IMG/VR virus record: IMGVR_UViG_3300025701_000014
Span: 1-55,423 of that record
From: a virus
Lineage: Duplodnaviria; Caudoviricetes
Strand: one strand, 5' to 3'
Length of the DNA stretch: 55,423 nt
How positions within the stretch are numbered: the first letter of the stretch is position 1; every line of letters begins with the position of its first letter. Both the position numbers and the translations under genes were made by a program. The notes beneath the pieces were generated by a model. That model was not told the origin of the DNA and did no database searches. It worked only from the letters and a program-made list of their open reading frames with translations. Below are positions 1 to 55,423 of the stretch, piece after piece.

Positions 1-153
1 TAGATATCTACAGACTGACGCAGCTTGCCGTCAGAGTCGATGTTGCGGCGAACACCAGAATCGCTAACCATCAGGTCAGAGAAGTCACGGCGCAGCTTAG
101 GAGACAACATGATCTTAGTTGCCTTACCGCCTTGCTCGTAGATCTTCTGCATG
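1..153. repeat. Terminal overlap of the contig (copy 1), matches 55271-55423
   Basis: Direct comparison: 153 nt identical except position 27 (G) versus 55297 (A); lies inside the capsid gene, consistent with circular assembly overlap. Confidence 0.95.
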
Positions 154-806
154 GTTGCATCGATGTCAGACAGGCTCAGTGCAGCACGAGATGCATCGAC
201 TTCCAGAGTAGGAGCAACGGTTCCCTTGCCAGCTTCAGCGCCGACAGCAGTACCAGAAGCATAGGTACAGGTAGCTTCGTCATTTACGAAAGCTTGGTAA
301 CCACCCATGGTACGAGTACCAGAGCCGTTAGCAACCTGATAACCGTTTACCAGATCGTGCTCAACGTCACGGCGGAGTTCGGTACCACGCTTCTTCAGCT
401 GGTATGCATACTCGTCAGCAACGCCAGCCTGATCTACTGCACGGCGAGTGCCGGAGACAGCAATAGTCTTACCGTTGATCTGAGTGTAGTTACCCAGACG
501 GGTACGCTCAGGGCCAACAGGGTTGAAGCCAGTGCCGCCTTCAGTTTGAGAAGCACCGGGTGAAGCAAAGTCAGCGCCGTCAACCAGCTTAGAGTTGCCG
601 GGTGCAGCCAGTGAGTCGGTTTGCCACTCGTGGTAAATAGCAGTAGCCTTGCTCTTACCGATAGAGGAGATGAAAGGGGTCTCGTCACGAGTGATCAGAG
701 AGATGAAGTTAGCAAGATCTTCACGTTGTGAAACATTGCTGTTAGAAGTACCAGAAGCAACGCCTCCAGCAGGACCAGTGGTCGCTCGACCGCCAATTGT
801 AGCCAT
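1..806 (-). CDS. Major capsid protein, 5' part (continues across the contig junction to 55009; about 355 aa in total)
   Basis: Read by hand from ATG at 806: MATIGGRATTGPAGGVASGTSNSNVSQREDLANFISLITRDETPFISSIGKSKATAIYHEWQTDSL, resembling DUF5309/SU10-type capsid proteins; in frame with 55009-55422; follows the scaffold gene. Confidence 0.9.
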   Translation of the reverse strand, partial: MATIGGRATTGPAGGVASGTSNSNVSQREDLANFISLITRDETPFISSIGKSKATAIYHEWQTDSLAAPGNSKLVDGADFASPGASQTEGGTGFNPVGPERTRLGNYTQINGKTIAVSGTRRAVDQAGVADEYAYQLKKRGTELRRDVEHDLVNGYQVANGSGTRTMGGYQAFVNDEATCTYASGTAVGAEAGKGTVAPTLEVDASRAALSLSDIDATMQKIYEQGGKATKIMLSPKLRRDFSDLMVSDSGVRRNIDSDGKLRQSVDI

Positions 807-827
807 AATATATTCCTTTTAATTAAA

Positions 828-1922
828 TTAAAGTTTCAGAGAGTTTGCTGCATAATCTCTTAGGAATGCCATTTGATCATCAGGGGATGCATCTTCACGG
901 AAAGCTCTTGCTTTCGTCATTTTGGATTTATCCTGTTTCTGAGTAATTTGAGACTTTCCTTTCTTTGTGGGAACTGCCTTTTTGGTAGGGGCAGCTTTTC
1001 GCTTAGCTTGACCCTTAGAAACACCTTGCTTTAACACACGGTATTCATTTAAGAGTCTCACAACATGGGGGCTTGTAATACTATCAACAAGCTCCTCAGG
1101 GATACCTTCTTCGATGGCAAAGGTACGAATATCCAATGCAACTTCGTTATTAAATCCGGGGACGATCTCTTCAATGACTTCATTAAAGTTAGCAATCTGT
1201 TCATCCCAAAGTTCAGCTTGGACTTTTTCTTGTTGTTCTTTAAGTTGTTCTTGAAGACCTTCACGTTGTTTACGAGCGTTCCAGTATTTCTTCTGGGCTT
1301 GTTCTCGTTTATCCTTGAGGTCTTGAACCTCATAGGTATCACCAGCTTCACGGGCTTTATCAATTGCAGCCTCGATGTCGTGGTATTCTTTAGCTAAGTG
1401 CTGCTCAGTTCCCATGAGAATAGCAGCGGAAGCTTGACCAAGTTCTTGCACTTCAGCGAGCATAGTATTACGCTCTGCCTCAAGTGCTTTCTTAGCCTCG
1501 CCTAGTTCACGACCCTTTTTACTAAGTGAGCTGTCAGTTTGATAGCCTTTCAGGAGATCCGCAAAGGATACATCCAATTCTTTACCATCAATCTTAACAC
1601 GGACTTTAGCGTCCAAATCTAAGTCGTCAGCAGTAAACACATCAGCTTCTTGGGTAGGGGAATCTTCTTCGCCATCCTCATCTGTTGTCTCTTCAACCTC
1701 TTCCTCATCTTCCTCTTCAGTAACGGTTTCATCAGAGTCTTCAGGGTCTTCTATCTCTGAGTCCACCGGGTCAACCTCTGGAACTTCCTCTATTGGTAGC
1801 GGTTCTTTATCCAGAAAATCTGAATTTCTTAGAACGGCATCTAGGAGGTCCTGTTCGGTCTGACCAGCATTTGACGTTGGTACCGAGTCATCCATAGTGG
1901 GTAGAGTGGTCTTGTCTGTCAT
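828..1922 (-). CDS. Capsid scaffolding protein
   Basis: Very acidic N-terminus, VKIDGKELDVSFADLLKGYQ motif, coiled coil, position directly upstream of the capsid gene. Confidence 0.85.
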   Translation of the reverse strand: MTDKTTLPTMDDSVPTSNAGQTEQDLLDAVLRNSDFLDKEPLPIEEVPEVDPVDSEIEDPEDSDETVTEEEDEEEVEETTDEDGEEDSPTQEADVFTADDLDLDAKVRVKIDGKELDVSFADLLKGYQTDSSLSKKGRELGEAKKALEAERNTMLAEVQELGQASAAILMGTEQHLAKEYHDIEAAIDKAREAGDTYEVQDLKDKREQAQKKYWNARKQREGLQEQLKEQQEKVQAELWDEQIANFNEVIEEIVPGFNNEVALDIRTFAIEEGIPEELVDSITSPHVVRLLNEYRVLKQGVSKGQAKRKAAPTKKAVPTKKGKSQITQKQDKSKMTKARAFREDASPDDQMAFLRDYAANSLKL

Positions 1923-1933
1923 ATAATTATCCT

Positions 1934-2161
1934 TTATTTAGTTTTAGCGTTTGGTTTGCGTTGGGGAATCTCAGGCACTTCTTTAGTCCCTGCTTCTTTT
2001 ATAAAGCCTTCATAGCGATCTTTAATTTGGTAAAGATCATGTAGGCTGCCAGCATTAAGCTTGGCCTTTCCAGCGCTACGCATTGCATCAAACTCTAAAA
2101 GCTTGATCATGTCGTTAACATTGCTTAACAGCATGTCGTATTTAATTTCTCTATTGTCCAT
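1934..2161 (-). CDS. Hypothetical protein (75 aa, likely start MDNREIKY)
   Basis: GAGGA ribosome-binding site before ATG at 2161; tight packing in the head operon. Confidence 0.7.
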   Translation of the reverse strand: MDNREIKYDMLLSNVNDMIKLLEFDAMRSAGKAKLNAGSLHDLYQIKDRYEGFIKEAGTKEVPEIPQRKPNAKTK

Positions 2162-2468
2162 TATCCTCGTCCTCATTGGTTTGTAGATGTGGTACGTTCC
2201 GCCCATACATTTCGTATTGGGCAAGCTTAGCCTTTACGTCACCAAGAGCTAAGACACAGGAATATATAAACTCCCGTGTCTTGTTCTCGTGAGGTTCTGA
2301 CCGGAGAAACTGCAAGTAGTAATCTACCATTAGCTCCCCATAAGCCCCAGTGAAAAACTCTTCCCGCTCACGTTGAGCGAACTGGGCATTCACTAGGGCT
2401 TCTTTTGCTTTCACATCTGGGTGGATATTCTTCAACCGCTTCTCGGCTGTCTTCTTATACTTATCCAT
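2151..2468 (-). CDS. Hypothetical head-module protein
   Basis: ORF with AAGAGGT RBS between portal and scaffold. Confidence 0.75.
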   Translation of the reverse strand: MDKYKKTAEKRLKNIHPDVKAKEALVNAQFAQREREEFFTGAYGELMVDYYLQFLRSEPHENKTREFIYSCVLALGDVKAKLAQYEMYGRNVPHLQTNEDEDNGQ

Positions 2469-2482
2469 TATTACCTCTTATG

Positions 2483-4702
2483 TTACTGCGGTCCCATCTG
2501 GGACATCAAACTCATCATGTCTTCAGCAGACATTTGTGCTCCCTCTGGTTGAGGGGCTGTTGGCTGCATAGGAGCCGCAGGGGTCGATGGACCCATTATT
2601 TGTTGTACCATTTGTACGATCTGACTGTACTCTGGGTGCGGAGGAATACTAACCCCTTCCTTCTGAGCCTTGATAGCAAGGTCAGCCCACTCTTGGTAAT
2701 GACGATCAATCGCTACAGCAAGCTGCTTTGAATTGTCTTGAATTGTGTTAGCACTCTGTGCATCAGTGAACTTAACGTTAGCTTCGGCAAGAGCAACATC
2801 CGCTTGTTCTTTACGCTTAGCCATTTCCTGTTGGGCCTTGGCCGCCTCACTTTGTGAGTTAACTGCTTCGATAGCTTTCTCTTTAAACTCATCAGTAGTA
2901 TAGTCTTCTAGGAAATCATTACTAGAAAGACCCATCGCTTCTAACATTTTAGTGGCCAGAATTGCAGGGGCCTCTGGACGAATAATACCTCCAGCACCTG
3001 CTGCATTCAACGCTGGTAAGATAGACTGGCCAACGGATTGCAGTTTAGTGATAAGATTAGAGTTACTGTTCTCACCGATATCCAGAATTACATCACAATC
3101 CATACGGTCTGGTAGGTTATCAATATCAATAGTTTCAATGATACCACCAAGGCTTACAGTCATAGAACCTGCTTGCTTACGGAGAGTAGAGTAAACACCT
3201 TCACAAAGGCGCTTGAAACCAGTCTCAGCAAATCTACGTGCGATGTGTTGGATACGTTTCTGGGAAGCTGACTGTACAGCTGCAAGCTTTTGTTCACTGT
3301 TACCAGAGACATACAGTGTATCGTTAAGACCTTGAGCGGCCTTTGACATACCTGTTGCTTGTTCTTTAATTGTTTGTAAATGTTGAAGCAGAGGTACCGT
3401 ACCTGTAGAGATTGTCTCAGGTGCCAAAGCTGCAACAGCACCATTAGGGTTACCGTTAGTTGGGATGATCTGCTTAGGCTTCATGTTCTGCAATGCAGAG
3501 AAGTCCACCACATTGGGGTCAGCAAGCTTAGGGCTATAGTTAGTGAGGTAAGTGTTCTCAACAAAACCACGCAGGATAGCAGTAGCTGCCAAGGTAGACG
3601 AACGGGTAAAGTCTGCAATAGACAAACCATAGAACTCATAGGGTATGTCAATTGGAGATAAGACAGCCATTGGCTTCATGTCGCAATCTTCTTCATCGAG
3701 CACCTTAGGTCCAGCCATGATGAAACGCTTAAGCTCAGCGACACCGTCACCATCCCGGTCAACATTCATCCAGCATTCAGTTACAGTCAACTCACGATTA
3801 GCCTCAAGGGGATTGGCACTTTCACCATTCTGCCAGTAAGACATGCCGATAACTTCTTTACGTGAAGCTACATCGGAACTGTATCGGTTACTACCAGCCC
3901 ACTCGTTACCGGCAAGCTCATCCCACTCGTCATCACTAATGTTGCTTGCAACGTCAGGCCAGTACTTACGGATCTCACTGCGGGTCATGGTGGTCTGGAT
4001 GCCCACGAAGGAAGCATCATCGATAGACGTAGCATCACGGGAGATACGGAAGTTCTCAGGGGGTACATTCTCAATGCGTACTTTAGAGCGGTCAGTGGTT
4101 CGCTTAATGCGTACATTCACATAGACAAGCTCTGCTTCACCATTGAGGTCTACTTCATTTTCATACTGGAGATCTCCAACGATCTCAACAGTCTCATCAG
4201 AGAGGAGTTCATCCAGCTTGGATTGAGAGATTGAATCATACTCTTCAAAGCTGATGTGGTAATCTTCCACGAAGTCCCATCGGATGATAGCATTCTTCCA
4301 GAGGAGAGATGACTTGATCCAAGTCTGTAAAGTCTCCCATCCTTTATTCTGTTTAAATATACAATAGTTAGTTATTAAGGATGCATCATGCGCTTGCTTA
4401 AATGCTCCGGGGGTATTTGCGTAAGGTGTGAACTTTGCGATTTTACCATTGTTTAAGAAGAGATCACAAAGGACTGCGGTATAAGCCTCTACTGTTTCAG
4501 TTGTTGATGTATCAACGATAGTGCTGACACCCTGAGGTAGGAGGTGTCCATTGGGAACCCCTGCGTACTCATAAGTACTCTTCTGCCGCTCTTTGGTCAG
4601 GTCAGATGAGTTTAACCAGTCTCCTGCACTATTAGCAATACCAGAAGATACAAGCTCTGCTACCTGTTCATCTGTTACTTTTTCCTTATATCCGTAATTC
4701 AT
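2483..4702 (-). CDS. Portal protein (P22-like, long C-terminal coiled coil)
   Basis: 739 aa between terminase and scaffold; IENVPPENFRIS and ECWMNVDRDGDGVAEL motifs typical of podovirus portals. Confidence 0.9.
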   Translation of the reverse strand: MNYGYKEKVTDEQVAELVSSGIANSAGDWLNSSDLTKERQKSTYEYAGVPNGHLLPQGVSTIVDTSTTETVEAYTAVLCDLFLNNGKIAKFTPYANTPGAFKQAHDASLITNYCIFKQNKGWETLQTWIKSSLLWKNAIIRWDFVEDYHISFEEYDSISQSKLDELLSDETVEIVGDLQYENEVDLNGEAELVYVNVRIKRTTDRSKVRIENVPPENFRISRDATSIDDASFVGIQTTMTRSEIRKYWPDVASNISDDEWDELAGNEWAGSNRYSSDVASRKEVIGMSYWQNGESANPLEANRELTVTECWMNVDRDGDGVAELKRFIMAGPKVLDEEDCDMKPMAVLSPIDIPYEFYGLSIADFTRSSTLAATAILRGFVENTYLTNYSPKLADPNVVDFSALQNMKPKQIIPTNGNPNGAVAALAPETISTGTVPLLQHLQTIKEQATGMSKAAQGLNDTLYVSGNSEQKLAAVQSASQKRIQHIARRFAETGFKRLCEGVYSTLRKQAGSMTVSLGGIIETIDIDNLPDRMDCDVILDIGENSNSNLITKLQSVGQSILPALNAAGAGGIIRPEAPAILATKMLEAMGLSSNDFLEDYTTDEFKEKAIEAVNSQSEAAKAQQEMAKRKEQADVALAEANVKFTDAQSANTIQDNSKQLAVAIDRHYQEWADLAIKAQKEGVSIPPHPEYSQIVQMVQQIMGPSTPAAPMQPTAPQPEGAQMSAEDMMSLMSQMGPQ

Positions 4703-4837
4703 TTACTTCCTCCAAGGGATGTCTTTAGATTTTTCTAGTTGTTGACTATTGTAGCTACCCGCCTTGGGTAACTCCCTTGGCTTTTTTGTTTCTTTCTTTG
4801 CAGTCTTGGTGCTTTGTACTTGTTCATTAAATCGCAT
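4703..4837 (-). CDS. Small basic hypothetical protein (44 aa)
   Basis: GGAGG RBS before ATG at 4837; stop codon abuts the portal start. Confidence 0.65.
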   Translation of the reverse strand: MRFNEQVQSTKTAKKETKKPRELPKAGSYNSQQLEKSKDIPWRK

Positions 4838-4937
4838 CTGTTCCCTCCTAGGGTCTCTCAAGCTAACTATAAAGGAGACTATTGCTACTTGCCCATATTG
4901 ATGTACATACAATGTTAGTAGGTACGGTCTCCTAATA

Positions 4938-4972
4938 TAAAAAAGGTATCGTTACTTTCCCCGAGCGATACC
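4938..4972 (-). terminator. Intrinsic terminator-like hairpin downstream of terL, with a competing alternative stem
   Basis: Minus strand GGTATCG...CGATACC stem followed by TTTTTT. Confidence 0.6.
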
Positions 4973-5027
4973 AGACTCGGCGAGGACTAATGGAAATCGT
5001 TAGTAGTCGTTCCACTACTCTTTTTAA

Positions 5028-6680
5028 TCATAACCAGCTAGTGTTGTCCTGTTCATACTGAGACACTCTGGTTGACCACGGCACATTAGTATTCTGTAGT
5101 TTATCCCAATGGGTTCTAAGGACTTCACAGGCAATTGCTAATCCAATCACTGTGTCATCATTACAACCGGGTGCTGCTTCAGTCTTACCTGTGGCTGTGG
5201 ATATATAATCTTTTAATTCTTGTATCATAATGTTAGAGGGTATGTTCACCTCTTCGTTCTCAATAAGAGACTTAAGGTTACCAATTATGGCTGGTTTGGA
5301 AGCTGAAGTGGTCCTAAAGCCTACACGAGAACTTTCTGTACTAGAGACATTAGCGGTCTTCTGTTGCTTGTACAGGTTAACATAGTTCATTGATTCTAGC
5401 TTTTGTATTGTAGCAACACCCATGGAGTTACTCTCTGGGCACAGAAGTGCGTTGTTGTAGTAACGTCCAAGGTAGAATAACAACTCTCCAAACAAAGAGG
5501 GGTCTATCCGGTTATCCCTGTAGAGGGCCATAACCTTTCGTTCATTGTTTAAGACAACAGCAACTGAATAATCTAGACCTACGCCTAATGCGACATCAGC
5601 AGAGATAACGTAACTGGTATCCCACTGGGGGTACTCAAAGATATGCAGCTTACCTTCTCGGTTATCTTCGAATTGTTTACTATTAATGTCCCAAGCACGG
5701 ATACTCTCCGGGGCTTCAGGGATTAGTTTTTCTAGCTTCTCTGTATCAAAGACGTTAGAGCCGGAGACAATAAATGCCTCATCGGGGGTGGATGGGTATT
5801 CCTGACGGAACTTTAACTCACCACTCTCAGCTATCTTAAGTCTTCTCCAGTATAGTTGATCATTGTCTAATTCAAACCTTTCAACTAAAGACTCTTCATC
5901 AGCCGTTAGTATCATACCCTCAGGGGCTTCTCTACGGTATTCCTTTGTGAGGAACCATGGTAGGAAGATTGGTATGTATTCATTCTCTCCAGCTACTGCA
6001 CCTTTCCACAGACGATAGAACTCACCTTGAGCGCCATTCGCCGTACTCTCAAGTATAACCTCAGTACCTTCCGCTTGAGATATACCTTGGAATAAACCTG
6101 CGAGGATCTTCTCATCATGGTTCCAAAAGGCAACCTCAGACAAGTGAGCAATCGTTGGAGTTGTACCCCTACCAGCTTCAGGTGAGCCAGCAGTGTAAAG
6201 ACGGTAGCTAGCTTTAGCTTCCTTATCCTTAAAGTAAGGTGAGGATATAATGATTTCTTTTGCATTACTACGTTCCTCTTTGGGGGCTAAGTCTTCAGTC
6301 ATATTCCTAATGAGGTTCTTTGACATACTGAAGAGAGCATCTGAAGTGGCACTGTCGTGGGCCATTACAACTGATCTAGAGTGTGGGGAGAAGTATGACT
6401 TCCAGTACACCCTACCTACACAGTACGTAGAGATACCCATCTGTCTTGCCTTAAGGATAATAGCCCTGACCTTACCAGTCTCTTTAGCTTGTGCAGCCAA
6501 TGCATCAGTTATTCTTTGTTGGGCTTCATTCAAGACAAAAGGGACAAAGCCCTTACTAGAGTCTTTAGTGACAATCCGTATTTGTTCCTGTGAGAACTTC
6601 TTGAAGTCTTCAGAATACTCTTTGAGTTTCTGTCTCTTCTCCTTTTCCTTCACAAGCTTTATTAATTCTTTCTTATCCAT
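5028..6680 (-). CDS. terL: Terminase large subunit
   Basis: ILKARQMGIST Walker A-like motif, HLSEVAFW Walker B, ESTANG, and C-terminal nuclease ISADVA...DDTV. Confidence 0.95.
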   Translation of the reverse strand: MDKKELIKLVKEKEKRQKLKEYSEDFKKFSQEQIRIVTKDSSKGFVPFVLNEAQQRITDALAAQAKETGKVRAIILKARQMGISTYCVGRVYWKSYFSPHSRSVVMAHDSATSDALFSMSKNLIRNMTEDLAPKEERSNAKEIIISSPYFKDKEAKASYRLYTAGSPEAGRGTTPTIAHLSEVAFWNHDEKILAGLFQGISQAEGTEVILESTANGAQGEFYRLWKGAVAGENEYIPIFLPWFLTKEYRREAPEGMILTADEESLVERFELDNDQLYWRRLKIAESGELKFRQEYPSTPDEAFIVSGSNVFDTEKLEKLIPEAPESIRAWDINSKQFEDNREGKLHIFEYPQWDTSYVISADVALGVGLDYSVAVVLNNERKVMALYRDNRIDPSLFGELLFYLGRYYNNALLCPESNSMGVATIQKLESMNYVNLYKQQKTANVSSTESSRVGFRTTSASKPAIIGNLKSLIENEEVNIPSNIMIQELKDYISTATGKTEAAPGCNDDTVIGLAIACEVLRTHWDKLQNTNVPWSTRVSQYEQDNTSWL

Positions 6681-6868
6681 ATCATAGTCCTCGTTGACTA
6701 ATCTGTTGGGGTTTCTGTGGGGAGAAGGTACTTACCCCAATATAACTTTGGGACCCCCCCTTGATGTCTTTGAGGGAAGCTCTCAAGCCTGTGTGAGAGA
6801 GACAGGATATATATGTACCCCTAATATATTTCCACACCCCCCTTAGTCTTCTCAGAGGCTTCTCAGAG

Positions 6869-6884
6869 GCCACGCAAGCGTGTC
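6869..6884 (+). promoter_or_regulatory. Hairpin motif A copy 1 (GCCACGCAAGCGTGTC), putative virion-RNAP promoter
   Basis: Exact 16-mer repeated at 8382, 11751 and 19130, always intergenic and upstream of + strand genes. Confidence 0.7.
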
Positions 6885-6966
6885 TCTTTTGCAGGAGTGC
6901 TTACACCCCCTGACGTCTACTAAAGGGTCCTACGGGGTCCTGTGGGGCTTTAAAGCATACTCTCTT

Positions 6967-6985
6967 CCTATAGGGACTACCGAAG
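6967..6985 (-). promoter_or_regulatory. T7-style promoter motif B (CTTCGGTAGTCCCTATAGG on - strand) facing terL and the head genes
   Basis: Shares TAGTCCCTATAGG with copies at 11716 and 42917; CTATAGG end resembles T7-family promoters. Confidence 0.65.
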
Positions 6986-7101
6986 CTCCTAATAGCACAG
7001 GTACTTACGGGAATACTGTGGGGTTCTGTGGGGATCTAGGGGAACCGAAGGGCTATGCTACAAGAGATTCCCAAAGACCTCTCCAAGCACTCAATTGCGG
7101 G

Positions 7102-7123
7102 AATTCTCGTTAGTCCCTTTAGG
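7102..7123 (+). promoter_or_regulatory. T7-style promoter motif B variant (AATTCTCGTTAGTCCCTTTAGG)
   Basis: 20 of 22 positions match the 42917-42938 copy. Confidence 0.65.
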
Positions 7124-7180
7124 GGTACCCCCGGTACTATATATATATCTATACTTAACCAATGACACTAGGAGACCACT

Positions 7181-7492
7181 ATGTCATACACTTACTACAG
7201 AGCTATGTCCCGAGAGGAATACAGTAGTATCCTTGAGGACAACTATGGTATGCATGATCCTAGAGAAACCTACTGGGCTGATTGTGTATCAGTTGCTAAG
7301 CGTTACCTTAATCCTGAGAGGGTTCTGGTAGAGCTTACTTTGGATAGACCAATCAACCCTGATTACCTTAGGGTAGCTGAGTACGTCTCTAGTAATGGAG
7401 ACAACAACAACCATTACGAGTACTGTATGGCTCGTGATTACTTCTGGAGGGTTGTCCTCCCATCAACATTAGATATTGGAGTAGTAGCATGA
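7181..7492 (+). CDS. Early hypothetical protein
   Basis: AGGAG RBS; first + strand gene. Confidence 0.75.
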   Translation: MSYTYYRAMSREEYSSILEDNYGMHDPRETYWADCVSVAKRYLNPERVLVELTLDRPINPDYLRVAEYVSSNGDNNNHYEYCMARDYFWRVVLPSTLDIGVVA

Positions 7493-7839
7493 AGCCAGTA
7501 GAGATAGCTAATACAATCTTAAAGCAAATACAACATAGTAGGGTTGGTGATAACTCAGGGGCTCTACTAATGATGTGTTGGGGTGTTCACAACATCAGCA
7601 CAGTTGGTAAAGATAAGTACCATTATGGTGGTGTTCAGTTCATGGTTAATGGTTTCAAACACAAAGGTTGGGTAAGTATAAAACTACACTACAACGACTC
7701 ATACACCGTTACGTTCTTAAACAAGTACGATAAGTTCTGTGAGGGTCCCGATGTGTACGAGTATATCTTATACCCAGAGTTAGCTGAGTTCCTAGACAAA
7801 CACATAGAGACAGGTATCAAAGAAGAAGAGGTGTTGTAA
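7489..7839 (+). CDS. Early hypothetical protein
   Basis: ATGA overlap with the previous gene; GGAG RBS. Confidence 0.75.
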   Translation: MKPVEIANTILKQIQHSRVGDNSGALLMMCWGVHNISTVGKDKYHYGGVQFMVNGFKHKGWVSIKLHYNDSYTVTFLNKYDKFCEGPDVYEYILYPELAEFLDKHIETGIKEEEVL

Positions 7840-7955
7840 TGACTAATCAAGAAATAATAGAGCTGTTTGATTCTAGTAATATAACACTGACCGAGCTATC
7901 AGCAATAACTGGTAAAACTGTTAAGCAACTAAAAACAATTTTAATGGGGTTTTAA
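7839..7955 (+). CDS. Small putative HTH protein (38 aa, MTNQEIIELFDSSNITLTELSAITGKTVKQLKTILMGF)
   Basis: GAGGT RBS, TAATG coupling, helix-turn-helix-like pattern; not in the ORF track. Confidence 0.6.
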   Translation: MTNQEIIELFDSSNITLTELSAITGKTVKQLKTILMGF

Positions 7956-7958
7956 GTA

Positions 7959-8126
7959 ATGGATACATATACTTGTTGGAACTGTGGTCGTATTGACCGC
8001 AACGATGTAAACCGAATTGACACACCAACACTAGTTCCCTACGGAGATCAGATGGTTGATCTTGTGTCTTGTGAATATGTATGTAACAATTGCGGATCAG
8101 ATGTAGAGTATGAGCCGATATACTAA
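7959..8126 (+). CDS. Small zinc-ribbon protein (55 aa)
   Basis: CWNCG and CNNCG pairs in the hand translation. Confidence 0.65.
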   Translation: MDTYTCWNCGRIDRNDVNRIDTPTLVPYGDQMVDLVSCEYVCNNCGSDVEYEPIY

Positions 8127-8162
8127 GCCCTGATCCAAACTAATCTTTATAGAGGAAATACC

Positions 8163-8356
8163 ATGGATATCTTAAACGTTTCATTGATGGTCGTCAAACG
8201 ATCTTCAGTATTTACATGATAAGAACGACCCACAAGACTGGGAACGTGGATTACAAAGGCTTCGGGTTAAATACTTTGGCATCGACACATCAAACACATG
8301 TGACGAAAAAACAGCAATTGATCGACATAACAACTAGCAAACAGACGGTGGTTTGA
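8163..8356 (+). pseudogene. Possible frameshifted small gene
   Basis: GAGGA RBS and ATG open only 18 codons, but both other frames stay open to 8337 and 8356. Confidence 0.35.
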
Positions 8357-8381
8357 ACGATAAAAGGAACAAGAGTACAAC

Positions 8382-8397
8382 GCCACGCAAGCGTGTC
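8382..8397 (+). promoter_or_regulatory. Hairpin motif A copy 2, upstream of SSB
   Basis: Exact 16-mer repeat, 54 nt before the SSB start. Confidence 0.7.
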
Positions 8398-8451
8398 GCT
8401 TTATAGCAATTCCCAATTTCGGGACAAACAACATAGAGGAAGGTAGCAATC

Positions 8452-8937
8452 ATGTTAGAATCTCCACGTAATTATTTCATCAAAGAAGCAGAAATTAACT
8501 GGGCACGTCTAGACACACCAGTATCTCCGTTCGGAACTCCACAGTACGAACTGCAAGCTGCAACTGACAATAAGGCTACGGCTAAAGAATGGAAGGAAAA
8601 CCATCTAAACGTAAAAGAGAAAGACGGTAAGTTCATTGTGTCTCTCAAGCGTAAAGCCCGTAAGGCCAACGGTGAAGACAATGGCGCTCCAAAAGTAGTC
8701 AATGCCGATCTGTCTCCATTCGATAAAACAGTGATGATCGGTAACGGATCAACTGCAAACGTTAAGATCTACCAGTACCCATACGATGTAAATGGTAAGA
8801 AGGGTGTTGGCTCATCATTAACAGCTGTGCAATTGGTAAACCTTGTAGAGTACAAGGGTGGCACTAATGACGACTTCGTAGCTTACGAGTCAGAAGGTGC
8901 AGAGCCAGCTGCTAATAAGTCAGACGACTTGTTCTAA
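8452..8937 (+). CDS. ssb: Single-stranded DNA-binding protein (T7 gp2.5-like)
   Basis: PKVV...IGNGSTANV and LTAVQLVNLVEY motifs, acidic tail ending DDLF. Confidence 0.85.
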   Translation: MLESPRNYFIKEAEINWARLDTPVSPFGTPQYELQAATDNKATAKEWKENHLNVKEKDGKFIVSLKRKARKANGEDNGAPKVVNADLSPFDKTVMIGNGSTANVKIYQYPYDVNGKKGVGSSLTAVQLVNLVEYKGGTNDDFVAYESEGAEPAANKSDDLF

Positions 8938-8943
8938 ACCATT

Positions 8944-8974
8944 GGGGGACTCTTCGGGGTCTCCCTTATTCTTT
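8944..8974 (+). terminator. Terminator-like hairpin with cUUCGg loop
   Basis: GGGGGACTC-TTCG-GGGTCTCCC followed by TTATTCTTT. Confidence 0.75.
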
Positions 8975-9008
8975 GAGTAACCGACAAAGGCAAGAATGAG
9001 ATAGACTT

Positions 9009-9158
9009 ATGAATAGATATACAGTTTGGGTTGGTGGTGTTGAAGTAAATGAATACTACATCACCAAAGATGAAGCAGAAAAACTGGCCGCTGTTTATAG
9101 GGCTGAAGGGTACGAAGACGTTTACATTGAAAATGTCCTCATTGTAACAACGAGGTAG
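9009..9158 (+). CDS. Small hypothetical protein (49 aa, MNRYTVWVGGVEVNEYY...)
   Basis: Hand translation; fills the intergenic gap. Confidence 0.6.
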   Translation: MNRYTVWVGGVEVNEYYITKDEAEKLAAVYRAEGYEDVYIENVLIVTTR

Positions 9159-9236
9159 ATGGTGATGAGTGATTTACATTTATTATTCGTAACATCAGTA
9201 GCACTTTATATATACCTCGATCTAACCAAGGATTAA
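9159..9236 (+). CDS. Putative small hydrophobic peptide (23-25 aa)
   Basis: GAGGT RBS; LLFVTSVALYIYL hydrophobic core. Confidence 0.4.
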   Translation: MVMSDLHLLFVTSVALYIYLDLTKD

Positions 9237-9238
9237 TC

Positions 9239-9961
9239 ATGAAACTATTAGATAGAAGTGGTGGTAACACTAAACTAAGGAAGACTAATAACAAAGAAAT
9301 GAAGCTACACTTTGCAGGTCTGTCAATGCACCCAGATGATGCTATATGTGCTGGTGCTAAAGCTGCTGGTTGTATGGATGATTGTCTTAAGGAGTCCGGT
9401 CTTGGTGGTGTTTACCCCAGTGTCAACATTGCACGTAGAGCAAAGACAGACTTCTATCTATCAGATCAGGAAGGCTTCCTTAAGCAGTTACGTAGAGAAC
9501 TTACCAACTACGTTAAATGGTGTGCTAAGAAAGGACTGCACGGTGTGGTTCGCTTAAACGTACTGTCAGACATCCCTTGGGAAACCCATAACATCCCACA
9601 GGACTTCCCGGAGCTTAGCTTCTATGACTATACCAAAGTCGCTAAGAGGTTCCACAAGGGTATGCCTAGCAACTACCAGTTGATGTTCAGCTACAGTGGT
9701 AAGCCTACGTACAAGAAGCAGGTGCTTAGCTTCCTTAAGTCTGGTAGTGATTCCTCTGTTGCTGTTGTCTTCAACCGTAGACCATTCCCAGCTACATTCA
9801 TGGGTCGTGATGTTATAGACGGAGATGCAAGTGATTGGGTCAATGTCAACAACAAGGGTGTAGTTGTAGGTCTGACAGCTAAAGGACCAGCTAAGGGTAA
9901 CGATAATGGGTTTGTTGTAGATGTATCATCAATTCCTGTAATAGCTATTGGAGGTATGTAA
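9239..9961 (+). CDS. Gp88-like conserved phage protein (Cys cluster)
   Basis: C-x7-C-x3-C cluster, VRLNVLSDIPWE and FYDYTK motifs recalled from the phage GP88-like family. Confidence 0.6.
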   Translation: MKLLDRSGGNTKLRKTNNKEMKLHFAGLSMHPDDAICAGAKAAGCMDDCLKESGLGGVYPSVNIARRAKTDFYLSDQEGFLKQLRRELTNYVKWCAKKGLHGVVRLNVLSDIPWETHNIPQDFPELSFYDYTKVAKRFHKGMPSNYQLMFSYSGKPTYKKQVLSFLKSGSDSSVAVVFNRRPFPATFMGRDVIDGDASDWVNVNNKGVVVGLTAKGPAKGNDNGFVVDVSSIPVIAIGGM

Positions 9962-10212
9962 TGAACGGTAAGGGTGACAAGGCAAGACCTTTCGCAGTGT
10001 CCCGTGATGAGTACGAGAATAGGTTCGATGCCATATTCAGAAAGAAAGAAGTAGAGACTACTGTAGACAATGATGAAACACTGTACCAAAGTGACCCTCA
10101 TCCTTTCGCAGAGTGGCTTAAGAAGTGCCCTGTAGAGTTCACTGAAGACTACACAGACAATCATGGTACCCGTGCAGGGTACACCTTTTGGCTTAAAAGT
10201 AACACTAATTAA
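9961..10212 (+). CDS. Hypothetical protein
   Basis: GGAGGT RBS, TAATG coupling; GKGDKARP N-terminus. Confidence 0.7.
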   Translation: MNGKGDKARPFAVSRDEYENRFDAIFRKKEVETTVDNDETLYQSDPHPFAEWLKKCPVEFTEDYTDNHGTRAGYTFWLKSNTN

Positions 10213-10215
10213 AAC

Positions 10216-10455
10216 TTGGAGAAGTATATGTTTAAAGCAAAGCGTTTGTTCAAATTCCGTGTATCTAAGAAGTCCAACGGTCGTATCCGATTCACTGCCC
10301 TAGGTTTCTCAGGTTTCATTGCTTTACGTAAAAAGAAGTCTCGTGGCTATGGACTACAACGTCAATCTACATTCACTCAACTACACATTGGACGCACCTC
10401 TATTGCTCTTGAGCACAACCGTCCAGCTAAACAAGTGTGGAATTTTGCCGGTTAA
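10216..10455 (+). CDS. Basic hypothetical protein (start may be ATG 10228)
   Basis: ORF track; GGAG RBS before ATG 10228. Confidence 0.65.
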   Translation: MEKYMFKAKRLFKFRVSKKSNGRIRFTALGFSGFIALRKKKSRGYGLQRQSTFTQLHIGRTSIALEHNRPAKQVWNFAG

Positions 10456-10459
10456 TACT

Positions 10460-10822
10460 ATGAAAGTCTTCGTCTATTATAACTTACGTAAGAAGTGTTT
10501 CAGCGTGAAGGCATTAGAAGGTGCTGACAAAGGGCGTGTGGTCAAACATGCGTCCTCTGTCATCCTCACTAATGTAACCTTCAAGGTATCAGAAGCAGGT
10601 AGACAAAGGGTTCTCAGAGACAAGCAGAAGAATGTACATGCAGGTGCTCAAGGCACATTATGCTCAACTGACATTCCATTCGCTTGGGTAACAGCGAGAC
10701 CTAGATCAGCCACATACAATCCTTATGATAACAAGACTTTCATTGATGTAGAAACTAAACAACCGGTACTGTCATCTGACATGGTTGAGTTGACCAATCG
10801 TAAAGTATTCTATAAGGGCTAA
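10460..10822 (+). CDS. Conserved hypothetical phage protein (MKVFVYYNLRKKCFSV...)
   Basis: FKVSEAGRQRVLRDKQKNVHA and TYNPY motifs recalled from many phages; non-overlapping start at 10460. Confidence 0.7.
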   Translation: MKVFVYYNLRKKCFSVKALEGADKGRVVKHASSVILTNVTFKVSEAGRQRVLRDKQKNVHAGAQGTLCSTDIPFAWVTARPRSATYNPYDNKTFIDVETKQPVLSSDMVELTNRKVFYKG

Positions 10823-10823
10823 C

Positions 10824-10898
10824 ATGCTTGTAATAGCGACCGCAATCTTCATCATAGTATTACACTTAGTAATAATAACATCAATATTAAGAGGCTAA
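10824..10898 (+). CDS. Small single-TM peptide (24 aa)
   Basis: MLVIATAIFIIVLHLVIITSILRG, packed 1 nt from both neighbours. Confidence 0.55.
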   Translation: MLVIATAIFIIVLHLVIITSILRG

Positions 10899-10899
10899 T

Positions 10900-11070
10900 A
10901 TGAGTAAAGACGAATCAATAATCGACATATTGTTAGACAGGGGTATAATCCAAGACTTACGAAACGACATGGAAGACATCAACGATATGTACTTCGCACA
11001 ACTGATTATGGAAGCTGTCCGAGACGCAGAAGAAGCACTCAACTCTTTCAACGGTGATGAAGACTTCTAA
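10900..11070 (+). CDS. Small acidic protein (56 aa)
   Basis: GAGG RBS; 16 Asp/Glu versus 4 Lys/Arg. Confidence 0.7.
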   Translation: MSKDESIIDILLDRGIIQDLRNDMEDINDMYFAQLIMEAVRDAEEALNSFNGDEDF

Positions 11071-11079
11071 GAGGTGTAC

Positions 11080-11226
11080 ATGAAATATGTAAAAAGAGTG
11101 GTGCGATACCTCGTCTTGATACCGCTGGCATTTGGATTAGATCTAGTTTACTCAGTTCTAAAGCAAATAGATGGTGCCATAGAGAAAATATTTGATACCT
11201 TAAATCAGTGGACTACGGAGGACTAA
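11080..11226 (+). CDS. Small hypothetical protein (48 aa)
   Basis: GAGGTG RBS; hand translation MKYVKRVVRYLVLIPLAFGL... Confidence 0.65.
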   Translation: MKYVKRVVRYLVLIPLAFGLDLVYSVLKQIDGAIEKIFDTLNQWTTED

Positions 11227-11228
11227 TC

Positions 11229-11492
11229 ATGAATGACGAATCATTACCTTACGAGTACAAAGAAGAACTCCGGCAGCTATGCACAGATGCCTATCGTGAA
11301 GCAGCAATGATCGCTAAGGATTACACGGAGTCACTGGCAGCCTCCTTGCTTGACTATTATATAAAAGAGTCAGAATCAATAACATCAAAATACGTAGATG
11401 AAATACCCTCAGGAGAGCTAGCGTTAATCCTGAAGACAATACGTGAAGAGTTAAAGAACGATATCGATGAAGGAATCCGTGACAATGTATAG
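11229..11492 (+). CDS. Acidic hypothetical protein (87 aa)
   Basis: GGAGGA RBS before ATG 11229. Confidence 0.7.
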   Translation: MNDESLPYEYKEELRQLCTDAYREAAMIAKDYTESLAASLLDYYIKESESITSKYVDEIPSGELALILKTIREELKNDIDEGIRDNV

Positions 11493-11619
11493 TATCCTAT
11501 TAGGTTTATGCGTGATCTGTGGTGTAACCTTTATCCTCACAGGGTCTAATGCAGCGCTAATGGGTTGGTCTATGACCGGCCTAGCATTGATCTCTGGTTC
11601 AATACTAATCAGTTTGTAG
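11485..11619 (+). CDS. Small two-TM membrane protein (44 aa)
   Basis: MYSILLGLCVICGVTFILTGSNAALMGWSMTGLALISGSILISL has no charged residues. Confidence 0.55.
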   Translation: MYSILLGLCVICGVTFILTGSNAALMGWSMTGLALISGSILISL

Positions 11620-11624
11620 CCCCC

Positions 11625-11665
11625 AAGGGAGTCCCTAGGTTTTTCCTAGTGGCTCCCTTATTTTT
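11625..11665 (+). terminator. Terminator-like hairpin ending the early small-gene block
   Basis: AAGGGAGTC-CCTAGG...CCTAG-TGGCTCCCTT stem followed by ATTTTT. Confidence 0.7.
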
Positions 11666-11715
11666 AGGTAACCGACAAAAAGCATTGCGGCTTTCCCCCG
11701 CAGATCTCCTAAAGA

Positions 11716-11734
11716 TCTCGCTAGTCCCTATAGG
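11716..11734 (+). promoter_or_regulatory. T7-style promoter motif B (TCTCGCTAGTCCCTATAGG)
   Basis: 19 of 19 identical to the reverse complement of 42917-42935. Confidence 0.75.
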
Positions 11735-11750
11735 ACAACATTAGACCTAC

Positions 11751-11766
11751 GCCACGCAAGCGTGTC
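11751..11766 (+). promoter_or_regulatory. Hairpin motif A copy 3
   Basis: Exact 16-mer repeat, directly behind motif B at the head of the replication operon. Confidence 0.7.
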
Positions 11767-11794
11767 GTTATTAAGAGATTACAAAGGAGACTTT

Positions 11795-12193
11795 ATGACA
11801 GCAAGAAAGATACACCCTAATAGTTTACTTAACTTAGCACCTAGATTTAATGAGGAAAGCGCTAAGCAGGCTCAGGCTGCATCTGTAGCAGCCCGTAAGG
11901 TAAACACAGAAGCACGTAAGCGTCTTGCGTTAACAGCCGCAGAACTCAAAATGGACGTGCAAGAACTAATGCAGGCCAACAACCTGACTGCGCTGGATGT
12001 ACTTCGTCTTTCCATGGTTAAGGCTATGGCTAATAACGATATAGACCAAGCTGTTGATATCGCAAAAGCACTAGCAGAGTTTGAGACTCCAAAGCTTGGC
12101 CGTGTAGAACAGACCAACCTAGAACTCTCAACAGAAGATATGTCTGATGAAGAGCTTAACAAAAGACTTCAAGAACTTCTTAAAAAGGACTAA
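11795..12193 (+). CDS. Putative terminase small subunit-like protein
   Basis: AAGGAG RBS; HPNSLLNL N-terminal motif, helical body and MSDEEL C-terminus as seen in many TerS-like proteins; no TerS candidate next to terL. Confidence 0.5.
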   Translation: MTARKIHPNSLLNLAPRFNEESAKQAQAASVAARKVNTEARKRLALTAAELKMDVQELMQANNLTALDVLRLSMVKAMANNDIDQAVDIAKALAEFETPKLGRVEQTNLELSTEDMSDEELNKRLQELLKKD

Positions 12194-12195
12194 TT

Positions 12196-12441
12196 ATGTA
12201 CTACAAGGTTTATGGTAAGAATGGCTGTGAGTACTGCACGTTAGCCGTTGAGTTACTGGAAGTACTACGTAAGGATTACATATACTTGGTGTTAGATGAG
12301 GACTTTCCTCTCTCAGACTTCAAGAGTATCTTCCCAGATGCTACAACAGTGCCTCAGATAATCACAGTTAGCAACACCGAGGTCACCAAGATAGGTGGCT
12401 ATGATCAACTTAGAGAACTACTAGTAGGGCCAACAGCATGA
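12196..12441 (+). CDS. Glutaredoxin
   Basis: CEYC active site, TTVPQI and IGGY motifs. Confidence 0.9.
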   Translation: MYYKVYGKNGCEYCTLAVELLEVLRKDYIYLVLDEDFPLSDFKSIFPDATTVPQIITVSNTEVTKIGGYDQLRELLVGPTA

Positions 12442-12812
12442 GCATAAACGATGCAACACCATCAGATTGGAACAAAGCAGCAGAAGCTGTAAAGTCCCAA
12501 GAGCTTAAAGAAAGAGAACGACTACGTGGTAAGTGGTCACGTTGGTGTGTAACTGAAGAGGAAATAACTGATATGATGCCAGACACACCCATTGTGAAGA
12601 AGGAGGACGTTGTTAACAGCCCGTCACACTACAATACAGGTGGTATCGAGGCAATCCAAGCTATCGAAGCCAGCATGTCTAAGGACGCCTTCCAAGGGTA
12701 CCTCAAGGGCAACTGTATGAAATACCTTTGGCGTATGTCATACAAAGGTAAGGCTAAAGAGGACCTCCTCAAAGCCCAGTGGTACCTCAACAGATTGATT
12801 GAGACAATCTAA
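12438..12812 (+). CDS. DUF3310 / T7 gp1.7-like nucleotide kinase domain protein
   Basis: DVVNSPSHY, GNCMKYLWR and EDLLKAQWYL motifs. Confidence 0.85.
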   Translation: MSINDATPSDWNKAAEAVKSQELKERERLRGKWSRWCVTEEEITDMMPDTPIVKKEDVVNSPSHYNTGGIEAIQAIEASMSKDAFQGYLKGNCMKYLWRMSYKGKAKEDLLKAQWYLNRLIETI

Positions 12813-13126
12813 TGGATAAGTCCAGCCATGAGTACAAGTCTCAGTACGATAGAGCATTCCGGAGGAAAAGATGGAGAATGATCTTTAAGTACTTTGGTGG
12901 TAAGAAATGTCAAGATTGTGGTGTTGAATCCGAGCATCCAATCTATGACCTCCACCATAGAGAGCCCTCGGCTAAAGACTTCTCTATTGGTGCACTAATA
13001 CGTAGAAAGTGGGAAGTATTGGAGCCTGAGATAGCTAAATGTGACCTGTTATGCTCTAATTGTCACAGAATTAGGCATGATATCGAGAGAAAACAACAAC
13101 GAGAGGTATCAAATGGAAGTAATTAA
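12812..13126 (+). CDS. HNH endonuclease
   Basis: CQDC...LHHR...CDLLCSNCHRIRH. Confidence 0.85.
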   Translation: MDKSSHEYKSQYDRAFRRKRWRMIFKYFGGKKCQDCGVESEHPIYDLHHREPSAKDFSIGALIRRKWEVLEPEIAKCDLLCSNCHRIRHDIERKQQREVSNGSN

Positions 13127-13349
13127 GGGTGATTTCGGTAAGACTCCTGAAGCAGAGCCAAAGAAACTGCTTGACTTACTACATGAAGCACTAGCAAGTG
13201 CTGGTATTGATGAAAATACAGTGGGTAAGTTCATACTAATTGCAGAAGTTGAAGGTGATGATGATGATTTCAAGATAATGACTGCTTATGACACCATGGA
13301 AACCAATTACATCATGGATGTAAGCAAATTCTCCTTCTTAGGGTACTAA
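13113..13349 (+). CDS. Hypothetical protein (MEVIKGDFGK...)
   Basis: GAGGT RBS before ATG 13113. Confidence 0.7.
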   Translation: MEVIKGDFGKTPEAEPKKLLDLLHEALASAGIDENTVGKFILIAEVEGDDDDFKIMTAYDTMETNYIMDVSKFSFLGY

Positions 13350-13418
13350 TAGTACCACAACAACCTACAAACTAAGCTAAGCCTAACCCAATAATGGGTG
13401 GCACTCAAAGGAATTTAC

Positions 13419-15251
13419 ATGAAACTTGTATTTGATATAGAAAGTAACGGTTTACTGGAAGAAATCTCTACCATTTGGTGTATCGTATGCCAGAATGTGG
13501 ACACTAAAGAGGTTATTTCCTTCTCAGACCATGATGATTCACTACAAAGTATCCAAGCTGGCCTTGATTATCTTCAGGCAGCTGACATTCTCATCGGTCA
13601 CAACATCATTGGCTACGATATACCTGCAATAAAGATAGTTACAGGGGTTGACTTGCTAGATAAGAAGTGCTACGACACACTGATCATGTCCCAAATGTTA
13701 CGCTATAAGCGTACCCACCGCCATGGTTTGAGAGGCTGGGGTGAAAAACTTGGGGATAACAAGATAGACTACAACGACTGGACAAAGTATACAAAGGAAA
13801 TGCTTGAGTACTGCATTCAAGATGTCAGTTTGAACGTTAAAGTGTACGAGAAACTAGTCGAAGAGTTCCAAGTGTTACACGCACCCTTCCCACTGATAGC
13901 TAAAGGTCTAGAAGTAGAGCATGACGTTGCTAAATTCAACACAATTGTTAGGGAACAAGGTTGGAACTTTGACACTGTCAAGGCTAAGGCCACCTTAAAG
14001 ATGCTCAAGGACAGAGCAAAAGAGATTGAAGACACCATTGAACCCCAGCTTGGGACCCATAAGCAGTACATCGATAAAGAACCGAAGACTGCAAAGTTCA
14101 AGAAGGACGGTACTTTCACTACGGTAACTGTAAGGTTACTGTCAGAATACTTTGGTCGTGAGATATTACCAACTGACACACACGTGATCAACGTAGGTCA
14201 AACCTTCCAACGATCTATTGTAAAACAAACTAAGCTAGGTCAGCTAGATATGGTTAAGGACTGGCTGTTAAGTATTGGTTGGAAACCAGATGATTACACC
14301 CGTAAGAAAACCCCAAATGGTTGGGTTAATGTTGGACCTAAGTTCACAGAAACTTCCCTTAGTAAACTAGGAGAGGTTGGCACCATGCTCGGTGAGTACT
14401 ACACCCTGAGGAACAGAATCAGTGTTATTGAAAGCTGGATCGAGGGCCTTAAGGATGGTCGTATACATGGTAACATGTGGACTATCGGCACCCCCTCCTT
14501 CAGGGCACGCCATGAGGTTATCGTGAACCTCCCCGGGGTCCATGCAACATACGGCAGGGAGCTTCGTGAATTGTTTGCTGCTGATGAGGGTGATCTTATT
14601 GTGGGTGCAGACTCAAGCGGTAACCAGCTTAGGGGCCTGTGTCATTACGTAAACAACAAAGAGTTTACCCAAGAGGTTATTTATGGTGATCAACATCAAC
14701 GTAACGCAGATGCCCTTGGGTGTTCTCGTTCAGTTGCAAAGTCTTTCCTATATGCATACCTCTTTGGTGCCGGTGATGCTAAGCTTGGTCAGGTGCTAAC
14801 AGGTAAGTCGAATGCTAACGTTGGTAAGAAAGCACGGGATGACTTTAGTAGTGCAATCCAAGGGTTGTCTATGATCAAGAACAAAGTGGAGGGTGAGTGG
14901 AATAGGAAGAACGCTACTCAAGGTGCTGGATGGGTACATGGTCTAGATGGTAGACCAGTGTTTATCAACTCAGAACATCAGTGTCTGAACTACTTACTGC
15001 AATCCGCAGAAGGTATCACTTGTAAGGCAGCAGTGTCCTATCAAATGAAAAAGATTAAAGAGGAAGGTCTCCGGGCTAAACCTAGAATCTTCTATCATGA
15101 TGAGACGGCGTGGTCTGTACACCCAGATGATGCTGAAAGGGTTGGTCAGATACTTAAGGATAGCTTTAAAGAAGCACCTAAGTGGTTTGGCATTGAGTGC
15201 ATGGATGGTGGTGATCCAATGATCGGTACAACCTATGCAGACGTACACTAG
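13419..15251 (+). CDS. polA: DNA polymerase family A (T7 gp5-like) with 3'-5' exonuclease
   Basis: FDIES and GHNIIGYD exonuclease motifs; motif A DSSGNQLR, motif B RSVAKSFLYAYLFG, motif C YHDE. Confidence 0.95.
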   Translation: MKLVFDIESNGLLEEISTIWCIVCQNVDTKEVISFSDHDDSLQSIQAGLDYLQAADILIGHNIIGYDIPAIKIVTGVDLLDKKCYDTLIMSQMLRYKRTHRHGLRGWGEKLGDNKIDYNDWTKYTKEMLEYCIQDVSLNVKVYEKLVEEFQVLHAPFPLIAKGLEVEHDVAKFNTIVREQGWNFDTVKAKATLKMLKDRAKEIEDTIEPQLGTHKQYIDKEPKTAKFKKDGTFTTVTVRLLSEYFGREILPTDTHVINVGQTFQRSIVKQTKLGQLDMVKDWLLSIGWKPDDYTRKKTPNGWVNVGPKFTETSLSKLGEVGTMLGEYYTLRNRISVIESWIEGLKDGRIHGNMWTIGTPSFRARHEVIVNLPGVHATYGRELRELFAADEGDLIVGADSSGNQLRGLCHYVNNKEFTQEVIYGDQHQRNADALGCSRSVAKSFLYAYLFGAGDAKLGQVLTGKSNANVGKKARDDFSSAIQGLSMIKNKVEGEWNRKNATQGAGWVHGLDGRPVFINSEHQCLNYLLQSAEGITCKAAVSYQMKKIKEEGLRAKPRIFYHDETAWSVHPDDAERVGQILKDSFKEAPKWFGIECMDGGDPMIGTTYADVH

Positions 15252-15260
15252 GAGAGTGTT

Positions 15261-16190
15261 ATGAATGATAAACCATTACAAATATTAATTGATGCCGACT
15301 CGATATACTTCAGGATAGCCATGGCCACAAAGAAAGAAAAGGACATGCGTGTTAATATCAAGAAATCCCTGATGACTATCGAGAACGAGTGTGCTCTGTT
15401 CGGTGATACCCTGTTACGGATAGCTGTTAAAGGGAAGGGGAACTTCCGACACAACATTGCGGAAAACTATAAGGGTAACCGTAAGCGTGAGTTAGATCCC
15501 TCTGAAAAGAAAGCACTGGCTTACGGGCATAGGCACATGGTAGAGCACCATGGTGCAATTATGGCAGACGACATGGAGGCTGATGATCTAGTCTCTATCT
15601 GGGCGTGGGAGTGTATAGCTAACGGGGATCCATACGTTGTTGTGCACATCGATAAAGATCTTAATATGATTCCCGGACAACACTATAACTTTGTTAAGAA
15701 TGATTATTACTTTGTTTCTTTTGAAGAAGCACACTTGAACTTTATGCTTCAGTGTCTTACAGGAGATGCTATTGACAACATTCCCGGGGTTAAGGGGATT
15801 GGACCTAAGAAGTCCCAAAAGTTACTAGAGAACTGTCCCTTTGATAGACGATGGCAAACTGTAAGAAACAAATGGAAAGATAAGAAACAATTAGAAACAT
15901 CTGCAAGACTTTTGTGGATGGCGACATCCTTTGAGGAAGCCGAGGGTGCCAATGCATCCTTAATGGAGTACATAGGCAACAACTCTGTAGAGTCCTTCTG
16001 GGGTCTCTCTAAGAACAAGGAGGCTAGTGTAGATGAAGAACAAACACATGGTGAAACCCCTGAGTGCGAACAAGATGTTTGCGAAGAAGGGGAAGACGAC
16101 ATTCAAGACAGCGGATTACAAGAGGTATCAGGAGGAGATCCGGGACGATATGATGGGGGTAGTGTGGCCATTCGGAGAGAACCAAGTTGA
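15261..16190 (+). CDS. 5'-3' exonuclease (T7 gp6 / flap nuclease family)
   Basis: LIDADS, YKGNR, EADD, DKDL and GDAIDNIPGVKGIGPK motifs. Confidence 0.92.
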   Translation: MNDKPLQILIDADSIYFRIAMATKKEKDMRVNIKKSLMTIENECALFGDTLLRIAVKGKGNFRHNIAENYKGNRKRELDPSEKKALAYGHRHMVEHHGAIMADDMEADDLVSIWAWECIANGDPYVVVHIDKDLNMIPGQHYNFVKNDYYFVSFEEAHLNFMLQCLTGDAIDNIPGVKGIGPKKSQKLLENCPFDRRWQTVRNKWKDKKQLETSARLLWMATSFEEAEGANASLMEYIGNNSVESFWGLSKNKEASVDEEQTHGETPECEQDVCEEGEDDIQDSGLQEVSGGDPGRYDGGSVAIRREPS

Positions 16191-16389
16191 GTTCACCATC
16201 GAGGGTGGTATGTCTAACAGAGGTGCTGACCTTGACAATATAATCAAACCAATCTTAGATACCTACCAAGGTATCTTTGAGGAGTTCAATGACAACAAAG
16301 TGTACCACATAGAACTCACCAAGAAAATCGTTAAGAAAGGTGAGGAGTATATCAGTGTACATATCAAAGAACTAGAGAGTGTTACATGA
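16033..16389 (+). CDS. RusA-like Holliday junction resolvase
   Basis: PLSANK and ADLDNIIKPILD...NDNKV motifs. Confidence 0.8.
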   Translation: MKNKHMVKPLSANKMFAKKGKTTFKTADYKRYQEEIRDDMMGVVWPFGENQVEFTIEGGMSNRGADLDNIIKPILDTYQGIFEEFNDNKVYHIELTKKIVKKGEEYISVHIKELESVT

Positions 16390-16550
16390 AAAGAATAAAG
16401 CTTAAGGGTGGTGATGAGTATGATGTCCACACTAGTTGGAGGAAACTCATCAGACCATCCAAGGGCATGATCAAACGTGCAAAGAGAACCTATAACAAAC
16501 GGTTCCGCAAGGAATGTAATGATCAAACCATTAAGGGTTTGGAGGAATGA
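16386..16550 (+). CDS. Small basic hypothetical protein (54 aa, MKRIKLKGGDEYD...)
   Basis: ATGA overlaps at both ends; hand translation. Confidence 0.7.
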   Translation: MKRIKLKGGDEYDVHTSWRKLIRPSKGMIKRAKRTYNKRFRKECNDQTIKGLEE

Positions 16551-16735
16551 TCGATATGAGAGTTAAAATGTATAAACTAGTACAAGAGATAGTCGAATCG
16601 GGTATTGAGTCTGGGTACAATCGGGCACATAAGCACACCGACAGCCCTTGTGATGAAACAATTAAACAGTGCATTGAACAATACATAATGAATGGCTTTG
16701 ATGAAGCATTTGAATTTAATAAAGAGGATATATAA
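16547..16735 (+). CDS. Hypothetical protein
   Basis: GGAGG RBS; GYNRAHKHTDSP motif. Confidence 0.7.
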   Translation: MIDMRVKMYKLVQEIVESGIESGYNRAHKHTDSPCDETIKQCIEQYIMNGFDEAFEFNKEDI

Positions 16736-16737
16736 TA

Positions 16738-18624
16738 ATGGATCAGTATCAACAGTTTATACACAAGAGCCGCTATGCACGTTGGATGCCAGAGTTAGGC
16801 CGTAGAGAAACATGGGCAGAAACAGTTAACCGTTACGTTGGTTTCTGGGAAGGACGGGGGCAAATAGATAAGGAGACAGCGGCTCAAATGTTTGATGCTA
16901 TCCATGACCTAAAGGTTATGCCATCTATGCGGTGCATGATGACAGCAGGTACTGCCTTAGCTAAGGATAACGTAGCTGGATTTAATTGTAGTTACTTACA
17001 CATCGACTCACCACGTAGCTTTGACGAGCTTATGTACGTGTTAATGTGCGGTACAGGCGTAGGCTTCAGCGTAGAGCGTAACTACATTAACAAACTACCA
17101 ATCGTATCAGAGGAGTTCCACCCCACAGATACTGTGATTGTTGTAGCTGATAGCAAGATCGGTTGGGCCTCAGCATTCCGTGAGTTAATCGCTATGCTGT
17201 ATGCAGGTAAGGTCCCCAAGTGGGATGTAAGTAAAGTACGTAAAGCTGGTGAGCGCCTTAAGACATTCGGAGGTCGTGCATCTGGTCCTGAGCCACTAGT
17301 AGATCTCTTCAATTTCTGTGTGCAACTCTTTCAGAAAGCTAGGGGTCGTAAGTTATCTAGCATCGAGTGCCATGATATTTGTTGTAAGATCGCTGACATC
17401 GTTGTTGTAGGTGGTGTCAGACGCTCAGCATTGATCAGTCTCTCTAACCTATCAGACCAACGCATGGCGAAGGCTAAGTCAGGACAGTGGTGGCTGGACG
17501 AAGGTCAACGTAGGCTCGCTAACAACTCTGTGGCGTACACTGAGAAGCCAGACTTCGAGGCGTTCCTCAGTGAGATGCAGAGCATGTACGAATCTAAAGC
17601 TGGTGAGCGTGGTATCTTCAGTCGTATTGCAGCCCAGAAGATTGCTGCCCGTAACGGACGAAGAGATGCCACTTACGAGTTTGGAACTAATCCATGTTCC
17701 GAGATCATCCTTCGAAGCAACCAGTTCTGTAACCTCTCAGAGGTAGTAGTGCGTGCAGAAGATACCCTTGAAGATCTTAAAGAAAAGATCGAGATGGCAG
17801 CTATCATCGGTACCTTGCAAGCAACCCTCACTGACTTCCGTTACCTACGTAAGTCTTGGAAAACTAATACAGAAGAAGAAGCATTACTTGGTGTCAGCCT
17901 TACAGGTATCATGGATCACTCAGTTCTGAATGCAAGGGGTGGTGTGAATGGTGAACTACAAGAGTGGCTTGAGGCAATGCGGGACACTGCTATCAAAGCT
18001 AATGAGAAGTGGGCTAAGAAACTTGGCATTGCTCAGGCTGCTGCTATTACAGCTGTTAAGCCAAGTGGTACTGTATCTCAGCTTGTCGATTCTGCTAGCG
18101 GCATTCACCCTCGCTTTTCTAAGCATTACATTCGTCGTGTACGTTCAGACAAGAAAGACCCACTGGCAGTCTTCATGCAAGAGAACGGATTTCCAGTAGA
18201 GCAGGACACCTTTAGTGAATCCTCACTGGTGTTTAGCTTCCCTGTCAAGGCACCAGAAGCTAGTGTGACTGTCAAAGAGGTAGGTGCAATGGCTCAGCTT
18301 GAGCAATGGAAAGCCTATCAGAACTTCTATTGTGAACACAAGCCAAGCATCACTGTCTACTATACAGATGATGAGTTCTTACAGGTATGTCAATGGATCT
18401 GGGACAACTTCGATATGTGCTCAGGGATCTCCCTGCTGCCCGTAAGTGACCACGTATACCAACAGGCACCCTATGAGGACATCACCCCTGAGAAGTACGC
18501 TGAGTTGCTTGAGGCTATGCCTAAGAACATTGACTGGGCTGACCTAGGTAACTTCGAAGTAGAGGATAACACCACGGGTTCTCAGGAACTAGCCTGTGTG
18601 GGTGGAGCATGTGAGATTGTCTAA
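16738..18624 (+). CDS. nrdJ: Class II (B12-dependent) ribonucleotide reductase, monomeric RTPR type
   Basis: FNCS, GTGVGFS, TNPCSEI, VKPSGT and C-terminal CVGGAC; no NrdB partner gene. Confidence 0.9.
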   Translation: MDQYQQFIHKSRYARWMPELGRRETWAETVNRYVGFWEGRGQIDKETAAQMFDAIHDLKVMPSMRCMMTAGTALAKDNVAGFNCSYLHIDSPRSFDELMYVLMCGTGVGFSVERNYINKLPIVSEEFHPTDTVIVVADSKIGWASAFRELIAMLYAGKVPKWDVSKVRKAGERLKTFGGRASGPEPLVDLFNFCVQLFQKARGRKLSSIECHDICCKIADIVVVGGVRRSALISLSNLSDQRMAKAKSGQWWLDEGQRRLANNSVAYTEKPDFEAFLSEMQSMYESKAGERGIFSRIAAQKIAARNGRRDATYEFGTNPCSEIILRSNQFCNLSEVVVRAEDTLEDLKEKIEMAAIIGTLQATLTDFRYLRKSWKTNTEEEALLGVSLTGIMDHSVLNARGGVNGELQEWLEAMRDTAIKANEKWAKKLGIAQAAAITAVKPSGTVSQLVDSASGIHPRFSKHYIRRVRSDKKDPLAVFMQENGFPVEQDTFSESSLVFSFPVKAPEASVTVKEVGAMAQLEQWKAYQNFYCEHKPSITVYYTDDEFLQVCQWIWDNFDMCSGISLLPVSDHVYQQAPYEDITPEKYAELLEAMPKNIDWADLGNFEVEDNTTGSQELACVGGACEIV

Positions 18625-18748
18625 ACAACATGCAGCCGATGATGTGGTGTTGGGTGTGTTATCTTTGAGACAAGCCTGCGCTAAATACAACTTAACCAAA
18701 GAAGAAATCTTGGAGGTCATCTCTAAGATTCTAGATGTTGAAGAATAA
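18611..18748 (+). CDS. Small putative HTH protein (45 aa)
   Basis: GGAG RBS; LSLRQACAKYNLTKEEI resembles a helix-turn-helix. Confidence 0.5.
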   Translation: MRLSKQHAADDVVLGVLSLRQACAKYNLTKEEILEVISKILDVEE

Positions 18749-18758
18749 ATAAACCAAA

Positions 18759-18788
18759 GTAACCCCATAGGAATCCCTGTGGGGTTAC
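18759..18788 (+). other. 13-bp intergenic stem-loop without a U-tract
   Basis: GTAACCCCATAGG-AATC-CCTGTGGGGTTAC with one G-U pair on the + transcript. Confidence 0.65.
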
Positions 18789-18801
18789 AACATTTAAGGA
18801 A

Positions 18802-19125
18802 ATGATTATGACAACAGTAGTTAGCTACACACTTGATGAACTGGAGAACAAAGTAATATTCTGGGCACACGAGAAAGGTATCCTCCCCAATGGTCAAGCG
18901 AGTAAGCAGTTCAGTAAGACACTAGAAGAAGTCTCCGAGTTATGTACTGCTATCGAGAACACCGACCACGATGAAGTGGTAGATGCTATTGGTGATATTG
19001 TAGTGACATTAATTATGCAAGCAAACATCTGGGGTGTTGATCTCAAAACCTGCTTAGGCTCTGCGTATGATGTGATCTCTAAGCGTACTGGTAAAATGGT
19101 AAACGGTGTATTTGTTAAAGACTAA
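18802..19125 (+). CDS. MazG-like NTP pyrophosphohydrolase
   Basis: KTLEEVSEL...DAIGDIVVTL and RTGKMVNGVFVK motifs. Confidence 0.88.
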   Translation: MIMTTVVSYTLDELENKVIFWAHEKGILPNGQASKQFSKTLEEVSELCTAIENTDHDEVVDAIGDIVVTLIMQANIWGVDLKTCLGSAYDVISKRTGKMVNGVFVKD

Positions 19126-19129
19126 GTAC

Positions 19130-19145
19130 GCCACGCAAGCGTGTC
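19130..19145 (+). promoter_or_regulatory. Hairpin motif A copy 4, upstream of the primase-helicase and RNAP genes
   Basis: Exact 16-mer repeat in a 39-nt intergenic gap. Confidence 0.7.
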
Positions 19146-19164
19146 GTTTTTTAAGGAAAGGATA

Positions 19165-19299
19165 ATGAAAAAGACTACAGAGACTGAAACAGTAGAGTAT
19201 GTAAAGTCAGATAAGAAAGCTGTGCGGAAAGAGAAGAGTGATAAGAAACGAAAGAAAAGAATATCTAGGGAAGAGCTATACGAAAAGCGTTGGAACTAA
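19165..19299 (+). CDS. Small basic protein (44 aa)
   Basis: AAGGA RBS; Lys/Arg-rich hand translation. Confidence 0.65.
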   Translation: MKKTTETETVEYVKSDKKAVRKEKSDKKRKKRISREELYEKRWN

Positions 19300-19311
19300 T
19301 CAGAGGCAACA

Positions 19312-20952
19312 ATGAAAAGAGACTTTACAGAATCTCCGTTAATCAAGAAGCACATCCCATGCGATAAGTGTGGATCATCAGATGCTAAATCTATCAGGGC
19401 TGATGGCTCTGGGTACTGCTTTAGTTGCGGTACAAACTTCAGAACAGTAGAACAAACTCACATCGAGGACATCCAAGAGATGACTAGTCAAGCCCCAGTA
19501 AATATGTTTGAAATTGAATCATTCCCAACTTACCCCCTGACATCACGGGGGATCTCAAAGGAAGTCGTAGAACATTTCGGTGTCAAGATGTCTGTGGATA
19601 TTGATGGACGCCCTGACTCACACTACTACCCATATACAAAAGCTAACAAGACTGTAGCCTACAAGATACGTAAGCTGCCTAAGTCCTTCAGCACCTTGGG
19701 TGACTTCAAGGATCTGGAACTCTTCGGCCAGTCCAGCGCAGTGCAAGGTAAGACCCTTGTGATTACCGAGGGAGAGCTGGATGCAATGGCAGTAGCTCAA
19801 GCACACTTCGACAAGTACAAGCGGTTCTTCGCTGTCGTCTCCCTACCGAACGGTGCCAAGTCTGTCCAGTCAATCCTCGCAAATCGATCTTGGATTCGAC
19901 AGTTCAGTGACATTATCTTGATGTTTGATATGGATGATCCCGGTAAGGAAGCTGTGGCTGTAGCTGCAAAAATGATTGGTGTTGGTAGAGTACGTGTCGC
20001 TAAGCTCCAAGAGAAAGATCCCTGTGATCAACTCAGAGAGCACGGATCTTTCAGCTTACTCCAAGCTATTTGGGATGCACAGACGTGGTCCCCTGCTGGT
20101 ATCTTATCTGGTGAGCAGATCTGGGATAAGTTCTTAGAGCGTAAGAACGTAACCAGTATACCCTACCCAGACTGCCTTGGCGGTCTCAATGAGAAGCTTG
20201 GTGGTATCCGTCAAGGGGAGATCACACTGTTCACAAGCGGCACCGGTAGCGGTAAGAGTACAGTAATCAAAGAGATTGTATTGGATCTCCTAGAGAACAC
20301 TGATGAGAAGATCGGCCTTATCTCCTTAGAGGAATCTATCGGGGACACCGCCGAGAAGTTCATCAGCATGTCCATGAGACGGCCACTTACAGGGCACCCT
20401 CCACTGACTGAGGAAGAACTTCGTGTTGGTTTCGACAATGTGTTTAAGGATCAGCGTCTTGTACTCTTAGATCACCAAGGCTCTGTGTCAGATGAATCCC
20501 TTGTGGATAAGATCGAGTACATGGCACTGATGGGTTGTAAGTATCTTGTACTAGACCACATCACGATTGCTGTATCTGAAGGTTCCAATGGACTCTCTGG
20601 TAACGAAGCCGTGGATAAGTTAATGTCTGATCTACTCAAGCTTGTTAAACAACACAACGTTTGGTTGGGCCTGATCAGTCACCTTCGTAAGTCTCAAGGG
20701 GTATCCTTTGAGGAAGGTGTACTGCCATCAATCGATGACATCAAAGGTTCTGGTAGTATCAAGCAGATTAGCTTTGACATTATTGCGTTTGCGAGGAACC
20801 TTGTAGCCGAGGAAGACTACGTCAGGAACAGGATTAAACTTCGTGTTCTCAAGTCAAGATTCACAGGTAAGACTGGTAATGCTGGTTGTGCAGTATATGA
20901 CACGAACACAACAAGACTCTCCGCAGAAGCAGAGGGGTTTGAAATTATATAA
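19312..20952 (+). CDS. Primase-helicase (T7 gp4-like)
   Basis: CDKC/CFSC zinc finger, TEGELD and FDMD TOPRIM motifs, GTGSGKS Walker A, LDHIT and LKSRFTG. Confidence 0.95.
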   Translation: MKRDFTESPLIKKHIPCDKCGSSDAKSIRADGSGYCFSCGTNFRTVEQTHIEDIQEMTSQAPVNMFEIESFPTYPLTSRGISKEVVEHFGVKMSVDIDGRPDSHYYPYTKANKTVAYKIRKLPKSFSTLGDFKDLELFGQSSAVQGKTLVITEGELDAMAVAQAHFDKYKRFFAVVSLPNGAKSVQSILANRSWIRQFSDIILMFDMDDPGKEAVAVAAKMIGVGRVRVAKLQEKDPCDQLREHGSFSLLQAIWDAQTWSPAGILSGEQIWDKFLERKNVTSIPYPDCLGGLNEKLGGIRQGEITLFTSGTGSGKSTVIKEIVLDLLENTDEKIGLISLEESIGDTAEKFISMSMRRPLTGHPPLTEEELRVGFDNVFKDQRLVLLDHQGSVSDESLVDKIEYMALMGCKYLVLDHITIAVSEGSNGLSGNEAVDKLMSDLLKLVKQHNVWLGLISHLRKSQGVSFEEGVLPSIDDIKGSGSIKQISFDIIAFARNLVAEEDYVRNRIKLRVLKSRFTGKTGNAGCAVYDTNTTRLSAEAEGFEII

Positions 20953-20967
20953 CAGATAGGTAATCTA

Positions 20968-23052
20968 ATGAACTGGTTAGAAAACGTAGAGCTATACCTA
21001 AGATTAAAACTAACAGGGAATCCCACTCGGGATTCCTTCGGGGTAACCCTCCTCAAGAAGTATCCCGAATCTATGGATAGGCTCCAAGAGTATGGGCAAA
21101 TAGCACACCTTGTTATCAGTCGGCAAGCTAAGAATGTAAGCGGTAATATACATTGTAAACTAACAGTAACAAGTATCGCTATTGGCAAGAGCATCCTCTC
21201 CACTCTAACCAAATCTAAAAGAAATGATTGGAAAGATGAGGTGCGCCTTGGTGACCTCTTCATCGAAGCATTCTACCGGCTAGGTTTTATTGATATTGTT
21301 AAACCTGAGTTCAGATCAACACGGCCCGTGGAGATTATACTCTTGGGTACATTCCCATCAGAACTCCCAGAGCCTGTCGTCAAGATGGCACTGCATGGTG
21401 TGTGGAATCAAAAGCCTAAAGATATTAATAGGGCTGAACAAATAATCCAGTTCAACATTGATAGTCTCAAGTACACTGTACCTATCGTGAAGCGCTGGGA
21501 TGAAGTCCTCGATGGACCCTTCAAGGATCTGTTAAAGACTAAAGCAATCAAGGCCGTTAACAAACTACAACAAGTGGGTTGGACTATCAACAAGGATGTA
21601 CTAGCAGCTGTCGAGAGCAACCCGTATATGTTCTACAAAGAGCACGACAAGTCTAGTGAGAACCTGTCAAAGAAGATTGACTACGCTTACACTGTAACAA
21701 AGGCCAAGGTCTTATCCAAAGAGGACAGCTTCTACTACGCACTGGATGTAGATTACCGTGGTCGTGTTTACTATGTTGAGAGCTACATGAACTTCCAAGG
21801 ATCGGACCTAGCAAGGGGGCTTCTGTGCTTCTCTGAGGAGGCTTTAGTTACCCCCAGTGGGTTACGCTGGCTTAAGATACATTGTGCCTCCTCGTACAAC
21901 GAGAGCTATTCTAAGGACAATATACCAGCGTGGTGTACATCGGATTACAGATCACACCTAGATGCTGAAGGATTGGATGATATCTCTGTGGACAAGATGA
22001 CCTTGAGGGACAGGGAGCTGTGGGTAGACAACAACATACTTGAAGTTTACAAAACAGCATTAACAAAAACACTACACAGCTGTGAGAAACCAGTGGCATA
22101 TCTGGCAGCTTGTATAGAACTACTTAAATATAAGGAAGCCAATGGTAATTATTACTCTCGTATGCCTGTACCAATTGATGGTAGCAACAATGGATGGCAA
22201 CACCTAGGGGCGATCTCTAAGGATGTACAAACAGCTGAGCTTGTTGGTCTTGTTCCAGTCGATATTCAGAATGACTTCTATGTGCAGACAGCAAAGAAGC
22301 TAATCGAGATTACAAAGGATGTAACTCGAAGTTCAATACTGCAAGAGATGCCCATGAAGAAAATCCGAAAGGGTATCAGTAAGCGTGGGAGCATGACAAG
22401 AGCTTACTCCGCAGGCGCTCAGAAGATCGCAGAGAATATGTATCAGGACTGTAAGGGGTATGGTTACTGTGCCGAGTATGGTATCACTGAAGAGATCTGC
22501 AAAGGTCTTGCAAGAGATCTAGTCAAGGCTATTCAGTTAGTCTGTCCCGGTCCTCTTCAAACCATGAAGTACCTACAACAACTAGCTAATGATAGGTTAG
22601 ACCAAGGCTATGGTTACATGACATGGACTTCACCCTCAGGGTTCCCTGTGATCTATACCTGCAACCATCAACGCTCAGAGAAACAACGAGGGACTATTAG
22701 TGGCATCGGCCAGATCAACCACGTAGCTAAGGTAGATACCAACGTGTCTGACCGTAGGGGTTTTATGTGTGGGATCTCACCTAACTTTATCCACTCACAA
22801 GATGCAGCGCACATGAGTTTAGTCATCGATGAATTTGATGGTGTCTTTGGGGCTGTCCACGATAGCTTCAGTACCCATGCATCGAAAGTCGATGAGCTAC
22901 TTAAGATAACCAAACGAGTCTTTGTTGAGATATACAATGAAGATAACTACTTTGATAACATCCAGAATAGGATTGAAGCAACAGCTGATCAACCAATAAC
23001 TGGTAGTTTAAACATACAAGATGTGGAGAAGTCAGATTACTTCTTCGCCTAA
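20968..23052 (+). CDS. Single-subunit T7-type RNA polymerase, compact (694 aa)
   Basis: DYRGRVY, QGSDLARGLL, PIDGSNNGWQH, KRGSMTRAY, PNFIHSQDA, VHDSF and C-terminal YFFA. Confidence 0.95.
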   Translation: MNWLENVELYLRLKLTGNPTRDSFGVTLLKKYPESMDRLQEYGQIAHLVISRQAKNVSGNIHCKLTVTSIAIGKSILSTLTKSKRNDWKDEVRLGDLFIEAFYRLGFIDIVKPEFRSTRPVEIILLGTFPSELPEPVVKMALHGVWNQKPKDINRAEQIIQFNIDSLKYTVPIVKRWDEVLDGPFKDLLKTKAIKAVNKLQQVGWTINKDVLAAVESNPYMFYKEHDKSSENLSKKIDYAYTVTKAKVLSKEDSFYYALDVDYRGRVYYVESYMNFQGSDLARGLLCFSEEALVTPSGLRWLKIHCASSYNESYSKDNIPAWCTSDYRSHLDAEGLDDISVDKMTLRDRELWVDNNILEVYKTALTKTLHSCEKPVAYLAACIELLKYKEANGNYYSRMPVPIDGSNNGWQHLGAISKDVQTAELVGLVPVDIQNDFYVQTAKKLIEITKDVTRSSILQEMPMKKIRKGISKRGSMTRAYSAGAQKIAENMYQDCKGYGYCAEYGITEEICKGLARDLVKAIQLVCPGPLQTMKYLQQLANDRLDQGYGYMTWTSPSGFPVIYTCNHQRSEKQRGTISGIGQINHVAKVDTNVSDRRGFMCGISPNFIHSQDAAHMSLVIDEFDGVFGAVHDSFSTHASKVDELLKITKRVFVEIYNEDNYFDNIQNRIEATADQPITGSLNIQDVEKSDYFFA

Positions 23053-23062
23053 GGAGATTATT

Positions 23063-23329
23063 ATGTCACAGAATAAAAACTATAACATGTTAGCATTGCG
23101 TGGTCTCGATATAGATGACATGGATTACGTTGAAGAGCTTGGGATTGACCCCAAGGTAGCCTACACACCAGCAATCAATGATGCCATCCTTGATAAAGTG
23201 TACCAACAAAACTTGGAGTACTACCGCAGGGAGGGTATTGATGAGAAGCAAGCAGTCAAACAAGCTGACCAGTACCGAGCAACCGCTAAAGAAACTGTCA
23301 ACAAACTCATGGCCAAAGTCTTAAACTAA
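23063..23329 (+). CDS. Hypothetical protein (88 aa)
   Basis: AAGGAG RBS before ATG 23063. Confidence 0.75.
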   Translation: MSQNKNYNMLALRGLDIDDMDYVEELGIDPKVAYTPAINDAILDKVYQQNLEYYRREGIDEKQAVKQADQYRATAKETVNKLMAKVLN

Positions 23330-23339
23330 GGGTAACTTA

Positions 23340-24008
23340 ATGTCTAACGTAAACTTGATCTCTATGTCTAAGCCCTCAGCAATTACAGGGTGCCATACAG
23401 CTAATGATTTAATTGCATACACAGCCCGGATAAGTAATCCAACTAATCAGAATAACTCAGAGACAGCACCTAAGCTGATCCAGTATCTGATCCGAGAAAA
23501 CCATTGGTCTCCTTTTGAAATGGTACACATGACACTGGAGATTAAAACAACAAGGGATATAGCAAGACAGATAATTCGACATCGATCCTTTGCATTCCAA
23601 GAGTTCAGCCAGAGGTACGCTCTGAGTGAGAACTTCAGTGCTCGGGAAGCAAGACTACAGGACACTAAGAACAGGCAGAACTCAGTGGACATTGATAAGA
23701 GTGATCCAGTGCAAGCAAGGCTGGCAGAAGAGTGGAGTATCAAACAACACAAACTGATGAGGGACGTGAAGGAAATTTACAAGTGGGCAGTACAGAATGG
23801 CATCGCAAAGGAACAGGCACGAGCCGTCTTACCGGAGGGGAATACTGAAACTACTTTGTACATGTCGGGAACATTGAGATCATGGATTCACTACTGTGAA
23901 CTTAGGATGGGTAATGGTACTCAGAAAGAGCACAGGGAGGTTGCGGAAGGTTGCTGGGATATTATCACCCACCACTTTCCAGATGTTAAGAAAGCACTAG
24001 TTAAATAA
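23340..24008 (+). CDS. thyX: Flavin-dependent thymidylate synthase
   Basis: RHRSFAFQEFSQRY (RHRx7S) motif, HWSPFE, ARAVLP, TQKEHR. Confidence 0.95.
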   Translation: MSNVNLISMSKPSAITGCHTANDLIAYTARISNPTNQNNSETAPKLIQYLIRENHWSPFEMVHMTLEIKTTRDIARQIIRHRSFAFQEFSQRYALSENFSAREARLQDTKNRQNSVDIDKSDPVQARLAEEWSIKQHKLMRDVKEIYKWAVQNGIAKEQARAVLPEGNTETTLYMSGTLRSWIHYCELRMGNGTQKEHREVAEGCWDIITHHFPDVKKALVK

Positions 24009-24011
24009 AAT

Positions 24012-24055
24012 AAGGGGAACCTCGGGCATTGCGCCTTGGGTTCCCCTTTTTTTTT
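24012..24055 (+). terminator. Strong terminator where the two transcription directions converge (possibly bidirectional)
   Basis: AGGGGAACC...GGTTCCCCT stem plus a long T run; A-rich on the other side. Confidence 0.85.
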
Positions 24056-27000
24056 AATGCATGTAATACTGAAACACAGACTTACCAGCGGCGTTAATAT
24101 CTGACCGCAATGCTTTCTTATTATGGTTTACTTTATTACGAAGTTGAGTCAGTCTCTGATTGAGAGCCATCTCTTTGTTGAGCAACTTATGGAAGTGCCT
24201 CACCTGCTTAACAGTAGCCTGTGTCGGGTTAGTGCTAAACTTATAACCAACATCACGCATACCCTTTTGGATGTTAGCCAGTGATTGATCCACGTTCAAC
24301 ACATCAACATTCTCAAGGTGTCTCTTCAAAGCTACAGGGGTTGCATCACCATACGCATCCACCTCAAGGCCAGTCAAAGATCCCATCATCTGGTGGACCT
24401 CGTTCAGACCAACATTAACTACAGAGTCTGGTGAGAGTCCCTTCAGTGTTTCTTCAAATGCTAACTCGGCTCTCTTGTTAGTATCTATAATCTCCTGCAT
24501 GAAGTCCCAGTCCATGGTGGCGTTCACCCAGTTCTCATTAACATCGTTCAACACAATATCATAACCATTAGCATCCATCTTAAAGGCATCGTAGATCTGG
24601 TAAAGATACGGATCACCACGGGAAGCATCATTAAGCCTACGCCAAGTGTTACCAGTAAATGTCAAAGCAGCAGTTGCTGCATCGATAGACTGTACCGAAG
24701 CTACAACAGAACGGTTCATTGTCTTAACACCAACCATGGGCTTGCCATTAACCAACTCAGCAGCTGCCGCAGATCGTCTAAGGGAACCATACCTTTCGAT
24801 AGAACGCTGAGACCTCTCTCCCTTAGTGAACTCTGTCCACTTAACCTCACCGACCTTACCACTTACAGAACCCCCAAGAGAGATCTCCATGCCAGTAGCA
24901 GTTGTCATTGTGAATGGTATATCTGCAAGAGCTGCATTAGCTGCCACACCTTTCAAGATTGATCTTGTTTGGATTGCCTCGTTAGACAGGACCTCGTGCA
25001 GACCAGTCGTGTACGTTGGTAATAGCAGCGCTGACAGTGATTTATTATCTGTCACTGACTGCAATGCAGCAAACGCTTCCTGATAACCAACAAGGTTGTT
25101 ACTCTCAAGTTCCTCTTGGGACATAAGGGCAGCTTCTTCGTTGACACGGAACATAGCGTCTGAGATATCACTAACAAAAGATTTAATATCACGGCCATAA
25201 CCAAAGGTCATTGTCGTGTATTTGTTGAGTGCTCTGTTGTTGAAGACCGCTCTAGCTACTGTGTAAACGTGAGGTGCAGCATCCCCCAAGAGGGACTCAC
25301 TGCCGGCAATGCCGTCCACATCTATCACATCAGCTAAGGTCTCGGCGAGCTGATCCCTGATGTCACCCTTATCTAGGAGGACTTTATCCTGACTCCTCAA
25401 CACACCAGTCATAAAGGCCATTGCCTTAGACCCCATGAGCATACCCCATGCAGCCAAACCGTTAGTCTTACCATCGATGTATGCGTTAAAGAAGGAACTA
25501 TGCCCAGCTGGGTTGTTGTCAACGATCACAGCTTTGTGGAACTTAACAAAGTCTAAGAGACCATCTATGTACAGAGGACCATCCTCACCCGCCTTGGCAA
25601 TAGCTGCAATCAACGCACCGTCAATCTCTGGATCTAAAGCTAGTCCAGAAAACTTCGGGAAGTTTGGATCTAACAAGGACACACCGTCCTCGATGGCTTG
25701 GTATATCTCATCCGCTTTCTCAGGAGAGATCGCCTCGTCAAGTAATGCTTGTAGCCGTTTACCCCAAGAGAGAAGCTGGGGTGTTGCCCTGAGGAGCATT
25801 GCAGGTCTCTCTGAGGGTAATGCTTCTGACCCACCATCAACTAAGTGTAGTGCATACATCTGCTCCAAGTTACGATGGACCCGGTTACCACGTTTAGCAA
25901 CAGCCGGTTGAGCACCTCTTGTAACAAAACGAACAAGCTTCGAGGAACTGGGATCAAACAAAGATTGCTGTGGTGCAGTACGTCCGTTAAAGCCCTGCAT
26001 GTAATACGTCAAGTAGTTAATACCCTTGCGTTCTTTTGCGATACCAAACAGGTGCTGAGCTGTTGATGTTTTGATTGATTCAAGAACAACGTTAGCACTG
26101 TACTCCGTCTGCTCTGGGTTCTCAGCGAGGGCTGCTTTCTCTTGAGCAATAAGGGCGGACATCTTTTTAGGACCAATGTTGTGCATGTTAGCAAACAAAT
26201 CAACGACAGGCTGGCCACTACCGGGCTGACTAAGGAGTGCTGGCAGCAAGGTCGCTAGTGCAACCCGGCTTCTAGTACGGTCAACAATGTGGCCTACCGT
26301 GCTTTGGTTACGCATCGCTTGGTCAATCAGCCTAGTGTTTACACGTTTCACTGGAGAACGTACAAGGGTTTTGAACTCACCAACTAGCTTACCATTAACT
26401 GGTTTAGTTTTAAGCGGGGATACTAGATTCTTACCGAAAGCCTTCTTCCGTAAAGCATCTGCTTGCTTAAAAACAATAGCACCTTCTGGGGTTAGCTGGT
26501 ATACCTTTGGCTTCTTAGCATCACCGGCACTAACCACATCCTCGCTTTCACGGATAAGATCTGGGTTAACCTTGACATAGTTTGAGAGCATGGCAGCACC
26601 AAGTGCTGTCGCCTGCTCAGAGGTCAGATCAGCAGAGACCGTGGCATTGTTGTTGCGTTGGTACTCACGGCTTATCGCTTGCCCCACACGCTCAGCTACC
26701 TTAGCAGCAGGTACTTGAGTCACGAGGGCCATCTCTGGTTCTGTGACTGGTTCACCAGCAGCCTTGAGAACTACATCCTGAGTCTCAGGGATTCCCTGTA
26801 GGTAATCAGAAAGCGTGTTCTCAATGGTAGCCGAAGCTACAGTTAAGAAGGTAGGTGATAGTTTCTTATCTACCTTGCTTGGATCTAAAACACTCTGAGT
26901 TGTTTCAATAGCACTCCAAGGACCTACTTCATTAGTCCCTGTCAGAAGGTCAAGGGCAGCCACAAGTGGTCTTGCCTGCACATCAGGTGATCCTGCAAGA

Positions 27001-27440
27001 ACCCGTGGATCTTGGTACAGACCAACACCAACTGCCCCTGAGTCAAAGGCATCACGTAGCGCCCTCGCTCTAACGAACAGACCGTTATTGCCTTCTGTTG
27101 CAGATCTCTTAGAGTCTGCTTTGTACTTGTAAATGTTTGAGGGACCTCCCGGCGCAGCTAAGTTTTCCCTAATACCGGGAAGCGCTTCTGCTTCTTGCTG
27201 AGCTTTTATTGCCGCCGCTCTCTCAGCTTCTGCGGCGATACCTTCAAGCACCCCCGCTTCAACAAGAGGCTCTGTCCCTACGGTAGGCGCTGTGGCAACT
27301 GAGGGTTGCTGTACAGGCGCTTCTGCTTCTTGTATTGGGGTTACCTCAGGGGTAACACCAAGTGTCTCTACGGGTGTTTCAAAGCCCTCAGAGGGCACCG
27401 GCATACCGGGCCTCCCCTGAGCTGTAATTATCTTACCCAT
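24054..27440 (-). CDS. Second, divergent single-subunit RNA polymerase; putative virion-packaged RNAP
   Basis: Ordered motifs GFNGR, YIDGKTNG (A), RALNKYTTMTFGYG (B), VQSIDAA...IYDAF (C); last gene of the internal-virion cluster. Confidence 0.82.
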   Translation of the reverse strand: MGKIITAQGRPGMPVPSEGFETPVETLGVTPEVTPIQEAEAPVQQPSVATAPTVGTEPLVEAGVLEGIAAEAERAAAIKAQQEAEALPGIRENLAAPGGPSNIYKYKADSKRSATEGNNGLFVRARALRDAFDSGAVGVGLYQDPRVLAGSPDVQARPLVAALDLLTGTNEVGPWSAIETTQSVLDPSKVDKKLSPTFLTVASATIENTLSDYLQGIPETQDVVLKAAGEPVTEPEMALVTQVPAAKVAERVGQAISREYQRNNNATVSADLTSEQATALGAAMLSNYVKVNPDLIRESEDVVSAGDAKKPKVYQLTPEGAIVFKQADALRKKAFGKNLVSPLKTKPVNGKLVGEFKTLVRSPVKRVNTRLIDQAMRNQSTVGHIVDRTRSRVALATLLPALLSQPGSGQPVVDLFANMHNIGPKKMSALIAQEKAALAENPEQTEYSANVVLESIKTSTAQHLFGIAKERKGINYLTYYMQGFNGRTAPQQSLFDPSSSKLVRFVTRGAQPAVAKRGNRVHRNLEQMYALHLVDGGSEALPSERPAMLLRATPQLLSWGKRLQALLDEAISPEKADEIYQAIEDGVSLLDPNFPKFSGLALDPEIDGALIAAIAKAGEDGPLYIDGLLDFVKFHKAVIVDNNPAGHSSFFNAYIDGKTNGLAAWGMLMGSKAMAFMTGVLRSQDKVLLDKGDIRDQLAETLADVIDVDGIAGSESLLGDAAPHVYTVARAVFNNRALNKYTTMTFGYGRDIKSFVSDISDAMFRVNEEAALMSQEELESNNLVGYQEAFAALQSVTDNKSLSALLLPTYTTGLHEVLSNEAIQTRSILKGVAANAALADIPFTMTTATGMEISLGGSVSGKVGEVKWTEFTKGERSQRSIERYGSLRRSAAAAELVNGKPMVGVKTMNRSVVASVQSIDAATAALTFTGNTWRRLNDASRGDPYLYQIYDAFKMDANGYDIVLNDVNENWVNATMDWDFMQEIIDTNKRAELAFEETLKGLSPDSVVNVGLNEVHQMMGSLTGLEVDAYGDATPVALKRHLENVDVLNVDQSLANIQKGMRDVGYKFSTNPTQATVKQVRHFHKLLNKEMALNQRLTQLRNKVNHNKKALRSDINAAGKSVFQYYMH

Positions 27441-27442
27441 GT

Positions 27443-30400
27443 TTACTCCTTATTATATCCCCATTCATCAGCTGGTTGAGTTATATTCTCAACAAGTGTA
27501 TCACGTAGCTTTGGTAGGCTACCGAGAGGTGTTAGTTTAGCAGCAGCCTTAGCTGCCTTGGTGTAGTCACCCTCGATGAGGGAACCTGTTGCTGTCATAA
27601 GTTTATCTAAAGTACCAAGAGCTGGTGCTTCCCCAGATGTTTTATTCCAAGCCCAGTCAGCATAACCCTGAGATCGAGACTCATACATTGGTGCTATAAA
27701 ATCAATAACACGCTGGCCAGTACCGAGAAGACCAGATGAAGACACAGCCCTCCGGGCTTTCTCCATATCGTCAAGGTATGGGTTTTCTGTACCCCACTTC
27801 ATCCTATCCTTTAATTCCTGAGAGGCATACCCCATAGCAATCATGAGGACCATCATAGAAAATGCATGGTATTTCATTTGAGGACTACCACGTTTGACAT
27901 ACTCTCCCCAAAGCTTAGGGATAAATGTAGATTGGAAAACAGCAATAAAGCCTGAGAACTGAGTGAACATTGCAAACCGAGGATCATGATAGATCATAGG
28001 TCGGTTAGCAGTTGTTGGCATCATGATGGCATCATTGATAAATGCAAAGGTACCATTAGTTATTTCATTTCTCAGCTGCTCTGCCTCTACTTCTGTCAAG
28101 GGATAGTTAAACGCTTGTTTCTTAGCTAGCTCTGTAAACAACTCAACATTAATGTGCAGGTTGCGTAAGTGCTCCTCAGCTTCCTCAACAGCTTTAGTCT
28201 TGGGAGTGCTGCTATCCCACAGGTAGATTGTCTCTGCGTGGTTCAGCATATAGTCCCAAGCAATAGATGCACGGACTGCCCTTGTCATTTGGGTCCAACC
28301 TTGCAAACCGTTCCACTTAAAGAACTGAGAGATTAGGTTTTGTTTCAATGCATTGGTTTCAGTCACACCTGTTTTAGATGCAGCTCCAGCTTCTTGCTCG
28401 TTGTAACCAAGCTCTTGGATAATACGCTGACCGTTAGTTTCAGTTTTGGCTAGCTCTACCCTAGTGATTGTGGAGAATATCTCCTTACCACCATTATAGA
28501 ACATAGTCCCAAGTTCAACACCGGCTGCCTTCAAACCACCCTTACCGAATATCTGTTGGTTAGTTAATCCTTTAAACAAAAGCATAAGCTCTACGGTAGA
28601 ACTAACAGTTGCTGTACTCAAGGCTCCAAGAATCGTAAAGGTTAAGAAGTTCTTTTGGATCTTCTGTGCCAACTTACCAGCGTCTGTGGTTGCCCTCTTG
28701 TAGTTACCTGACTCAGCATCAAGGTAATCCTTCATCTTCTTAGCGATCCTAATAAGATCAGCTTCAGATACGCCCTCCGCCCTTGCCTTCTCTAGCTGTG
28801 CTGCGATAACACTACCGTTAATACCTACATACTTTTGATATGCAACAAAACGTGCAGCAGACTTAATAGCGTAGTTGACATTTGTGAAGATGTCCTGCTC
28901 TAAGAACTTATCAAATGCAGGATTCTCAGAGAGCCCCAAGGTCCTTGCCCTATGTGAGCCGGGTATTGGGGTACCGTCTGTTACCGAGAATGCCTTATCA
29001 TCAGGTAATAAACCATCGATGTCATTCTTGTTAGGGTTCTCAATAATGTTAGTTGCAATATCATTAGCCATTGCTTCAGTCATCCCGTGGGACTCACCAT
29101 ACTCTGACATTAAGGCGGTTATAAAACCAGCCCTGTCACCGGCAACAGCGTTCTTGTTAAGTGATTTAAACTTAGAGAAGTAGTTACTAATCTCACCAAC
29201 ATCACCATACTTTTGTTGTTCCTTCAACATACTATCAGACAATCGTTGTAGTCTTTCAATCTCCTTAATATAGAGTTCCCTGTTGGGCATCTCTGGTATC
29301 TTAGATGTATCGAGAACACCCTTGTCGTTAACAGCGTCCCGCCAGATATTGTAGAACTGACGGCTTAAGAGTTCCCTTTTCTTACGGCTAGGTCTGATAC
29401 CCCCATTAATGGTTGAATAAAACTCTGTTGGTTTTGTGTAGGCGTTCTCCCACTTTGCAACTAACAAGTGTTTAAAAGATTCAAAATCATTACCACTGTA
29501 TGTTGTTTGAAGACCACCACCAAACGATGCAGCTAACTTACGAATAGATGGAGAGATATTTTTCAACCGATCTAAGAATATGAAACGAGTAGATCCACGC
29601 CAGAAGCGAGTGCTTGAGACAGCCACATCAAACACGGTGTCCGCCTTTGTACGTTCGCCTTTAGGCTCTTCTTTCTCAGCAAGCTCATTAAAGATATTCT
29701 TATCAGGAGATACAGCAGCTGCCCTTCGAGCTTCCTCTAGGTTCTCATCTATTGTAGGTATGAACCCATTGTTAGTTCTCCTTTCTTCTTCGGCCCACTT
29801 ACCAGAGTCGGACAAACCACTACCGTCTGCTTCAGTACCTCCCCAAATAGCTGCCTCCCACTGGGCTTGGTTGGTCACACCACTGGCTGTCCCTAAAGAA
29901 CCACCAAGGGCAGCACCAGCCACAGCAGCTTGGGTCATACGGTTTAACGCCTCATTAAAGTCAAATGAAGAATCCTCAATGTGAGCCGCAGTATAACCAA
30001 TCAGTTCCTGAACCGCTTCAGTAGCGCCCTCAGTTACAGTACCAGCAGCACCACTCTTTAAGATATCTTTAATGGCATCACGACTTCTTAGTTGATCTTT
30101 AAGAATACGTGAAGCGTCTGTGGAGATACCTGCAAGCTGTGACTTAGACATTTGAATAACATCTTTCAGTGCAGCCTGAGTCATTCCTTCAGTGACTTCA
30201 ATCCCAAGCTCTTTAGCTTTCTTAATTGCTAATTGCTCAGCAGCAGCGTTAAGCATTTTCTGTGGGGTATCAAGCTTACCAAAACCACCAATAAGTTTAG
30301 TAACACCAAACAAATCTAAAGCACCTTGGATTGCACCACCACCAACAGCAAGTGCCCAGTTCTTAGCATTATCTGCTTGTTCGTTCCAGATAGACCCAGC

Positions 30401-31402
30401 ATACACGCTTGCAGGAACCAGTAAAGAAAGACCACCTGTATACGGGGCTGCTACCAAGGAAGCTGTTGACATAGCCATGTACGGTAATGACATACCTGCG
30501 TTATTACTTACAAACTCCCAAGCATCTCCAGCGCTATCTACATCCTGATAGTCCAAAAGAACTTGAGCACGGTTAGCCATCTCGGTACCTTTGCGGTAGA
30601 CTCCGTTTTCACCAAACTCCTTAACAGAATCAAGACCTAAAGTGTCTCCAAGCATTTCAGCAACACCGTATGAAGCCTCAGCAAAACCAACCATCGCAGC
30701 CCCTACGGAACTAGAGAAAGGATTGTACGCTTGGTTCTTTAAGTTCCTATCCTTGTGCCGGAACATAACTGTATCCGTTAAGTACTTGCTTGGGTTAGCA
30801 GCGTACTGTTGTTCGTTGAGTGCTAGTTCTTTAAACTTAGTTGCATCGTAACCCTCAGCTTCTCGTGCTGCATTAACTTGAGCGGCTAGCTCATCAAACA
30901 AAACTTGATCTTCACCTCTAGGAACAGTGTCCCCCATCCACTTAGATACTGCAATAGCTGTAAGGTCTTCCTTCGTCACCCCCTCGACAGGTTCAAACAC
31001 ACCAGACGTCAGTAGCTTTGTGATGAAGTCTTCACCTTTGTGATTGACAAGACGTCCTGTCCTGCGCCCAAATGCTGCATCAATACCAGTATCTTTAATT
31101 TCTGTATAGCCATGCTTAGTTGCAAAATCCTTAACAGCCCCTAAGGCTGCTAAACCTCCTGCGGTTCCAGTTTTCTCTACCCATTCTCCAGATCTATCTT
31201 GTACCCACTTAGCTACCTCAGGTGCATCAAATCCTTGAAGACGTACATTGGGCCCCCCATCGGAGGCCACAACAGTATCTGCATCTAACCAATCGGAAAC
31301 CACTAAGGGTTCCTCGATTGGCGCTTTTTTAATAGAGAGGTCTTGGCTAGCTTGTACTTGTTGGGCTTCTTGAAGAATCCCTTGTAATACATTATCAACC
31401 AT
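27443..31402 (-). CDS. Large internal virion (ejection) protein with N-terminal thermonuclease-like domain
   Basis: 1319 aa, helical with Gly/Ala-rich hydrophobic stretches; N-terminal DADT...VRLQGFDAPE...DAAFGR. Confidence 0.7.
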   Translation of the reverse strand: MVDNVLQGILQEAQQVQASQDLSIKKAPIEEPLVVSDWLDADTVVASDGGPNVRLQGFDAPEVAKWVQDRSGEWVEKTGTAGGLAALGAVKDFATKHGYTEIKDTGIDAAFGRRTGRLVNHKGEDFITKLLTSGVFEPVEGVTKEDLTAIAVSKWMGDTVPRGEDQVLFDELAAQVNAAREAEGYDATKFKELALNEQQYAANPSKYLTDTVMFRHKDRNLKNQAYNPFSSSVGAAMVGFAEASYGVAEMLGDTLGLDSVKEFGENGVYRKGTEMANRAQVLLDYQDVDSAGDAWEFVSNNAGMSLPYMAMSTASLVAAPYTGGLSLLVPASVYAGSIWNEQADNAKNWALAVGGGAIQGALDLFGVTKLIGGFGKLDTPQKMLNAAAEQLAIKKAKELGIEVTEGMTQAALKDVIQMSKSQLAGISTDASRILKDQLRSRDAIKDILKSGAAGTVTEGATEAVQELIGYTAAHIEDSSFDFNEALNRMTQAAVAGAALGGSLGTASGVTNQAQWEAAIWGGTEADGSGLSDSGKWAEEERRTNNGFIPTIDENLEEARRAAAVSPDKNIFNELAEKEEPKGERTKADTVFDVAVSSTRFWRGSTRFIFLDRLKNISPSIRKLAASFGGGLQTTYSGNDFESFKHLLVAKWENAYTKPTEFYSTINGGIRPSRKKRELLSRQFYNIWRDAVNDKGVLDTSKIPEMPNRELYIKEIERLQRLSDSMLKEQQKYGDVGEISNYFSKFKSLNKNAVAGDRAGFITALMSEYGESHGMTEAMANDIATNIIENPNKNDIDGLLPDDKAFSVTDGTPIPGSHRARTLGLSENPAFDKFLEQDIFTNVNYAIKSAARFVAYQKYVGINGSVIAAQLEKARAEGVSEADLIRIAKKMKDYLDAESGNYKRATTDAGKLAQKIQKNFLTFTILGALSTATVSSTVELMLLFKGLTNQQIFGKGGLKAAGVELGTMFYNGGKEIFSTITRVELAKTETNGQRIIQELGYNEQEAGAASKTGVTETNALKQNLISQFFKWNGLQGWTQMTRAVRASIAWDYMLNHAETIYLWDSSTPKTKAVEEAEEHLRNLHINVELFTELAKKQAFNYPLTEVEAEQLRNEITNGTFAFINDAIMMPTTANRPMIYHDPRFAMFTQFSGFIAVFQSTFIPKLWGEYVKRGSPQMKYHAFSMMVLMIAMGYASQELKDRMKWGTENPYLDDMEKARRAVSSSGLLGTGQRVIDFIAPMYESRSQGYADWAWNKTSGEAPALGTLDKLMTATGSLIEGDYTKAAKAAAKLTPLGSLPKLRDTLVENITQPADEWGYNKE

Positions 31403-31413
31403 GTTGTTGTCCT

Positions 31414-33708
31414 CTATGTTTGTTTATTCAATCTATCAATTGACCAAGTTAAGAATGCGTTAGATCCCTCTATGGCTTTATCTTCCCAGTTTGCTCTTTC
31501 AGCATCACTCAAGCTTCTCCAAATTATAGCAAGGTTGTTTAAAACGACCTGTTGGTCTCCTCCACGCCTTGCTCCCTTTTGGCTCAATGTATTATACAAA
31601 GTGCTTACTTGTTCGGGGTTTGGGTTTCCAGCATACAAAGTGTCCTTTAGCTGAGGAGAAATGTCTTGAGCTACAAGATCCCGAAGAACCATCTTAATTA
31701 CTTGAGGATCTTCCAGATTAACATCAGGGCTTCTTGCCCTGAGCGCTTTCATTCCATCTAAAACAGTTGGCAAAAGATCTGTCATCTGTCCGGGATCCAT
31801 CTTGTTATCAAGAGAATACTGGACCATCGCATTAGCAACAGCTGTTGGGGAGAAGGTTGGATCAAGTCTCTCATTCTTCTTTTTACCCTGAGCTGATTCC
31901 ATTTGAGATTTAACCTCCTTGAGCTGTGGTAGCAAAGTGTCCATAGCATAATTACGCATAGACTTGTAATCCTCAAATGTATTAAACTCTGAGACATCCA
32001 CGGGCTTCCCCTTTTGGTCAAGCCATTGGACAACACCTGTGTTGGCGTCTTTATACTCCCTAAGCTTAACTTGTCTTTGATCCTTATCTACAAAGACTTT
32101 AGGCAAATCCACTGGAGCCCATGCAGGCTTTAACTTAAGGTCGGCTACATCACCTGTATCTTTATATTTCTTAAGGCTATCTGGAGTATACTTTGCAGTG
32201 CCTGTCAGTTTATCTACAGTGGCTAATTTCTTTTCAATACCAGAAGCATAACGCTTAGTTACATAGTCTAAAGAACCACCATGACTATTACCCAGAAGGC
32301 GTGAACCAAGGTACATGACAGCCGCCTCAGATAACTTGTCCTTATCAATGATAGAAGACAGACCTTCCTTAAAGAAGTCCTTAACTTTGTCAAGAGCTGT
32401 TGGTGGAAGTGCTCCCTCTTTCTTTTTCCCATCGCCTTCCCCTAACAATTCCCGTTGTTGCTTTTCAGCTTCTTCAGCTATCTTAATAGCTTCATCTTCA
32501 TCTAAAGTGATTTCAGGCTTAGGTGTTTCAAGCTCAGGTTTATTAATAGTGTTCACATCAATCTCAACACGATAAGGATCAACTGGGGGCATCACCCCCT
32601 CTTCAGCAAGAGAAGGTACAGCCTGTTCTTTATCAAGGGCTTCCCTTTCTCGCCACGCCTTAGGTTTATATATATCCTTAAGACTCTCAATAATATTAGA
32701 TTGACTTGGATAACCAGCCGCCTTAGCTTCTTGACGTCTAGATAAAGCCTGTTCGGCCATTTGTTGAGCAACATTACCCATAGGTTTCAGAAGGGGGCCA
32801 TCAGGTTCTGGTATAGATATTGGTGGGTTATTAAGAGAGTCAACTGCTGTCATCCCCAATGCCTTCTTAACTATCTCTTCCTGAGAAGGAACTGAACCAA
32901 GACCAAGACTATCTAAATAATCAAAATCAACAGAGACCCCTTGACCCTTGGGGATATCTGCAGGCTCAAAATCAACAGAGAACTCTTGACCCTTGGGGAT
33001 ACCTACAGGCACTGGGACGGCTAGCTGCTCTACAATAGTTGGGTCGTTTAATACAACTGAAAGATCTTCAGCAGTAGCGCCCTTTTGTAAAGCCTCTACA
33101 ATTTTATCTTGTAGTTGATTATATGCAAAATCAGACTCAATTGCTTTGTAATCCTCTGGGCGCAGTACAGCTCCACCCTCTGCTAAATATTTATCTGATA
33201 AACTATTCAACACGAGGCCCCCAAGAATAGACCCCAGCCCGGAACCTGACTTAAGCAACTCAAGGATCATGTTCTTGTTACTATTATCATCATCTTTTTT
33301 ATAGCGATTAGAATACTCTTGCATCTCACCACCAACTTCACCACCTTCATTGTGGTATCTTTCCTTAACGCCGCCACCACATGCCCGATAGTCAGGTATG
33401 CTTCCACCCTGTGCTTTCTGAACTGCTCTGCCAACATCATTCATTTGTTCTATCTGAGGCTCAAACATCCTAGTGGCCTCTGCATTCATTACAAACTCGC
33501 CGGGTGTTAACCAAGCGGGTACAGTGTCTGTTCCTTTAGGTTCACCCGGAAAGTCAGGTACACCAGTCAGTTGGGGTATAGCAATCCCACCAAGGAACTG
33601 TTCAATAATCTTTGAGGAACGAGAGTCCCCCTGTGCAGAGTCCGTACCGAACTCAATAGACACTTGAGATCCGTGTCTATCCTTGTGCATAATTTTCTTA
33701 ATACTCAT
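31414..33708 (-). CDS. Putative internal virion protein
   Basis: Position in the cluster; GTDTVPAWLTPGEFV motif and repeated xxGGxV motifs. Confidence 0.6.
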   Translation of the reverse strand: MSIKKIMHKDRHGSQVSIEFGTDSAQGDSRSSKIIEQFLGGIAIPQLTGVPDFPGEPKGTDTVPAWLTPGEFVMNAEATRMFEPQIEQMNDVGRAVQKAQGGSIPDYRACGGGVKERYHNEGGEVGGEMQEYSNRYKKDDDNSNKNMILELLKSGSGLGSILGGLVLNSLSDKYLAEGGAVLRPEDYKAIESDFAYNQLQDKIVEALQKGATAEDLSVVLNDPTIVEQLAVPVPVGIPKGQEFSVDFEPADIPKGQGVSVDFDYLDSLGLGSVPSQEEIVKKALGMTAVDSLNNPPISIPEPDGPLLKPMGNVAQQMAEQALSRRQEAKAAGYPSQSNIIESLKDIYKPKAWREREALDKEQAVPSLAEEGVMPPVDPYRVEIDVNTINKPELETPKPEITLDEDEAIKIAEEAEKQQRELLGEGDGKKKEGALPPTALDKVKDFFKEGLSSIIDKDKLSEAAVMYLGSRLLGNSHGGSLDYVTKRYASGIEKKLATVDKLTGTAKYTPDSLKKYKDTGDVADLKLKPAWAPVDLPKVFVDKDQRQVKLREYKDANTGVVQWLDQKGKPVDVSEFNTFEDYKSMRNYAMDTLLPQLKEVKSQMESAQGKKKNERLDPTFSPTAVANAMVQYSLDNKMDPGQMTDLLPTVLDGMKALRARSPDVNLEDPQVIKMVLRDLVAQDISPQLKDTLYAGNPNPEQVSTLYNTLSQKGARRGGDQQVVLNNLAIIWRSLSDAERANWEDKAIEGSNAFLTWSIDRLNKQT
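32921..33001. repeat. 36-bp direct repeat with 45-bp period inside the CDS
   Basis: 32921-32956 versus 32966-33001 differ at 2 positions; encode IPKGQxxSVDF. Confidence 0.85.
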
Positions 33709-33722
33709 CAGAGTCTCCTTGG

Positions 33723-34622
33723 TTAATAGCTTTGCTTATACGCTTTGTCACTCTCAGCTTTTGTCATATGCTTTGCCTTGCCAGATTTAATAAGTTCATC
33801 AATCGCTGATTCAACTTCCTCGAAGCTACCCGCAGGTATTGTTGCCCCAAGCCTGTTGTTAAATTGATCCATCTCACGAGCAGGCTTATTTAATGAGAGG
33901 TACTCCCGCATGTTAGCAGCGGTCAGTGCAAGGTTTGGTGTATCTGATTGGCTTGCTAAGTAACCTAGTGCTAGGTGTCTTGCAGCATCTCCAGTTCCAT
34001 CTTCACGGGTTTCCTCTGGGTATCTTTTATCTTGTGCCTTAGCCCAGTTAAGCGACTCATCATCAATACCAACAAGGTTGGCAACAAGACTTTGGGGGCT
34101 TACAGATCCACCCTCAGCTAAGTTAATTGCTGGGGTATAATTGATATATGGATTACCAACAGTGATAGGTTCTTGACTACCGTAGACTGAGTATGGCGCT
34201 GTAGTCCGAGGTGTGTAGTGAGGCCACAACATAGATGGGTCCCAGCTTACTGTGGGTACGTCATCAACCGGACTCACCGGTACCGTTTCAACAATCGGCT
34301 CTGGGACCTTCGGTGGTTCTGGAGCAACAGCTGGTGTAATGATTGGTGCCATTCCTTCTTGATATCTAAAACCAGTATTCTTAGTTTCATACTGCGGCTC
34401 CGGGGGTGGTTCTACTGGTGGGACATCTACCGGTGCAACATCGATTGTCGGTGTTTCCTCTGGGATTATTTCAGTAGGAGTTGAAGGCCCACCCGCAGGG
34501 GGTTGCATGTATGGGGTGTACTGTGGGTAGCCGAAGTTGCTGTATCCGGAATAGTTGAAATCATTAATTGCAACAGTCCCTCCAACGCTAAGGTATTCAG
34601 CTAGTGGGTCTTCATACTTCAT
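33723..34622 (-). CDS. Putative virion protein: Pro-rich N-terminus and DAxRH...DxxNNxxG C-terminal domain (DUF6973-like)
   Basis: GDAARHLALG and REMDQFNNRLG motifs. Confidence 0.55.
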   Translation of the reverse strand: MKYEDPLAEYLSVGGTVAINDFNYSGYSNFGYPQYTPYMQPPAGGPSTPTEIIPEETPTIDVAPVDVPPVEPPPEPQYETKNTGFRYQEGMAPIITPAVAPEPPKVPEPIVETVPVSPVDDVPTVSWDPSMLWPHYTPRTTAPYSVYGSQEPITVGNPYINYTPAINLAEGGSVSPQSLVANLVGIDDESLNWAKAQDKRYPEETREDGTGDAARHLALGYLASQSDTPNLALTAANMREYLSLNKPAREMDQFNNRLGATIPAGSFEEVESAIDELIKSGKAKHMTKAESDKAYKQSY

Positions 34623-34637
34623 AGTAATCTCCTGTTA

Positions 34638-35327
34638 TTAACAATTACAAATTTCCATTGGGCCACAGTTACAAGCCTTCTTAATCTTACCACCAGTAGC
34701 GAAAGCAGAAGTTTTATCTTCTTCTTGATTAGAGAAAATTGACTTACCAACATTGTATCCCTTGTTAGTGAGGTGTTCTAAAAGGTTCTTGGGTTGTGCG
34801 ATATAAGAATCTTTAGCAGTCTCCTGCATCTGTTGGGTTAGACCAGCCATACCTTTTTGAGCACCCTCTGCAATCCTAGCGAAGATACCTTTTGATGCGG
34901 ACTCACCGATAGTTGGGGCCACCATAGTGGACGCTAGGTTAGACTTTGCAGTTTCTGTAAGTGCTCCCTTAAGTCCTTCACCAGCAAGACCACTTGCAGC
35001 ACCACTTGCAGCACCACTTGCAGCACCACTTGCAGCACCACTTGCAGCTTCAGCAGCTCCGGGTGGCATAAGGTTAGCAGTCAATGCACCCAAGGCTAAA
35101 CCCTCAGGGGTAACGCCAGACAAGTCTCCCTTACCAGCAAGGCTTCCACCAAGGGAAGAACCAGCAGCAACACCAAGAGGGCCAAGAGGGGCACCAAGAA
35201 CACCACCAACAACGCTGCCAAGGGTGCCAAATAAAGAGTTGCCACCACCCTCTTGTGGTAGTTGTGACTGAGCTATGGGGATTCTATCAAATTTCTTAAG
35301 TGGCTTTCTTTGAAGTTGACTTAACAT
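34638..35327 (-). CDS. Gly/Ala-rich putative internal virion protein with glycine zipper
   Basis: GTLGSVVGGVLGAPLGPLGVAAGSSLGG; position in the cluster. Confidence 0.6.
   Translation of the reverse strand: MLSQLQRKPLKKFDRIPIAQSQLPQEGGGNSLFGTLGSVVGGVLGAPLGPLGVAAGSSLGGSLAGKGDLSGVTPEGLALGALTANLMPPGAAEAASGAASGAASGAASGAASGLAGEGLKGALTETAKSNLASTMVAPTIGESASKGIFARIAEGAQKGMAGLTQQMQETAKDSYIAQPKNLLEHLTNKGYNVGKSIFSNQEEDKTSAFATGGKIKKACNCGPMEICNC
34989..35048. repeat. Perfect 12-bp tandem repeat x5 (ACCACTTGCAGC; encodes AASG)
   Basis: Five exact copies read directly. Confidence 0.95.
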
Positions 35328-35329
35328 AA

Positions 35330-35836
35330 TTATTTACCCCCAGATGGACCTTTAGTTGTAGACGTAGAACCCTGAGGTGCTGCACCTAAGTATCCAAAGA
35401 AGCGTTCAGCTGCAAGAGCAGGTGCGTCTAAGGTCTCTTGCTCTAAGGCCCTTGCACCCTCAGCGCTCTTACCATACTGTGCCATCGCTCTATTACGAGC
35501 CTCTAGGTCTGCTGCTTGCAGTTCCATTGCACGGTCAGCCAACCCAGCCTCACGACCACGAGCTGCACGGGCAGAACCCAGAGCGCCTTGTGATTGACCA
35601 AGGAGGGCACCTTGAGTTCCTTGCAGTTTCCGCAAGAGATTCTCTGATCCGAGACCACCTTGCATTGTTTGTAGGGCAAGCTCTTGCTGTCTACGAAGTG
35701 CTTCTTTAACGCCTTCGGTATCTGCAATAGACCCTAGAGCACCCTCTCTGTACAGTCGAGAAACATCGCCTAGTACGGGAAGGACTGCTCTTTTAATATC
35801 GGGATCGATACTTGTAGTAGTAGTTGTTGTAGCCAT
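35330..35836 (-). CDS. Putative small internal virion / DNA transfer protein
   Basis: Thr-rich termini, Ala/Gln-rich helical body, first gene of the ejection cluster. Confidence 0.55.
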   Translation of the reverse strand: MATTTTTTSIDPDIKRAVLPVLGDVSRLYREGALGSIADTEGVKEALRRQQELALQTMQGGLGSENLLRKLQGTQGALLGQSQGALGSARAARGREAGLADRAMELQAADLEARNRAMAQYGKSAEGARALEQETLDAPALAAERFFGYLGAAPQGSTSTTKGPSGGK

Positions 35837-36315
35837 TATATCACTCCTCTCACACCATACCTGATGGTGCAGTCGTATTGTTTTTGTAGAAAGGTAACAT
35901 AGTCTTTTGAGTAGGACTCGGAGTGTGCAGTATCTGCTCTCCAGTCTGACCCACCATGTAACCTAACGTGTTCAATCATGTAGTCAAAACATTCCTTGAC
36001 TGTCTTTGCGTTCGCAAGCTTCCCTGCTCTGTAGTTCACAATCATATCCTTCACATCCATAACGGGTCTACCGCAGTACTGTTCAATGTACGTACTACAT
36101 AACATAAAGCCCAGCATACCTCCGTCTTCATCTACGCTCTTGATAGCTAGGTAATTCGGATCACCCCCTTGTGCTTTTGATAGGATTTCTAGGAACCCAT
36201 TAAGCCAGTACGCCTCGTTCCGTTCTGGATACGCTGTATAATCATCCTCTTCAAGTGAGGCTTTCATAACAGTCATTGCTTCAAACACATCATTTGAACA
36301 CATTAGTTTTATCAT
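35836..36315 (-). CDS. Putative GNAT-fold virion assembly protein
   Basis: GGMLGFMLC strand pattern; position equivalent to T7 gp13 / P22 gp14. Confidence 0.45.
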   Translation of the reverse strand: MIKLMCSNDVFEAMTVMKASLEEDDYTAYPERNEAYWLNGFLEILSKAQGGDPNYLAIKSVDEDGGMLGFMLCSTYIEQYCGRPVMDVKDMIVNYRAGKLANAKTVKECFDYMIEHVRLHGGSDWRADTAHSESYSKDYVTFLQKQYDCTIRYGVRGVI

Positions 36316-36333
36316 CTTGTCCTCTCATTGTAC

Positions 36334-36777
36334 TTATGGCGTTGTTGGCCACACTATACTATCTAGTTCTGTTTCAGCAGAATAAACCTCGGGAAGATCC
36401 CTTAGGGTTTGCCGGTAAACAGCCCATTTATTTTTAGCTTCAGTTGATAATGGAGCATCTGGTAGTTGCGTCCAATCACAAACACCAAGCAAGTTATTAC
36501 GAACTAGGCGTATGTGCGCTGCAAACCTATCTGCATTGAAGACCCAAGCAGTACCATCCCAGTCTTGCCATGCGCTTGATCTTGCTTCCCGGGTGTACCA
36601 TTTATTATCTTTGTAGTATTTAGTTTGCATTAATGTTTGGACATCCGTATCAATGCCAACAGCAACTGCAAGTAGTCCATTGTATAGATTACCTTCAATG
36701 TAATCTGAGTCACTCCCCGGAGATACGACATGCCGCACCTCTCCGTTATCTGCAATAAAAGCATATTGTGTTGCCAT
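36334..36777 (-). CDS. Tail fibre assembly chaperone
   Basis: IRLVRNNLLGVCDWTQLPDAPL...WAVYRQTLRDLP...IVWP. Confidence 0.85.
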   Translation of the reverse strand: MATQYAFIADNGEVRHVVSPGSDSDYIEGNLYNGLLAVAVGIDTDVQTLMQTKYYKDNKWYTREARSSAWQDWDGTAWVFNADRFAAHIRLVRNNLLGVCDWTQLPDAPLSTEAKNKWAVYRQTLRDLPEVYSAETELDSIVWPTTP

Positions 36778-36788
36778 TTTATAACCTC

Positions 36789-37514
36789 TTAGTTTGGATC
36801 ATACACTATCATATAAGAAAACTCTGCACCCGAACCCGGAACCGGTTGCCCATCTTGGAGCACTGCGTTCTGCGCCACAATCTTCTTAGGTGAAGCATTC
36901 GGGTAAAAGTTATAGAGTGTTTGAATAGTCCACGCTGGGAAAATAAAGTTCGCTGGGTAGACAACTGAAGTTGTGCTATTTACTACGACATATATCCTAT
37001 TGAAGGAAAGCTCTGGTGGGCACTCATAGGTGAACGTTTCATTCTGGTTTAGAACACCTTGCGCTAATACCTTAACACTTGTTGATCTTGTTGCAGAAAA
37101 GAGAATAGTAGTCCCATCAGTTTTATAAACATCCAACCCTTGCTCTCCCGGAGAAGGTCCGGGGATATTACCTGCTTGTGTTCTTACAAGAGCAGTAACA
37201 ATACCTGACAAGTTAGCCCACTCGTATGTGTATCCAGCATCTTGAATTATTTTAGATCCATAGAAACTTTCACCAGCAGCTACCACACGACCTCTTGAGA
37301 TTGGAACGTAAGCGTTAACACCAGTGCCAACAGTAGTTGGGGAATCTACTGGCCTTGCAAGGATCAAATCACCTGCAACAAAAGCAGAAGGTGGGTACTC
37401 CATAGCACTGTAAGCACTGTTTGTTATGCTTGTTATATATGTATTTGGTGCAACCTCATCCGAGTCAATTTGTTTCCTACCATCTGCATTAAATACTTGT
37501 AATCCATAGCTCAT
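36789..37514 (-). CDS. Tail tip-associated protein
   Basis: MSYGLQVFNADG N-terminus and internal GLDVYKTDG repeat. Confidence 0.6.
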   Translation of the reverse strand: MSYGLQVFNADGRKQIDSDEVAPNTYITSITNSAYSAMEYPPSAFVAGDLILARPVDSPTTVGTGVNAYVPISRGRVVAAGESFYGSKIIQDAGYTYEWANLSGIVTALVRTQAGNIPGPSPGEQGLDVYKTDGTTILFSATRSTSVKVLAQGVLNQNETFTYECPPELSFNRIYVVVNSTTSVVYPANFIFPAWTIQTLYNFYPNASPKKIVAQNAVLQDGQPVPGSGAEFSYMIVYDPN

Positions 37515-37516
37515 AG

Positions 37517-37840
37517 TTATGTCCTGAAAATATAATAAGTAACATCTATTGTACTTGGGTTGGTTTGACCGAAAGGGTTGTAGCCCTCTGCTACAGTGAT
37601 TCTTAAGTTATTAACTTGTTTGATTGAAGATACTTCAATACTGTTAAACTGAAACACTGAACCTAAAAAGCTGAGGGCCACACCCCATGTATCGTTGTTT
37701 GCCATTCCGGTCACCGGGATATCAACATAACCATTAAAAGGAACTGTAACAGTCCCGTGAGAAACAAACCGAGTGAGCCTATCCGATATGGTTATAATCT
37801 TAGTTCCGCTAGCATTGTATACTTCTAATCCGTAAGACAT
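37517..37840 (-). CDS. Tail tip-associated protein
   Basis: MSYGLEVYNASG N-terminus, paralogous to the neighbouring gene. Confidence 0.6.
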   Translation of the reverse strand: MSYGLEVYNASGTKIITISDRLTRFVSHGTVTVPFNGYVDIPVTGMANNDTWGVALSFLGSVFQFNSIEVSSIKQVNNLRITVAEGYNPFGQTNPSTIDVTYYIFRT

Positions 37841-40701
37841 TAAACTAAGCTCCCAAGTTTAACCCTCAGTGTAGTTGCATCATAGATCTTTATAGTCTGA
37901 GATGAAATCTCCATCCTTGCACCAGAAGCTGCTGACCTGACATAAAGACCTGACGGTGATGTGCCAGATATATTAACCAAGCTAACATCAACAGTTCCTG
38001 TCTTCAACAGGCCACCATCGATTGTTGTAATCTTGGTACTGTTGGGGTCTGCAAACTCATTGTTAAGATTAGAAAAGGTAACCAAACCTTCAAACACAAA
38101 AGATGAAAACGGTGTAGAAAAGATAATCGTTTGAGAACCACCGAAGGTTGTCTCTGCAACATAGTAAGCAGTTGCCCAATAGTGAGCATCACCACCGCTG
38201 ATTGCTGGTGGGGTTCTAGACCAGTTGGCAGTTAGCCCACCAAAACTTGCAGTAGCAAAGTTATAACTAGTTGCTGAAGGGGTCGCTGGTGTACTTGTAG
38301 CAGTCAAAGAGTAATAGATGTAGCCGTGTGCAGTACGAGGGCCAGTGGCTCCCGTATCGCCAGCAGGTCCTGTAGGCCCTGTAGGGCCAGTGGGTCCTGT
38401 AGGTCCCGTAGGTCCAGTCGGCCCAATCTCTCCGGGTTCGCCGTCTTGCACAAGCTTAGTGACAGCAGACCACGTAAGCGTTGTATCAGTACCTGTAGTA
38501 CCGTTAACACTTGCTGTAGTTGTTGCTGTCCACAAGGGATCTGTGCTTTCTGGAGGACTGCTGTACCACCCTGTTGGGGGTACAATTGTATTTGTACCAA
38601 AGTTATAGCTGCCACCAATAGGTGCCGCTGGCAATGTTGGCCCACGTTTAAAGATTGAAAACTTAAACACAGACTGACCGTTAGTGCCATCGATACCACT
38701 CTTAGCTTGAAGTACCGGTGAGGACCATGTTGGGTTACTTGAAGTACCCGTGTCTCCCAAGATGGAGAAAGTAGCAAGGCTAATGTATAGAGGATCAGTT
38801 CCGGGTGGAGGTACGTCTGACCATCCCGTAGGTGGTGTTAGTACATTTGTCCCAAAGTTAAAACTACCACCGGTAGGTGTAGTTGTAATTTCTGTAAGGC
38901 TTCTTTTAAACACATAAGCTTCAAACACAGAACGTGCAGAGTTACCGTCAATACCATCTTGGTACGCCCTTGCAGGTGTGCCCCAAGGTATTAGTGAATC
39001 TGTTCCTGTATTCCCCAATACACTTGCAAGACCGATACTAACATACACCGGGTCAGTTCCAGTTGGTATTGTGCTACTCCAAGTAGATGGTGTGGAGAGG
39101 AAAGAGTTACTGAAGTTAAAGCTACCACCAACGGGTGCCTCGGTTAACTCTGTCGCACTTCTCTTATAGATGTTAAGGACGGCTGTTGAAACACCAGAGG
39201 TGCCATCAATACCATCAACACCATTAGATGCTAAAACTTCTGGTACGGTCCATGTCAAACTACTATCAACACCTGTTGGGCCTGACACACTGGCTGTTGT
39301 CGAGGACACATACAAGTCATCCTCACCCGCAGGGACAGTGGTAGACCACCCTACAGGTGGCTCAGCAAAGTTACTTCCAAAATCATAACTACCGCCAGTG
39401 GGTGCTGTGGTTATGGGTAAGGCGCTTCTTCTAAACACATTGTACAAGTATACGCTATTGCCATCAGTTCCCGGAGCACCATCTAGACCATCTTCAAAAG
39501 ACTTAGTTGGTGTTGACCAACTTGTAGAAGTATCAATACCAACTTGACCTACAATACTAAAGATACCGCTTATCATCCATGCAGGGTCAGTACCTGTAGG
39601 TATGTCTACAAACCAGCCATCTGGTGGTGTAAGGGTATTAGTGCCAAAGTTAAACTCACCACCTGTTGGTGTTGCTGGTTGCGTTGCGTCTCGTCTAAAA
39701 GCGAAAGCCTCAAAGTAAGAGCTACCTAATGCACCATCAATACCATCAGTTCCATTTTGAAATGCTAACTCAGCAGGGGACCATGTAATGTCACTATCAG
39801 TTCCTGTTTGCCCAATCGTTGTAGCAATCGCACGGCTGATATAGACTGGGTCAGTTCCCGGCGGAATACCAACGTACCAATCAGTTGGTGGGGTTAACGT
39901 AGTTGTACCAAAGTTGTAGCTCCCTGTCTCAGGTGTAAGGGGTACTGTTGTAGATCTCTTGTAGACTACAAGTAATGCTGTACTAACACCATTAGTTCCA
40001 TCAGTACCATCAACACCATCGAACACAAGTTTAGTCACCGTCCACTCAGTATCTGGGATAACATGAGTACCTGTTCGGTCTGCTGCTACAGCTGTAGCTA
40101 GCCAAAGAGTACTACCACTACCAACATTATTAAGGTCAGACCAACCGTCATTCGTAACTGTCCGTGTGTATGTGCCATCTGCAAAGGTATATGTTAAAGA
40201 GCCTAAAGGTGATGCCGGAGTAGTCCCGGCAGTCCTTTGGTAAAGTGTAACAACTGCTGTGTTAAACCCATCTAGTCCAGCCGTGTTAGCTGTTGCAATT
40301 AGTGCAGGCTCTGACCAACTGTCGAAAGAGATCACCTCTGTGTCCACCACATCAGCAATGTTTACTTGTATCGCAAAGAGATAATCCCCAACCGACACAT
40401 CAGGTATCGACCTGTACCACCCACCGAAGTTCGTAGTAGAGCTAGTTTCCGAATTAGTAAGTGTTGTTGTGGAATACGTGTAGACTGTCTCTACAGCTAT
40501 CTGCTCTTCAAATGGTAACGTTGACGCTGAGTACCTTTTATAAAGAACAAGTGTTACTGCATTGATTGCATTGCTTGCTGAACCAACAAAGGCAGCAGCT
40601 TGAGCCGCAATCTGTGAGCTAGTCGTAACACCGTTACTCACTTCATTCATCCAACTGTCTAGTTGAACGTCTCCTGTTACGGGTGGTCTAATAATAGTCA
40701 T
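37840..40701 (-). CDS. Repeat-rich tail fibre/spike protein with collagen-like linkers
   Basis: About nine ~88-aa domains separated by GxDG triplets; 12 Gly-X-Y triplets at 38335-38442; C-terminal LRVKLG. Confidence 0.75.
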   Translation of the reverse strand: MTIIRPPVTGDVQLDSWMNEVSNGVTTSSQIAAQAAAFVGSASNAINAVTLVLYKRYSASTLPFEEQIAVETVYTYSTTTLTNSETSSTTNFGGWYRSIPDVSVGDYLFAIQVNIADVVDTEVISFDSWSEPALIATANTAGLDGFNTAVVTLYQRTAGTTPASPLGSLTYTFADGTYTRTVTNDGWSDLNNVGSGSTLWLATAVAADRTGTHVIPDTEWTVTKLVFDGVDGTDGTNGVSTALLVVYKRSTTVPLTPETGSYNFGTTTLTPPTDWYVGIPPGTDPVYISRAIATTIGQTGTDSDITWSPAELAFQNGTDGIDGALGSSYFEAFAFRRDATQPATPTGGEFNFGTNTLTPPDGWFVDIPTGTDPAWMISGIFSIVGQVGIDTSTSWSTPTKSFEDGLDGAPGTDGNSVYLYNVFRRSALPITTAPTGGSYDFGSNFAEPPVGWSTTVPAGEDDLYVSSTTASVSGPTGVDSSLTWTVPEVLASNGVDGIDGTSGVSTAVLNIYKRSATELTEAPVGGSFNFSNSFLSTPSTWSSTIPTGTDPVYVSIGLASVLGNTGTDSLIPWGTPARAYQDGIDGNSARSVFEAYVFKRSLTEITTTPTGGSFNFGTNVLTPPTGWSDVPPPGTDPLYISLATFSILGDTGTSSNPTWSSPVLQAKSGIDGTNGQSVFKFSIFKRGPTLPAAPIGGSYNFGTNTIVPPTGWYSSPPESTDPLWTATTTASVNGTTGTDTTLTWSAVTKLVQDGEPGEIGPTGPTGPTGPTGPTGPTGPAGDTGATGPRTAHGYIYYSLTATSTPATPSATSYNFATASFGGLTANWSRTPPAISGGDAHYWATAYYVAETTFGGSQTIIFSTPFSSFVFEGLVTFSNLNNEFADPNSTKITTIDGGLLKTGTVDVSLVNISGTSPSGLYVRSAASGARMEISSQTIKIYDATTLRVKLGSLV

Positions 40702-42869
40702 TACCTACGACCTCCTTTCTTGACCTCTAGTTGAATGCCAGATATTTTCCAGTTATCTCCCACATTAGCTTCATCAGTAATTCTGTAGCTAAGCAGCCTG
40801 CCTGTTAATCTCGCATCTGTTTTATAATCACTACCGATAGTAAACAATGGGTTTGTGCTGTTACCAGCAACACCATTACCTGTTAACGGGTTAGATGTAA
40901 GGGACGCACCGGGTGCATCTGTAGATCTAAACCTTAATCTTATTGGAAGCTCAGCATCGATATCCTTACCCGCCCAGAGTGCAACAGAGGACAGTGACTC
41001 TACATCAAACTCAGGGTTCATCGGGGCTTCTAAACGCTCAACATAAGACTCATAATTAGCATTGTTTATATCAGTATACTTGTTATTAAAGTCTGCACCA
41101 TACACATCACCATTAAGAACAAACAACGGTCTTGAAACGCTGGGATCTATTGTGTCAGACAATGTACCATTGTTGTAAAGGAACTTGGTGTACCCTGAGA
41201 TTCCATAAGAAGCCTCAGTCATCACTCTTCGAGACCACACATTATCTTCATAGTTAAAGACCAGTATCTCATTTAAGTTACCAATAGAGGATAGTAGATT
41301 TGGGAAACAAACCCAAAGCTCATCGTCTGCTGTGTTGTTAAGGATAATTGTATAAGCTGCATATGTTGGGTTTATATTATCAAAGAAGTAATCTCGGACC
41401 CTGTTGTTAGAAATAGACTTAATACTTGCAGGATGCCCAGAGAACTGATAGATGTCATCAGACCCAATTACAATATGTGTACCTTTAAATTCATGAACCA
41501 TGTCTATACCCAAAGCACCATGCGTTGAACTGACAATACTTGAGATGTACGGTGTCAAGGTGCTTGAGGTTTTACTTAAAGCATGGATAGAGTTATTTGT
41601 ATAAACATAAAGGTTGCCTTGCATTTGAACAAGGTCTTGAATAATACCTGTGGTGGAAAGAGTGAACTCTTCCGCTGTGGATACACCAGCGCTGTACGGG
41701 TTCCAGTTGTGTGGGATAGCACCTGCTTCAGCAACATCAGAGATTCTAACAACCCCCGGTTGATTCCGTATAGCTGTACCACTACTTAAGATTGTGTACC
41801 GTGTGCTTGAGTATGTACCTGTAGGTAAATCATCAACAGTAACTTGAGTAGTACTGTTAACGTTATTAACTGTGTATCTCCCCTTAGCAAACGAAGGAGA
41901 GTTTATTTGGATCACATCACCAATAGATAGTCCATGCTCAGATGCAAAAGCAAGTGTGTTGTTTACATCATTAACACTAGCAACAGTAGGTGCATTAATC
42001 TCAATTAAATTACCAGCAACTAAAACATCACCCCAAGATCTGATAACACCTGCTCGAACCTGAACAGTTGCAATAGATCTGATACTGATAACAACAGTGT
42101 CGCCAGACTTTAAGAACTCTGTAAAGGCAGGGATGCCACCGGGTGCTGTTGCAATAGTTACGATATGTGTGTTTGTAGTTGGGTCTAAAGAAGTAGTCGC
42201 TTGAGCAACAGTAGTAACGCTAGTCAATGTAACAGAAAACTTAGTGCTGCTATTTACACTACTTAAAACTGTAACTACAACTTCTTCTAAATCAAAGTTA
42301 ACAGTACGGCCTAGGTCAAACTCGGCAACATGAAGACCAGCATCAAACACGTCATTCAGTGCTTCTTCATTTGTATAGTAAGAATCCCAACCCGGAAGCT
42401 CAAAAGCATCAAGGGTTGTCATGTCTGTATTACCAGTTGCGTCAAGGACATACCACGGTCGAGCTACACCGTTGTTCAATACAACAGCATAACCACCTTG
42501 GAAAACTGTGTGTTGCCAGACACCCCCAGTGGGTACTTCGATTCCTAAAAACCTTGTGTTACCATCACTAGCCCTGAGAGCGTATGCACGATCAAGGGTT
42601 CCATCAGTAGCAACTACAACGTAGTAGCCATCAGTGGGTGTCAGGTTTGGGTTTGCCCAATCAACGATGTGTATCAGATTACCTACAATTGGGTCTCCAG
42701 AGTAAGCCGTAAATAACTTTGCTTCCCCGGGCATCTTTTCCACACAACCATTATTAAACCTAACATTAAGTACGTCACTGAAAGCGTTGGTAGGTAATGC
42801 AATAGCAGGCGTGTCTTTAACTAATCCAACAGTGTTTAGTCCTACAATAGGGACAACTTGCTCTGTCAT
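40701..42869 (-). CDS. Tail nozzle / stabilisation protein (P22 gp10 or tail tubular B-like)
   Basis: 722 aa beta-rich, NVRF near the N-terminus, FNYEDNVWS, C-terminal GGRR. Confidence 0.7.
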   Translation of the reverse strand: MTEQVVPIVGLNTVGLVKDTPAIALPTNAFSDVLNVRFNNGCVEKMPGEAKLFTAYSGDPIVGNLIHIVDWANPNLTPTDGYYVVVATDGTLDRAYALRASDGNTRFLGIEVPTGGVWQHTVFQGGYAVVLNNGVARPWYVLDATGNTDMTTLDAFELPGWDSYYTNEEALNDVFDAGLHVAEFDLGRTVNFDLEEVVVTVLSSVNSSTKFSVTLTSVTTVAQATTSLDPTTNTHIVTIATAPGGIPAFTEFLKSGDTVVISIRSIATVQVRAGVIRSWGDVLVAGNLIEINAPTVASVNDVNNTLAFASEHGLSIGDVIQINSPSFAKGRYTVNNVNSTTQVTVDDLPTGTYSSTRYTILSSGTAIRNQPGVVRISDVAEAGAIPHNWNPYSAGVSTAEEFTLSTTGIIQDLVQMQGNLYVYTNNSIHALSKTSSTLTPYISSIVSSTHGALGIDMVHEFKGTHIVIGSDDIYQFSGHPASIKSISNNRVRDYFFDNINPTYAAYTIILNNTADDELWVCFPNLLSSIGNLNEILVFNYEDNVWSRRVMTEASYGISGYTKFLYNNGTLSDTIDPSVSRPLFVLNGDVYGADFNNKYTDINNANYESYVERLEAPMNPEFDVESLSSVALWAGKDIDAELPIRLRFRSTDAPGASLTSNPLTGNGVAGNSTNPLFTIGSDYKTDARLTGRLLSYRITDEANVGDNWKISGIQLEVKKGGRR

Positions 42870-42916
42870 TGGATACCTCCATAATTACTTATTATCATTA
42901 ATGTTCCCCCTCTCGT

Positions 42917-42938
42917 CCTATAGGGACTAGCGAGAATT
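42917..42938 (-). promoter_or_regulatory. T7-style promoter motif B (AATTCTCGCTAGTCCCTATAGG) driving nozzle, tail, ejection and second RNAP genes
   Basis: In an 86-nt intergenic gap, oriented toward the ATG at 42869. Confidence 0.78.
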
Positions 42939-42955
42939 GTTTATATTACAGTACC

Positions 42956-43360
42956 TTAGTGTTTACCATGGACACCCTTGGCTTTCTCTACAGTTCTCAT
43001 AGCGCCAAGACCAAGCATACCTAGAAGTACTGGCATCATCTCAGAGAGTTCTATAAGAGGTACCACTATGTTTGTGTTAGTCATTGCTAGTATGAAATTT
43101 GTAATAGGGACTACGATAAAATTACTTGCCATGCCAAGACAGCAAACCCAACCAACGGCTGGTCTCCAACCTGCAACGAATAAATTCTTGTGAGCTGCTT
43201 CAACCTTATTAACTTCTAGTTGTGCAGCTGATAACTCTTGTGCGTGTTTCTCTGCCATCGTTGCAAGTTCAAAAGCAATGGCATTCTTTTTATCTTTGTC
43301 TTCAATAAACTTATCTAGTAGCCCAGTAACTGGACCAATTAAAGCTGTTAGTAATTGCAT
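42956..43360 (-). CDS. Holin (3TM / GTA-holin-like)
   Basis: FVAGWRPAVGWVC and LLGMLGLGAMRTVEK motifs, adjacent to the lysozyme. Confidence 0.85.
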   Translation of the reverse strand: MQLLTALIGPVTGLLDKFIEDKDKKNAIAFELATMAEKHAQELSAAQLEVNKVEAAHKNLFVAGWRPAVGWVCCLGMASNFIVVPITNFILAMTNTNIVVPLIELSEMMPVLLGMLGLGAMRTVEKAKGVHGKH

Positions 43361-43839
43361 TAGTAACCTCCATAGTAGTCAAGCATATTTCCAGTCTCTA
43401 TCATGAGGGAGTGTCGTAGTGCTCGACTGGGTGTTTGTTTAGCCCATCGGCTATCCAACATTTCCTTAGAGGCTTCTTTATAACTCCCAACTTTTAACGC
43501 TGTTATCATATTCTTAAAGTTAAGAACACCCCTGATACCTAGCTGGTACGCCATAGAGGTCATTACAGCCTCTCTAACGGGGTTTAGCTCAAACCCACCC
43601 TCTAGTACTGGTGTGGACCTAAGATCCATTAAACAGCCATATACGAACTCCTGTAGCCATAAGCGGGCTACGTTCTCAGGCATTGGTGGGAAATCACGAA
43701 AGTCTGACAAGGGTTGGTCCTTATACCCCACACGTAAACCATAGCCTACTGTAGGATATCCTTCGGAACACTTGTATACATTCTTCCTGAAACCTTCTTC
43801 TGTTTTTATAATACTTATTGCAAGTGTTAAAACATCCAT
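43360..43839 (-). CDS. Endolysin, GH24 (T4-lysozyme-like)
   Basis: EEGFRKNVYKCSEGYPTVGYG (E-x8-C-x5-T), MAYQLG, MLDSRWAKQTPSRA. Confidence 0.92.
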   Translation of the reverse strand: MDVLTLAISIIKTEEGFRKNVYKCSEGYPTVGYGLRVGYKDQPLSDFRDFPPMPENVARLWLQEFVYGCLMDLRSTPVLEGGFELNPVREAVMTSMAYQLGIRGVLNFKNMITALKVGSYKEASKEMLDSRWAKQTPSRALRHSLMIETGNMLDYYGGY

Positions 43840-43843
43840 CTTA

Positions 43844-44116
43844 TTATTCTCTAAACAAAAAAGTGACTAATGAAATTAATGCGATTGCAAGAGACCAGAA
43901 TAACTTATCTGCAAAACTAGCAACCCCAGCATTTCTTTTTGTTAAATCCGAAATGTTCTGTATTTCAATATCCATTTTATCAAGTTGGGTTTCTAATCGA
44001 TCTAATCTCTTATCGTTAGCTAAGAGCTTTTCCTCAACCCTAGCAATCTCTGTGACTGCATCTGTCAGCTTATCTATCTTTGACTCTAGTCGGTCAAACC
44101 TGTGTTCATCACCCAT
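43844..44116 (-). CDS. Coiled-coil protein with C-terminal TM helix (lysis-associated)
   Basis: Heptad pattern followed by LFWSLAIALISLVTFLF. Confidence 0.6.
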   Translation of the reverse strand: MGDEHRFDRLESKIDKLTDAVTEIARVEEKLLANDKRLDRLETQLDKMDIEIQNISDLTKRNAGVASFADKLFWSLAIALISLVTFLFRE

Positions 44117-44149
44117 ATTATTTACTCTTGTTGAGGGTTAGTTGTGTGT

Positions 44150-44175
44150 AAAGAAAGGGGCCACTTGGACCCCTT
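44150..44175 (-). terminator. Terminator-like hairpin before the lysis cassette
   Basis: Minus strand AAGGGGTCC-AAGT-GGCCCCTT followed by TCTTT. Confidence 0.6.
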
Positions 44176-44194
44176 GTAATTACCCCTAGGTGCT

Positions 44195-44398
44195 TTAAGA
44201 GTCTTCTAGCTCTTTCTTAAGCATTTCTAGAAAAGCACCCTTGCCAACAGATAATTGGTCTAAGTTAAAAGCTGTTGAGTTAATCTTTCGATCTAAATCA
44301 GCAACGTGGCTAACCAGTGCTTGTTGTTTTTCTGTCATATCTTCGTAGATGTATTCAACATCATCAATCGTAATGGTGTTTGTTTTTTTCTCAGCCAT
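44195..44398 (-). CDS. Hypothetical protein
   Basis: AAGGA RBS; ITIDDVEY followed by a coiled coil. Confidence 0.75.
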   Translation of the reverse strand: MAEKKTNTITIDDVEYIYEDMTEKQQALVSHVADLDRKINSTAFNLDQLSVGKGAFLEMLKKELEDS

Positions 44399-44424
44399 GT
44401 TAGATTTCCTTTATTAATTTTAGT

Positions 44425-44781
44425 TTAGTTACAAGTTACCCAAGGTACTCCGGCAGTATGCTTTACCATAGTTCCCATACCAAGGGTAGCAATAATATCA
44501 TTCTCGACTAATTGTTTTTGTGTAGCACCATCACCTCTGCCTGAATCAACATCCATAGCGGCGTGCAGCCATCCAATAACAATTTCTTCCGTAAGGTCTT
44601 CCCATCCGGTAAAGTTGCTTTCGTCTAAGCTATCAATATTAAGCAGGGTATTACCGTATGACCTGCCAAAGCTGCCAAGCTCATCAGTTGCGGATGCATA
44701 CCAAAAAACATTCTTCACAACATTAGATAATCCGTTGTGAGATGCCTGCATTTCTATATTTAATATTTTCCAATCAATCAT
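44425..44781 (-). CDS. Tail-fibre-associated hypothetical protein
   Basis: WEDLTEEIVIGW and C-terminal GVPW motifs; position after the fibre gene. Confidence 0.65.
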   Translation of the reverse strand: MIDWKILNIEMQASHNGLSNVVKNVFWYASATDELGSFGRSYGNTLLNIDSLDESNFTGWEDLTEEIVIGWLHAAMDVDSGRGDGATQKQLVENDIIATLGMGTMVKHTAGVPWVTCN

Positions 44782-44784
44782 AAT

Positions 44785-45351
44785 TTATGTCCATGTTGCA
44801 GTTACCACTTGGCCTACGCTACTAAAGGGGTTCTCTACTCCAGACCAAGCCCACACCGAGAAGGTGGAGAGCTGGTTAAATTGACTTGCAGCAGCTCTTC
44901 CTAAAGACAGGCCACCAACAGTTAATGTAGACCACCCGGAATTAGATATTGATGCTGGGGTTCCCAGTTGAAAGTATTGAAACAGTCCATTTGAAAAGTT
45001 GTTACTCCACATAAGGCCTTGTATAGTTTGCCCCCCATAGATATTGGATGTTCCATCTGATAAGGAACCTAGGCTCCATACAGAATAATACCCCCAGCGT
45101 TGCTGGTAATATTGAAAGGAGCTTCCGACCGTTATCGTCTGCTGGTCAAGATAGGGTGGCGGTGCCGTATGCCCACGGAAATTCCATAAGCTGATAGCGC
45201 CGCTTGTAGGTATAGCGCCGTTATACCCACCAGAGCCAGAGGGGACAATCCCACCGCCAGCATAGTAGTCGCCCAGCCTTACAGGGTTGCCTTGACCATA
45301 CTCATCCCTAAGCATGGCAAGGCTTATTTCGCCAGTTGTTGGCAGAGTCAT
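44785..45351 (-). CDS. Putative fibre-tip adhesin
   Basis: MTLPTTGEISL and IPTSGAISLWNFRG attachment-like N-domain; aromatic/Ser/Gly-rich C-domain. Confidence 0.6.
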   Translation of the reverse strand: MTLPTTGEISLAMLRDEYGQGNPVRLGDYYAGGGIVPSGSGGYNGAIPTSGAISLWNFRGHTAPPPYLDQQTITVGSSFQYYQQRWGYYSVWSLGSLSDGTSNIYGGQTIQGLMWSNNFSNGLFQYFQLGTPASISNSGWSTLTVGGLSLGRAAASQFNQLSTFSVWAWSGVENPFSSVGQVVTATWT

Positions 45352-45626
45352 TAAGAAATAACACCGCAGGCGATTTTATTCGCTACGCCGTTACCTACTT
45401 CACCAACCCGAACGAGTGTCGCTTCGTGGTCGTAAGCACCGTCCGCATCAAAGCATACATTCACGTGGCGCTCGTGTACGCATCCAGAATCGGCGCAGGT
45501 AAATTTAACCTTTATATCTCGGCAAGCTGATTCAGTAGTGACAGTCTGCCCCTCGTTTTCTGGGTCTGGCATTTCGGTTGATCGAGTGCCCGTGTACTCT
45601 TCAAGTAGTTCGTATGTTACTGACAT
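45351..45626 (-). CDS. Tail-fibre-associated hypothetical protein
   Basis: AAGGAG RBS; TAATG coupling to the next gene. Confidence 0.7.
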   Translation of the reverse strand: MSVTYELLEEYTGTRSTEMPDPENEGQTVTTESACRDIKVKFTCADSGCVHERHVNVCFDADGAYDHEATLVRVGEVGNGVANKIACGVIS

Positions 45627-45638
45627 TACTTATTCTCC

Positions 45639-45812
45639 TTATTGAAACAAAACAGCTGCAAGCTGCTTAATAAAATCTGACTGATCAGATATATCGGTTT
45701 CTGCGTTTATGTGAATTTGAGTATTATCATCAAAATCAATTTGCATTGACGCTGATGACACCACTGGCTGTACCCTATCCGGGTGCCAGTTTATAAATGT
45801 AATATTAGGCAT
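45639..45812 (-). CDS. Small hypothetical protein (57 aa, MPNITFINWHPDRV...)
   Basis: Hand translation; AAGGA RBS; overlaps the fibre stop codon; not in the ORF track. Confidence 0.65.
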   Translation of the reverse strand: MPNITFINWHPDRVQPVVSSASMQIDFDDNTQIHINAETDISDQSDFIKQLAAVLFQ

Positions 45813-48800
45813 TTTTTAATTCCTTTATTTCGTTCTGTAGGTCTTTAACCTGTTGTGATAATTGTTTAACTGCTTCAACTAATAAACCAGCGGTATTGCC
45901 GTAGGCTACACCATACTGGTCAACATCTTCAGCATATGTCACTAATGGTTTAGCGCCTTCAATTTCATTTACTTCTTGGGCGATGAAGCCAATAACGGTT
46001 TTCTTTTCTTCGTCATCAATACGGTTGTAGTAAACGCCACGCATCTGCTCGACAGTTTCCAGAGCATTATCAATAGTGCGAATGTTCTCTTTCACTCGGC
46101 GATCTGAGTAGGCGGTAATGTTGCCAGTAGAATATATACCACCGCCTTGCTCATATAGTCCGTAAGAGGATGAGGTAGAAGAACCAGCTACCCCAAGACA
46201 TCCGTTATCACGATGGAAATAGGTATACCAGCCCCAGTTACTATTGTACTCGCCCCCATTTCCGCCGCCGTCATACATAGCGGTGGTGACGTTGCCATGA
46301 TCAAGATGAATCCCAGTGTACCCATTTCTTGAGCCAATGATTCTCCAAGTGCCGTAGCTTGTAGCGCCGTTTGGGTAGAAATGTGCGTTATTAATGGATG
46401 GCATGTACAGCCCATGCTCCGCCGTCAACTGAATCCAATTGTTTGCTTGGTAGTAACTATTACCAAACTTGCCAAGGAAATTGTCGGAGTTGTAGCCATC
46501 AAGCAAATCAGCATCTAAGCCTGAGCCTGAGCCATCGTTATATGAAGACCAAAACTCGTAAGCTGTACCGTAGCTAGTTCCCCTATTAGATTGCGAACTA
46601 ATCCACATCCTAGGCTGGCCATTTCTTATAAGGTGTAGCGCGCACATATTTTCTACATCACCGCCGCTATACCCATTTATCCAAAGAGTATCTGACCATA
46701 CATTTGGATAACCAGTCATGGCAACCTTTAGGCCGGTAAGGTAATTAAAGTAGACCTGCGGATTTGTCTGCTGGCCCCCAGCATATAAGGTTGGCAAAGA
46801 ACCTGCCGACCCTGCTGTATTCGCGTAATTTACAGATAGTGCCGAGGGCTGCTGTCCATCCAACAAATCAGCATCTAACCCAGAACCTGAGCCGTCGTTA
46901 CCAGAACCCCAAAGGGTGCCAGCATTATAGTTCATGATTACGTCGCCAGCGTTGAAGTCAAAATCAAGACGGTTACTAGCATTTGTATAAATACCTACGT
47001 GAGAATATCCATTTCGATGTAGACCAATCCCAGCCGTGCCTGAAGTCGCTCGAACCTCTACCTGCAATCCGTTGTAGTAGTTCGAGGGGGAAGCGATGTT
47101 TTGGTCAATTAAAAGCTGCCCTGTAATCTCTTGATCGCCATAAACACTTAGCTCTTTATATGTCCCACCGCCACCGAACCTTACAATTGGAGAGTAGGAA
47201 TTAGCAGTAGAGCTTGCGTAGTCAAGATATAGCGGGAGACCGTTTCCGTCATCACGCTTTCTCAGCCGGTGACGATACTGACCAGTCTGGTAATTCCCGT
47301 CAAAAACAAGACCGTTGCTCGTATTAGACTCAGCGATTGAGCCAGTGAAGACCCTCGCCATGCCAGTGTAGATTTGCTCGGCAGCGAAGGTCTGTGTGTT
47401 GGTCTTGTCAGCGAAAAACGATGATTGGTTCCCATCCAAATAATCAGCATCTAAGCCAGAACCTGAGCCGTCGTTGCTATCACTCCAAAGTTTTGCCCAC
47501 CCGCTAAAGCTCCCTCCAGAGCAGCCTCGGGCAAATATAGTTCCACCTTGGTTATACTGGCCAGCTACCTGTATACCATAAGCATTTCCGCCGGTAGTAC
47601 CATAAGAATTAGTGGTATAGTGTAAAGCATTAAATCCGTGAACGTGGCTTGTACTAGGAGGCAGGTTAGTACTAGACCAGATATCGAAGAAACCACTTCC
47701 TCCATGAAACACCTCATTTGCGCCTATGCCGCTGTGGCCCATTGAGCCTACATGGTAGTTTGCATCCGAAGTGTAATCTATCCGTCGGCTATATGAGTTT
47801 TTAGCGGACAATCCCATGTGGACTTTAAAATCCGTTAAAGTCGAATATCTTAGGTAATTGTCACCAGAAGAGTAGATTCTAGTTAATCTATTTGTTATTC
47901 CAGAATCACCAGAGTCAGTATTAATCCAACCCGCTTGGATGTACCCATTAGCATCAGTTCTAACTACTTTGTTTGCTTCATTATTTCTGCCAGTGTGTAG
48001 TTGAAGTCCGTCTAAAAGATCAGCATCCAAACCAGAGCCTGAGCCATCGTTAGCTGTATTCCATATTTTTGCCCATGCACTTAAACTACCGTTATTATTG
48101 TTTCTGTTATACAAATCTCCCGCAGCGTAGAACGAACCAGCGATTTGATGTCCATGATTGCCACCATAATGCGCCATGTTTACCATGGAATACCAAGTGC
48201 CTGTAGGAGTACCATCGGAATATACATCATAGAACCCAGAGTCAGTGTTTGCACTGCTGCCAAATGCAATGTTGGTGGTGCCTTTTCCATTGCCACCTTT
48301 GACGATATTACTAGCTTGCCACCCATCAACAGTGTCAGCATCTAAGCCTGAGCCAGAGCCGTCGTTGGCTGTAGTCCAGAACTCATGCCAGCCGCCCCAG
48401 TTACCATTCCCCCACTGATTTCTAAACGCTATTCTGTCTAGGCTAGACTTAGCATAAAACTGAAGCCGGACATCTGAGCCACCAGCATCACCGAATTGTA
48501 AAAAGGAACCAGTTGATCCAAATGGGTTATTGGAAATACCACTAGCCGCTTCAGTAAAGTAAACACCGGCATTTACAATGGAATTTAAATTACCTGTATA
48601 ATTAGATGGTACTTTTATATAAGCAGGATTTGAGCCATCAGTCTGAACCAAATACTGTGACATCTGGCTTGCAAAGTGTGCTGGAGTAGACTTTCTTAAA
48701 TAGTTATCGCCAGTGCTTTGAGTCCATATTTGTCCAATAGTAGGGTTCTCAGAGTTTCCAGCAGAGGCATTAAAGTAACTGCCAAGAATATAGTTTCCAT

Positions 48801-51800
48801 AAATATGACCACCGCCCTCACGAACTACGACAGTATTTGCTGTTGCAGATGTGGAAGTGTTGTATCCATCTAACAGATCAGCATCTAAGCCAGAGCCTGC
48901 TCCGTCATTACCTGCGTGCCAAGCGGTGTTTCCTAGAATCTGTAGCCCGCTAGTATTAAACAGCCCGAAAACTGACGAGCCATATCCAAAGTTGTTAATC
49001 GAAGTTGCCGCACCACTAATAGACATTGTGGACGTGTTATCTGAACTTATCCTTGTTTTCCATGAATTGTAATTGTTGGTTGTTACCCCAAAGTAGAGCG
49101 AACTTGAGCCACGAATAGAGGCATTATTTACAATATCTAAATCTAAATTAGTCGTATCCATACCAGAAATGTCTTGTCCGATAGAGATAGCGTTGATATT
49201 GCTGATATTACGGCTTGAGTCTATTACTGTGGTGCCGTTTATTTGATAACCGCCCAAAGCGTTGATAGTAAAGTTATCGCCAGACCCTCTATTGATCGCT
49301 GTATGCCACCCATTCTGCGCAGCATTCAAGATGTTATAGCTTCCACTATTGTAAAAAGTAGCGGACGTCATATGGCTTGATGTACTGATAACGCTATTTG
49401 ACGACAATGTCCCAGTCAAAGTACCGCCAGACAATGGCAGATAATTATGCACATGGTTGGCATTCGCATAGCCCGCAAGCGCGTGATCGCCCCAATCATA
49501 GGCAGCGTTCCAGTTGCTCGAATAGTCTGTAAAAGGCAATGTGTAAACTGTGTCGGTAAAAACAGCCCCAGCAGGAACGTTGGTAAGAACCTGGGAATCA
49601 TCTACTTTATTATCAAGAGCTGTTTGCAACCCAGTAATAAAACTTATTGGGTGACTTGAGGGGTGGGTATAAACTGTATCTGTAAACAAAGCCCCAGCAG
49701 GAACATTAGTTAATACTTGAGAATCGTCAACCTTACCATCAAGAGCAGTCTGCAAGCCAGTGATAAAACTAATAGAGTGACTAGTAGGGTGTGTGTAGAC
49801 CGTGTTTGTGTCGGTGCTGGATATCGTAAAGTTAGGGTATGCTCCAGTAACTGTAGTTGCTCCAGAGCCAAGCAGGGTTACTGTTTGATCCGGTGCAGTA
49901 TTACTGAACACAGTTCCTGTTAACGCCAACCCAGAACCAGCAGTGTACGTAGTGTCGTTATCTGTGTACGAAGTTAAATACCCAGCATCTGCGTGGTTAC
50001 CCCAGCTGTAAGCAGTGTTCCAGTTTCCTGAGTTACCACCGGCAGCATACAGAGTGTTGACCTGCATATCAGCGATAGTGAATGATGCGTCCGTGATATC
50101 AATGTACGGAGAGGCATCGGGCTCTGGCAGGTAACCATCGTAAACTTTCCAGATACCATCTGTAGCATCTCTAAAAATACCAGCATGGGCATAAGTGCCA
50201 TCATTGTACCCGCCAGCAATACCTAGGTCTGGGTTTGTTACAACAGAGCCTTCATTTAGATAAATCATATTATCCGCAATTGCAAGTTCAGTGGCATTAA
50301 CTGTTACAGTAGTACCATGTACCGTTAAGTTACCATCAATCTCCACACTACCTGTGCTATAAACATCTCCAAGAGTGACAGTTCCTGCAAGTTGTGCTGC
50401 AACTGTATCACTGAAGTCTGCGCTTACTGATTTATTTAAAGCATTGCCAAGGAAAAACTTACCCTCATTCAGATTGGGGGTAGCATTAGTACGGCCAGCA
50501 CCGGCAACAAAGATTGTCCCAACAGATGCATGAACTCGCTCAACTTTACCAATGTTCTGAATTAAAGAGTTTTCACCAGATGGTGCAGAACTAACAAGAC
50601 CTCCGGGCACTGTATCCACATAAAGTGTTTGACCAAGGGTGTAAGCACTGGTGTTCATGTTTTCCAGTTGACCATAAGTTACAATATCAACTGCGGCATT
50701 AAGGTTAGCTGTACCTCCGGCCAAACCAAACGCAGGCATCTTGCCCGGATCGTCTGAGTCTGCCTTCATAACAATGGGTGTGTTACCACTGACACCAGAG
50801 ATGTACACAGGAACACCTTTAGTCAAGGCTTCACCTGCTTGCGCTTTAAATAGTTGGTTGCCACGCAAGGACCCAGTAAACAGTGGTGCAGTAACCTCAC
50901 CGGTAAAGTCAGCACCGGTTAGTGGGGCGTAGTCAATCGTATCACTAATAGTAATCCAAACAGAACCTGACCAAACATACATCCCATTGTCAATTGTGTT
51001 AAAGTATAAAGCACCAACAGATAATGGATTGCCCTGATTATCCAGAGTAGGTGCAGATGCATAGTCTCCAAGGTAATGCTTTTCAAAATCTAAGAGATGG
51101 CCTTGAGCAGTTGTAGCACTAGCGGCAGCAGCAGTTGCACTAGCGTCTGCACTTGTAGCACTAGAGGCTGCATTGGCTTCGCTAATACCCGCTTGTGTTG
51201 CACTAGTAGCTGCATCATTAGCACTTGTACTTGACGATGTAGCACTTGCGGCTGCACTTGTTGCGGATGTGGCTGCGCTTGTAGCACTCCCTGCGGCTGC
51301 GGTAGCACTCGCAGTTGCATTAGTCTCTGATGCAGTTGCACTAGTGGCGCTTGAAGCTGCGCTGGCTGCACTGCTTGCAGATGCTAGCGAACTACTTAAA
51401 GAACTAACAGCAGAGCTAGCAGCGTTTGTTGCAGAAGCTTCTGCATTAACCTCAGCGACAGAGGCATCAGTCGCACTTGAGGCTGCGTTGTTAGCAGAAG
51501 ACAGAGAGGCAGCTGCACTAAGACTAGAGGATGACGCACTATCTGCTGAAAGTACAGCACTAGAGGCTGCTGCGGTTTCACTATCAGCTGCATTGTTAGC
51601 TGCGGTTTGTGCTGTTGTTGCGCTAGTGGTTGCACTAGTAGCACTAAGAGATGCACTGAGGGCATCTGCTGCAACAGAAGACTCACTGGCTGCTGCTGCG
51701 GTAGCACTTGTGGCTGCATTAGCAGCGCTTGAGGCTGCTTCATTTGCAGAGTTAGTCGCATTGGTTGCTGCGGTTTGTGCGGTTGTTGCACTGGTTGCCG

Positions 51801-52644
51801 CATTAGTCTCACTGGTCGCTGCATTAGCTGCGTTAACCGCTACGTTATCTTCGCTTATAGCTGCTGCTGCTGCACTTGTTGCCGCTTGCGTTGCGCTTGT
51901 GGCCGCTGCTGTCGCACTAGTAGTTGCACTTGAAGCACTGGTAGCTGCATTGGTGGCACTGGTGGCTGCATTGGTAGCACTTGTAGCTGCATTTGAAGCT
52001 GACGTAGTAGCACTATTGGCACTGGTGGTTGCTGAGGAAGCACTTGCAGTGGCGTTTGACGCAGCTGTTGATGCAGTAGAGGCAGATGTCTGAGCAGATG
52101 TAGCACTCAAGGTGGCACTTGTTTCAGAAGCGGCAGCATTTGTAGCACTATCAGCTGAGGCCACAGCACTATTAGAAGCTTCATTAGCACTAGTGGCTGC
52201 TGCTGTAGCTGAACCCGCTGCATTAGTTTCTGATGTTGCCGCATTAGTAGCACTCGTGGAAGCAGCAGCGGCACTGGTGGCAGCACTGGTGGCTGAAATA
52301 CTAGCTGACGAAGCAGAAGTAGCAGCGTTAGATTCGCTTGTAGCGGCATTGGCAGCGCTTGTGGCTGCTGATGTAGCACTCCCGGCGGCCTCAGTAGCTG
52401 ATGCTGCGGCATTGACCTCAGAGACAGCTGCTTGTGCTGCACTAAGGGCTGCTTCGTTGATGGCTGTGATAGCCTCAGGCGATCCATTCTCCCCAAAGGC
52501 ACTACCGAGTGATGAGTCGTTAGTGACTGTTTGTACCGTAGTGGGGTCTGGCCCAACTACATTGGTTGGGATAATTTGAACTTGATCATCCCCCACGTCC
52601 CCGAAAGAACCTCCGAGGGCAATATCATCTGTTATATCTGACAT
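45805..52644 (-). CDS. Long tail fibre with C-terminal intramolecular chaperone (peptidase S74)
   Basis: Ala/Ser/Thr-rich shaft, six NDGxGSGLDADxxDG repeats, YSDRRVKENI...GFIAQEV chaperone. Confidence 0.92.
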   Translation of the reverse strand: MSDITDDIALGGSFGDVGDDQVQIIPTNVVGPDPTTVQTVTNDSSLGSAFGENGSPEAITAINEAALSAAQAAVSEVNAAASATEAAGSATSAATSAANAATSESNAATSASSASISATSAATSAAAASTSATNAATSETNAAGSATAAATSANEASNSAVASADSATNAAASETSATLSATSAQTSASTASTAASNATASASSATTSANSATTSASNAATSATNAATSATNAATSASSATTSATAAATSATQAATSAAAAAISEDNVAVNAANAATSETNAATSATTAQTAATNATNSANEAASSAANAATSATAAAASESSVAADALSASLSATSATTSATTAQTAANNAADSETAAASSAVLSADSASSSSLSAAASLSSANNAASSATDASVAEVNAEASATNAASSAVSSLSSSLASASSAASAASSATSATASETNATASATAAAGSATSAATSATSAAASATSSSTSANDAATSATQAGISEANAASSATSADASATAAAASATTAQGHLLDFEKHYLGDYASAPTLDNQGNPLSVGALYFNTIDNGMYVWSGSVWITISDTIDYAPLTGADFTGEVTAPLFTGSLRGNQLFKAQAGEALTKGVPVYISGVSGNTPIVMKADSDDPGKMPAFGLAGGTANLNAAVDIVTYGQLENMNTSAYTLGQTLYVDTVPGGLVSSAPSGENSLIQNIGKVERVHASVGTIFVAGAGRTNATPNLNEGKFFLGNALNKSVSADFSDTVAAQLAGTVTLGDVYSTGSVEIDGNLTVHGTTVTVNATELAIADNMIYLNEGSVVTNPDLGIAGGYNDGTYAHAGIFRDATDGIWKVYDGYLPEPDASPYIDITDASFTIADMQVNTLYAAGGNSGNWNTAYSWGNHADAGYLTSYTDNDTTYTAGSGLALTGTVFSNTAPDQTVTLLGSGATTVTGAYPNFTISSTDTNTVYTHPTSHSISFITGLQTALDGKVDDSQVLTNVPAGALFTDTVYTHPSSHPISFITGLQTALDNKVDDSQVLTNVPAGAVFTDTVYTLPFTDYSSNWNAAYDWGDHALAGYANANHVHNYLPLSGGTLTGTLSSNSVISTSSHMTSATFYNSGSYNILNAAQNGWHTAINRGSGDNFTINALGGYQINGTTVIDSSRNISNINAISIGQDISGMDTTNLDLDIVNNASIRGSSSLYFGVTTNNYNSWKTRISSDNTSTMSISGAATSINNFGYGSSVFGLFNTSGLQILGNTAWHAGNDGAGSGLDADLLDGYNTSTSATANTVVVREGGGHIYGNYILGSYFNASAGNSENPTIGQIWTQSTGDNYLRKSTPAHFASQMSQYLVQTDGSNPAYIKVPSNYTGNLNSIVNAGVYFTEAASGISNNPFGSTGSFLQFGDAGGSDVRLQFYAKSSLDRIAFRNQWGNGNWGGWHEFWTTANDGSGSGLDADTVDGWQASNIVKGGNGKGTTNIAFGSSANTDSGFYDVYSDGTPTGTWYSMVNMAHYGGNHGHQIAGSFYAAGDLYNRNNNNGSLSAWAKIWNTANDGSGSGLDADLLDGLQLHTGRNNEANKVVRTDANGYIQAGWINTDSGDSGITNRLTRIYSSGDNYLRYSTLTDFKVHMGLSAKNSYSRRIDYTSDANYHVGSMGHSGIGANEVFHGGSGFFDIWSSTNLPPSTSHVHGFNALHYTTNSYGTTGGNAYGIQVAGQYNQGGTIFARGCSGGSFSGWAKLWSDSNDGSGSGLDADYLDGNQSSFFADKTNTQTFAAEQIYTGMARVFTGSIAESNTSNGLVFDGNYQTGQYRHRLRKRDDGNGLPLYLDYASSTANSYSPIVRFGGGGTYKELSVYGDQEITGQLLIDQNIASPSNYYNGLQVEVRATSGTAGIGLHRNGYSHVGIYTNASNRLDFDFNAGDVIMNYNAGTLWGSGNDGSGSGLDADLLDGQQPSALSVNYANTAGSAGSLPTLYAGGQQTNPQVYFNYLTGLKVAMTGYPNVWSDTLWINGYSGGDVENMCALHLIRNGQPRMWISSQSNRGTSYGTAYEFWSSYNDGSGSGLDADLLDGYNSDNFLGKFGNSYYQANNWIQLTAEHGLYMPSINNAHFYPNGATSYGTWRIIGSRNGYTGIHLDHGNVTTAMYDGGGNGGEYNSNWGWYTYFHRDNGCLGVAGSSTSSSYGLYEQGGGIYSTGNITAYSDRRVKENIRTIDNALETVEQMRGVYYNRIDDEEKKTVIGFIAQEVNEIEGAKPLVTYAEDVDQYGVAYGNTAGLLVEAVKQLSQQVKDLQNEIKELKNA
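49540..49791. repeat. 126-bp tandem duplication inside the tail fibre gene
   Basis: Two copies of HPxSHxISFITGLQTALDxKVDDSQVLTNVPAGAxFTDTVYT. Confidence 0.9.
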
Positions 52645-52653
52645 ACTGACTCC

Positions 52654-53667
52654 TTAAATGAGACCCCCTGCATTGTAGCTGACATGGGCATGACCAGCGG
52701 AGAGTTTACGTTTCTTCTCTTCATTGTTCAGTTCCAGTATTGCTTCTGCAAAACGGGCTTTATATTTTTCTGACTGTTGATCTTCTTGTAAGTAATCAAA
52801 GCATCGATGTAATGCACCAAACAATAAGACACGTTCGTTGTGGTCCTTCAACCAATTACCGACTTCATCTATGTAACGAACATAAGATCCTTCAATTAAA
52901 TCAAAAGTTCTCTGCTCTAACACGGTTAATGCTGCGTACTGTTCAGCCGTTTTAACTTCATACACGGTAGGCTCTGCTGTTGCTTCTGCAAGAGTGAGGC
53001 CAACTGGTAAGTTTCTTCGGGCATCCAAAGCAGCAAGTCTACGGTAATAGAAAAGCTCAACGGTATTACCAACAGCAACACGGTCACCAGCCATTATGAT
53101 TTTAGAACCCTTACGGGTGAAGTAATTGCTATTAAAGGTGTTGTCGTTATAGTCGTAAAATGTTTTAGTATCCACTGTCTCATTGAAGACGGTGTCTGTG
53201 TACGTGCGATGTGCATTGACAGATGGTGTATCTGCTGCGGTAATCACTGCATAGTTTACTTGGTTAGCATCAGTGATAGTCACTGCACCAACTAAAGAAC
53301 CAACAGGTGGTCTTTCAATAGACCCCATAGATCTCAATACGATAAAAGAGATTGTATCGTGAGGGATTGAAAAAGTAGCATTAGCAATCTCAGGGTTAAC
53401 ATCATTGCTTTCATATTGAGCATCTTTAATATTATTGCTCACAGCCACTGAATAAACACCCTCGGATACTTTAAGGCAGTAGGTTAATGCTGTTCCATTT
53501 CGAACAACAAAGTACCTAGAGAACTCCAAAGGTGGGATCTCTAGGTGTCGGTACGCTTCATCTGCGGCGTACCTTAAACTGGATTGAATAATAGAGTCAG
53601 GGAGGACCGTTGCTTCACGGTTAGCCCAATCTCGTACCATTGTTACTAAACTTGTATATGTAGCCAT
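52654..53667 (-). CDS. Head-tail adaptor (tail tubular A-like)
   Basis: MATYTSLVTMVRDWANR N-terminus and NWL...LLFGAL C-terminus. Confidence 0.7.
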   Translation of the reverse strand: MATYTSLVTMVRDWANREATVLPDSIIQSSLRYAADEAYRHLEIPPLEFSRYFVVRNGTALTYCLKVSEGVYSVAVSNNIKDAQYESNDVNPEIANATFSIPHDTISFIVLRSMGSIERPPVGSLVGAVTITDANQVNYAVITAADTPSVNAHRTYTDTVFNETVDTKTFYDYNDNTFNSNYFTRKGSKIIMAGDRVAVGNTVELFYYRRLAALDARRNLPVGLTLAEATAEPTVYEVKTAEQYAALTVLEQRTFDLIEGSYVRYIDEVGNWLKDHNERVLLFGALHRCFDYLQEDQQSEKYKARFAEAILELNNEEKKRKLSAGHAHVSYNAGGLI

Positions 53668-53680
53668 TGGGCTTCTCCTC

Positions 53681-53959
53681 TTACCATTTAACCTTGTCAG
53701 CCCAATAAGCTGCGCTTAATGGTCCCTTGCTTATATTCTTTTGGTGTCGTGCTTTAAAGCTCTTGCGCCGGTTGGCATACGACTTAGACTCACCTTGTTT
53801 TTTCGGGGAGCCAAGGACGCCTTGCTGTCCAAACCGAATTGTCTTAACAGTGTCTCCCTGCTTTGCAACAACAACATGGGACTTCTTTGGGTGGCTTGGA
53901 GTTCTTTTTGGTTTGTTGTATCCACTGACACCTGCCCTCTCTAATCTTTTATCTTTCAT
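53681..53959 (-). CDS. Basic conserved hypothetical protein
   Basis: KTIRFGQQG...RRKSFKARH...SAAYWADKVKW. Confidence 0.75.
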   Translation of the reverse strand: MKDKRLERAGVSGYNKPKRTPSHPKKSHVVVAKQGDTVKTIRFGQQGVLGSPKKQGESKSYANRRKSFKARHQKNISKGPLSAAYWADKVKW

Positions 53960-54200
53960 ACCATTTTCTCCTTTTACCACTTGCAGTCACATCATGTTTA
54001 ATTCGTTTTGAACTAGTCTTCTTACGCTTGCTTCTTTCTTTCTCAGCCTTAGTCATCTTATCGGCAACTGCCTTAGGACGACATGAGGGGTAGGGTCGGT
54101 CGCTATCTTTAGCAGACTTACGCCCGCATGCCTCACCTGTTTTTAAATCTACCCACTTTTCATTAAACCATTTCTTAAGGCCACCTTTATACTTTGCCAT
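53949..54200 (-). CDS. Basic conserved hypothetical protein
   Basis: GLKKWFNEKWVD...CGR...YPSCRP. Confidence 0.75.
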   Translation of the reverse strand: MAKYKGGLKKWFNEKWVDLKTGEACGRKSAKDSDRPYPSCRPKAVADKMTKAEKERSKRKKTSSKRIKHDVTASGKRRKWYER

Positions 54201-54364
54201 TATCGGTAGCCTCCACCACGTTTTTTATATTCCTTAACTAACCAACCATTTGCATAGGCCGAAGGGTAGACATCAAATTTACGCTTTGCTTCGGCTTTCA
54301 CTCTAGCGTAGAGCGCTTTATCTGTTGGGGTGGGTGCGCCCAACGGTCCTTTCCTTTTAGCCAT
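54200..54364 (-). CDS. Basic conserved hypothetical protein (54 aa, DUF5872-like)
   Basis: GGAGG RBS; PTDKALYARVKAEAKRKFDVYPSAYANGWLVKEYKKRGGGYR; not in the ORF track. Confidence 0.75.
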   Translation of the reverse strand: MAKRKGPLGAPTPTDKALYARVKAEAKRKFDVYPSAYANGWLVKEYKKRGGGYR

Positions 54365-54373
54365 ATTAGCCTC

Positions 54374-54688
54374 CTAGTAAGACATTAGTGCAGGGTACTC
54401 CTGCTTCATAATCCTAATCACCCGTTGGACAGCTGCACGGTCATGCATAAAGTCAGGGTCATGGATGTTGATATTGTATTTATTAAGAATCTCTATTGCA
54501 ACAATGTCAGGGATCGTACATGCTTTCTTGTAAGAAATATCCTTGCGGGGATCTCTATAGGCTTCACGATCACGCTTGGCTTGTTCAATAAAAGAACTGG
54601 CATCCTGAGAAAACTTAAAATCACCAGTTGAAAGATCAATACCACCGGACATACCGCCAGAAGTATTGAAGCTAAGTTTAGTATCCAT
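54374..54688 (-). CDS. Hypothetical protein of the head module
   Basis: GAGGTAGGA RBS; ORF track. Confidence 0.75.
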   Translation of the reverse strand: MDTKLSFNTSGGMSGGIDLSTGDFKFSQDASSFIEQAKRDREAYRDPRKDISYKKACTIPDIVAIEILNKYNINIHDPDFMHDRAAVQRVIRIMKQEYPALMSY

Positions 54689-54707
54689 TAGTCCTACCTC
54701 GTATTAC

Positions 54708-54935
54708 TTAGTTTGTCATGGCTACGAAACGACCCGTCTTACCAATGTAACCCAATACTGGATTAACAATAGCGAAGTCATAGCTGCCTTTAATAAACGC
54801 TGCGGAAGCTAACTCGTAGCCACCGTCAACTGAATCTGTAGTTACCCAAACACAATCTTCTGCTGGGATATTGTAGATCACACCTGCTGTAAAAGAACCA
54901 GTAGTAGTTCCAATTGTACCTTTAATTACCATCAT
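54708..54935 (-). CDS. Small beta-rich protein, possible capsid decoration protein
   Basis: AGGAG RBS; immediately downstream of the capsid gene. Confidence 0.55.
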   Translation of the reverse strand: MMVIKGTIGTTTGSFTAGVIYNIPAEDCVWVTTDSVDGGYELASAAFIKGSYDFAIVNPVLGYIGKTGRFVAMTN

Positions 54936-54957
54936 ATCACTTATCTCCTAAAGTAAT

Positions 54958-54989
54958 AAAAAAGGGGAAGAGGCGTTAGCCCCCTCCCC
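54958..54989 (-). terminator. Terminator after the major capsid gene
   Basis: Minus strand GGGGAGGGGGC-TAAC-GCCTCTTCCCC followed by TTTTTT. Confidence 0.85.
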
Positions 54990-55008
54990 ATAGAGATGTA
55001 TCTAAACC

Positions 55009-55423
55009 TTACTTAAGGCCGTAGATTGCACCACAACCCAGTGGGTTCTTAACTTCAAAAGTGTTCTCTTCTACCAGCATGCCAACAGTAGAGTCACCTT
55101 TCTGACCTACATCAACTTCGGCCAGAGGGCGCAAAGAAGCAACTGCAAACCACTGTGGATCGTAGATCAATGCACAAGAGTCTGAGTGGTCATCGGCAGT
55201 ACCGGCAGTGCCAGTGGTCAAACCCATGATGTAGTTAGGGACAACCATCAGGTCACCGAAGTCAGACATGTAGATATCTACAGACTGACGCAGCTTACCG
55301 TCAGAGTCGATGTTGCGGCGAACACCAGAATCGCTAACCATCAGGTCAGAGAAGTCACGGCGCAGCTTAGGAGACAACATGATCTTAGTTGCCTTACCGC
55401 CTTGCTCGTAGATCTTCTGCATG
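55009..55423 (-). CDS. Major capsid protein, 3' part
   Basis: VDIYMSDFGDLMVVPN and GQKGDSTVGMLVEENTFEVKNP; continuous with 1-806 through the overlap. Confidence 0.9.
   Translation of the reverse strand, partial: MQKIYEQGGKATKIMLSPKLRRDFSDLMVSDSGVRRNIDSDGKLRQSVDIYMSDFGDLMVVPNYIMGLTTGTAGTADDHSDSCALIYDPQWFAVASLRPLAEVDVGQKGDSTVGMLVEENTFEVKNPLGCGAIYGLK
55271..55423. repeat. Terminal overlap of the contig (copy 2)
   Basis: Matches 1-153 with one mismatch. Confidence 0.95.

Follow-up and report, generated by a model that had tools for sequence, protein, structure and literature searches.

Covarying stem-loops ahead of early/middle genes as candidate hairpin promoters in a phage with two single-subunit RNA polymerases

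The marine phage DNA analyzed here (the window, meaning the whole 55,423-nt stretch of the record IMGVR_UViG_3300025701_000014, which has a 153-nt end overlap) carries four copies of a small interrupted stem-loop that we call class A. By analogy with phage N4, these elements are most likely structure-dependent promoters. We give a probability of about 0.5 to the whole scheme in which class A elements are hairpin promoters, an RNA polymerase of 1128 aa reads them, and a T7-type polymerase of 694 aa works on a separate motif, class B. An initial annotation of this DNA had already proposed hairpin promoters with a loop unlike that of N4. A selected stem-loop, a promoter-like placement, a polymerase fold, and a separate T7-like motif speak for that proposal, but its description of the loop does not extend beyond the window and one relative, L135.

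The core sequence GCCACGCAAGCGTGTC occurs in exact form at 6869, 8382, 11751, and 19130, always on the + strand, which bears out the four identical, intergenic, and equally oriented copies first described. Allowing up to 3 mismatches in a scan of the window still gives 4 copies, shuffled sequence gives a mean of 0.25 matches (4 are reached in 0 of 100 shuffles), and a covariance model, R1, returns the same four and no others. The copies span 12.3 kb (6869-19130) of the early/middle (+) block and all fall outside plausible genes, the ORFs that overlap copies 1 and 2 being short and probably spurious. The elements and the genes next to them are:

6867 to 6895, + strand: class A copy 1, with outer helix, C/T mismatch, inner stem CACGC-AA-GCGTG, T-rich spacer, and AG
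8380 to 8407, + strand: class A copy 2, ahead of the Gp2.5-like ssDNA-binding protein gene
8452 to 8937, + strand: gene for a Gp2.5-like ssDNA-binding/annealing protein, the next one after copy 2
11749 to 11777, + strand: class A copy 3, ahead of an operon for nucleotide kinase, DNA polymerase, exonuclease, ribonucleotide reductase, and MazG
19128 to 19156, + strand: class A copy 4, ahead of a small ORF, primase/helicase, T7-type RNAP, and thymidylate synthase
19312 to 20952, + strand: primase/helicase, downstream of copy 4

Judged from the neighboring genes, this placement is that of promoters and unlike that of terminators. Copy 1 sits within the non-coding junction between the - block and the + block (6681-7180), and has no + strand gene upstream; the first clear + gene begins ~290 nt further on, at 7181. 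Copy 2 is followed after 54 nt by the ATG at 8452, and copy 3 after 28 nt by the ATG at 11795. Copy 4 begins 4 nt after a stop codon, with the ATG at 19165 following after 19 nt; copies 3 and 4 both have a stop codon on their upstream side and a ribosome-binding site as the next signal downstream. Copy 4 precedes the primase and the T7-type RNAP gene (19312-20952 and 20968-23052), so that the logic of the regulatory cascade suggested at the outset holds.

Relatives, which we found via their T7-type RNAP and DNA polymerase genes, carry class A in corresponding places, with as many as four on one contig and always on the early strand; in a model search all 31 matches are on the + strand, and 29 of them have E-values below 1e-5. 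The shared architecture has an outer helix of 3 bp and an inner helix of 5 bp, separated by a conserved 1x1 mismatch and capped by a loop of 2-3 nt. Across 29 distinct copies, 98.3% of the cells in the 8-bp interrupted stem are paired and 5 of the 8 pairs have changed on both sides, which indicates that the structure is under selection. The scan of both strands and of relatives proposed with the initial annotation does find stem covariation, with a score of 0.312 versus 0.090 in shuffles, reached by 0 of 500 of them, although many copies are related by descent and these shuffle counts are not probabilities. Sliding the register lowers the score to 0.013-0.093. The scans chose copies in part by their inner-stem pairing, but the outer helix played no part in the choice, and it appears as GAG/CTC, GTG/CAC, GGG/CCC, and ACG/CGT. 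As examples from the inner helix, relative L135 has ACCGC-AA-GCGGT, with two compensated pairs different from the window, and relative G002 has both CACAC/GTGTG and CACGC/GCGTG within one genome. One G:T cell is present in the outer helix of one window copy, equivalent to A:C on the template strand. From this comparative evidence, class A is a selected stem-loop.

The details noticed earlier around the core find their place in this structure. The CG...CG extension reported for three copies is real in copies 2-4, and corresponds to the outer helix ACG/CGT or ACG/CGC past the C/T mismatch. A T-rich stretch and then AG follow every window copy, with the A at 10-11 nt past the inner stem; in all 29 copies the first AG comes 9-11 nt past the stem, ~15-17 nt from the loop centre. 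The RNA contigs examined have low depth and mark no transcript ends.

For the loop, the picture is divided. The window copies do read C-TT-G on the template strand, as first described, and this 2-nt loop (template TT) is found in the window's four copies and two L135 copies, from all of which an N4-type triloop with a sheared G:A template pair is absent. The claim of a loop unlike the N4 triloop is therefore right for the window and L135, and wrong for the clade, where 23 of the 29 copies have triloops, T-N-C in 19 and T-N-T in 4. On the template strand these read G-N-A (19/23, as in N4) or A-N-A (4/23), closed by C:G. N4 promoters have a sheared G:A loop pair and the like G-N-A loop closed by C:G (as described in PMC4496689), and the account in PMC13037366 gives a G-N-A loop closed by C:G as the rule for stable DNA mini-hairpins, the RNA version being much less stable. 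The 19 triloop templates that read C-GNA-G resemble the d(GCGNAGC) mini-hairpins described there; class A differs from them in its longer stems, in the four A-N-A triloops, and in the TT loop of the window and L135. Folding 13 copies with DNA parameters favors the template-strand hairpin over the non-template one by 1.1-2.7 kcal/mol in 11 of them, and in the two L135 copies both strands are about equal. An alternative, overlapping small hairpin is possible in class A copy 2 and both L135 copies.

What could read such a hairpin? The candidate is the product of this gene:

24054 to 27440, - strand: divergent single-subunit RNAP of 1128 aa, whose gene comes last on the structural (late) strand; a candidate both for the virion RNAP and for the enzyme that reads class A

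The AlphaFold2 model of this protein (mean pLDDT 84.7) gives 74 Foldseek matches in the PDB at E <= 0.001. T7 RNAP, mitochondrial RNAPs, and N4 vRNAP make up the matches listed, of which the N4 mini-vRNAP complex with its promoter (3c3l_A, E 3.9e-14) has the highest query TM-score, 0.48. On the strength of this model, the protein has the single-subunit RNA polymerase fold. Residues D656, K740, M744, Y748, G749, and D951 are invariant in 50 homologues, and we take them to be equivalent to T7 D537, K631/Y639/G640, and D812 (motifs A, B, and C). By sequence, the protein has a weak match to phrog_414 (E 3.1e-07) among curated families and no Pfam match, and searches of the PDB with the single sequence and with a profile detected no match, N4 vRNAP included. 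A convergent T7-type RNAP is also encoded in all 80 of the family loci examined, and a class A model match is absent from 77 of the 80; the searches detected the element in a narrow clade only. The N4 mini-vRNAP has 1106 aa (PMC4496689). By analogy, the 1128-aa polymerase is probably virion-borne, and elimination together with the N4 parallel makes it the most likely reader of class A.

The second polymerase and the motif that goes with it are:

20968 to 23052, + strand: T7-type RNAP of 694 aa (PF00940, E 4.2e-57), candidate reader of class B
11717 to 11736, + strand: class B, CTCGCTAGTCCCTATAGGAC, T7-promoter-like, in tandem with class A copy 3
42915 to 42934, - strand: class B, the same 20-mer CTCGCTAGTCCCTATAGGAC, on the late strand, between genes of the structural operon
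6965 to 6984, - strand: class B, with TAGTCCCTATAGG exact, pointing to the start of the late - strand block
7111 to 7126, + strand: class B variant, TAGTCCCTTTAGGGGT, 55 nt ahead of the first + gene

T7-group promoters are read as duplex, extend from -17 to +6, and have a CTATAGG initiation region. Class B, which occurs on both strands and also upstream of late genes, is like the familiar T7 consensus in length and in CTATAGG. Class A is like T7-group promoters in having a T/A-rich stretch and then A/G, but it has in addition a covarying upstream dyad, for which a duplex-reading T7-type enzyme has no need; the four window copies are identical, and the covarying dyad of the relatives exceeds what that class requires. 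By sequence, class B fits the T7-group duplex class better than class A does, and it fits the 694-aa T7-type enzyme as its reader. The two classes have diverged differently. Class B is identical in the window and in relatives G001 and G002, and the T7-type RNAPs of these two share 76-80% identity with the one in the window, while their class A elements differ from the window's in loop length and flanks and their 1128-aa proteins have 35-38% identity to the window's.

Among known systems, the N4 promoters P1-P3 (Schitoviridae), whose reading by the virion RNAP needs supercoiling and SSB, are alike in having a small hairpin upstream of the start, with a 5-7 bp stem and a 3-nt loop in N4, in stem bases that are free to vary as long as pairing is kept, and in a homopolymer-like spacer from stem to start (all as given in PMC4496689). 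The candidate enzyme also resembles that of N4 in its single-subunit fold, its mini-vRNAP size, and its encoding among structural genes. There are clear differences. The 1128-aa protein stands alone, whereas N4 vRNAP is a domain of a 3500-aa protein. The class A stem is interrupted by a conserved mismatch, and the window loop has 2 nt. The N4 loop centre is at -11; here the putative start is at the conserved AG 9-11 nt past the stem, which makes the spacer from the stem ~6 nt longer. Class A copies are spread over 12.3 kb, and those of N4 cluster at one genome end, the one that is first to enter the cell. Finally, the partner here is a single T7-type enzyme that probably serves late genes too, and N4 late genes use the host polymerase.

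In the Pseudomonas phage LUZ7, ONT-cappable-seq located hairpins with 3-4-nt loops 13-15 nt upstream of a G start, in several copies per genome and with one pair driving an ssDNA-binding protein gene (in the account of PMC9163698). The spacing is near the ~15-17 nt of class A, and copy 2 here precedes the Gp2.5-like SSB gene. LUZ7 differs in being an N4-like phage with a giant vRNAP and in having its starts mapped by experiment, while class A starts are deduced from the conserved AG.

LUZ7 also provides the basis for the alternative that we take most seriously, which we nevertheless find doubtful: class A would be a hairpin middle promoter for the 694-aa RNAP, and infection would be started by the 1128-aa or the host polymerase from other signals. 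The 694-aa enzyme could read class A, because the T7-like middle polymerase of LUZ7, RNAPII, also appears to use hairpin promoters, which are GC-rich, with stems of at least 6 bp, loops of 3-4 nt, and a G start ~15 bp downstream (PMC9163698), a spacing close to that of class A. Moreover, class A and class B have a similar 3' end in relatives (...TATAGG), and the 694-aa enzyme has secondary matches to N4-like RNAP PHROGs. On the other hand, class B already has the length and initiation region of a T7-group promoter, is conserved without change among phages that share 76-80% identity in their T7-type RNAPs, and alone of the motif classes precedes late genes, and positions ~-9 to -12 are entirely unlike between the two classes. 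The T7-type RNAP gene would then also have no promoter other than its own class; the window scan found no class B motif between class A copy 3 and that gene.

Covariation is blind to whether a structure acts as DNA or RNA, and class A might act in the transcript, as a 5'-UTR stabiliser, a processing site (such as for RNase E near the U-rich tract), or an intercistronic attenuator. The G:T cell on the RNA-like strand and the location of copies 3 and 4 before a ribosome-binding site would suit such a role. We regard it as unlikely. As RNA, class A hairpins fold at -5.9 to -9.3 kcal/mol with z -0.1 to -1.3, no better than shuffled sequence; the + strand has no gene ahead of copy 1; the T-N-Y loop with its closing C:G matches, on the opposite strand, a loop whose stability is specific to DNA, the RNA version being much less stable (PMC13037366); and the 16-nt identity across four copies suits recognition by a protein.

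A palindromic core upstream of genes could also be an operator for a dimeric phage regulator bound to the duplex inverted repeat. But the half-sites stand 2 nt apart in some members of the clade and 3 nt apart in others, compensatory changes occur in both helices, even inside G002, and conservation extends to the pyrimidine-pyrimidine mismatch, to the asymmetry of the flanks, and to the fixed orientation. Together these fit a folded strand and do not fit two equivalent half-sites, which leaves the operator improbable.

A host RNA polymerase promoter is very improbable. Many relatives do have TTGAGC ~17-19 nt ahead of TTTATA or TATAAG, but a TTGACA-like -35 hexamer is found in none of the four window copies (AGAGGC, CAACGC, CTACGC, GTACGC), a sigma-70 scan flags none of the four sites, and this reading gives no reason for a conserved, covarying dyad within the spacer.

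There are real terminators in the same blocks:

8944 to 8975, + strand: strong hairpin and T-run after the SSB gene, an intrinsic terminator for contrast
11625 to 11666, + strand: strong hairpin (-23.5 kcal/mol as RNA) with ATTTTT; this terminator precedes both class B and class A copy 3

We reject an intrinsic terminator (hairpin plus T-run) as the identity of class A, the reading with the least chance of all: a terminator scan weakly flags copies 3 and 4, and in copy 4 there are six Ts in a row, but the RNA hairpins are weak next to the -23.5 and -29.2 kcal/mol (z -3.5 and -5.6) of the long GC-rich hairpins that serve as terminators in the same genomes, copies 1-3 have no real U-tract, and the reading fails because copy 3 starts 14 nt past the T7-like promoter motif (and ~85 nt downstream of a strong terminator) and copy 1 opens the + block.

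In the two-polymerase scheme that we favor, class A would be a strand-specific promoter of ~29 nt with GCCACGCAAGCGTGTC as its core, and its active form would be a small DNA hairpin, presumably used on the template strand. Transcription would start at the conserved A/G, past a ~10-nt T-rich spacer and ~16-17 nt from the loop centre. The RNAP of N4-mini-vRNAP size would be produced late, built into the virion, and brought in along with the DNA, and the four class A copies would head early/middle (+) transcription units, including the one with the T7-type RNAP gene. That second enzyme would then read class B, boosting the middle genes and driving the late strand.

The class A element, a hairpin of about 29 nt, is built around the 16-mer GCCACGCAAGCGTGTC, which has four sites in the window, every one on the plus strand, and still just those four when up to 3 mismatches are tolerated. 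In shuffled sequence the 16-mer has a mean of 0.25 matches, and 0/100 shuffles reach four. The initial annotation had described four exact, intergenic copies in the same orientation, each with a T-rich stretch and an AG on its 3′ side, and the motif scan and the gene map bear this out for all four (4/4).

Class A copies and the genes around them in the window (position, strand, description)
6869, plus: class A copy 1, within the non-coding junction where the minus- and plus-strand blocks diverge
6880-24008, plus: early/middle block, by gene content
8382, plus: class A copy 2, 54 nt upstream of the SSB gene
8452-8937, plus: Gp2.5-like SSB gene, early/middle block
11751, plus: class A copy 3, 28 nt upstream of the ATG at 11795
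13398-15251, plus: DNA polymerase gene, early/middle block
19130, plus: class A copy 4, 4 nt past a stop codon and 19 nt ahead of the next ATG
19312-20952, plus: primase/helicase gene
20968-23052, plus: 694-aa T7-type RNA polymerase gene
within the early/middle block, plus: genes for a nucleotide kinase, an exonuclease, a ribonucleotide reductase, a MazG-like protein and thymidylate synthase
24054-27440, minus: 1128-aa protein gene, last gene of the structural operon

Outside 6880-24008 the remaining genes are structural and on the minus strand. Two of them carry repeats: the gene for a 2279-aa tail-fibre-like protein (45805-52644, minus) has long arrays of a 21-nt (7-aa) repeat around 51100-52450, and in that for a 953-aa protein (37840-40701, minus) a 9-nt repeat of the collagen-like G-X-Y type runs from 38338 to 38424. 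The IMG/VR virus record was taken whole (55,423 nt), and its two ends share 153 nt with 99% identity (1-153 vs. 55271-55423), so the genome is essentially complete. These repeated ends fall within a gene, and because they repeat each other the assembly is circularly closed despite its linear label. The non-coding junction of about 480 nt at 6700-7180 may be the site of the genome ends or of an origin. It holds GGGGTYYCTGTGGGG-like repeats at about 6708, 6937 and 7019, a tandem CTTCTCAGAGG x2 immediately 5′ of copy 1, and AT-rich TATATATA runs.

Relatives were found via the T7-type RNA polymerase (14 viral contigs), the family of the 1128-aa protein (80 loci), and the DNA polymerase (70 metagenome loci). 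In the closest ones an element like it sits at corresponding positions, e.g. in the gap between the MazG-like and primase genes, and also upstream of the homologue of the 11795 gene; relative contigs have up to four class A copies each. The 16-mer GCCACGCAAGCGTGTC, exact or near-exact, was not found in the 14 loci reached via the T7-type polymerase. A covariance model trained on nine class A copies, when run on 1.43 Mb (the window, the Roseobacter phage CRP-7, and the 80 loci), reported just the four copies of the window plus a single copy in each of three close relatives. Applied to the 70 metagenome loci, it gave 31 matches, 29 of them with E < 1e-5 and 31/31 on the early strand. Class A is restricted to a narrow clade. 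A scan of the window, CRP-7 and the 80 loci for any 5-bp hairpin present at least 3 times per locus gave nothing convincing beyond the window, and plain 10-mer counts across more distant genomes were uninformative. A clade at about 60% DNA-polymerase identity has a single-copy hairpin, GTCCC-TTC-GGGAC or ATCCC-TTC-GGGAT, which hints at possible analogous signals beyond the class A clade. It reads TTGA-GTCCC-TTC-GGGAC-ACTTTAT at L140:852, L142:3502 and L152:2335 (loci of relatives), with a compensated ATCCC/GGGAT variant at L149:1501; its loop is of the same type as that of class A, and the flanks are similar.

The structural alignment consists of 29 distinct copies, drawn from 15 loci plus the window, leaving out duplicates and seven terminator-hairpin rows. 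The latter are an "A-prime" hairpin of relatives (CACGC-TGG-GTGTG), first read as a G:T variant, which in fact belongs to a long terminator hairpin (−29.2 kcal/mol); dropping it took out 7/35 distinct rows ahead of alignment. In the common structure a 1x1 pyrimidine mismatch (C/T in 27/29 copies, T/C in 2/29) separates an outer helix of 3 bp from an inner one of 5 bp, and the loop has 2 or 3 nt. The initial annotation had suggested looking for stem covariation among relatives, and it is there: 98.3% of the cells are paired, and 5 of the 8 pairs have changed on both sides. Covariation scores 0.312 vs. 0.090 when shuffled, with 0/500 shuffles reaching 0.312, figures on which the shared descent of many of the 29 copies bears, and slid registers lower it to 0.013-0.093. 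Because the scans demanded inner-stem pairing (CACAC/GTGTG in 22 copies, CACGC/GCGTG in 5, ACCGC/GCGGT in 2), pairing is tested without bias in the outer helix alone, and there we observe GAG/CTC, GTG/CAC, GGG/CCC and ACG/CGT among others. Judged by this pattern of substitution, class A is a stem-loop under selection.

What is the stem-loop for? A host promoter is an unlikely answer, with a −35-like hexamer in 0/4 window copies and none flagged by a sigma-70 scan. If class A were instead a terminator or another RNA structure, it would be expected to fold well as RNA. As RNA it reaches −5.9 to −9.3 kcal/mol (z −0.1 to −1.3) vs. −23.5 and −29.2 kcal/mol (z −3.5 and −5.6) for genuine terminators of the same blocks; relatives have TTCG-looped GC-rich hairpins with T-runs as well. 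The placement of class A also argues against termination: copy 1 is without any plus-strand gene upstream, and copy 3 begins downstream of both a strong terminator (by about 85 nt) and a promoter-like motif (by 14 nt). An operator made of two half-sites could account for the inverted repeat, and against it stand a loop of variable length, a mismatch that is kept, flanks that are asymmetric and an orientation that is fixed. Separately, GTAACCGACAAA occurs immediately after the T-run of both strong early-block terminators (8976-8988 and 11667-11679, plus), and is kept after terminators in relatives (e.g. at about 8138 and 8185 in the locus L122). Allowing 2 mismatches, its count in the window is reached by 5/100 shuffles, and it may either represent a further, third class of signal or belong to the terminator module.

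The loop points to a promoter that would act as DNA. On the coding-sense strand the 23 triloops read T-N-C in 19 copies and T-N-T in 4, which on the template strand is G-N-A (19) and A-N-A (4) with a C:G closing pair. According to one study, G-N-A alone among the 64 triloops gives an unusually stable DNA mini-hairpin, with a far less stable RNA counterpart (PMC13037366). In the template-strand loop of the N4 promoter hairpins a sheared G:A pair forms, the same pair as in the G-N-A loops of class A (PMC4496689). Folding with DNA parameters makes the template-strand hairpin 1.1-2.7 kcal/mol more stable than its complement in 11/13 copies folded, and about equal to it in the two copies of L135, a relative with a 2-nt loop. 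This is suggestive, not proof, that the template strand is the one that folds. The initial annotation had proposed a loop unlike that of N4, which holds for the lineage of the window and L135, since both have a 2-nt loop (template C-TT-G), and fails for the element as a whole, 19/23 triloops being G-N-A.

Which enzyme would read it? The 1128-aa protein has a weak PHROG RNA polymerase match (E 3.1e-07) and no match in Pfam or among PDB sequences, where its family profile gave chance matches only. Neither megablast of 6000-24000 nor tblastn of the protein matched GenBank phages, and a single-protein search of viral contigs found no relative. Unlike that search, an alignment-based one recovered relatives among viral contigs, and the exhaustive search gives 236 cluster representatives. 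In an alignment of 50 members D656, K740, M744, Y748, G749 and D951 are invariant. The AlphaFold2 model (mean pLDDT 84.7) resembles T7 RNA polymerase, mitochondrial RNA polymerases and N4 vRNAP; among the matches listed, the top query TM-score, 0.48, is to the N4 mini-vRNAP promoter complex. N4 mini-vRNAP has a length of 1106 aa (PMC4496689). Upstream in the operon are two genes, one for a 764-aa protein and one for a 1319-aa protein with a match to a family of virion structural proteins. A convergent T7-type polymerase gene lies beside the family gene in 80/80 loci examined, which makes the pairing a family hallmark. Three metatranscriptome runs, the only RNA runs with any part of the window, contain 5-8% of the sampled words, in short, low-depth contigs that are blind to starts, strand and level.

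By its T7-type polymerase the nearest isolate is CRP-7 (34.5% identity, same strand layout). It has no homologue of the 1128-aa protein detectable by tblastn, by BLASTP against gp33 (E 0.031) or by profile, nor any covariance-model match to class A, and the T7-like polymerase is the only one annotated in the available part of its paper (PMC6918029). A repeated 19-mer of its own, AGTCCATTATTAAAAGGGA, occurs in CRP-7 (locus L001) in two exact copies (7149-7167 and 14766-14784), one of them just upstream of the polymerase gene; CRP-7 also has a hairpin CACACC-N7-GGTGTG near position 331.

The second motif, class B, resembles T7-group promoters in its length and CTATAGG end; AGTCC is common to it and the CRP-7 19-mer.

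Class B sites in the window (position, strand, description)
6965-6984, minus: CTCGCTAGTCCCTATAGGAC, core exact
7111-7126, plus: variant
11717-11736, plus: CTCGCTAGTCCCTATAGGAC
42915-42934, minus: CTCGCTAGTCCCTATAGGAC

Identical CTCGCTAGTCCCTATAGGAC occurs at corresponding places in the viral relatives G001 and G002, late strand included. Against these two (loci L036, L035; L006, L009) the 1128-aa protein is 35-38% identical, the T7-type polymerase 76-80% and the DNA polymerase 80-84%, the low first value reflecting either mosaic modules or fast evolution of the putatively injected enzyme. Class B is identical across phages whose T7-type polymerases are 76-80% identical to that of the window, and class A differs in loop and flanks across phages whose 1128-aa proteins are only 35-38% identical. 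On this sequence evidence we assign class B to the 694-aa enzyme as its putative reader. The window has no class B site between copy 3 and the T7-type polymerase gene, so another enzyme must transcribe that gene first. That the 694-aa enzyme reads class A itself is a serious alternative, because the T7-like middle polymerase of the N4-like phage LUZ7 also seems to use hairpin promoters (PMC9163698).

In the reading that we prefer, the injected 1128-aa polymerase would initiate at the four hairpin promoters and so express the whole plus-strand block, SSB and T7-type polymerase included; the T7-type enzyme would then, via class B, reinforce two plus-strand units and transcribe the late strand. 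A conserved AG lies 9-11 nt past the stem in 29/29 copies, which likely places the start site about 15-17 nt from the loop center. This predicted distance exceeds the 11 nt of N4. It is close to those measured in LUZ7, 13-14 nt for early promoters and about 15 nt for middle ones (PMC9163698).

We put at about two in five the probability that this large, uncultured marine podophage family (236 protein cluster representatives, two polymerases in 80/80 loci) injects a free-standing polymerase that, at about 1100 aa, equals N4 mini-vRNAP in size, that in at least one clade this enzyme reads extruded template-strand hairpins along the whole early block, and that the window lineage swapped the G-N-A triloop for C-TT-G. 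A literature search found no account of the two-polymerase family, its polymerases or its promoters. To our knowledge, hairpin promoters of an injected polymerase are in practice known just from N4-like phages, whose enzyme is giant (3500 aa), whereas here the candidate enzyme is free-standing and sized like the N4 catalytic domain. The same logic would be at work in marine phages that are unrelated and abundant, and the promoter is small and comes with natural compensatory variants. If true, hairpin-promoter transcription would be older and more widespread than the Schitoviridae, and the enzyme would be a minimal one for structural and biotechnological work. Confirmation would provide a minimal system for structure-specific promoter recognition by single-subunit polymerases and possibly a tool for orthogonal transcription. 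It would also yield a transcription map of phages whose proteins have so far mostly been annotated as hypothetical.

Follow-up and report, generated by a model that had tools for sequence, protein, structure and literature searches.

This phage genome encodes a T7-like RNA polymerase (RNAP) of 694 aa and a second, highly divergent one of 1128 aa (here vRNAP), and it carries a repeated motif of T7-promoter type between its genes. The question raised by this locus is which genes the motif serves and which polymerase reads it. The window, by which we mean the whole stretch of 55,423 nucleotides that was analyzed, is a complete, circularly permuted ~55.3-kb podophage genome of the CRP-7 type. The phage is uncultured and marine, and its genes, including SU10-type head genes, are arranged in two divergent arms (late and replication) running outward from a control region. 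Roseobacter phage CRP-7 (MK613349), which grows on host FZCC0042, was the only cultured relative found. Motif copies were tabulated in 12 genomes, namely the window and 11 relatives (G001 to G010 and CRP-7), and fragments G011 to G013 were used in addition. The G009 contig is 80% complete, and G010 is a fragment without TerL and without most of the replication arm.

The 19-mer TCTCGCTAGTCCCTATAGG, hereafter called motif B, matches four sites in the window at up to three mismatches, whereas 0.02 are expected by chance, and none of 100 shuffles contained four matches. These are exactly the places at which a reading of the sequence alone (the sequence-only reading) had located the motif. At up to three mismatches the bare 13-nt core is unspecific (18 matches in the window vs 14.9 expected), and the real copies in the window are the following four sites only.

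42917 to 42938 (-): motif B, exact (AATTCTCGCTAGTCCCTATAGG; 19-mer at 42917-42935, AAT extension at 42936-42938); between the holin gene and the tail/ejection-protein/vRNAP block; predicted internal late promoter
11716 to 11734 (+): motif B, exact; inside the replication arm, 5' of a conserved 132-aa gene (ATG 11795) and DNA-replication genes
7102 to 7123 (+): motif B variant with CTTTAGG replacing CTATAGG (19-mer at 7105-7123, two mismatches; AAT extension at 7102-7104); placed at the head of the replication arm and divergent from the 6967 copy
6967 to 6985 (-): motif B variant with three mismatches upstream and an exact core; heads the late arm (terminase, portal, scaffold, capsid)

Perfect identity between the two exact copies extends to 21 nt. 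All four copies are intergenic, and each is oriented toward the next gene, with 48 nt (ATG 42869), 58 nt (ATG 7181), about 60 nt (ATG 11795), or, for the 6967 copy and the terminase ATG at 6680, 287 nt between motif and start codon. As had been proposed, both minus-strand copies head late blocks, the one at 42917 the tail/ejection/vRNAP block and the one at 6967 the terminase-to-capsid arm. An atlas search with the 132-aa gene returned unnamed viral clusters only. A point against the explanation favored below is that the late genes from 54935 down to 42956 (~12 kb), which are cut off from the capsid gene by a strong terminator, have no motif B copy of their own.

Every relative examined has its own version of motif B, at homologous places and on both strands.

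G009: CTAGTCCCTATAGG
G003, G004, G006, and G007: TAAGTTCCTTATAG
G002, G008, and G010: TATACCCCTTATAG
G005: ATAAGTCCCTTTAG
G001: TGTAACCCTTATGG
CRP-7: TAGTCCCCTATTAAAAGG

Complete genomes carry four to seven unique copies at zero or one mismatch, G009 carries three, and the G010 fragment one; reversed-pattern controls in the relatives gave zero or one match at up to two mismatches. The CRP-7 motif, TAGTCC(C/A)(C/T)TATTAAAAGG, occurs in five copies on both arms, one of them 10 nt 5' of the T7-like RNAP gene, and the copies in fragments G011 to G013 resemble the window's version. The 3' box CC(C/T)T(A/T)TAG is common to six promoter groups and the upstream part is clade specific, which agrees with the split of T7-group promoters into a binding region and an initiation region, as given in the available text of PMC4496689.

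The layout is also conserved. Copies directed into the replication arm were found in 10 of the 11 tabulated relatives (11 of 12 genomes with the window), the exception being G010, whose contig is without most of that arm. TerL is preceded by a copy in 11 of the 12 tabulated genomes, that is, in all but G010, whose contig has no TerL, and in fragment G013 too. Counterparts of the 42917 copy precede the tail block in G009, G011, G002, G008, G010, G003, G004, G006, G007, and G005, and the homologue of the 132-aa gene is preceded by a copy in all nine tabulated genomes that have this gene in the replication region. The intergenic, gene-directed placement, the recurrence in relatives, and the presence of a T7-like RNAP in the genome uphold the T7-style promoter character ascribed earlier to motif B. 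Since copies occupy both arms, with the same layout in relatives, the motif would mark everything read by the T7-like RNAP, middle and late genes alike.

The two polymerase genes and the genes beside the second are these.

20968 to 23052 (+): 694-aa T7-like single-subunit RNAP; proposed reader of motif B
24054 to 27440 (-): 1128-aa divergent single-subunit RNAP (vRNAP), whose gene closes the late arm; packaging and ejection are proposed
27443 to 33708 (-): genes for two large proteins (1319 aa and 764 aa), immediately 5' of that for vRNAP; these probably serve in ejection or as internal proteins of the virion

The 694-aa protein, which the sequence-only reading had called an RNAP, is a true T7-like RNAP: it matches Pfam RNA_pol (PF00940, E 4.2e-57; cutoff 22 bits) and, by phmmer in the PDB, T7 RNAP at E 4e-30 as well as yeast mitochondrial RNAP at E 4e-33. 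It has 12 cysteines in the window, and the 694-aa-type RNAPs counted have 7 to 14 each.

The 1128-aa protein gave no match in Pfam, no match in the PDB by phmmer or by profile, and no useful tblastn match in 50,697 phage records; among PHROGs, it matched phrog_414 at E 3e-7. A comparison of its family with the 694-aa RNAP by using hhalign returned a probability of 4.9% and was discarded as evidence, although the catalytic motifs aligned. Because sequence searches found nothing useful, a fold search was needed. With an AF2 model (pLDDT 79.2, pTM 0.78) of the protein, whose first ~240 residues are disordered, Foldseek matched T7 RNAP (E 1.2e-16) and N4 mini-vRNAP (3c3l_A, E 1.1e-13), with 74 PDB matches at E <= 0.001; among the matches listed, all are T7, mitochondrial, or N4 RNAPs. 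Residues D656, K740, Y748, G749, and D951 are invariant in 34 homologues, and we take D656, K740/Y748/G749, and D951 to be the RNAP catalytic motifs A, B, and C. Judged by alignment and model, the protein is a true, highly divergent single-subunit RNAP. The block headed by the 42917 copy thus ends with a second RNAP gene, as the sequence-only reading had it, now with catalytic motifs and a fold match in its favor.

Members of the vRNAP family are 1085 to 1385 aa long and were found in 236 representative clusters at E <= 0.001 and at 69 IMG/VR loci. The window's protein contains no cysteine. Cysteine is likewise absent from 10 of the 11 copies in genomes, from 33 of the 34 aligned sequences, and from all five further homologues. 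The adjacent pair of 1319 aa and 764 aa (zero and one cysteine, respectively) matches phrog_6958, "virion structural protein" (E 6e-28), and the order 764, 1319, vRNAP is conserved in relatives. Gene position and the absence of cysteine suggest that the 1128-aa RNAP is probably made late, packaged, and ejected with the DNA. CRP-7 was considered as a natural control without a second RNAP, since a first profile missed it there; a broader profile aligned gp33 across catalytic motifs B and C (E 7e-6 among 75 ORFs), so no natural "one-polymerase" control is available.

A second repeated element, GCCACGCAAGCGTGTC, forms a hairpin with a 5-bp stem and, in the window, a loop of 2 nt. The window has four copies, all on the plus strand.

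6869 to 6884 (+): hairpin copy 1 (GCCACGCAAGCGTGTC), in the divergent control region
8382 to 8397 (+): hairpin copy 2, 56 nt 5' of the SSB gene
11751 to 11766 (+): hairpin copy 3, 17 nt 3' of the motif B copy at 11716 and 30 nt 5' of ATG 11795
19130 to 19145 (+): hairpin copy 4, after MazG and upstream of a small ORF, the primase-helicase, and the 694-aa RNAP gene

The copy nearest the 694-aa RNAP gene is 1.8 kb upstream of it. In total, 16 copies of the hairpin class were found in five genomes (0.4 expected), all on the replication-arm strand, and the G009 copies occupy the same relative positions as the window copies at 11751 and 19130. A search for this class in the G003/G004/G006/G007 clade and in G005 found none. 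Similarity of hairpin type and of vRNAP gives a mixed picture: G009 and G011 have a common hairpin type and 70%-identical vRNAPs, and the window has hairpin features in common with G012 and G013, yet the vRNAPs of the window and G012 are only 33% identical. The element is the best candidate, if an unproven one, for the promoter of the injected polymerase. We assumed that it is the "motif A" of the earlier reading. An intrinsic terminator is an unlikely explanation of it, given the 5-bp stem, the absence of a U-run in G001, G002, and G008, and a G013 copy directly after a true terminator; clear terminators in the window have 9- to 11-bp GC-rich stems (8944-8965 (+) and 54989-54964 (-)).

We consider it probable that the phage's own 694-aa T7-like RNAP uses motif B as its promoter, as a single class serving both arms, and that the 1128-aa RNAP is an ejected starter. 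Promoter groups and enzyme types were compared by eye in the 12 tabulated genomes and three fragments, and the specificity-loop region was defined as the part of the 694-aa RNAP corresponding in the alignment to T7 RNAP residues 725-883. Members of one promoter group have the same or almost the same sequence in this region, and different groups have different ones, a match that is confounded by descent because the promoter groups are clades. The argument for the reader of motif B rests instead on vRNAP as the outlier. The window, G009, and G011 have a common promoter core and 694-aa RNAPs that are 76-85% identical, despite only 37-38% identity between the window's 1128-aa RNAP and its G009 and G011 counterparts. 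Similarly, G006 retains the G003/G004/G007 promoter though its vRNAP is just 46-47% identical, and a single promoter is kept in G002, G008, and G010, whose vRNAPs are 36-38% identical and in two cases carry a ~130-aa insert in the loop between catalytic motifs B and C. The motif sequence thus appears to follow the specificity-loop region of the 694-aa enzyme, not the fast-diverging 1128-aa enzyme, although a few conserved vRNAP residues could still keep specificity.

That the ejected 1128-aa RNAP is instead the reader of motif B, either by itself or jointly with the 694-aa RNAP, with the hairpins serving as RNA-level or regulatory elements, seems unlikely to us. Such an arrangement would require just one promoter class, the one conserved in all clades, and would solve the start-up problem directly; the CRP-7 copy just before the T7-like RNAP gene, the clades in which no hairpin class was found, and the 1128-aa model, which by E-value is no worse a match to T7 RNAP than to N4 vRNAP, are all compatible with it. 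It would leave the promoter core fixed while vRNAP diverges to 36-47% identity and gains an insert between catalytic motifs B and C, and both arms would fire at injection, with no temporal order unless DNA entry imposes one.

The sequence-only reading had made motif B a separate late-gene class read by the 694-aa RNAP, with early and replication genes solely on the other motif, read by the virion RNAP. This now appears quite improbable. The late internal promoter is among the two exact copies, the copy heading the replication arm (the CTTTAGG variant) might be weak or inactive with its two mismatches, and the hairpin elements do cover the replication arm. However, two of the four copies (7105 (+) and 11716 (+)) point into the replication arm, the second of them being the other exact one, and relatives have the same layout; the copy heading that arm is exact in seven of them (G001 at 57377, G002 at 58444, G003 at 13159, G004 at 42018, G006 at 14119, G007 at 56325, and G008 at 10136), and TTTAGG is the normal form of the motif in G005 and G013. 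What survives of the two-promoter scheme is that a second repeated element exists, on the replication arm; its restriction of motif B to late genes does not hold. That motif B is no promoter at all, and is a regulator-binding site, a packaging or replication signal, or a processing site, is highly improbable: four tandem 13-nt repeats with the motif's 3' half, just downstream of the G009 terminase copy, show that part of the motif can occur in a nonpromoter array, but orientation always agrees with the downstream gene, copies lie 10-290 nt (443 nt for the G009 terminase copy) before start codons, and both arm heads and the conserved gene blocks are occupied in all clades of a phage type that encodes a T7-like RNAP.

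With motif B as the promoter of the 694-aa RNAP on both arms, the cycle might run as follows. Because the gene for this enzyme is the distal part of the replication arm and has its own promoter class upstream of it, the cycle has to be started in another way. The ejected 1128-aa polymerase, which would act on the hairpin elements of the replication-arm strand, is the best candidate for this role. The 694-aa RNAP would then fire outward from the control region at the back-to-back copies 6967 (-) and 7105 (+), into the late arm and the replication arm. Internal copies would restart transcription, at 11716 (+) before the DNA-replication genes and at 42917 (-) before the tail/ejection-protein/vRNAP block, from the end of which the 1128-aa RNAP would be made late, to be packaged and ejected with the DNA. 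We infer the assignment of each enzyme to each signal, the independence from host RNAP, the start sites, and the packaging.

Sigma-70-like sites are not enriched in the window (26 vs 38.5 +/- 6.0; 30 vs 36.4 +/- 5.9). None of those listed falls in 6681-7180, and neither arm head shows an evident early promoter of host type. One decent site, at 10922-10949 (+) with 11 of 12 matches, makes some host transcription possible. As for public RNA, one metatranscriptome run contained 0.17 of the sampled words and gave 13 short contigs over 5000-24900, of depth 2-4 and free of start or strand information. One of these contigs stops at 6955, which is 13 nt away from the start presumed for the 6967 copy, and we draw no conclusion from it.

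More broadly, and only tentatively, we suggest that a compact N4 strategy, independent of host RNAP, is used by a widespread clade of marine podophages. In this scheme, a cysteine-free ejected "mini-vRNAP" of ~1,100 aa would read hairpin promoters with 5-bp stems on the replication arm and so lead to the T7-like RNAP, which would use T7-style promoters on both arms, including that of the next ejected-polymerase gene; at least six natural promoter specificities with matched enzymes would be represented. Judged by sequence, members of the family combine a T7-like RNAP and, amid ejection-type proteins, a polymerase of 1.1-1.4 kaa that is free of cysteine in 33 of the 34 aligned sequences. If the proposal is true, the injected-polymerase strategy exists outside Schitoviridae and without giant flanking domains, and several diverged RNAP/promoter pairs could be drawn from the clade for orthogonal expression. 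Two matters become accessible in the cultivable relative CRP-7, namely the start-up of a phage whose RNAP gene is preceded by the enzyme's own promoter and the generality of hairpin promoters among ejected polymerases. According to the available text of a 2026 report, N4 vRNAP and a crAss-like enzyme are the only encapsidated phage RNAPs characterized structurally (PMC13434306).

We regard the system as a further version of the two-polymerase scheme of N4-type phages, which are the textbook example for the injection of a single-subunit RNAP. In N4, as far as the consulted portions of two articles describe it, the injected enzyme starts infection and a second T7-family phage RNAP takes over (PMC7145618, PMC13434306). 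The order of use in N4 is virion RNAP gp50, RNAPII, and then host RNAP, and the two phage RNAPs here would be used in like order. The catalytic domain of gp50 (residues 998-2103 in the source text available) is about the size of the 1128-aa protein, which shares with N4 vRNAP the absence of cysteine, as reported for N4 in the available part of PMC3821669. On similarly partial sources, the N4 gene lies in an ejection-protein cassette, as the 1128-aa gene lies among ejection-type genes, and N4 promoters are short DNA hairpins, comparable to the candidate class here. The differences are several. The loop is 2 nt in the window, unlike the G..A triloop described for N4 in the text at hand; the 1128-aa enzyme is without the giant N- and C-terminal domains of the ~3,500-aa gp50 (a length filter of 2,842-3,820 aa was used for N4-type vRNAPs; PMC10654107); and no gp50 sequence match was detectable beyond the phrog_414 match (E 3e-7) in the searches of phage records, PDB, and PHROGs given above. 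In addition, the second RNAP is one 694-aa chain, whereas that of N4 is a gp15/gp16 heterodimer that depends on an ssDNA-binding cofactor; late genes carry a phage promoter, motif B heading the late arm, whereas those of N4 use host promoters; and the genome is 55 kb instead of ~70 kb, with SU10-type head genes.

With T7 and the Autographiviridae, the phage has in common a duplex-type motif of ~20 bp whose terminal T(A/T)TAG box immediately precedes the position at which transcription is presumed to begin, a variable upstream promoter part that tracks the RNAP specificity-loop region, and, apparently, one RNAP class for DNA-metabolism and virion genes. Its 694-aa RNAP is only ~23% identical to Autographiviridae enzymes and ~190 aa shorter than the 883-aa T7 chain. 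Also unlike T7, there are two divergent arms, the RNAP gene is downstream of its own promoters, and the arm heads have no evident host-type early promoters. CRP-7 has the same gene order, an RNAP (gp30) 34.5% identical to the 694-aa RNAP, three cysteine-free giant proteins (gp33-35) at the same place, and a related motif with a different initiation box; its gp33 matches the vRNAP family weakly. In phiKZ-type phages the RNAPs are multisubunit enzymes related to cellular RNAP, whereas both enzymes here are single-subunit and of T7 type. The published description of CRP-7, in its available text, names ORF30 alone as an RNAP (PMC6918029), and the accessible text of another report credits phiKZ-type jumbo phages with two phage RNAPs, one of them packaged, and with transcription independent of host RNAP (bioRxiv 10.1101/2023.09.14.557509).

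The genome is complete, circularly permuted and about 55.27 kb long, because its first 153 bases (1-153) recur at the window end (55271-55423) with 99% identity and its SU10-type capsid gene is divided between the two ends; the IMG/VR record is labelled "linear" despite these ends. Early and replication genes make up the plus arm (7181-24008), among them those for SSB, DNA polymerase A, exonuclease, RusA, class II RNR, MazG, primase-helicase, a 694-aa RNA polymerase (RNAP) and ThyX. The minus arm forms a single unbroken run from 6680 across the window junction to 24054, in the order terminase, SU10-type portal, scaffold, capsid, adaptor, 2279-aa fibre, lysozyme, holin, tail proteins, 764-aa and 1319-aa proteins, and a 1128-aa protein. 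Gene order is the same in the closest cultured phage, Roseobacter phage CRP-7, whose RNAP is 34.5% identical (E 2e-113). The tail-fibre gene, 45805-52644 (-), contains long arrays of 21-nt period, especially at 51104-52434, and the C-terminus of the fibre is a Peptidase_S74 chaperone domain, as is usual for fibres.

Motif B, a T7-style element, had been assigned in the sequence-only reading to a separate promoter class for late genes. The 19-mer TCTCGCTAGTCCCTATAGG has four matches in the window at up to 3 mismatches, located where that reading had placed them:

11716-11734, plus strand: motif B copy, exact
42917-42935, minus strand: motif B copy, exact
7105-7123, plus strand: motif B copy, 2 mismatches
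6967-6985, minus strand: motif B copy, 3 mismatches

By chance, 0.02 matches are expected, and none of 100 shuffles contained four. The window has these four copies and no more, because the 13-nt core by itself, at up to 3 mismatches, gives 18 matches in the window against 14.9 expected and is thus unspecific. The exact copies have 21 nt in common. All four copies lie in intergenic DNA and are oriented toward the next gene. The 7105 copy and the terminase copy are back-to-back, about 120 nt apart. The capsid gene and the SSB gene are each followed by a strong terminator-like hairpin (54964-54989, -, and 8944-8965, +, respectively), and a third, recognized by eye only (about 11625-11665, +; AAGGGAG...CTCCCTT, then ATTTTT), directly precedes the 11716 promoter. 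The late genes beyond the capsid terminator, about 12 kb, carry no motif B copy.

For comparison, we used ten related IMG/VR contigs in full (G001-G010), the CRP-7 record and parts of three more contigs (G011-G013). A related motif was found in all genomes compared, in most of them by an unbiased count of repeated 11-12-mers and in the remaining ones by targeted searches.

Forms of the motif in the window's phage (W) and its relatives
W, G009, G011: CTAGTCCCTATAGG
G013: TAGTCCCTTTAGG
G012: TAGTCTCTATAGG
G003, G004, G006, G007: TAAGTTCCTTATAG
G002, G008, G010: TATACCCCTTATAG
G005: ATAAGTCCCTTTAG
G001: TGTAACCCTTATGG
CRP-7: TAGTCCCCTATTAAAAGG

Complete genomes have, over both strands, 4-7 unique copies with 0-1 mismatch, whereas reversed patterns, allowed up to 2 mismatches, matched 0-1 times; 3 copies were found in the 80%-complete G009 and 1 in the G010 fragment. 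All forms share a 3' box, CC(C/T)T(A/T)TAG, and have a clade-specific upstream part, in agreement with the two-part build of T7-group promoters, a binding region plus an initiation region (PMC4496689). The 7105 copy of W carries a TTTAGG variant that is the usual form in G005 and G013. Among the 12 tabulated genomes (W, G001-G010 and CRP-7), a copy lies upstream of terminase in 11, the G010 contig having no terminase gene. Ten genomes have a copy before the tail block. Further homologous positions are where the replication arm begins, or close by, and before the homologue of a conserved 132-aa gene in all nine genomes that have this gene in the replication region. This placement and conservation indicate that motif B is a genuine T7-style promoter family.

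The 132-aa protein (11795-12193, +) is conserved and cysteine-free and in the Atlas matches only unnamed viral clusters; in every case a separate motif B copy belongs to its gene. Its gene is inverted in G002, G005 and G008, where its promoter faces the replication-arm promoter at 50-65 nt, and transcripts from the two are predicted to overlap at their 5' ends. Directly downstream of the terminase promoter copy, G009 has three tandem 13-nt repeats and one variant copy (43401-43435, -); each repeat bears the promoter's 3' half (TCCCTATAGG), and they could be decoy or pausing sites. The divergent control region of the window is dense with short repeats, namely four copies of CTGTGGGG (6715, 6940, 7016 and 7026, +) and two of CTTCTCAGAGG; in the same place, G003, G004, G007, G009 and G013 have dense arrays of CTGTGAG / CTGTGGG and TCTCTCAG. 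Possible roles of these repeats are as iterons, as sites for a regulator or as a packaging signal.

The proposed restriction to late genes does not hold. Two of the four copies in the window are directed into the replication arm, as are copies in 11 of the 12 tabulated genomes (the twelfth contig lacks most of that arm) and in G012 and G013. The copy at the replication-arm head is exact in most relatives, and the 694-aa RNAP gene is preceded by promoters of its own class, one of them 10 nt before the RNAP gene in CRP-7. Motif B thus appears to be a general promoter of the phage's T7-like RNAP, serving both arms.

The 694-aa protein is an ordinary member of the T7 RNAP family (PF00940, E 4e-57; T7 RNAP, E 4e-30; yeast mitochondrial RNAP, E 4e-33). 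For the 1128-aa protein, searches gave no Pfam hit, phage-database match or PDB sequence match. Its family comprises 34 homologues in our alignment, 236 representative clusters and 69 IMG/VR loci, with invariant residues D656 (in DGKTNG), K740, Y748 and G749 (in K..MTFGYGK) and D951 (in YDAFK), which we take to be motifs A, B and C of T7-type polymerases. Modelled with AlphaFold (pLDDT 79, pTM 0.78), the protein matches T7 RNAP (E 1.2e-16) as well as mitochondrial RNAPs; the model also matches the N4 mini-vRNAP-promoter complex, at E 1.1e-13 (best query TM 0.47). Given the invariant catalytic residues and this model, the second RNAP of the earlier reading is real. It is among the fastest-evolving proteins, at 38% identity to its G009 homologue against 65-90% for most W/G009 proteins, a divergence that could reflect diversifying selection or cassette exchange. 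Its homologues (vRNAPs) in G008 and G010 have an insert of about 130 aa in the loop that joins motif B to motif C. Within the G010 insert (gene 3770-7927, -), residues 967-1074 weakly match NADAR (PF08719; E 1e-4, 23 bits, under the 35-bit cut-off), and the insert may be an anti-defence domain carried on an ejected polymerase. The idea that CRP-7 lacks a second RNAP was dropped, as gp33, one of 75 ORFs searched with a broader vRNAP profile, aligned with it over the stretch from YGK to HDA (E 7e-6).

Which polymerase reads motif B can be approached by comparing promoter groups. The stretch of the 694-aa RNAP aligned to T7 RNAP 725-883, which presumably includes the specificity loop (T7 residues 739-770), is identical or nearly so within promoter groups and differs between them. 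Taken singly, this agreement could reflect common descent. The 1128-aa enzyme departs from the promoter-group pattern: W, G009 and G011 share a promoter core and have 694-aa RNAPs 76-85% identical, whereas the W 1128-aa enzyme is 37-38% identical to the G009 and G011 homologues; G006 keeps its clade promoter although its vRNAP is 46-47% identical; and G002, G008 and G010 share one promoter despite vRNAPs 36-38% identical. For this reason, the 694-aa enzyme is probably the reader of motif B.

The 1128-aa RNAP gene is the final gene of the late arm, directly after those for the 1319-aa protein (phrog "virion structural protein") and the 764-aa protein, and the order of these three is kept in every relative examined. 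The 1128-aa protein has no cysteine, as is true of 10 of the 11 genome copies, 33 of the 34 members of the alignment and all five further homologues; its neighbours of 1319 and 764 aa contain 0 and 1. Each 694-aa RNAP has 7-14, and the window's replication enzymes have a cysteine content of 1.3-2.2%. The injected polymerase of N4 is reported to be cysteine-free, a property that has been connected with its transit of tail and periplasm (PMC3821669), and N4 gp50 is located within an ejection-protein cassette (PMC13434306). We infer that the 1128-aa RNAP is packaged in the virion.

The only other repeated family (9-mer or longer) in the roughly 3 kb of intergenic DNA in the window is a hairpin element, GCCACGCAAGCGTGTC, whose four exact copies are confined to the plus strand (6869, 8382, 11751 and 19130). 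G009 has three at equivalent spots (in the control region, behind the promoter of the 132-aa gene, and behind MazG), and G011, G012 and G013 have at least one, three and five. A search for a perfect 5-bp stem with C at its end, a loop of 2-3 nt and the flank T[CT][GT][CT]T[TA] found 17 sites in 186 kb, compared with 0.42 (maximum 1) in mononucleotide shuffles and 1 in reversed sequences. Sixteen of these form one class, every one on the replication-arm strand, with invariant flanks and variable stems in which both sides change at four of five pairs; its 100% stem pairing is a product of the search rule and carries no evidential weight. A start codon lies 16-67 nt downstream of 12 of the 16.

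N4 vRNAP promoters are extruded template-strand hairpins with a G..A loop, whose stem ends at -5, leaving a 4-nt spacer to the start (PMC4496689). In other clades, short hairpins with template-strand loop GAA occur: G001 (four in tandem), G002 and G008. Placement upstream of genes and only in the replication arm argues for a promoter, as do a G013 hairpin immediately after a true terminator and a G009 hairpin that comes ahead of the early genes as their foremost element, in a place where motif B is absent. Against this, the W loop has 2 nt, and two clades have no such hairpin class; the element may alternatively act at the RNA level or as an operator. That it is the promoter of the ejected polymerase is therefore a tentative proposal, somewhat short of even odds.

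A cysteine-free second polymerase among ejection proteins, together with a replication-arm hairpin class, makes up a new version of the N4-type scheme, and this picture merits experiment. Searches of full-text literature turned up neither a second single-subunit RNAP nor such motifs for CRP-7-type phages; the CRP-7 paper, in the portion available, names ORF30 as sole RNAP and does not give promoters (PMC6918029). An N4-focused metagenome survey dropped vRNAP relatives below 2,500 aa and so would have missed the 1128-aa family (PMC10654107).

Independence from host RNAP is plausible. Sigma-70-like sites in the window are not enriched (26 versus 38.5 +/- 6.0; 30 versus 36.4 +/- 5.9), none is listed in the control region 6681-7180, and one good site is at 10922-10949 (+). 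In G007 (50-560 and 56890-57400), a repeat of about 45 nt, TTGCTGTTTCATAAACACTTAAC...CTATATCT, precedes each early gene (4-5 copies) and resembles a sigma-70-type promoter; clades may therefore differ in how their early genes are transcribed.

Follow-up and report, generated by a model that had tools for sequence, protein, structure and literature searches.

Organization of the locus

The window, the whole 55,423-nucleotide stretch of viral DNA analysed here, contains a leftward virion/ejection operon that converges on the gene of a T7-type RNA polymerase (RNAP). The convergence region comprises the following features.

20968..23052, plus strand: co-resident T7-type RNA polymerase (694 aa, 12 Cys), converging on the candidate gene
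24012..24055, either strand: strong hairpin separating the converging operons, terminator-like in both directions (AAGGGGAACC...GGTTCCCCTT), preceded by an A-run and followed by a T-run
24054..27440, minus strand: candidate virion RNA polymerase gene, an open reading frame of 1128 aa (P0001), last in the leftward virion/ejection operon
24057..24071, minus strand: conserved extreme C-terminus of the candidate, QYYMH (family consensus QYYAH; Q1124, Y1125 and H1128 invariant, n=50 members)
27443..31402, minus strand: 1319-aa virion protein directly upstream of the candidate (PHROG 6958, virion structural protein), Cys-free and syntenic in 62/80 loci
31414..33708, minus strand: 764-aa protein upstream of the 1319-aa gene, presumed part of the ejection-protein cluster, with one Cys

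Translation confirms that the candidate gene, proposed in an earlier note as a second, stand-alone polymerase of mini-vRNAP size, is open and of the length given there. All motifs named in that note occur in the translation, and converting residues to DNA positions returns the same coordinates. The size comparison holds as well, with 1128 aa in the candidate against 1106 aa in the N4 mini-vRNAP domain. The N-terminal ~190–230 residues show little conservation and an abundance of Pro, Ala and Glu, and no hydrophobic membrane-like segment was found in the protein. The opposing gene, described in the note as a T7-type RNAP, matches Pfam PF00940 with an E value of 4e-57.

The synteny is strict. 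In 80/80 related loci from IMG/VR, the candidate is the final virion-operon gene and faces a convergent T7-type RNAP gene, past which the order is T7-type RNAP, primase-helicase, exonuclease and DNAP. The candidate stands alone, as the note proposed: no homologue of 1975–5000 aa was found, though this is weak evidence. A separate T7-type RNAP always lies beside it. A weak, non-significant match links the 1319-aa protein with the gp50 N-terminal domain of N4, and the family of the 764-aa protein is Cys-free in 27 of 31 members.

Homology to single-subunit RNA polymerases

Searches returned 160 homologues, mostly ~1100 aa and all without a name. At E<=1e-3 the family comprises 236 representative clusters from marine metagenomes, and nearly all full-length members measure ~1000–1540 aa. 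HHalign comparisons employed an N4-like mini-vRNAP profile built from 44 sequences and a T7-type profile built from 66 distinct co-resident RNAPs. The match to the N4-like profile reaches a probability of 95.8–97.1% with E values of 7.9e-9 to 1.3e-10, in alignments of up to 940 columns that span both proteins end to end. The match to the co-resident T7-type RNAPs is weaker (probability 82–93%, E 1e-5 to 5e-8, ~640–680 columns), and controls consisting of reversed profiles, Pol A DNA polymerase and neighbouring virion proteins yield E values of 0.13–0.52. As judged from these profiles, the candidate is homologous over its full length to single-subunit RNAPs and closest to the N4 mini-vRNAP domain, a result that upholds the identity assigned in the earlier note.

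Some library searches point the same way. PHROG 414 (T7-type RNA polymerase) matches candidate residues 636–853 with an E value of 3e-7; among 42 family members, 15 match PHROG 414 (RNA polymerase), two match PHROG 2206 (virion RNA polymerase) and none matches any other PHROG. PF00940 is found on 23 of the 30 nearest ESM Atlas clusters. In Pfam, P0001 has no PF00940 match above the gathering score, and at E<=0.01 only 2/42 family members match (best 4e-4). NCBIfam yields no match for P0001, and HMMER searches of solved structures yield none with either the single sequence or family profiles. The only signal in RNA libraries comes from five short low-depth contigs, for which DNA carry-over is possible.

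Catalytic motifs and their conservation

The active-site motifs lie in the candidate protein as follows.

25980..25994, minus strand: GFNGR, residues 483–487, counterpart of T/DxxGR; R487 invariant; followed by SSSKLVRF
25458..25475, minus strand: motif A DGKTNG, residues 656–661; D656 and G661 invariant; aligned with N4 D559 (EADGVTNG) and T7-type DGSNNG
25194..25235, minus strand: motif B RALNKYTTMTFGYG, residues 736–749, R736-x3-K740-x3-M744-x3-Y748-G749; K740, M744 and Y748 invariant
24681..24695, minus strand: pre-motif-C block VQSID, residues 916–920; D920 invariant; aligned with IHSQDAAH of T7-type RNAPs
24582..24596, minus strand: motif C IYDAF, residues 949–953; D951 invariant; aligned with N4 KIFDG (D951) and T7-type VHDSF
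24537..24539, minus strand: invariant N968, 17 residues past the motif C Asp, as in N4

The family alignment of 105 diverse members (21–41% identity to the query) retains only 13 invariant columns, seven of which are R487, D656, G661, K740, M744, Y748 and D951, with D920 and N968 adding two more; the motif matches are therefore more than chance. R487, in the T/DxxGR element, lines up with YRGR in T7-type RNAPs and with VGR in N4. The catalytic Asp residues D656 and D951 never vary (n=105) and are aligned with their N4 and T7-type counterparts. Motif B displays the full RxxxKxxxMxxxYG pattern (R736, K740, M744, Y748 and G749), including the O-helix Lys and the discriminating Tyr. At the level of sequence, the combination of RxxxKxxxMxxxYG in motif B with DGxxxG in motif A is of the RNAP type, not the DNA-polymerase type. 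The DGxTNG motif A that the note gives for N4 is indeed present there, in an N4-like consensus of YVEADGVTNG.

Cysteine content

Cys is absent in 61/65 members of the candidate's family (0.05 per 1000 aa), in 43/44 members of the N4 RNAP domain, and altogether in N4 gp50/51/52 and T7 gp15/16. None of the 66 co-resident T7-type RNAPs is Cys-free (14 Cys per 1000 aa), and all cytoplasmic enzymes of at least 300 aa in this genome contain 14–22 Cys per 1000 aa.

Hairpin and T7-like promoter-like motifs

Two classes of short repeated motif are present in the window, both with positions kept in relatives.

6869..6884, plus strand: hairpin copy A, GCCACGCAAGCGTGTC then TCTTTT, heading the early strand; no plus-strand gene precedes it
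8382..8397, plus strand: hairpin copy B, 55 nt before the ORF at 8452–8937
11751..11766, plus strand: hairpin copy C, before the ORF at 11762–12193; position kept in relatives, where a ribosome-binding site and ATG follow
19130..19145, plus strand: hairpin copy D, ahead of the genes for primase-helicase and T7-type RNAP; position kept in related loci L002–L004 with stem and loop varied
6966..6979, minus strand: T7-like promoter-like motif TAGTCCCTATAGGA, directed towards the terminase and late operon
7111..7124, plus strand: variant T7-like motif with 2 mismatches, pointing into the early genes
11722..11735, plus strand: T7-like motif, with hairpin copy C 16 nt downstream
42916..42929, minus strand: T7-like motif before the late gene at 40701–42869; position kept in related loci L191, L195 and L219

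The hairpin motif is composed of CCACGC-AA-GCGTG, forming a 5-bp stem, followed by a T-run. Its four exact 16-mers (0.25 expected by chance) all lie on the plus strand, with one heading each plus-strand block and none at a block's end; the genome's real terminators are long hairpins, unlike this promoter-like motif. A terminator scan nevertheless flags copies C and D. The motif is found again at equivalent positions in relatives, and 16–23 nt of hairpin sequence are exactly kept across genomes with differing flanks. At one stem position G:C is exchanged for A:T (11 vs 11 of 23 distinct rows), with 115/115 cells paired; this covariation concerns a single pair and probably reflects a small number of independent events. 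Where the loop is 3 nt long, its template strand reads GNA in 12/14 copies and a T-run comes next, a layout shared by both hairpins examined at the N4 left end and by the N4 promoter description (PMC4496689). N4 hairpin promoters have a stem of 5–7 bp and a loop of 3 nt and lie at the early end of the genome. In the window itself the loop is AA, 2 nt long (alternatively CAAG on a 4-bp stem), unlike the N4 triloop, GNA.

Distribution among relatives is patchy. A hairpin upstream of the primase-helicase gene is seen in just 3 of the 66 loci open to examination, and two complete relatives (G001 and G003) lack the motif; other words are repeated on their early strands. In the interval 6600–10451 the plus strand shows no sigma-70-like site. 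By analogy, the hairpins may be assigned to the candidate polymerase.

Comparison with known systems

The best profile-profile match to the candidate is the mini-vRNAP domain of N4 gp50 (residues 998–2103; Schitoviridae). The two share SSKLVR after the T/DxxGR element (GFNGR-SSSKLVRF in the candidate, NPQSSKLVRE in N4), DGxTNG in motif A, identical motif B spacing (N4 R666, K670, Y678 and G679; RxxxKx7YG), an invariant Asn 17 residues past the motif C Asp, and polymerase domains without Cys. N4 gp50 likewise ends a leftward virion operon convergent on replication genes. N4 also carries a T7-like RNAP (RNAPII), so the pairing of a virion RNAP with a T7-like RNAP is nearer to N4 than the earlier note realised, although RNAPII has two subunits and the candidate's partner is one full-length T7-type chain. 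The candidate has no equivalent of the gp50 domains that flank the mini-vRNAP (~1000 aa N-terminal, ~1400 aa C-terminal), its overall identity to N4 is below BLAST/HMMER detection, and it resides in a 55-kb genome with T7-type DNAP and primase-helicase. N4-type vRNAPs in reference genomes span 2842–3820 aa, against 1128 aa here, and a metagenome survey of N4-like viruses, which defined their vRNAPs by the signature filter ‘ExDGxxxG’, dropped all homologues <2500 aa (PMC10654107). The candidate's YIDGKTNG has DGxxxG but departs from this signature, with Tyr in place of Glu two residues before the Asp.

All catalytic motifs are also common to the candidate and T7-type RNAPs (PF00940), and the N-terminal domain partly aligns (LGDxxKEAY with LGDLFIEAFY). 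The candidate differs in scoring under the Pfam threshold, in having zero Cys against 12 in the co-resident enzyme, in its N- and C-terminal extensions, and in ending with QYYxH instead of a FAFA-type terminus. Its gene lies in the virion operon, whereas the T7-type gene lies among the replication genes.

The only cultured relative found is gp33 of Roseobacter phage CRP-7 (MK613349, ‘hypothetical protein’), which occupies the same slot, as the final late-operon gene with the T7-like RNAP gene gp30 converging on it. The gp33 family profile aligns with the candidate family over 701 columns (probability 89%, E 2.3e-6), and its invariant residues comprise D678, K762/R766...Y774-G775, D949, H978-D979 and N996, with N996 once more 17 residues past the Asp. 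Gp33 has no BLAST-level similarity to the candidate, its motif B Lys and Arg are swapped, and its motif C reads HDA; its family shows no direct link to the N4 profile (E 0.29). The available portion of the CRP-7 paper names ORF30 alone as an RNAP.

The strategy considered below, in which a packaged polymerase is injected for host-independent early transcription, is also that of the virion RNAPs of crAss-like phages, phiKZ/AR9 jumbo phages and Thermus phage P23-45. Being of two-barrel or multisubunit type, these RNAPs have no homology to the right-hand, single-subunit family.

Proposed role and alternative explanations

This marine phage with a T7-type RNAP probably brings its own transcription starter into the host. 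With moderate confidence, we read the candidate as a stand-alone counterpart of the N4 vRNAP core that is packed, ejected and reads hairpin promoters, leaving the late genes to the T7-type RNAP. The gene product would be a predicted catalytically competent single-subunit RNAP equivalent to the ~1100-aa core of the N4 giant vRNAP. Synthesized late, as the final product of the virion/ejection operon, it would be packed into the capsid; ejected alongside the DNA, it would use short DNA-hairpin promoters to transcribe the rightward early/middle strand. That strand includes the T7-type RNAP gene, whose product would in turn read the T7-like promoters (TAGTCCCTATAGGA) and transcribe the late genes. 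Three independent, indirect lines suggest packaging and injection: the N4 gp50-like position, the Cys-free composition, shared with known ejected proteins and opposite to that of the T7-type RNAPs in these genomes, and the N4-like hairpin and T-run at the head of the early strand.

An active RNAP or primase-like polymerase could instead be made late and stay inside the cell unpackaged, acting in late transcription, priming of replication or packaging. The invariant catalytic residues suit such an enzyme, the other RNAP of the phage could divide the labour with it, and the virion location of the candidate protein is itself deduced from sequence. Its gene, however, sits inside and ends the virion/ejection operon in every one of the 80 loci, the near-universal lack of Cys would be unexpected in a cytoplasmic protein given the content of this genome's enzymes, and the nearest known relative is packaged, so that we consider an unpackaged enzyme quite unlikely. 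Also unlikely is an RNAP-derived, packaged ejection protein with a mainly mechanical part, as inner ejection channel and/or in genome pulling, while host RNAP performs early transcription. Position in the ejection cluster, absence of Cys and the poorly conserved, Pro/Ala/Glu-rich N-terminal region fit this picture, and N4 vRNAP is implicated in genome injection too (PMC4496689, PMC13434306). Against it, every catalytic residue is strictly kept, among them the Tyr that discriminates ribose and the Arg and Lys that bind NTP, and this strictness argues for RNA synthesis; the protein has no detected membrane-like hydrophobic segment, the early-strand head has no sigma-70-like site, and DNA entry driven by transcription would still need promoter recognition. 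That an unrelated large virion protein resembles RNAPs through chance or composition is hardly credible: P0001 is unmatched in Pfam, NCBIfam and HMMER searches of solved structures, but profile-profile E values of 1e-5 to 1e-10 stand against 0.13–0.52 for controls, four motifs occur in order with N4/T7 spacing and are invariant in the family, and PHROG and language-model matches are to RNAPs only.

The hairpin itself invites a separate reading, which we regard as a serious possibility short of an even chance: hairpin and T-run may serve in termination or attenuation, stabilise a 5' end as a stem, or bind another factor, in which case the polymerase would rely on other signals. A hairpin with a T-run can be a weak terminator, consistent with the flagging of copies C and D; copy C, 16 nt past a T7-like motif, would sit in the leader of that transcript; and many polymerase-bearing relatives do not have the motif. 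On the other side, copy A has no plus-strand gene upstream to terminate, the last plus-strand gene ends at a different strong terminator with no copy there, and the exact conservation of 16–23 nt despite differing flanks fits recognition by a protein.

Implications for packaged polymerases

To our knowledge, virion-packaged single-subunit RNAPs have so far been a hallmark of N4-like Schitoviridae and always ~3500-aa giants. The candidate would be a stand-alone form of this known N4-type enzyme, a form for which no description was found in the literature searched. If the packaged, hairpin-reading polymerase proposed here is correct, the packaged-RNAP strategy would widen to abundant 55–60-kb marine podoviruses, and a function would be given to a large core gene so far called ‘hypothetical’, with gp33 of CRP-7, a roseophage in culture, among its representatives. 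It would also provide a naturally minimal enzyme for biochemistry and hairpin-promoter transcription tools, and an intermediate between T7 RNAP and N4 vRNAP for tracing the evolution of the giant enzyme.

A tentative and rather doubtful extension is that CRP-7-type marine podoviruses dispense with host RNAP throughout by using an injected ~1100-aa mini-vRNAP on extruded hairpins for the early/middle strand, whose T7-type RNAP would then serve the late genes, and that the family represents an unfused, ancestral-like link between T7 RNAP and N4 vRNAP, N4 gp50 having arisen by fusion to neighbouring ejection-protein domains. In profile space, the candidate family joins N4 (E about 1e-9) and the T7 type (E about 1e-5), whose profiles barely detect each other (E 0.019).

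The candidate gene and the co-resident T7-type RNA polymerase

The window is a viral record of 55,423 bases with an estimated completeness of 96%. The record ends (1–806 and 55009–55423) interrupt a minus-strand ORF, with 3–806 running off the end, so the record represents a permuted or slightly incomplete genome whose true ends are not its bounds. Rfam (at gathering thresholds) and tRNA scans across the window yielded no match.

The ORF at 24054–27440 (minus strand) is open and translates into 1128 aa (P0001, the candidate virion RNA polymerase). All four motifs quoted in the earlier note are present in the translation, with correct DNA coordinates. Alignment of 105 family members, sharing 21–41% identity with P0001, reveals only 13 invariant columns: R124, R487, R504, D656, G661, G670, G679, K740, M744, Y748, D920, D951, and N968. 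R487 is the Arg of the T/DxxGR motif, and the remaining catalytic motifs are as follows.

Catalytic motifs A, B, and C of P0001
25458–25475, minus strand: motif A, DGKTNG, containing D656 and G661
25194–25235, minus strand: motif B, RALNKYTTMTFGYG, containing K740, M744, and Y748 with the spacing RxxxKxxxMxxxYG
24582–24596, minus strand: motif C, IYDAF, containing D951

The RxxxKxxxMxxxYG spacing and its Met are the RNA-polymerase rather than the DNA-polymerase version of the motif, as known from T7 RNAP and Pol I.

The second, T7-type RNAP described at 20968–23052 (plus strand) is real, matching Pfam RNA_pol (E = 4e-57) and T7 RNAP (23% identity across 608 residues, E = 2e-39). The N4 RNAPII subunits gp15 and gp16 match it only at E = 1e-6 to 1e-7, ruling out a fused N4 RNAPII. 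The enzyme is short (694 aa, against 883 aa for T7 RNAP), and its alignment begins only at T7 residue ~308, leaving most of the T7 N-terminal domain without a detectable counterpart.

Relationship to single-subunit RNA polymerases

A word-seeded search recovered 160 homologs of P0001, from marine metagenomes and none named, mostly about 1000–1300 aa long with a few shorter entries of 722–798 aa. Searched exhaustively with HMMER, a set of 1.84 billion representatives yielded 236 clusters at E ≤ 1e-3, of which 140 reached E ≤ 1e-30. Longer fused homologs were searched for, and none was found.

Direct sequence tools gave one significant link for P0001, a match of residues 636–853 to PHROG 414, the T7-type RNA polymerase family (E = 3e-7). 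A tblastn search of 50,697 phage records returned zero matches, Pfam and NCBIfam scans gave no relevant match, and sequences of solved structures, searched with phmmer and with hmmsearch using family profiles, gave chance matches only, including neither N4 nor T7 RNAP. When 42 diverse members were scanned singly, PHROG 414 was matched by 15, PHROG 2206 ("virion RNA polymerase") by two, and any other PHROG by none; Pfam RNA_pol was matched by two of the 42. In an ESM Atlas feature search, the 30 nearest clusters comprise seven unnamed ones, which come first and presumably represent the candidate family itself, and 23 with PF00940.

The family was compared by profile with both N4-like and T7-type enzymes. 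The N4-like profile was built from 44 polymerase cores from IMG/VR and the T7-type profile from 66 distinct T7-type RNAPs adjoining family members. HHalign aligns the candidate family with the N4-like cores at a probability of 95.8–97.1% (E = 7.9e-9 to 1.3e-10) over up to 940 columns, spanning both proteins end to end, and with the T7 type at 82–93% (E = 1e-5 to 5e-8). The N4-like cores and the T7 type match each other at 2.4% (E = 0.019), and control comparisons with reversed profiles, with the Pol A family of DNA polymerases from the phage, and with the two neighboring virion protein families give E values of 0.13–0.52. The P0001–N4 alignment pairs GR487 with GR424, D656 with D559, Y748-G749 with Y678-G679, and D951 with D951. 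Two features are common to the candidate family and N4 only: SSKLVR, which directly follows the Arg motif, and an invariant Asn located 17 residues past the motif C Asp. The mini-vRNAP size also holds, the 1128 aa of P0001 being equivalent to the 1106 aa of the N4 core (figure from PMC4496689).

Taken together, the profile, PHROG, ESM Atlas, and motif matches indicate, at the level of sequence, that P0001 is a genuine, highly divergent homolog of single-subunit RNAPs whose closest relative is the core of the N4 virion enzyme, with a proposed mode of action that is alike. The candidate departs from the N4 vRNAP family in two defining features, having neither the giant multidomain chain nor the ExDGxxxG signature, and it resides in a genomic background different from that of N4. 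Searches of the main text of open-access papers yielded no account of an N4-type polymerase that stands alone at ~1100 aa, and none of CRP-7-type phages having a second RNAP. In two related reports, a metagenome survey of N4-like phages dropped every homolog below 2500 aa (PMC10654107), and a vRNAP in phage StenR_269 was guessed solely from size and absence of Cys (PMC10747016).

Conserved gene order and the cultured relative CRP-7

The family profile recovered 80 IMG/VR loci, and gene order is uniform in all of them: a ~1300-aa protein, the candidate gene, and then, converging on it, the T7-type RNAP, primase-helicase, exonuclease, and DNA polymerase. The T7-type RNAP adjoins the candidate gene at every locus (80/80), and the ~1300-aa protein lies upstream in 62 loci, where the flank allows. 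This architecture is the same as in N4, where gp50 is the final gene of the leftward virion operon, after ejection proteins gp52 and gp51 and convergent on the replication genes; gp50–52 are termed a conserved ejection operon in PMC13434306.

Among cultured phages, Roseobacter phage CRP-7 is the nearest, with 55% identity in the portal and 34.5% in the RNAP. Its layout is that of the window, with the candidate's slot held by gp33, a 1235-aa "hypothetical protein". BLASTP between P0001 and gp33 detects no significant similarity, and the link is visible with profiles only, the two families aligning at a probability of 89% (E = 2.3e-6) across 701 columns. Within the gp33 family, a separate set of Asp, Lys/Arg, Tyr-Gly, and His-Asp residues is invariant, along with an Asn at +17. 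ORF30 is the sole gene named as an RNAP in the accessible portion of the CRP-7 paper (PMC6918029). The ribonucleotide reductase of CRP-7 (35552–38170 of its locus, L001) is annotated in two separate pieces, gp44 and gp46, on the late strand, while that of the window is a single 628-aa gene on the early strand (16738–18624).

Composition of the candidate and of the virion operon

P0001 contains no Cys, and 61 of 65 family members are Cys-free (0.05 per 1000 aa), as are 43 of the 44 N4-like polymerase cores and all of N4 gp50, gp51, and gp52 and T7 gp15 and gp16. The co-resident T7-type RNAPs contain 14 Cys per 1000 aa, with none of 66 being Cys-free; T7 RNAP has 12 Cys, and all cytoplasmic enzymes of at least 300 aa in the window have 14–22 per 1000. 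The ejection-cluster neighbors of 1319 aa (27443–31402, minus strand) and 764 aa (31414–33708, minus strand) contain zero and one Cys, respectively. An enzyme without Cys in a virion operon is as expected for a protein exiting the cell, and operon position and composition both speak for P0001 as a candidate virion protein.

The ejection-cluster proteins have no hydrophobic membrane-like segments, and the two neighbors show no significant relation to T7 gp14/15/16 or N4 gp50/51/52; the best weak HHalign match pairs residues 440–525 of the 1319-aa family with residues 327–414 of the N4 gp50 N-terminal domain (E = 0.0054). The N-terminus of the 1319-aa protein contains NVRLQGFDAPE, which may resemble a thermonuclease/SNase-type motif. 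Elsewhere in the virion operon, a 229-aa Gly/Ala-rich gene (34638–35327) harbors five tandem copies of the 12-nt unit ACCACTTGCAGC at 34989–35048. A 2279-aa tail-fiber-like protein (45805–52644, minus strand) with many PHROG tail-fiber matches is encoded by a gene with internal repeats of a 13–14-nt word at 46508, 47444, 48335, and 48878. One RNA library contains five short contigs from the region, of which two fall within the candidate gene; being contigs only, at a depth of 2–4, they provide no evidence of transcription.

An early-strand hairpin motif

The 16-mer GCCACGCAAGCGTGTC occurs in four exact copies, all on the plus strand, against a chance expectation of 0.25 matches even with three mismatches allowed.

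Exact copies of the hairpin motif GCCACGCAAGCGTGTC
6869, plus strand
8382, plus strand
11751, plus strand
19130, plus strand

The motif has a potential 5-bp stem (CACGC/GCGTG) followed by a T-rich run. A hairpin with a T-run can be a transcription terminator, and a terminator scan flags two copies as terminator-like, along with a further classical terminator-like hairpin at 8944. The copies stand one at the head of each of four rightward gene blocks, and upstream of the first copy the plus strand carries no gene. No copy stands after the last rightward gene; the long hairpin at that point (24012–24055) is a different one, flanked by A- and T-runs. As described in PMC4496689, N4 early promoters comprise a 5–7-bp stem, a 3-nt loop with a template G...A pair, and a template A-run before the start. 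The N4 left end carries GTTGC-TTC-GCAAC then TTATGG (90–108) and GAAGC-TCC-GCTTC then TTTTG (559–576), which we infer from that description to be N4 promoters. By analogy with N4, the candidate virion RNAP would recognize the hairpin motif as a promoter.

In the first 82 loci, exact-word searches for the two motifs of the window returned almost nothing, and further copies required degenerate and collection-wide searches. Across IMG/VR the exact 16-mer occurs at 17 loci, of which 12 are unrelated contigs at about chance level and five are relatives with eight copies in total. All eight lie on the early-gene strand; they either open the early region, where it diverges from the terminase gene, or precede the RBS of the homolog of ORF 11762–12193 by about 15 nt. 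Closer relatives carry variant hairpins at matching sites, among them the site upstream of primase-helicase in L002–L004; the variants have the form CCACAC-TTC/TAC/TGC/TTT-GTGTG or CCACGC-TAT-GCGTG, with TCTCTTT following in every case. In 23 distinct rows, stem pairing is complete (115/115 cells). One position is G:C in 11 rows, A:T in 11, and G:T in one, a covariation score reached by none of 500 shuffles; it involves a single covarying pair and probably reflects few evolutionary events. The template-strand loop is GNA in 12 of 14 copies with a 3-nt loop; the hairpin of the window itself has an AA loop, not GNA. The motif was found upstream of primase-helicase in only three of 66 examinable loci, the complete relatives G001 (the record of locus L007) and G003 lack any repeated hairpin of this kind, and repeat mining of relatives' 10-kb flanks gave mostly chance repeats. 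The early strand of G001 carries the word TAACCGACAAAA(T/C)GCAT three times in intergenic gaps, which may be the early signal of its lineage.

T7-like motif and division of labor

A second promoter-like class, TCTCGcTAGTCCCTATAGGA (the TAGTCCCTATAGGA motif), which we take to resemble T7-group promoters, lies ahead of the terminase and of a late gene.

Copies of the T7-like motif TCTCGcTAGTCCCTATAGGA
6979, minus strand
7111, plus strand, two mismatches
11722, plus strand
42929, minus strand

Its exact 15-mer occurs at 29 loci, 14 of them relatives, and its placement is conserved in the closest of these. Distinct versions are present on both strands of two complete relatives that are more distant, ATATACCCCTTATAGA in seven copies, two of which are one site within the terminal repeat, and AAGTTCCTTATAG in four. 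Sigma-70-like sites are fewer in the window than in shuffles (24 versus 32), with none on the plus strand before 10452. The presence of two phage-specific classes of signal is in keeping with that of two phage polymerases: beside the hairpin motif proposed for the virion RNAP, the T7-type RNAP would, by analogy with T7, use the T7-like motif.

The divergent terminase/early-gene region at 6708–7034 contains four copies of GGGGTTCTGTGGGG-like words. The equivalent region of G001 coincides with the direct terminal repeat of that record, and the physical genome ends may therefore lie in this region of the window.

What the first reader, a model, noticed from the sequence alone, without database searches (positions are those of the whole stretch)
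30983..31306. Thermonuclease-like domain at the N-terminus of the largest ejection protein
Seen: residues 40-134 of the 1319-aa protein read DADT...VRLQGFDAPE...DAAFGR...LLTSG. Known: staphylococcal nuclease signatures are DGDT, RLxxxDxPE and DxYGR, with catalytic D21, R35, D40, E43 and R87; equivalents appear present (D42, R54, D59, E62, R113). T7 gp16 carries a lytic transglycosylase in this position. Inference: a nuclease is injected with the DNA, next to the virion RNAP gene. It might attack host nucleic acid, counter defence, or help expose hairpin promoters.
Basis: partly seen in the sequence, partly recalled or inferred. Interest (0 to 1): 0.72.

Follow-up and report, generated by a model that had tools for sequence, protein, structure and literature searches.

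The report
Nuclease domain on phage ejection protein
The largest DNA-ejection protein of this marine-type short-tailed phage begins with a staphylococcal-nuclease-like domain that keeps its catalytic residues, so the virus seems to pack a DNA/RNA-cutting enzyme beside its own genome and deliver it at infection.

Summary
Residues 33-140 of the 1319-aa ORF 27443..31402(-) carry DADT, RLQGFDAPE and DAAFGR at the stated places.

The domain is a real but distant homologue of staphylococcal nuclease (SNase).
- Curated models miss the window's sequence on its own.
- Three family profiles retrieve SNase from the PDB, with E from 4e-8 to 2.5e-6.
- An AlphaFold2 model (pLDDT 84) has SNase as its top hit in two independent fold searches.
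- D42, R54 and E62 are invariant in 62 of 62 family representatives, and R113 in 61 of 62.

All 33 full-length representatives share the rest of the protein. That body is homologous to the gp16-like virion protein of Bruynoghevirus-type phages, which lacks the domain. The nearest cultured relative, Roseobacter phage CRP-7, has the domain in gp34, annotated as hypothetical.

Best reading: a Ca2+-gated nuclease module stands where T7 gp16 carries its lytic transglycosylase, and is ejected into the host envelope. Its target and compartment are inferred, not shown.

One puzzle is open. SNase engineered into T4 heads destroys the phage DNA once Ca2+ is added. I rate this a new variant of a known kind.

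The parts
27443..31402 (-). ORF of 1319 aa (P0001): the gp16-like largest ejection or internal virion protein with an N-terminal SNase module. A GAGGA ribosome-binding site lies upstream of the ATG.
   Evidence: phrog_6958 'virion structural protein' E 5.7e-28
31349..31399 (-). N-terminal helix (residues 2-18), followed by a low-confidence linker (residues 20-32) before the domain.
   Evidence: AlphaFold2 secondary structure and pLDDT
30926..31306 (-). SNase-fold domain, residues 33-159: an OB barrel plus three helices. The finding's span 30983..31306 covers residues 33-140.
31274..31285 (-). D40-A-D42-T43, which aligns with SNase D19-G-D21-T22 (Ca2+ ligand D21).
   Evidence: D40 and D42 in 62 of 62, T43 in 61 of 62; HMM alignments
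31217..31243 (-). R54-LQGF-D59-A-P-E62, which aligns with SNase R35...D40-T-P-E43.
   Evidence: R54 and E62 in 62 of 62. D59 is D in 44, N in 15, Q in 2 and A in 1 of 62.
31154..31213 (-). Family-specific beta-hairpin (residues 64-78) ending in the G79-T-A-G-G83 motif. It stands in place of the short SNase loop after E43.
   Evidence: strands E64-68 and E74-78; G79 52/62, G82 58/62, G83 49/62
31064..31081 (-). D108-AAF-G112-R113, which aligns with SNase D83-K-Y-G-R87.
   Evidence: R113 in 61 of 62 (the one miss is a truncated sequence) and G112 in 54 of 62
27446..30922 (-). Body of the ejection protein (residues 161-1319). The N-terminal part is acidic and the C-terminal part basic. Residues 845-1206 match phrog_6958, and residues 817-1242 match Pseudomonas phage tf gp51.
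31414..33708 (-). Upstream 764-aa protein in the gp15 (periplasmic tunnel) position.
   Evidence: Synteny. It is homologous to L002:7641-9992, which carries a lysozyme module.
33723..34622 (-). A 299-aa protein in the gp14 (outer-membrane channel) position. The assignment rests on position only.
   Evidence: Gene order. Pa223 gp56 is 313 aa (bioRxiv 10.1101/2025.06.11.659172, passages). Weak DUF6973 match. No hydrophobic segment found.
24054..27440 (-). Downstream 1128-aa protein with a weak RNA-polymerase match. Its start lies 2 nt after the stop of P0001.
   Evidence: phrog_414 E 3.1e-7; junction sequence; homologue in the same position in G002

Best explanation
Residues 33-159 form a genuine, probably active nuclease domain of the staphylococcal-nuclease (thermonuclease) superfamily. 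It is fused to the N-terminus of the phage's gp16-like ejection protein.

Shown:
- homology and fold
- the full catalytic set: Ca2+ ligands D42 and D59, general base E62, and transition-state arginines R54 and R113
- conservation of these residues across a deeply diverged family in which every full-length member has the same architecture

Inferred:
- The protein is packed inside the capsid and expelled ahead of, or with, the DNA.
- Like the transglycosylase head of T7 gp16 (residues 1-156), the N-terminal module ends up on the periplasmic side of the ejection channel.
- The high Ca2+ of a marine host's periplasm would switch the enzyme on there.
- It would then cut nucleic acid that is not enclosed in the channel, such as competing or superinfecting DNA or other envelope-accessible nucleic acid.
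- The low free Ca2+ of the cytoplasm would keep newly made protein harmless during assembly.
For: Sequence homology:
- Three profiles retrieve SNase from the PDB. A1 gives E 4.3e-8.
- A2, without the Pfam-positive P0063, gives E 2.5e-6, and 31 of its 33 hits at E<=1 are SNase-type chains.
- A4, built only from the N-termini of 24 full-length proteins plus the query, gives E 2.4e-7, and all 60 hits shown are SNase.
- 11 of 24 family members touch Pfam SNase at E<=1.

Fold:
- The AlphaFold2 model has pLDDT 84.1.
- In Foldseek against the PDB, all 50 listed hits are SNase, best E 5.1e-5.
- In the Foldseek-independent search the top hit is SNase 1sta_A (Z 9.4, rmsd 3.7 A, 117 residues aligned), followed by Tudor-SN SN-like domains.

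Conservation:
- D40, D42, R54 and E62 are present in 62 of 62, and R113 in 61 of 62.
- The same residues are invariant in the full-length alignment A3.

Architecture:
- All 33 representatives of 900 aa or more share residues 161-1319.
- The body matches a virion structural family and phage tf gp51, the last and largest structural-module gene.
- The equivalent Pa223 gp53 was found in virions by mass spectrometry and is called gp16-like (bioRxiv 10.1101/2025.06.11.659172, passages).

Topology analogy:
- T7 gp16-N (residues 1-156) is periplasmic (PMC8954989, passages).
- The N-terminal 560 aa of P0001 are acidic and the C-terminal 760 aa basic. This fits a C-terminal DNA-binding part.

Precedent: SNase can be packaged in a phage head, and fusions of that design were delivered into the host (PMC9026906, passages).
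Against: - The window's sequence alone matches no curated SNase model: Pfam at E<=1, PF00565 over the whole record, NCBIfam, phmmer against the PDB.
- The full-length profile A3 retrieves neither SNase nor T7 gp16 from the PDB at E<=1. The gp16 link therefore rests on synteny and on Bruynoghevirus homologues.
- Foldseek TM-scores are moderate (0.46-0.61), with rmsd 4.4-6.2 A.
- The domain is acidic, with pI below 7 in 58 of 61 members. S. aureus nuclease is basic (recalled).
- The Ca2+ ligand D59 is not invariant: it is N in 15 of 62.
- The window copy has G141 where 46 of 62 members have Y or F, next to the SNase Y113/Y115 position.
- An SNase that is active inside a capsid destroys the phage DNA when Ca2+ is present. 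Some restraint must exist, and I did not identify it.
- No virion proteomics, activity data or localisation exist for this family.
Confidence: 0.55

Rival explanations
1. Cytoplasmic weapon. The nuclease module enters the cytoplasm with the DNA. There it attacks host DNA or RNA for early shut-off and nucleotide supply, or destroys defence nucleic acids.
For: The catalytic set is conserved. Free-standing SNase homologues are common in phage and giant-virus genomes (BFVD hits named thermonuclease, TNase-like or endonuclease). The gene is translationally coupled to an RNAP-like gene that would have to act in the cytoplasm. [quoted passage not shown]
Against: In T7 the N-terminal module of gp16 stays in the periplasm. 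Canonical SNase needs far more Ca2+ than the cytoplasm offers (recalled knowledge). The phage's own incoming DNA would be exposed to the same enzyme. The domain is acidic.
Confidence: 0.25
2. Non-catalytic SNase-like OB fold. The domain serves as a structural 'wing' or as a binding module for nucleic acid or another ligand on the ejection channel, like the inactive SN-like domains of Tudor-SN proteins.
For: The fold search scores Tudor-SN domains (Z 9.2, 8.8) almost as high as SNase (Z 9.4). The surface is acidic in 58 of 61. D59 varies. The aromatic at position 141 is lost in the window copy. T7 gp16-N also has a structural role as wings of the tunnel.
Against: D42, R54 and E62 are invariant, and R113 nearly so, over representatives that share only 23-42% identity across the whole protein. 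That pattern is expected of a working active site. D59, the variable position, matches SNase D40, which I recall as the least critical catalytic residue, and Asn can still bind Ca2+.
Confidence: 0.13
3. The nuclease acts on the phage's own genome. It might trim or release the leading DNA end at ejection, or process termini.
For: The domain lies next to the DNA in the capsid and at the head of the ejection channel. Related records have direct terminal repeats (G002, G003).
Against: SNase-type enzymes are not sequence-specific (recalled). Nothing in the sequence suggests a specificity module. Homologous gp16-like proteins of Bruynoghevirus-type phages do without the domain. Packaged SNase degrades head DNA wholesale.
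Confidence: 0.05
4. The resemblance is a chance match of short motifs, with no homology to SNase.
For: No curated model matches the single sequence.
Against: Three independent profiles match SNase. Two fold searches put SNase first. The alignment covers about 120 residues, not only the motifs.
Confidence: 0.02

Closest known systems
Staphylococcal (micrococcal) nuclease / thermonuclease family (Pfam PF00565, SNase-like OB fold)
   Same: Same fold order (five-strand OB barrel plus three helices). It has the same catalytic constellation in the same sequence order: D42/D59 as Ca2+ ligands, R54, E62 and R113. The size is about 125 residues.
   Different: It is not a free secreted enzyme but the N-terminal module of a 1319-aa virion protein. 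The single sequence falls below every curated threshold. It is acidic rather than basic (the basic pI of SNase is recalled). A beta-hairpin with a conserved GTAGG motif replaces the loop after the catalytic Glu. DGDT reads DADT, and T41 is Ala60.
T7 gp16 (internal virion protein D) with its N-terminal lytic transglycosylase
   Same: It is the largest of three consecutive ejection-protein genes. A module of about 150 residues with an enzymatic fold sits at the extreme N-terminus, ahead of a long body.
   Different: The enzymatic module is a nuclease fold, not a lysozyme-like fold. The family profile found no T7 gp16 chain in the PDB at E<=1. In a related record the peptidoglycan-hydrolase module sits on the upstream gp15-position protein instead.
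Bruynoghevirus/Krylovvirus gp16-like virion protein (Pseudomonas phage tf gp51, LUZ24 gp50, Pa223 gp53)
   Same: The C-terminal part is homologous: P0001 residues 817-1242 match at tblastn E 6e-9, and phrog_6958 matches at E 5.7e-28. It is the last and largest gene of the structural module.
   Different: These proteins are about 1020-1055 aa, and tf gp51 has no SNase motif at its N-terminus.
Roseobacter phage CRP-7 gp34 (1368 aa, 'hypothetical protein')
   Same: It is the nearest cultured relative, with portal identity of 55%. Gene order is the same, with a T7-like RNAP convergent downstream. Its N-terminus carries IDGDT ... RFGFGDAGE ... DPYGR, which aligns with P0001 residues 39-138 at 32% identity.
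   Different: It is more divergent overall: outside the N-terminal module, BLASTP aligns mainly the last 300 residues. The CRP-7 paper does not mention the domain, with 0 occurrences of 'nuclease' as a word start in the main text.
Engineered T4 IPIII-staphylococcal nuclease fusions (L. W. Black laboratory)
   Same: An SNase is packed inside a phage head next to the DNA, and fusions of this design are delivered on infection (PMC9026906, passages).
   Different: The construct is artificial. There the enzyme digests the packaged DNA and kills infectivity once Ca2+ is added, whereas the natural family must avoid this.

Membership tests
SNase / thermonuclease superfamily (Pfam PF00565) | The single sequence scores above the curated Pfam gathering threshold | tested here: not met
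   No PF00565 match for P0001 or its first 140 or 160 aa at E<=1. No match in the six-frame search of the record at E<=10. NCBIfam gave none.
SNase / thermonuclease superfamily (Pfam PF00565) | Significant profile-level sequence homology to solved SNase | tested here: met
   A1 E 4.3e-8. A2, without P0063, E 2.5e-6. A4, N-termini of full-length proteins only, E 2.4e-7. The alignments span about residues 16-136 of the 149-aa chain. The full-length profile A3 did not retrieve SNase.
SNase / thermonuclease superfamily (Pfam PF00565) | OB-fold barrel with three helices (SNase-like fold) | tested here: met
   The model has pLDDT 84.1, with strands at 33-40, 43-46, 53-55, 101-108 and 114-119 and helices at 81-97, 126-133 and 144-159. 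SNase is the top hit in Foldseek and in VIA-align (Z 9.4).
SNase / thermonuclease superfamily (Pfam PF00565) | Catalytic residues equivalent to D21, R35, D40, E43 and R87 | tested here: met
   D42, R54, D59, E62 and R113 align to them in the HMM alignments. In the family, D42, R54 and E62 occur in 62/62, R113 in 61/62, and D59 in 44/62 with N in 15. The SNase residue numbers and roles are recalled knowledge.
SNase / thermonuclease superfamily (Pfam PF00565) | Ca2+-dependent hydrolysis of DNA and RNA | not testable with these tools
   Requires an enzyme assay.
T7 gp16-like ejection protein (inner-membrane complex) | Largest, last gene of a gp14/gp15/gp16-type trio at the end of the structural module | tested here: met
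   The gene order is 299 aa, 764 aa, then 1319 aa on the minus strand. The same layout occurs in CRP-7 and phage tf. Pa223 has gp56, gp54 and gp53 (passages).
T7 gp16-like ejection protein (inner-membrane complex) | Sequence or profile similarity to T7 gp16 | tested here: inconclusive
   Profile A3 found no gp16 chain in the PDB at E<=1. The link is indirect, through phrog_6958 and tf gp51 and the Pa223 authors' own weak gp53-gp16 alignment (passage).
T7 gp16-like ejection protein (inner-membrane complex) | Present in virions and ejected into the host | not testable with these tools
   Only homologues have proteomic support: tf gp51 is annotated as a virion structural protein, and Pa223 gp53 was detected by LC-MS.
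T7 gp16-like ejection protein (inner-membrane complex) | Membrane-inserting segments in the C-terminal part | tested here: inconclusive
   A simple hydropathy scan found one moderately hydrophobic stretch at residues 919-942. No dedicated predictor was available.
Polyvalent proteins of phages and conjugative elements (Iyer et al. 2017) | A large multidomain protein, delivered with the DNA, that combines several conflict-related enzymatic domains | tested here: inconclusive
   Only one enzymatic domain was recognised in P0001. The paper's main text has 0 occurrences of SNase, staphylococcal nuclease, thermonuclease or micrococcal. Its supplements could not be seen.

The most novel reading that the evidence does not exclude
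A widespread, so far unstudied lineage of CRP-7-type podoviruses naturally packs a non-specific, Ca2+-gated nuclease inside the capsid, against its own genome. It fires the enzyme into the host envelope as the first act of infection. This would imply an unknown safety mechanism that keeps an SNase silent in a DNA-filled, ion-permeable capsid. Candidates are the acidic surface, the GTAGG hairpin, or sequestration in the core. It would also imply a new job for an ejection protein: periplasmic or early destruction of competing or host nucleic acid, that is, superinfection exclusion or takeover by an injected enzyme.
Probability: 0.3. Interest if true: 0.75.

Novelty: new variant of a known kind. 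Interest (0 to 1): 0.6.

Why it matters
Ejection proteins of short-tailed phages are known to carry one enzymatic head, the peptidoglycan-cutting domain of T7 gp16. A 2022 review of these proteins does not mention nucleases at all.

A conserved nuclease head would show that this position is a swappable cargo slot. That view fits the lysozyme module found on the neighbouring protein in a related record. It would also add an injected nuclease to the early-infection toolkit of an abundant group of marine phages.

The finding poses a sharp, testable puzzle. Engineered SNase inside T4 heads kills the phage when Ca2+ is added, yet this family keeps the catalytic residues. CRP-7 is cultured, so virion proteomics, Ca2+ challenge of particles and active-site mutants are all feasible.

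Tried and rejected
Single-sequence searches that found nothing:
- Searches with the window's N-terminus found no SNase in Pfam, in the PF00565 six-frame scan, in NCBIfam, in PHROGs or by phmmer against the PDB.
- The word-index protein search found only the query for residues 1-200 and nothing among proteins of 88-280 aa.
- With profile A2 and 'longer' lengths it found 19 proteins of about 1300-1390 aa. None has a precomputed Pfam domain, and the only name given is 'hypothetical protein'.

Searches for related loci:
- The search for related loci in viral contigs failed with the domain, with P0005 and with P0001.
- A degenerate DNA pattern for RLQG[YF]DAPE then gave three loci. L001 has only small ORFs at the match and was not followed further.

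Other negative or weak results:
- The full-length profile A3 against the PDB gave 4 weak, unrelated hits and neither SNase nor T7 gp16. I attribute the loss of SNase to the long profile, because A4, built from the same proteins' N-termini, finds it.
- P0003 (5162 aa) was rejected as a false positive summed over repeats.
- The ESM Atlas gave only sub-threshold leads, scored 0.88-0.89, including 'putative Nuclease' and an SNase cluster.
- The 1128-aa neighbour has no hit among phage records or PDB sequences.

Literature searches:
- 'internal virion protein' with 'staphylococcal nuclease' gave 0 papers.
- 'ejection protein', 'thermonuclease' and 'phage' gave 0 papers.
- 'SNase-like', 'phage' and 'ejection' gave 0 papers.
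- Looser searches listed nothing on such a domain.
- PMC12629253 turned out to concern other phages.

The hairpin-promoter idea was considered and set aside. Nothing places the domain near promoters, and the T7 analogy places it in the periplasm.
Full report
**1. The observation**

The minus-strand ORF 27443..31402 encodes 1319 aa. The finding's span 30983..31306 is residues 33-140. The motifs stand exactly as reported:
- D40-A-D42-T43 at 31274..31285
- R54-LQGF-D59-AP-E62 at 31217..31243
- D108-AAFG-R113 at 31064..31081

A GAGGA ribosome-binding site precedes the ATG. No other ORF of 80 aa or more overlaps the span.

**2. Is it a staphylococcal nuclease (SNase) domain?**

Taken alone, the sequence is too divergent for curated models:
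- no Pfam hit at E<=1
- no PF00565 hit in a six-frame scan of the whole record at E<=10, while the control genomes did match
- nothing in NCBIfam
- nothing by phmmer against PDB sequences

An exhaustive phmmer search with residues 1-160 against 1.84 billion representatives found 63 proteins at E<=1e-3. One of them, P0003, is a repeat-summed artefact: 15 stretches of 7.5-8.8 bits each.

Profiles built from this family retrieve SNase from the PDB:

| Profile | Members | Best E |
|---|---|---|
| A1 | query + 23 short members | 4.3e-8 |
| A2 | A1 without P0063, the only member above the Pfam cut-off | 2.5e-6 |
| A4 | query + first 170 aa of 24 full-length proteins, no short or free-standing members | 2.4e-7 |

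- In A2, 31 of the 33 hits at E<=1 are SNase-type chains.
- In A4, all 60 hits shown are SNase.
- The alignments cover about residues 16-136 of the 149-residue enzyme. They put DADT on DGDT, R..D.PE on FRLLLVDTPE and GR on DKYGR.
- The full-length profile A3 (30 proteins, 1284 positions) did not retrieve SNase at E<=1. I put this down to the length of the profile, because A4 uses N-termini of the same proteins.

The fold agrees. An AlphaFold2 model of residues 1-160 has pLDDT 84.1 and shows an OB barrel followed by three helices.
- In Foldseek against the PDB, all 50 listed hits are SNase. The best E is 5.1e-5, with target-normalised TM-scores of 0.52-0.61.
- A Foldseek-independent scan of 48,161 chains puts SNase 1sta_A first (Z 9.4, rmsd 3.7 A, 117 residues aligned). 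Tudor-SN SN-like domains follow, and unrelated folds score Z of about 3.
- Against viral models, the best hit is a 1368-aa protein (E 2.5e-8). The list also holds a 1342-aa 'Staphylococcal nuclease (SNase-like), OB-fold' protein of an uncultured phage. So automatic annotation has seen this fold on at least one such protein.

**3. Conservation**

I aligned the 62 family sequences locally, with P0003 dropped:

| Residue | Conservation |
|---|---|
| D40 | 62/62 |
| D42 | 62/62 |
| T43 | 61/62 |
| R54 | 62/62 |
| E62 | 62/62 |
| R113 | 61/62 (the miss is a truncated sequence) |
| G123 | 61/62 |
| D59 | D 44, N 15, Q 2, A 1 |

D59 is the equivalent of SNase D40. As I recall the mutagenesis literature, that is the least critical of the catalytic residues.

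The family differs from SNase in several ways:
- A beta-hairpin (residues 64-78) ends in a conserved G79-T-A-G-G83 motif where SNase has a short loop.
- The domain is acidic, with pI below 7 in 58 of 61 members and a median of 4.76. One truncated sequence was dropped from this count.
- The window copy has G141 where 46 of 62 members have Y or F.

**4. What protein carries it?**

- All 33 representatives of 900 aa or more share residues 161-1319 with P0001. The weakest E among these 33 is 5.4e-28. Nine shorter ones, evidently fragments, share it too.
- The body matches phrog_6958 'virion structural protein' at E 5.7e-28.
- By tblastn it matches the last, largest structural-module protein of Pseudomonas phages tf, NV1, UFV-P2, JB8 and BroderSalsa, and of Roseobacter phage CRP-7.
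- The tf record notes that tf gp51 resembles LUZ24 gp50 and PaP3 p19.
- In the PaP3-like phage Pa223, the 1055-aa gp53 was found in virions by LC-MS. Its authors call it the gp16-like inner-membrane-complex ejection protein, downstream of a gp15-like protein and a 313-aa gp14-like protein (bioRxiv 10.1101/2025.06.11.659172, passages). That Pa223 gp53 corresponds to tf gp51 is my inference from these notes.
- The window has the same order: 299 aa, 764 aa, then 1319 aa.
- tf gp51 has no SNase motif at its N-terminus. The nuclease head is therefore an addition in the window's lineage.
- The portal places the window nearest CRP-7, at 55% identity.
- CRP-7 gp34 (1368 aa, 'hypothetical protein') carries IDGDT...RFGFGDAGE...DPYGR.
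- In the main text of the CRP-7 paper (searched by terms, passages seen), 'nuclease' does not occur as a word start.

**5. How it probably works**

- In T7, gp16 residues 1-156 hold the lytic transglycosylase. After ejection they form periplasmic wings on the gp15 tunnel, while the C-terminal part binds DNA in the cytoplasm (PMC8954989, passages).
- P0001 has a module of the same size in the same place.
- Its first 560 residues are acidic and its last 760 basic.
- I therefore infer that the SNase head is expelled into the envelope and sits on the periplasmic side.
- There the Ca2+ of a marine host's periplasm would activate it. The low free Ca2+ of the cytoplasm would keep newly made protein harmless. 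The Ca2+ levels and SNase's Ca2+ requirement are recalled knowledge.
- What it cuts is open. Competing or superinfecting DNA in the periplasm is my preferred guess. Entry into the cytoplasm to attack host nucleic acid is the main rival.
- In a related record, the peptidoglycan hydrolase sits on the gp15-position protein (phrog_7 E 5.4e-29). That protein is homologous to the window's 764-aa protein outside the inserted module. This suggests that enzymatic modules are exchanged among these ejection proteins.

**6. The puzzle**

T4 heads loaded with an IPIII-SNase fusion lose infectivity within minutes when Ca2+ is added from outside, because the enzyme digests the packaged DNA (PMC9026906, section 2.7, passages). 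A natural capsid-borne SNase must therefore be restrained until ejection. Candidates are the acidic surface, the GTAGG hairpin, the N-terminal helix and sequestration in the core. None was tested.

**7.

- The downstream 1128-aa gene starts 2 nt after P0001's stop codon.
- It matches an RNA-polymerase PHROG only weakly (E 3.1e-7) and matches nothing else.
- A homologue follows the SNase-ejection gene in G002 (38% identity, E 7.6e-131).
- In G001 the contig ends inside the ejection gene, so that record is uninformative.
- CRP-7 gp33 holds the same position without significant similarity (E 0.031).

**8. Novelty**

- Three full-text searches for a nuclease on ejection or internal virion proteins returned no paper.
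- Three looser searches returned nothing relevant.
- A review of ejection proteins has no occurrence of 'nuclease'.
- The polyvalent-protein paper has no occurrence of the SNase terms in its main text. Its supplements could not be seen and might list such a domain.
- The collection proteins found are unnamed or 'hypothetical protein', with no precomputed Pfam domain.

I rate this a new variant of a known kind: a known enzyme fold in a known cargo position, in a combination that has not been described.

Noticed in passing
window 24054..27440 (-): A 1128-aa protein is translationally coupled to the ejection gene: its start lies 2 nt after the stop, and an AGGAG sits inside the upstream gene's end. 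Its only family match is a weak RNA-polymerase PHROG (E 3.1e-7). A clear homologue holds the same position in G002, while CRP-7 gp33 holds it without significant similarity.
   Followed up: partly
L002:7641-9992 (+) compared with window 31414..33708 (-): The gp15-position protein of a related record carries a lysozyme/endolysin module (phrog_7 E 5.4e-29, residues 62-222). The window's homologous 764-aa protein lacks it and has a different, unassigned middle region (about residues 110-435).
   Followed up: partly
P0040 (metagenomic family member, 1437 aa): Its SNase domain lies at residues 202-332, after about 200 extra N-terminal residues that match no Pfam or PHROG family. This may be a second cargo module in tandem.
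   Followed up: no
window 27443..31402 (-): The 1319-aa protein has no cysteine at all. Its charge is split: pI 4.2-4.9 over residues 1-560 and 7.9-8.5 over residues 560-1319.
   Followed up: no
window 45805..52644 (-): A 2279-aa tail-fibre protein carries a C-terminal Peptidase_S74 intramolecular chaperone domain (E 7.5e-14). It matches several tail-fibre PHROGs.
   Followed up: no
window 20968..23052 (+): A 694-aa T7-like RNA polymerase (phrog_414 E 1.2e-105) runs convergent to the structural and ejection module, as in CRP-7. A thymidylate synthase and a ribonucleotide reductase lie nearby.
   Followed up: no
PHROG phrog_8809 (profile of 2317 positions): The bona fide SNase-like members P0063 and P0007 match positions of about 1100-1217 of this large phage protein family of unknown function. 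SNase modules may therefore sit inside other giant phage proteins as well.
   Followed up: no
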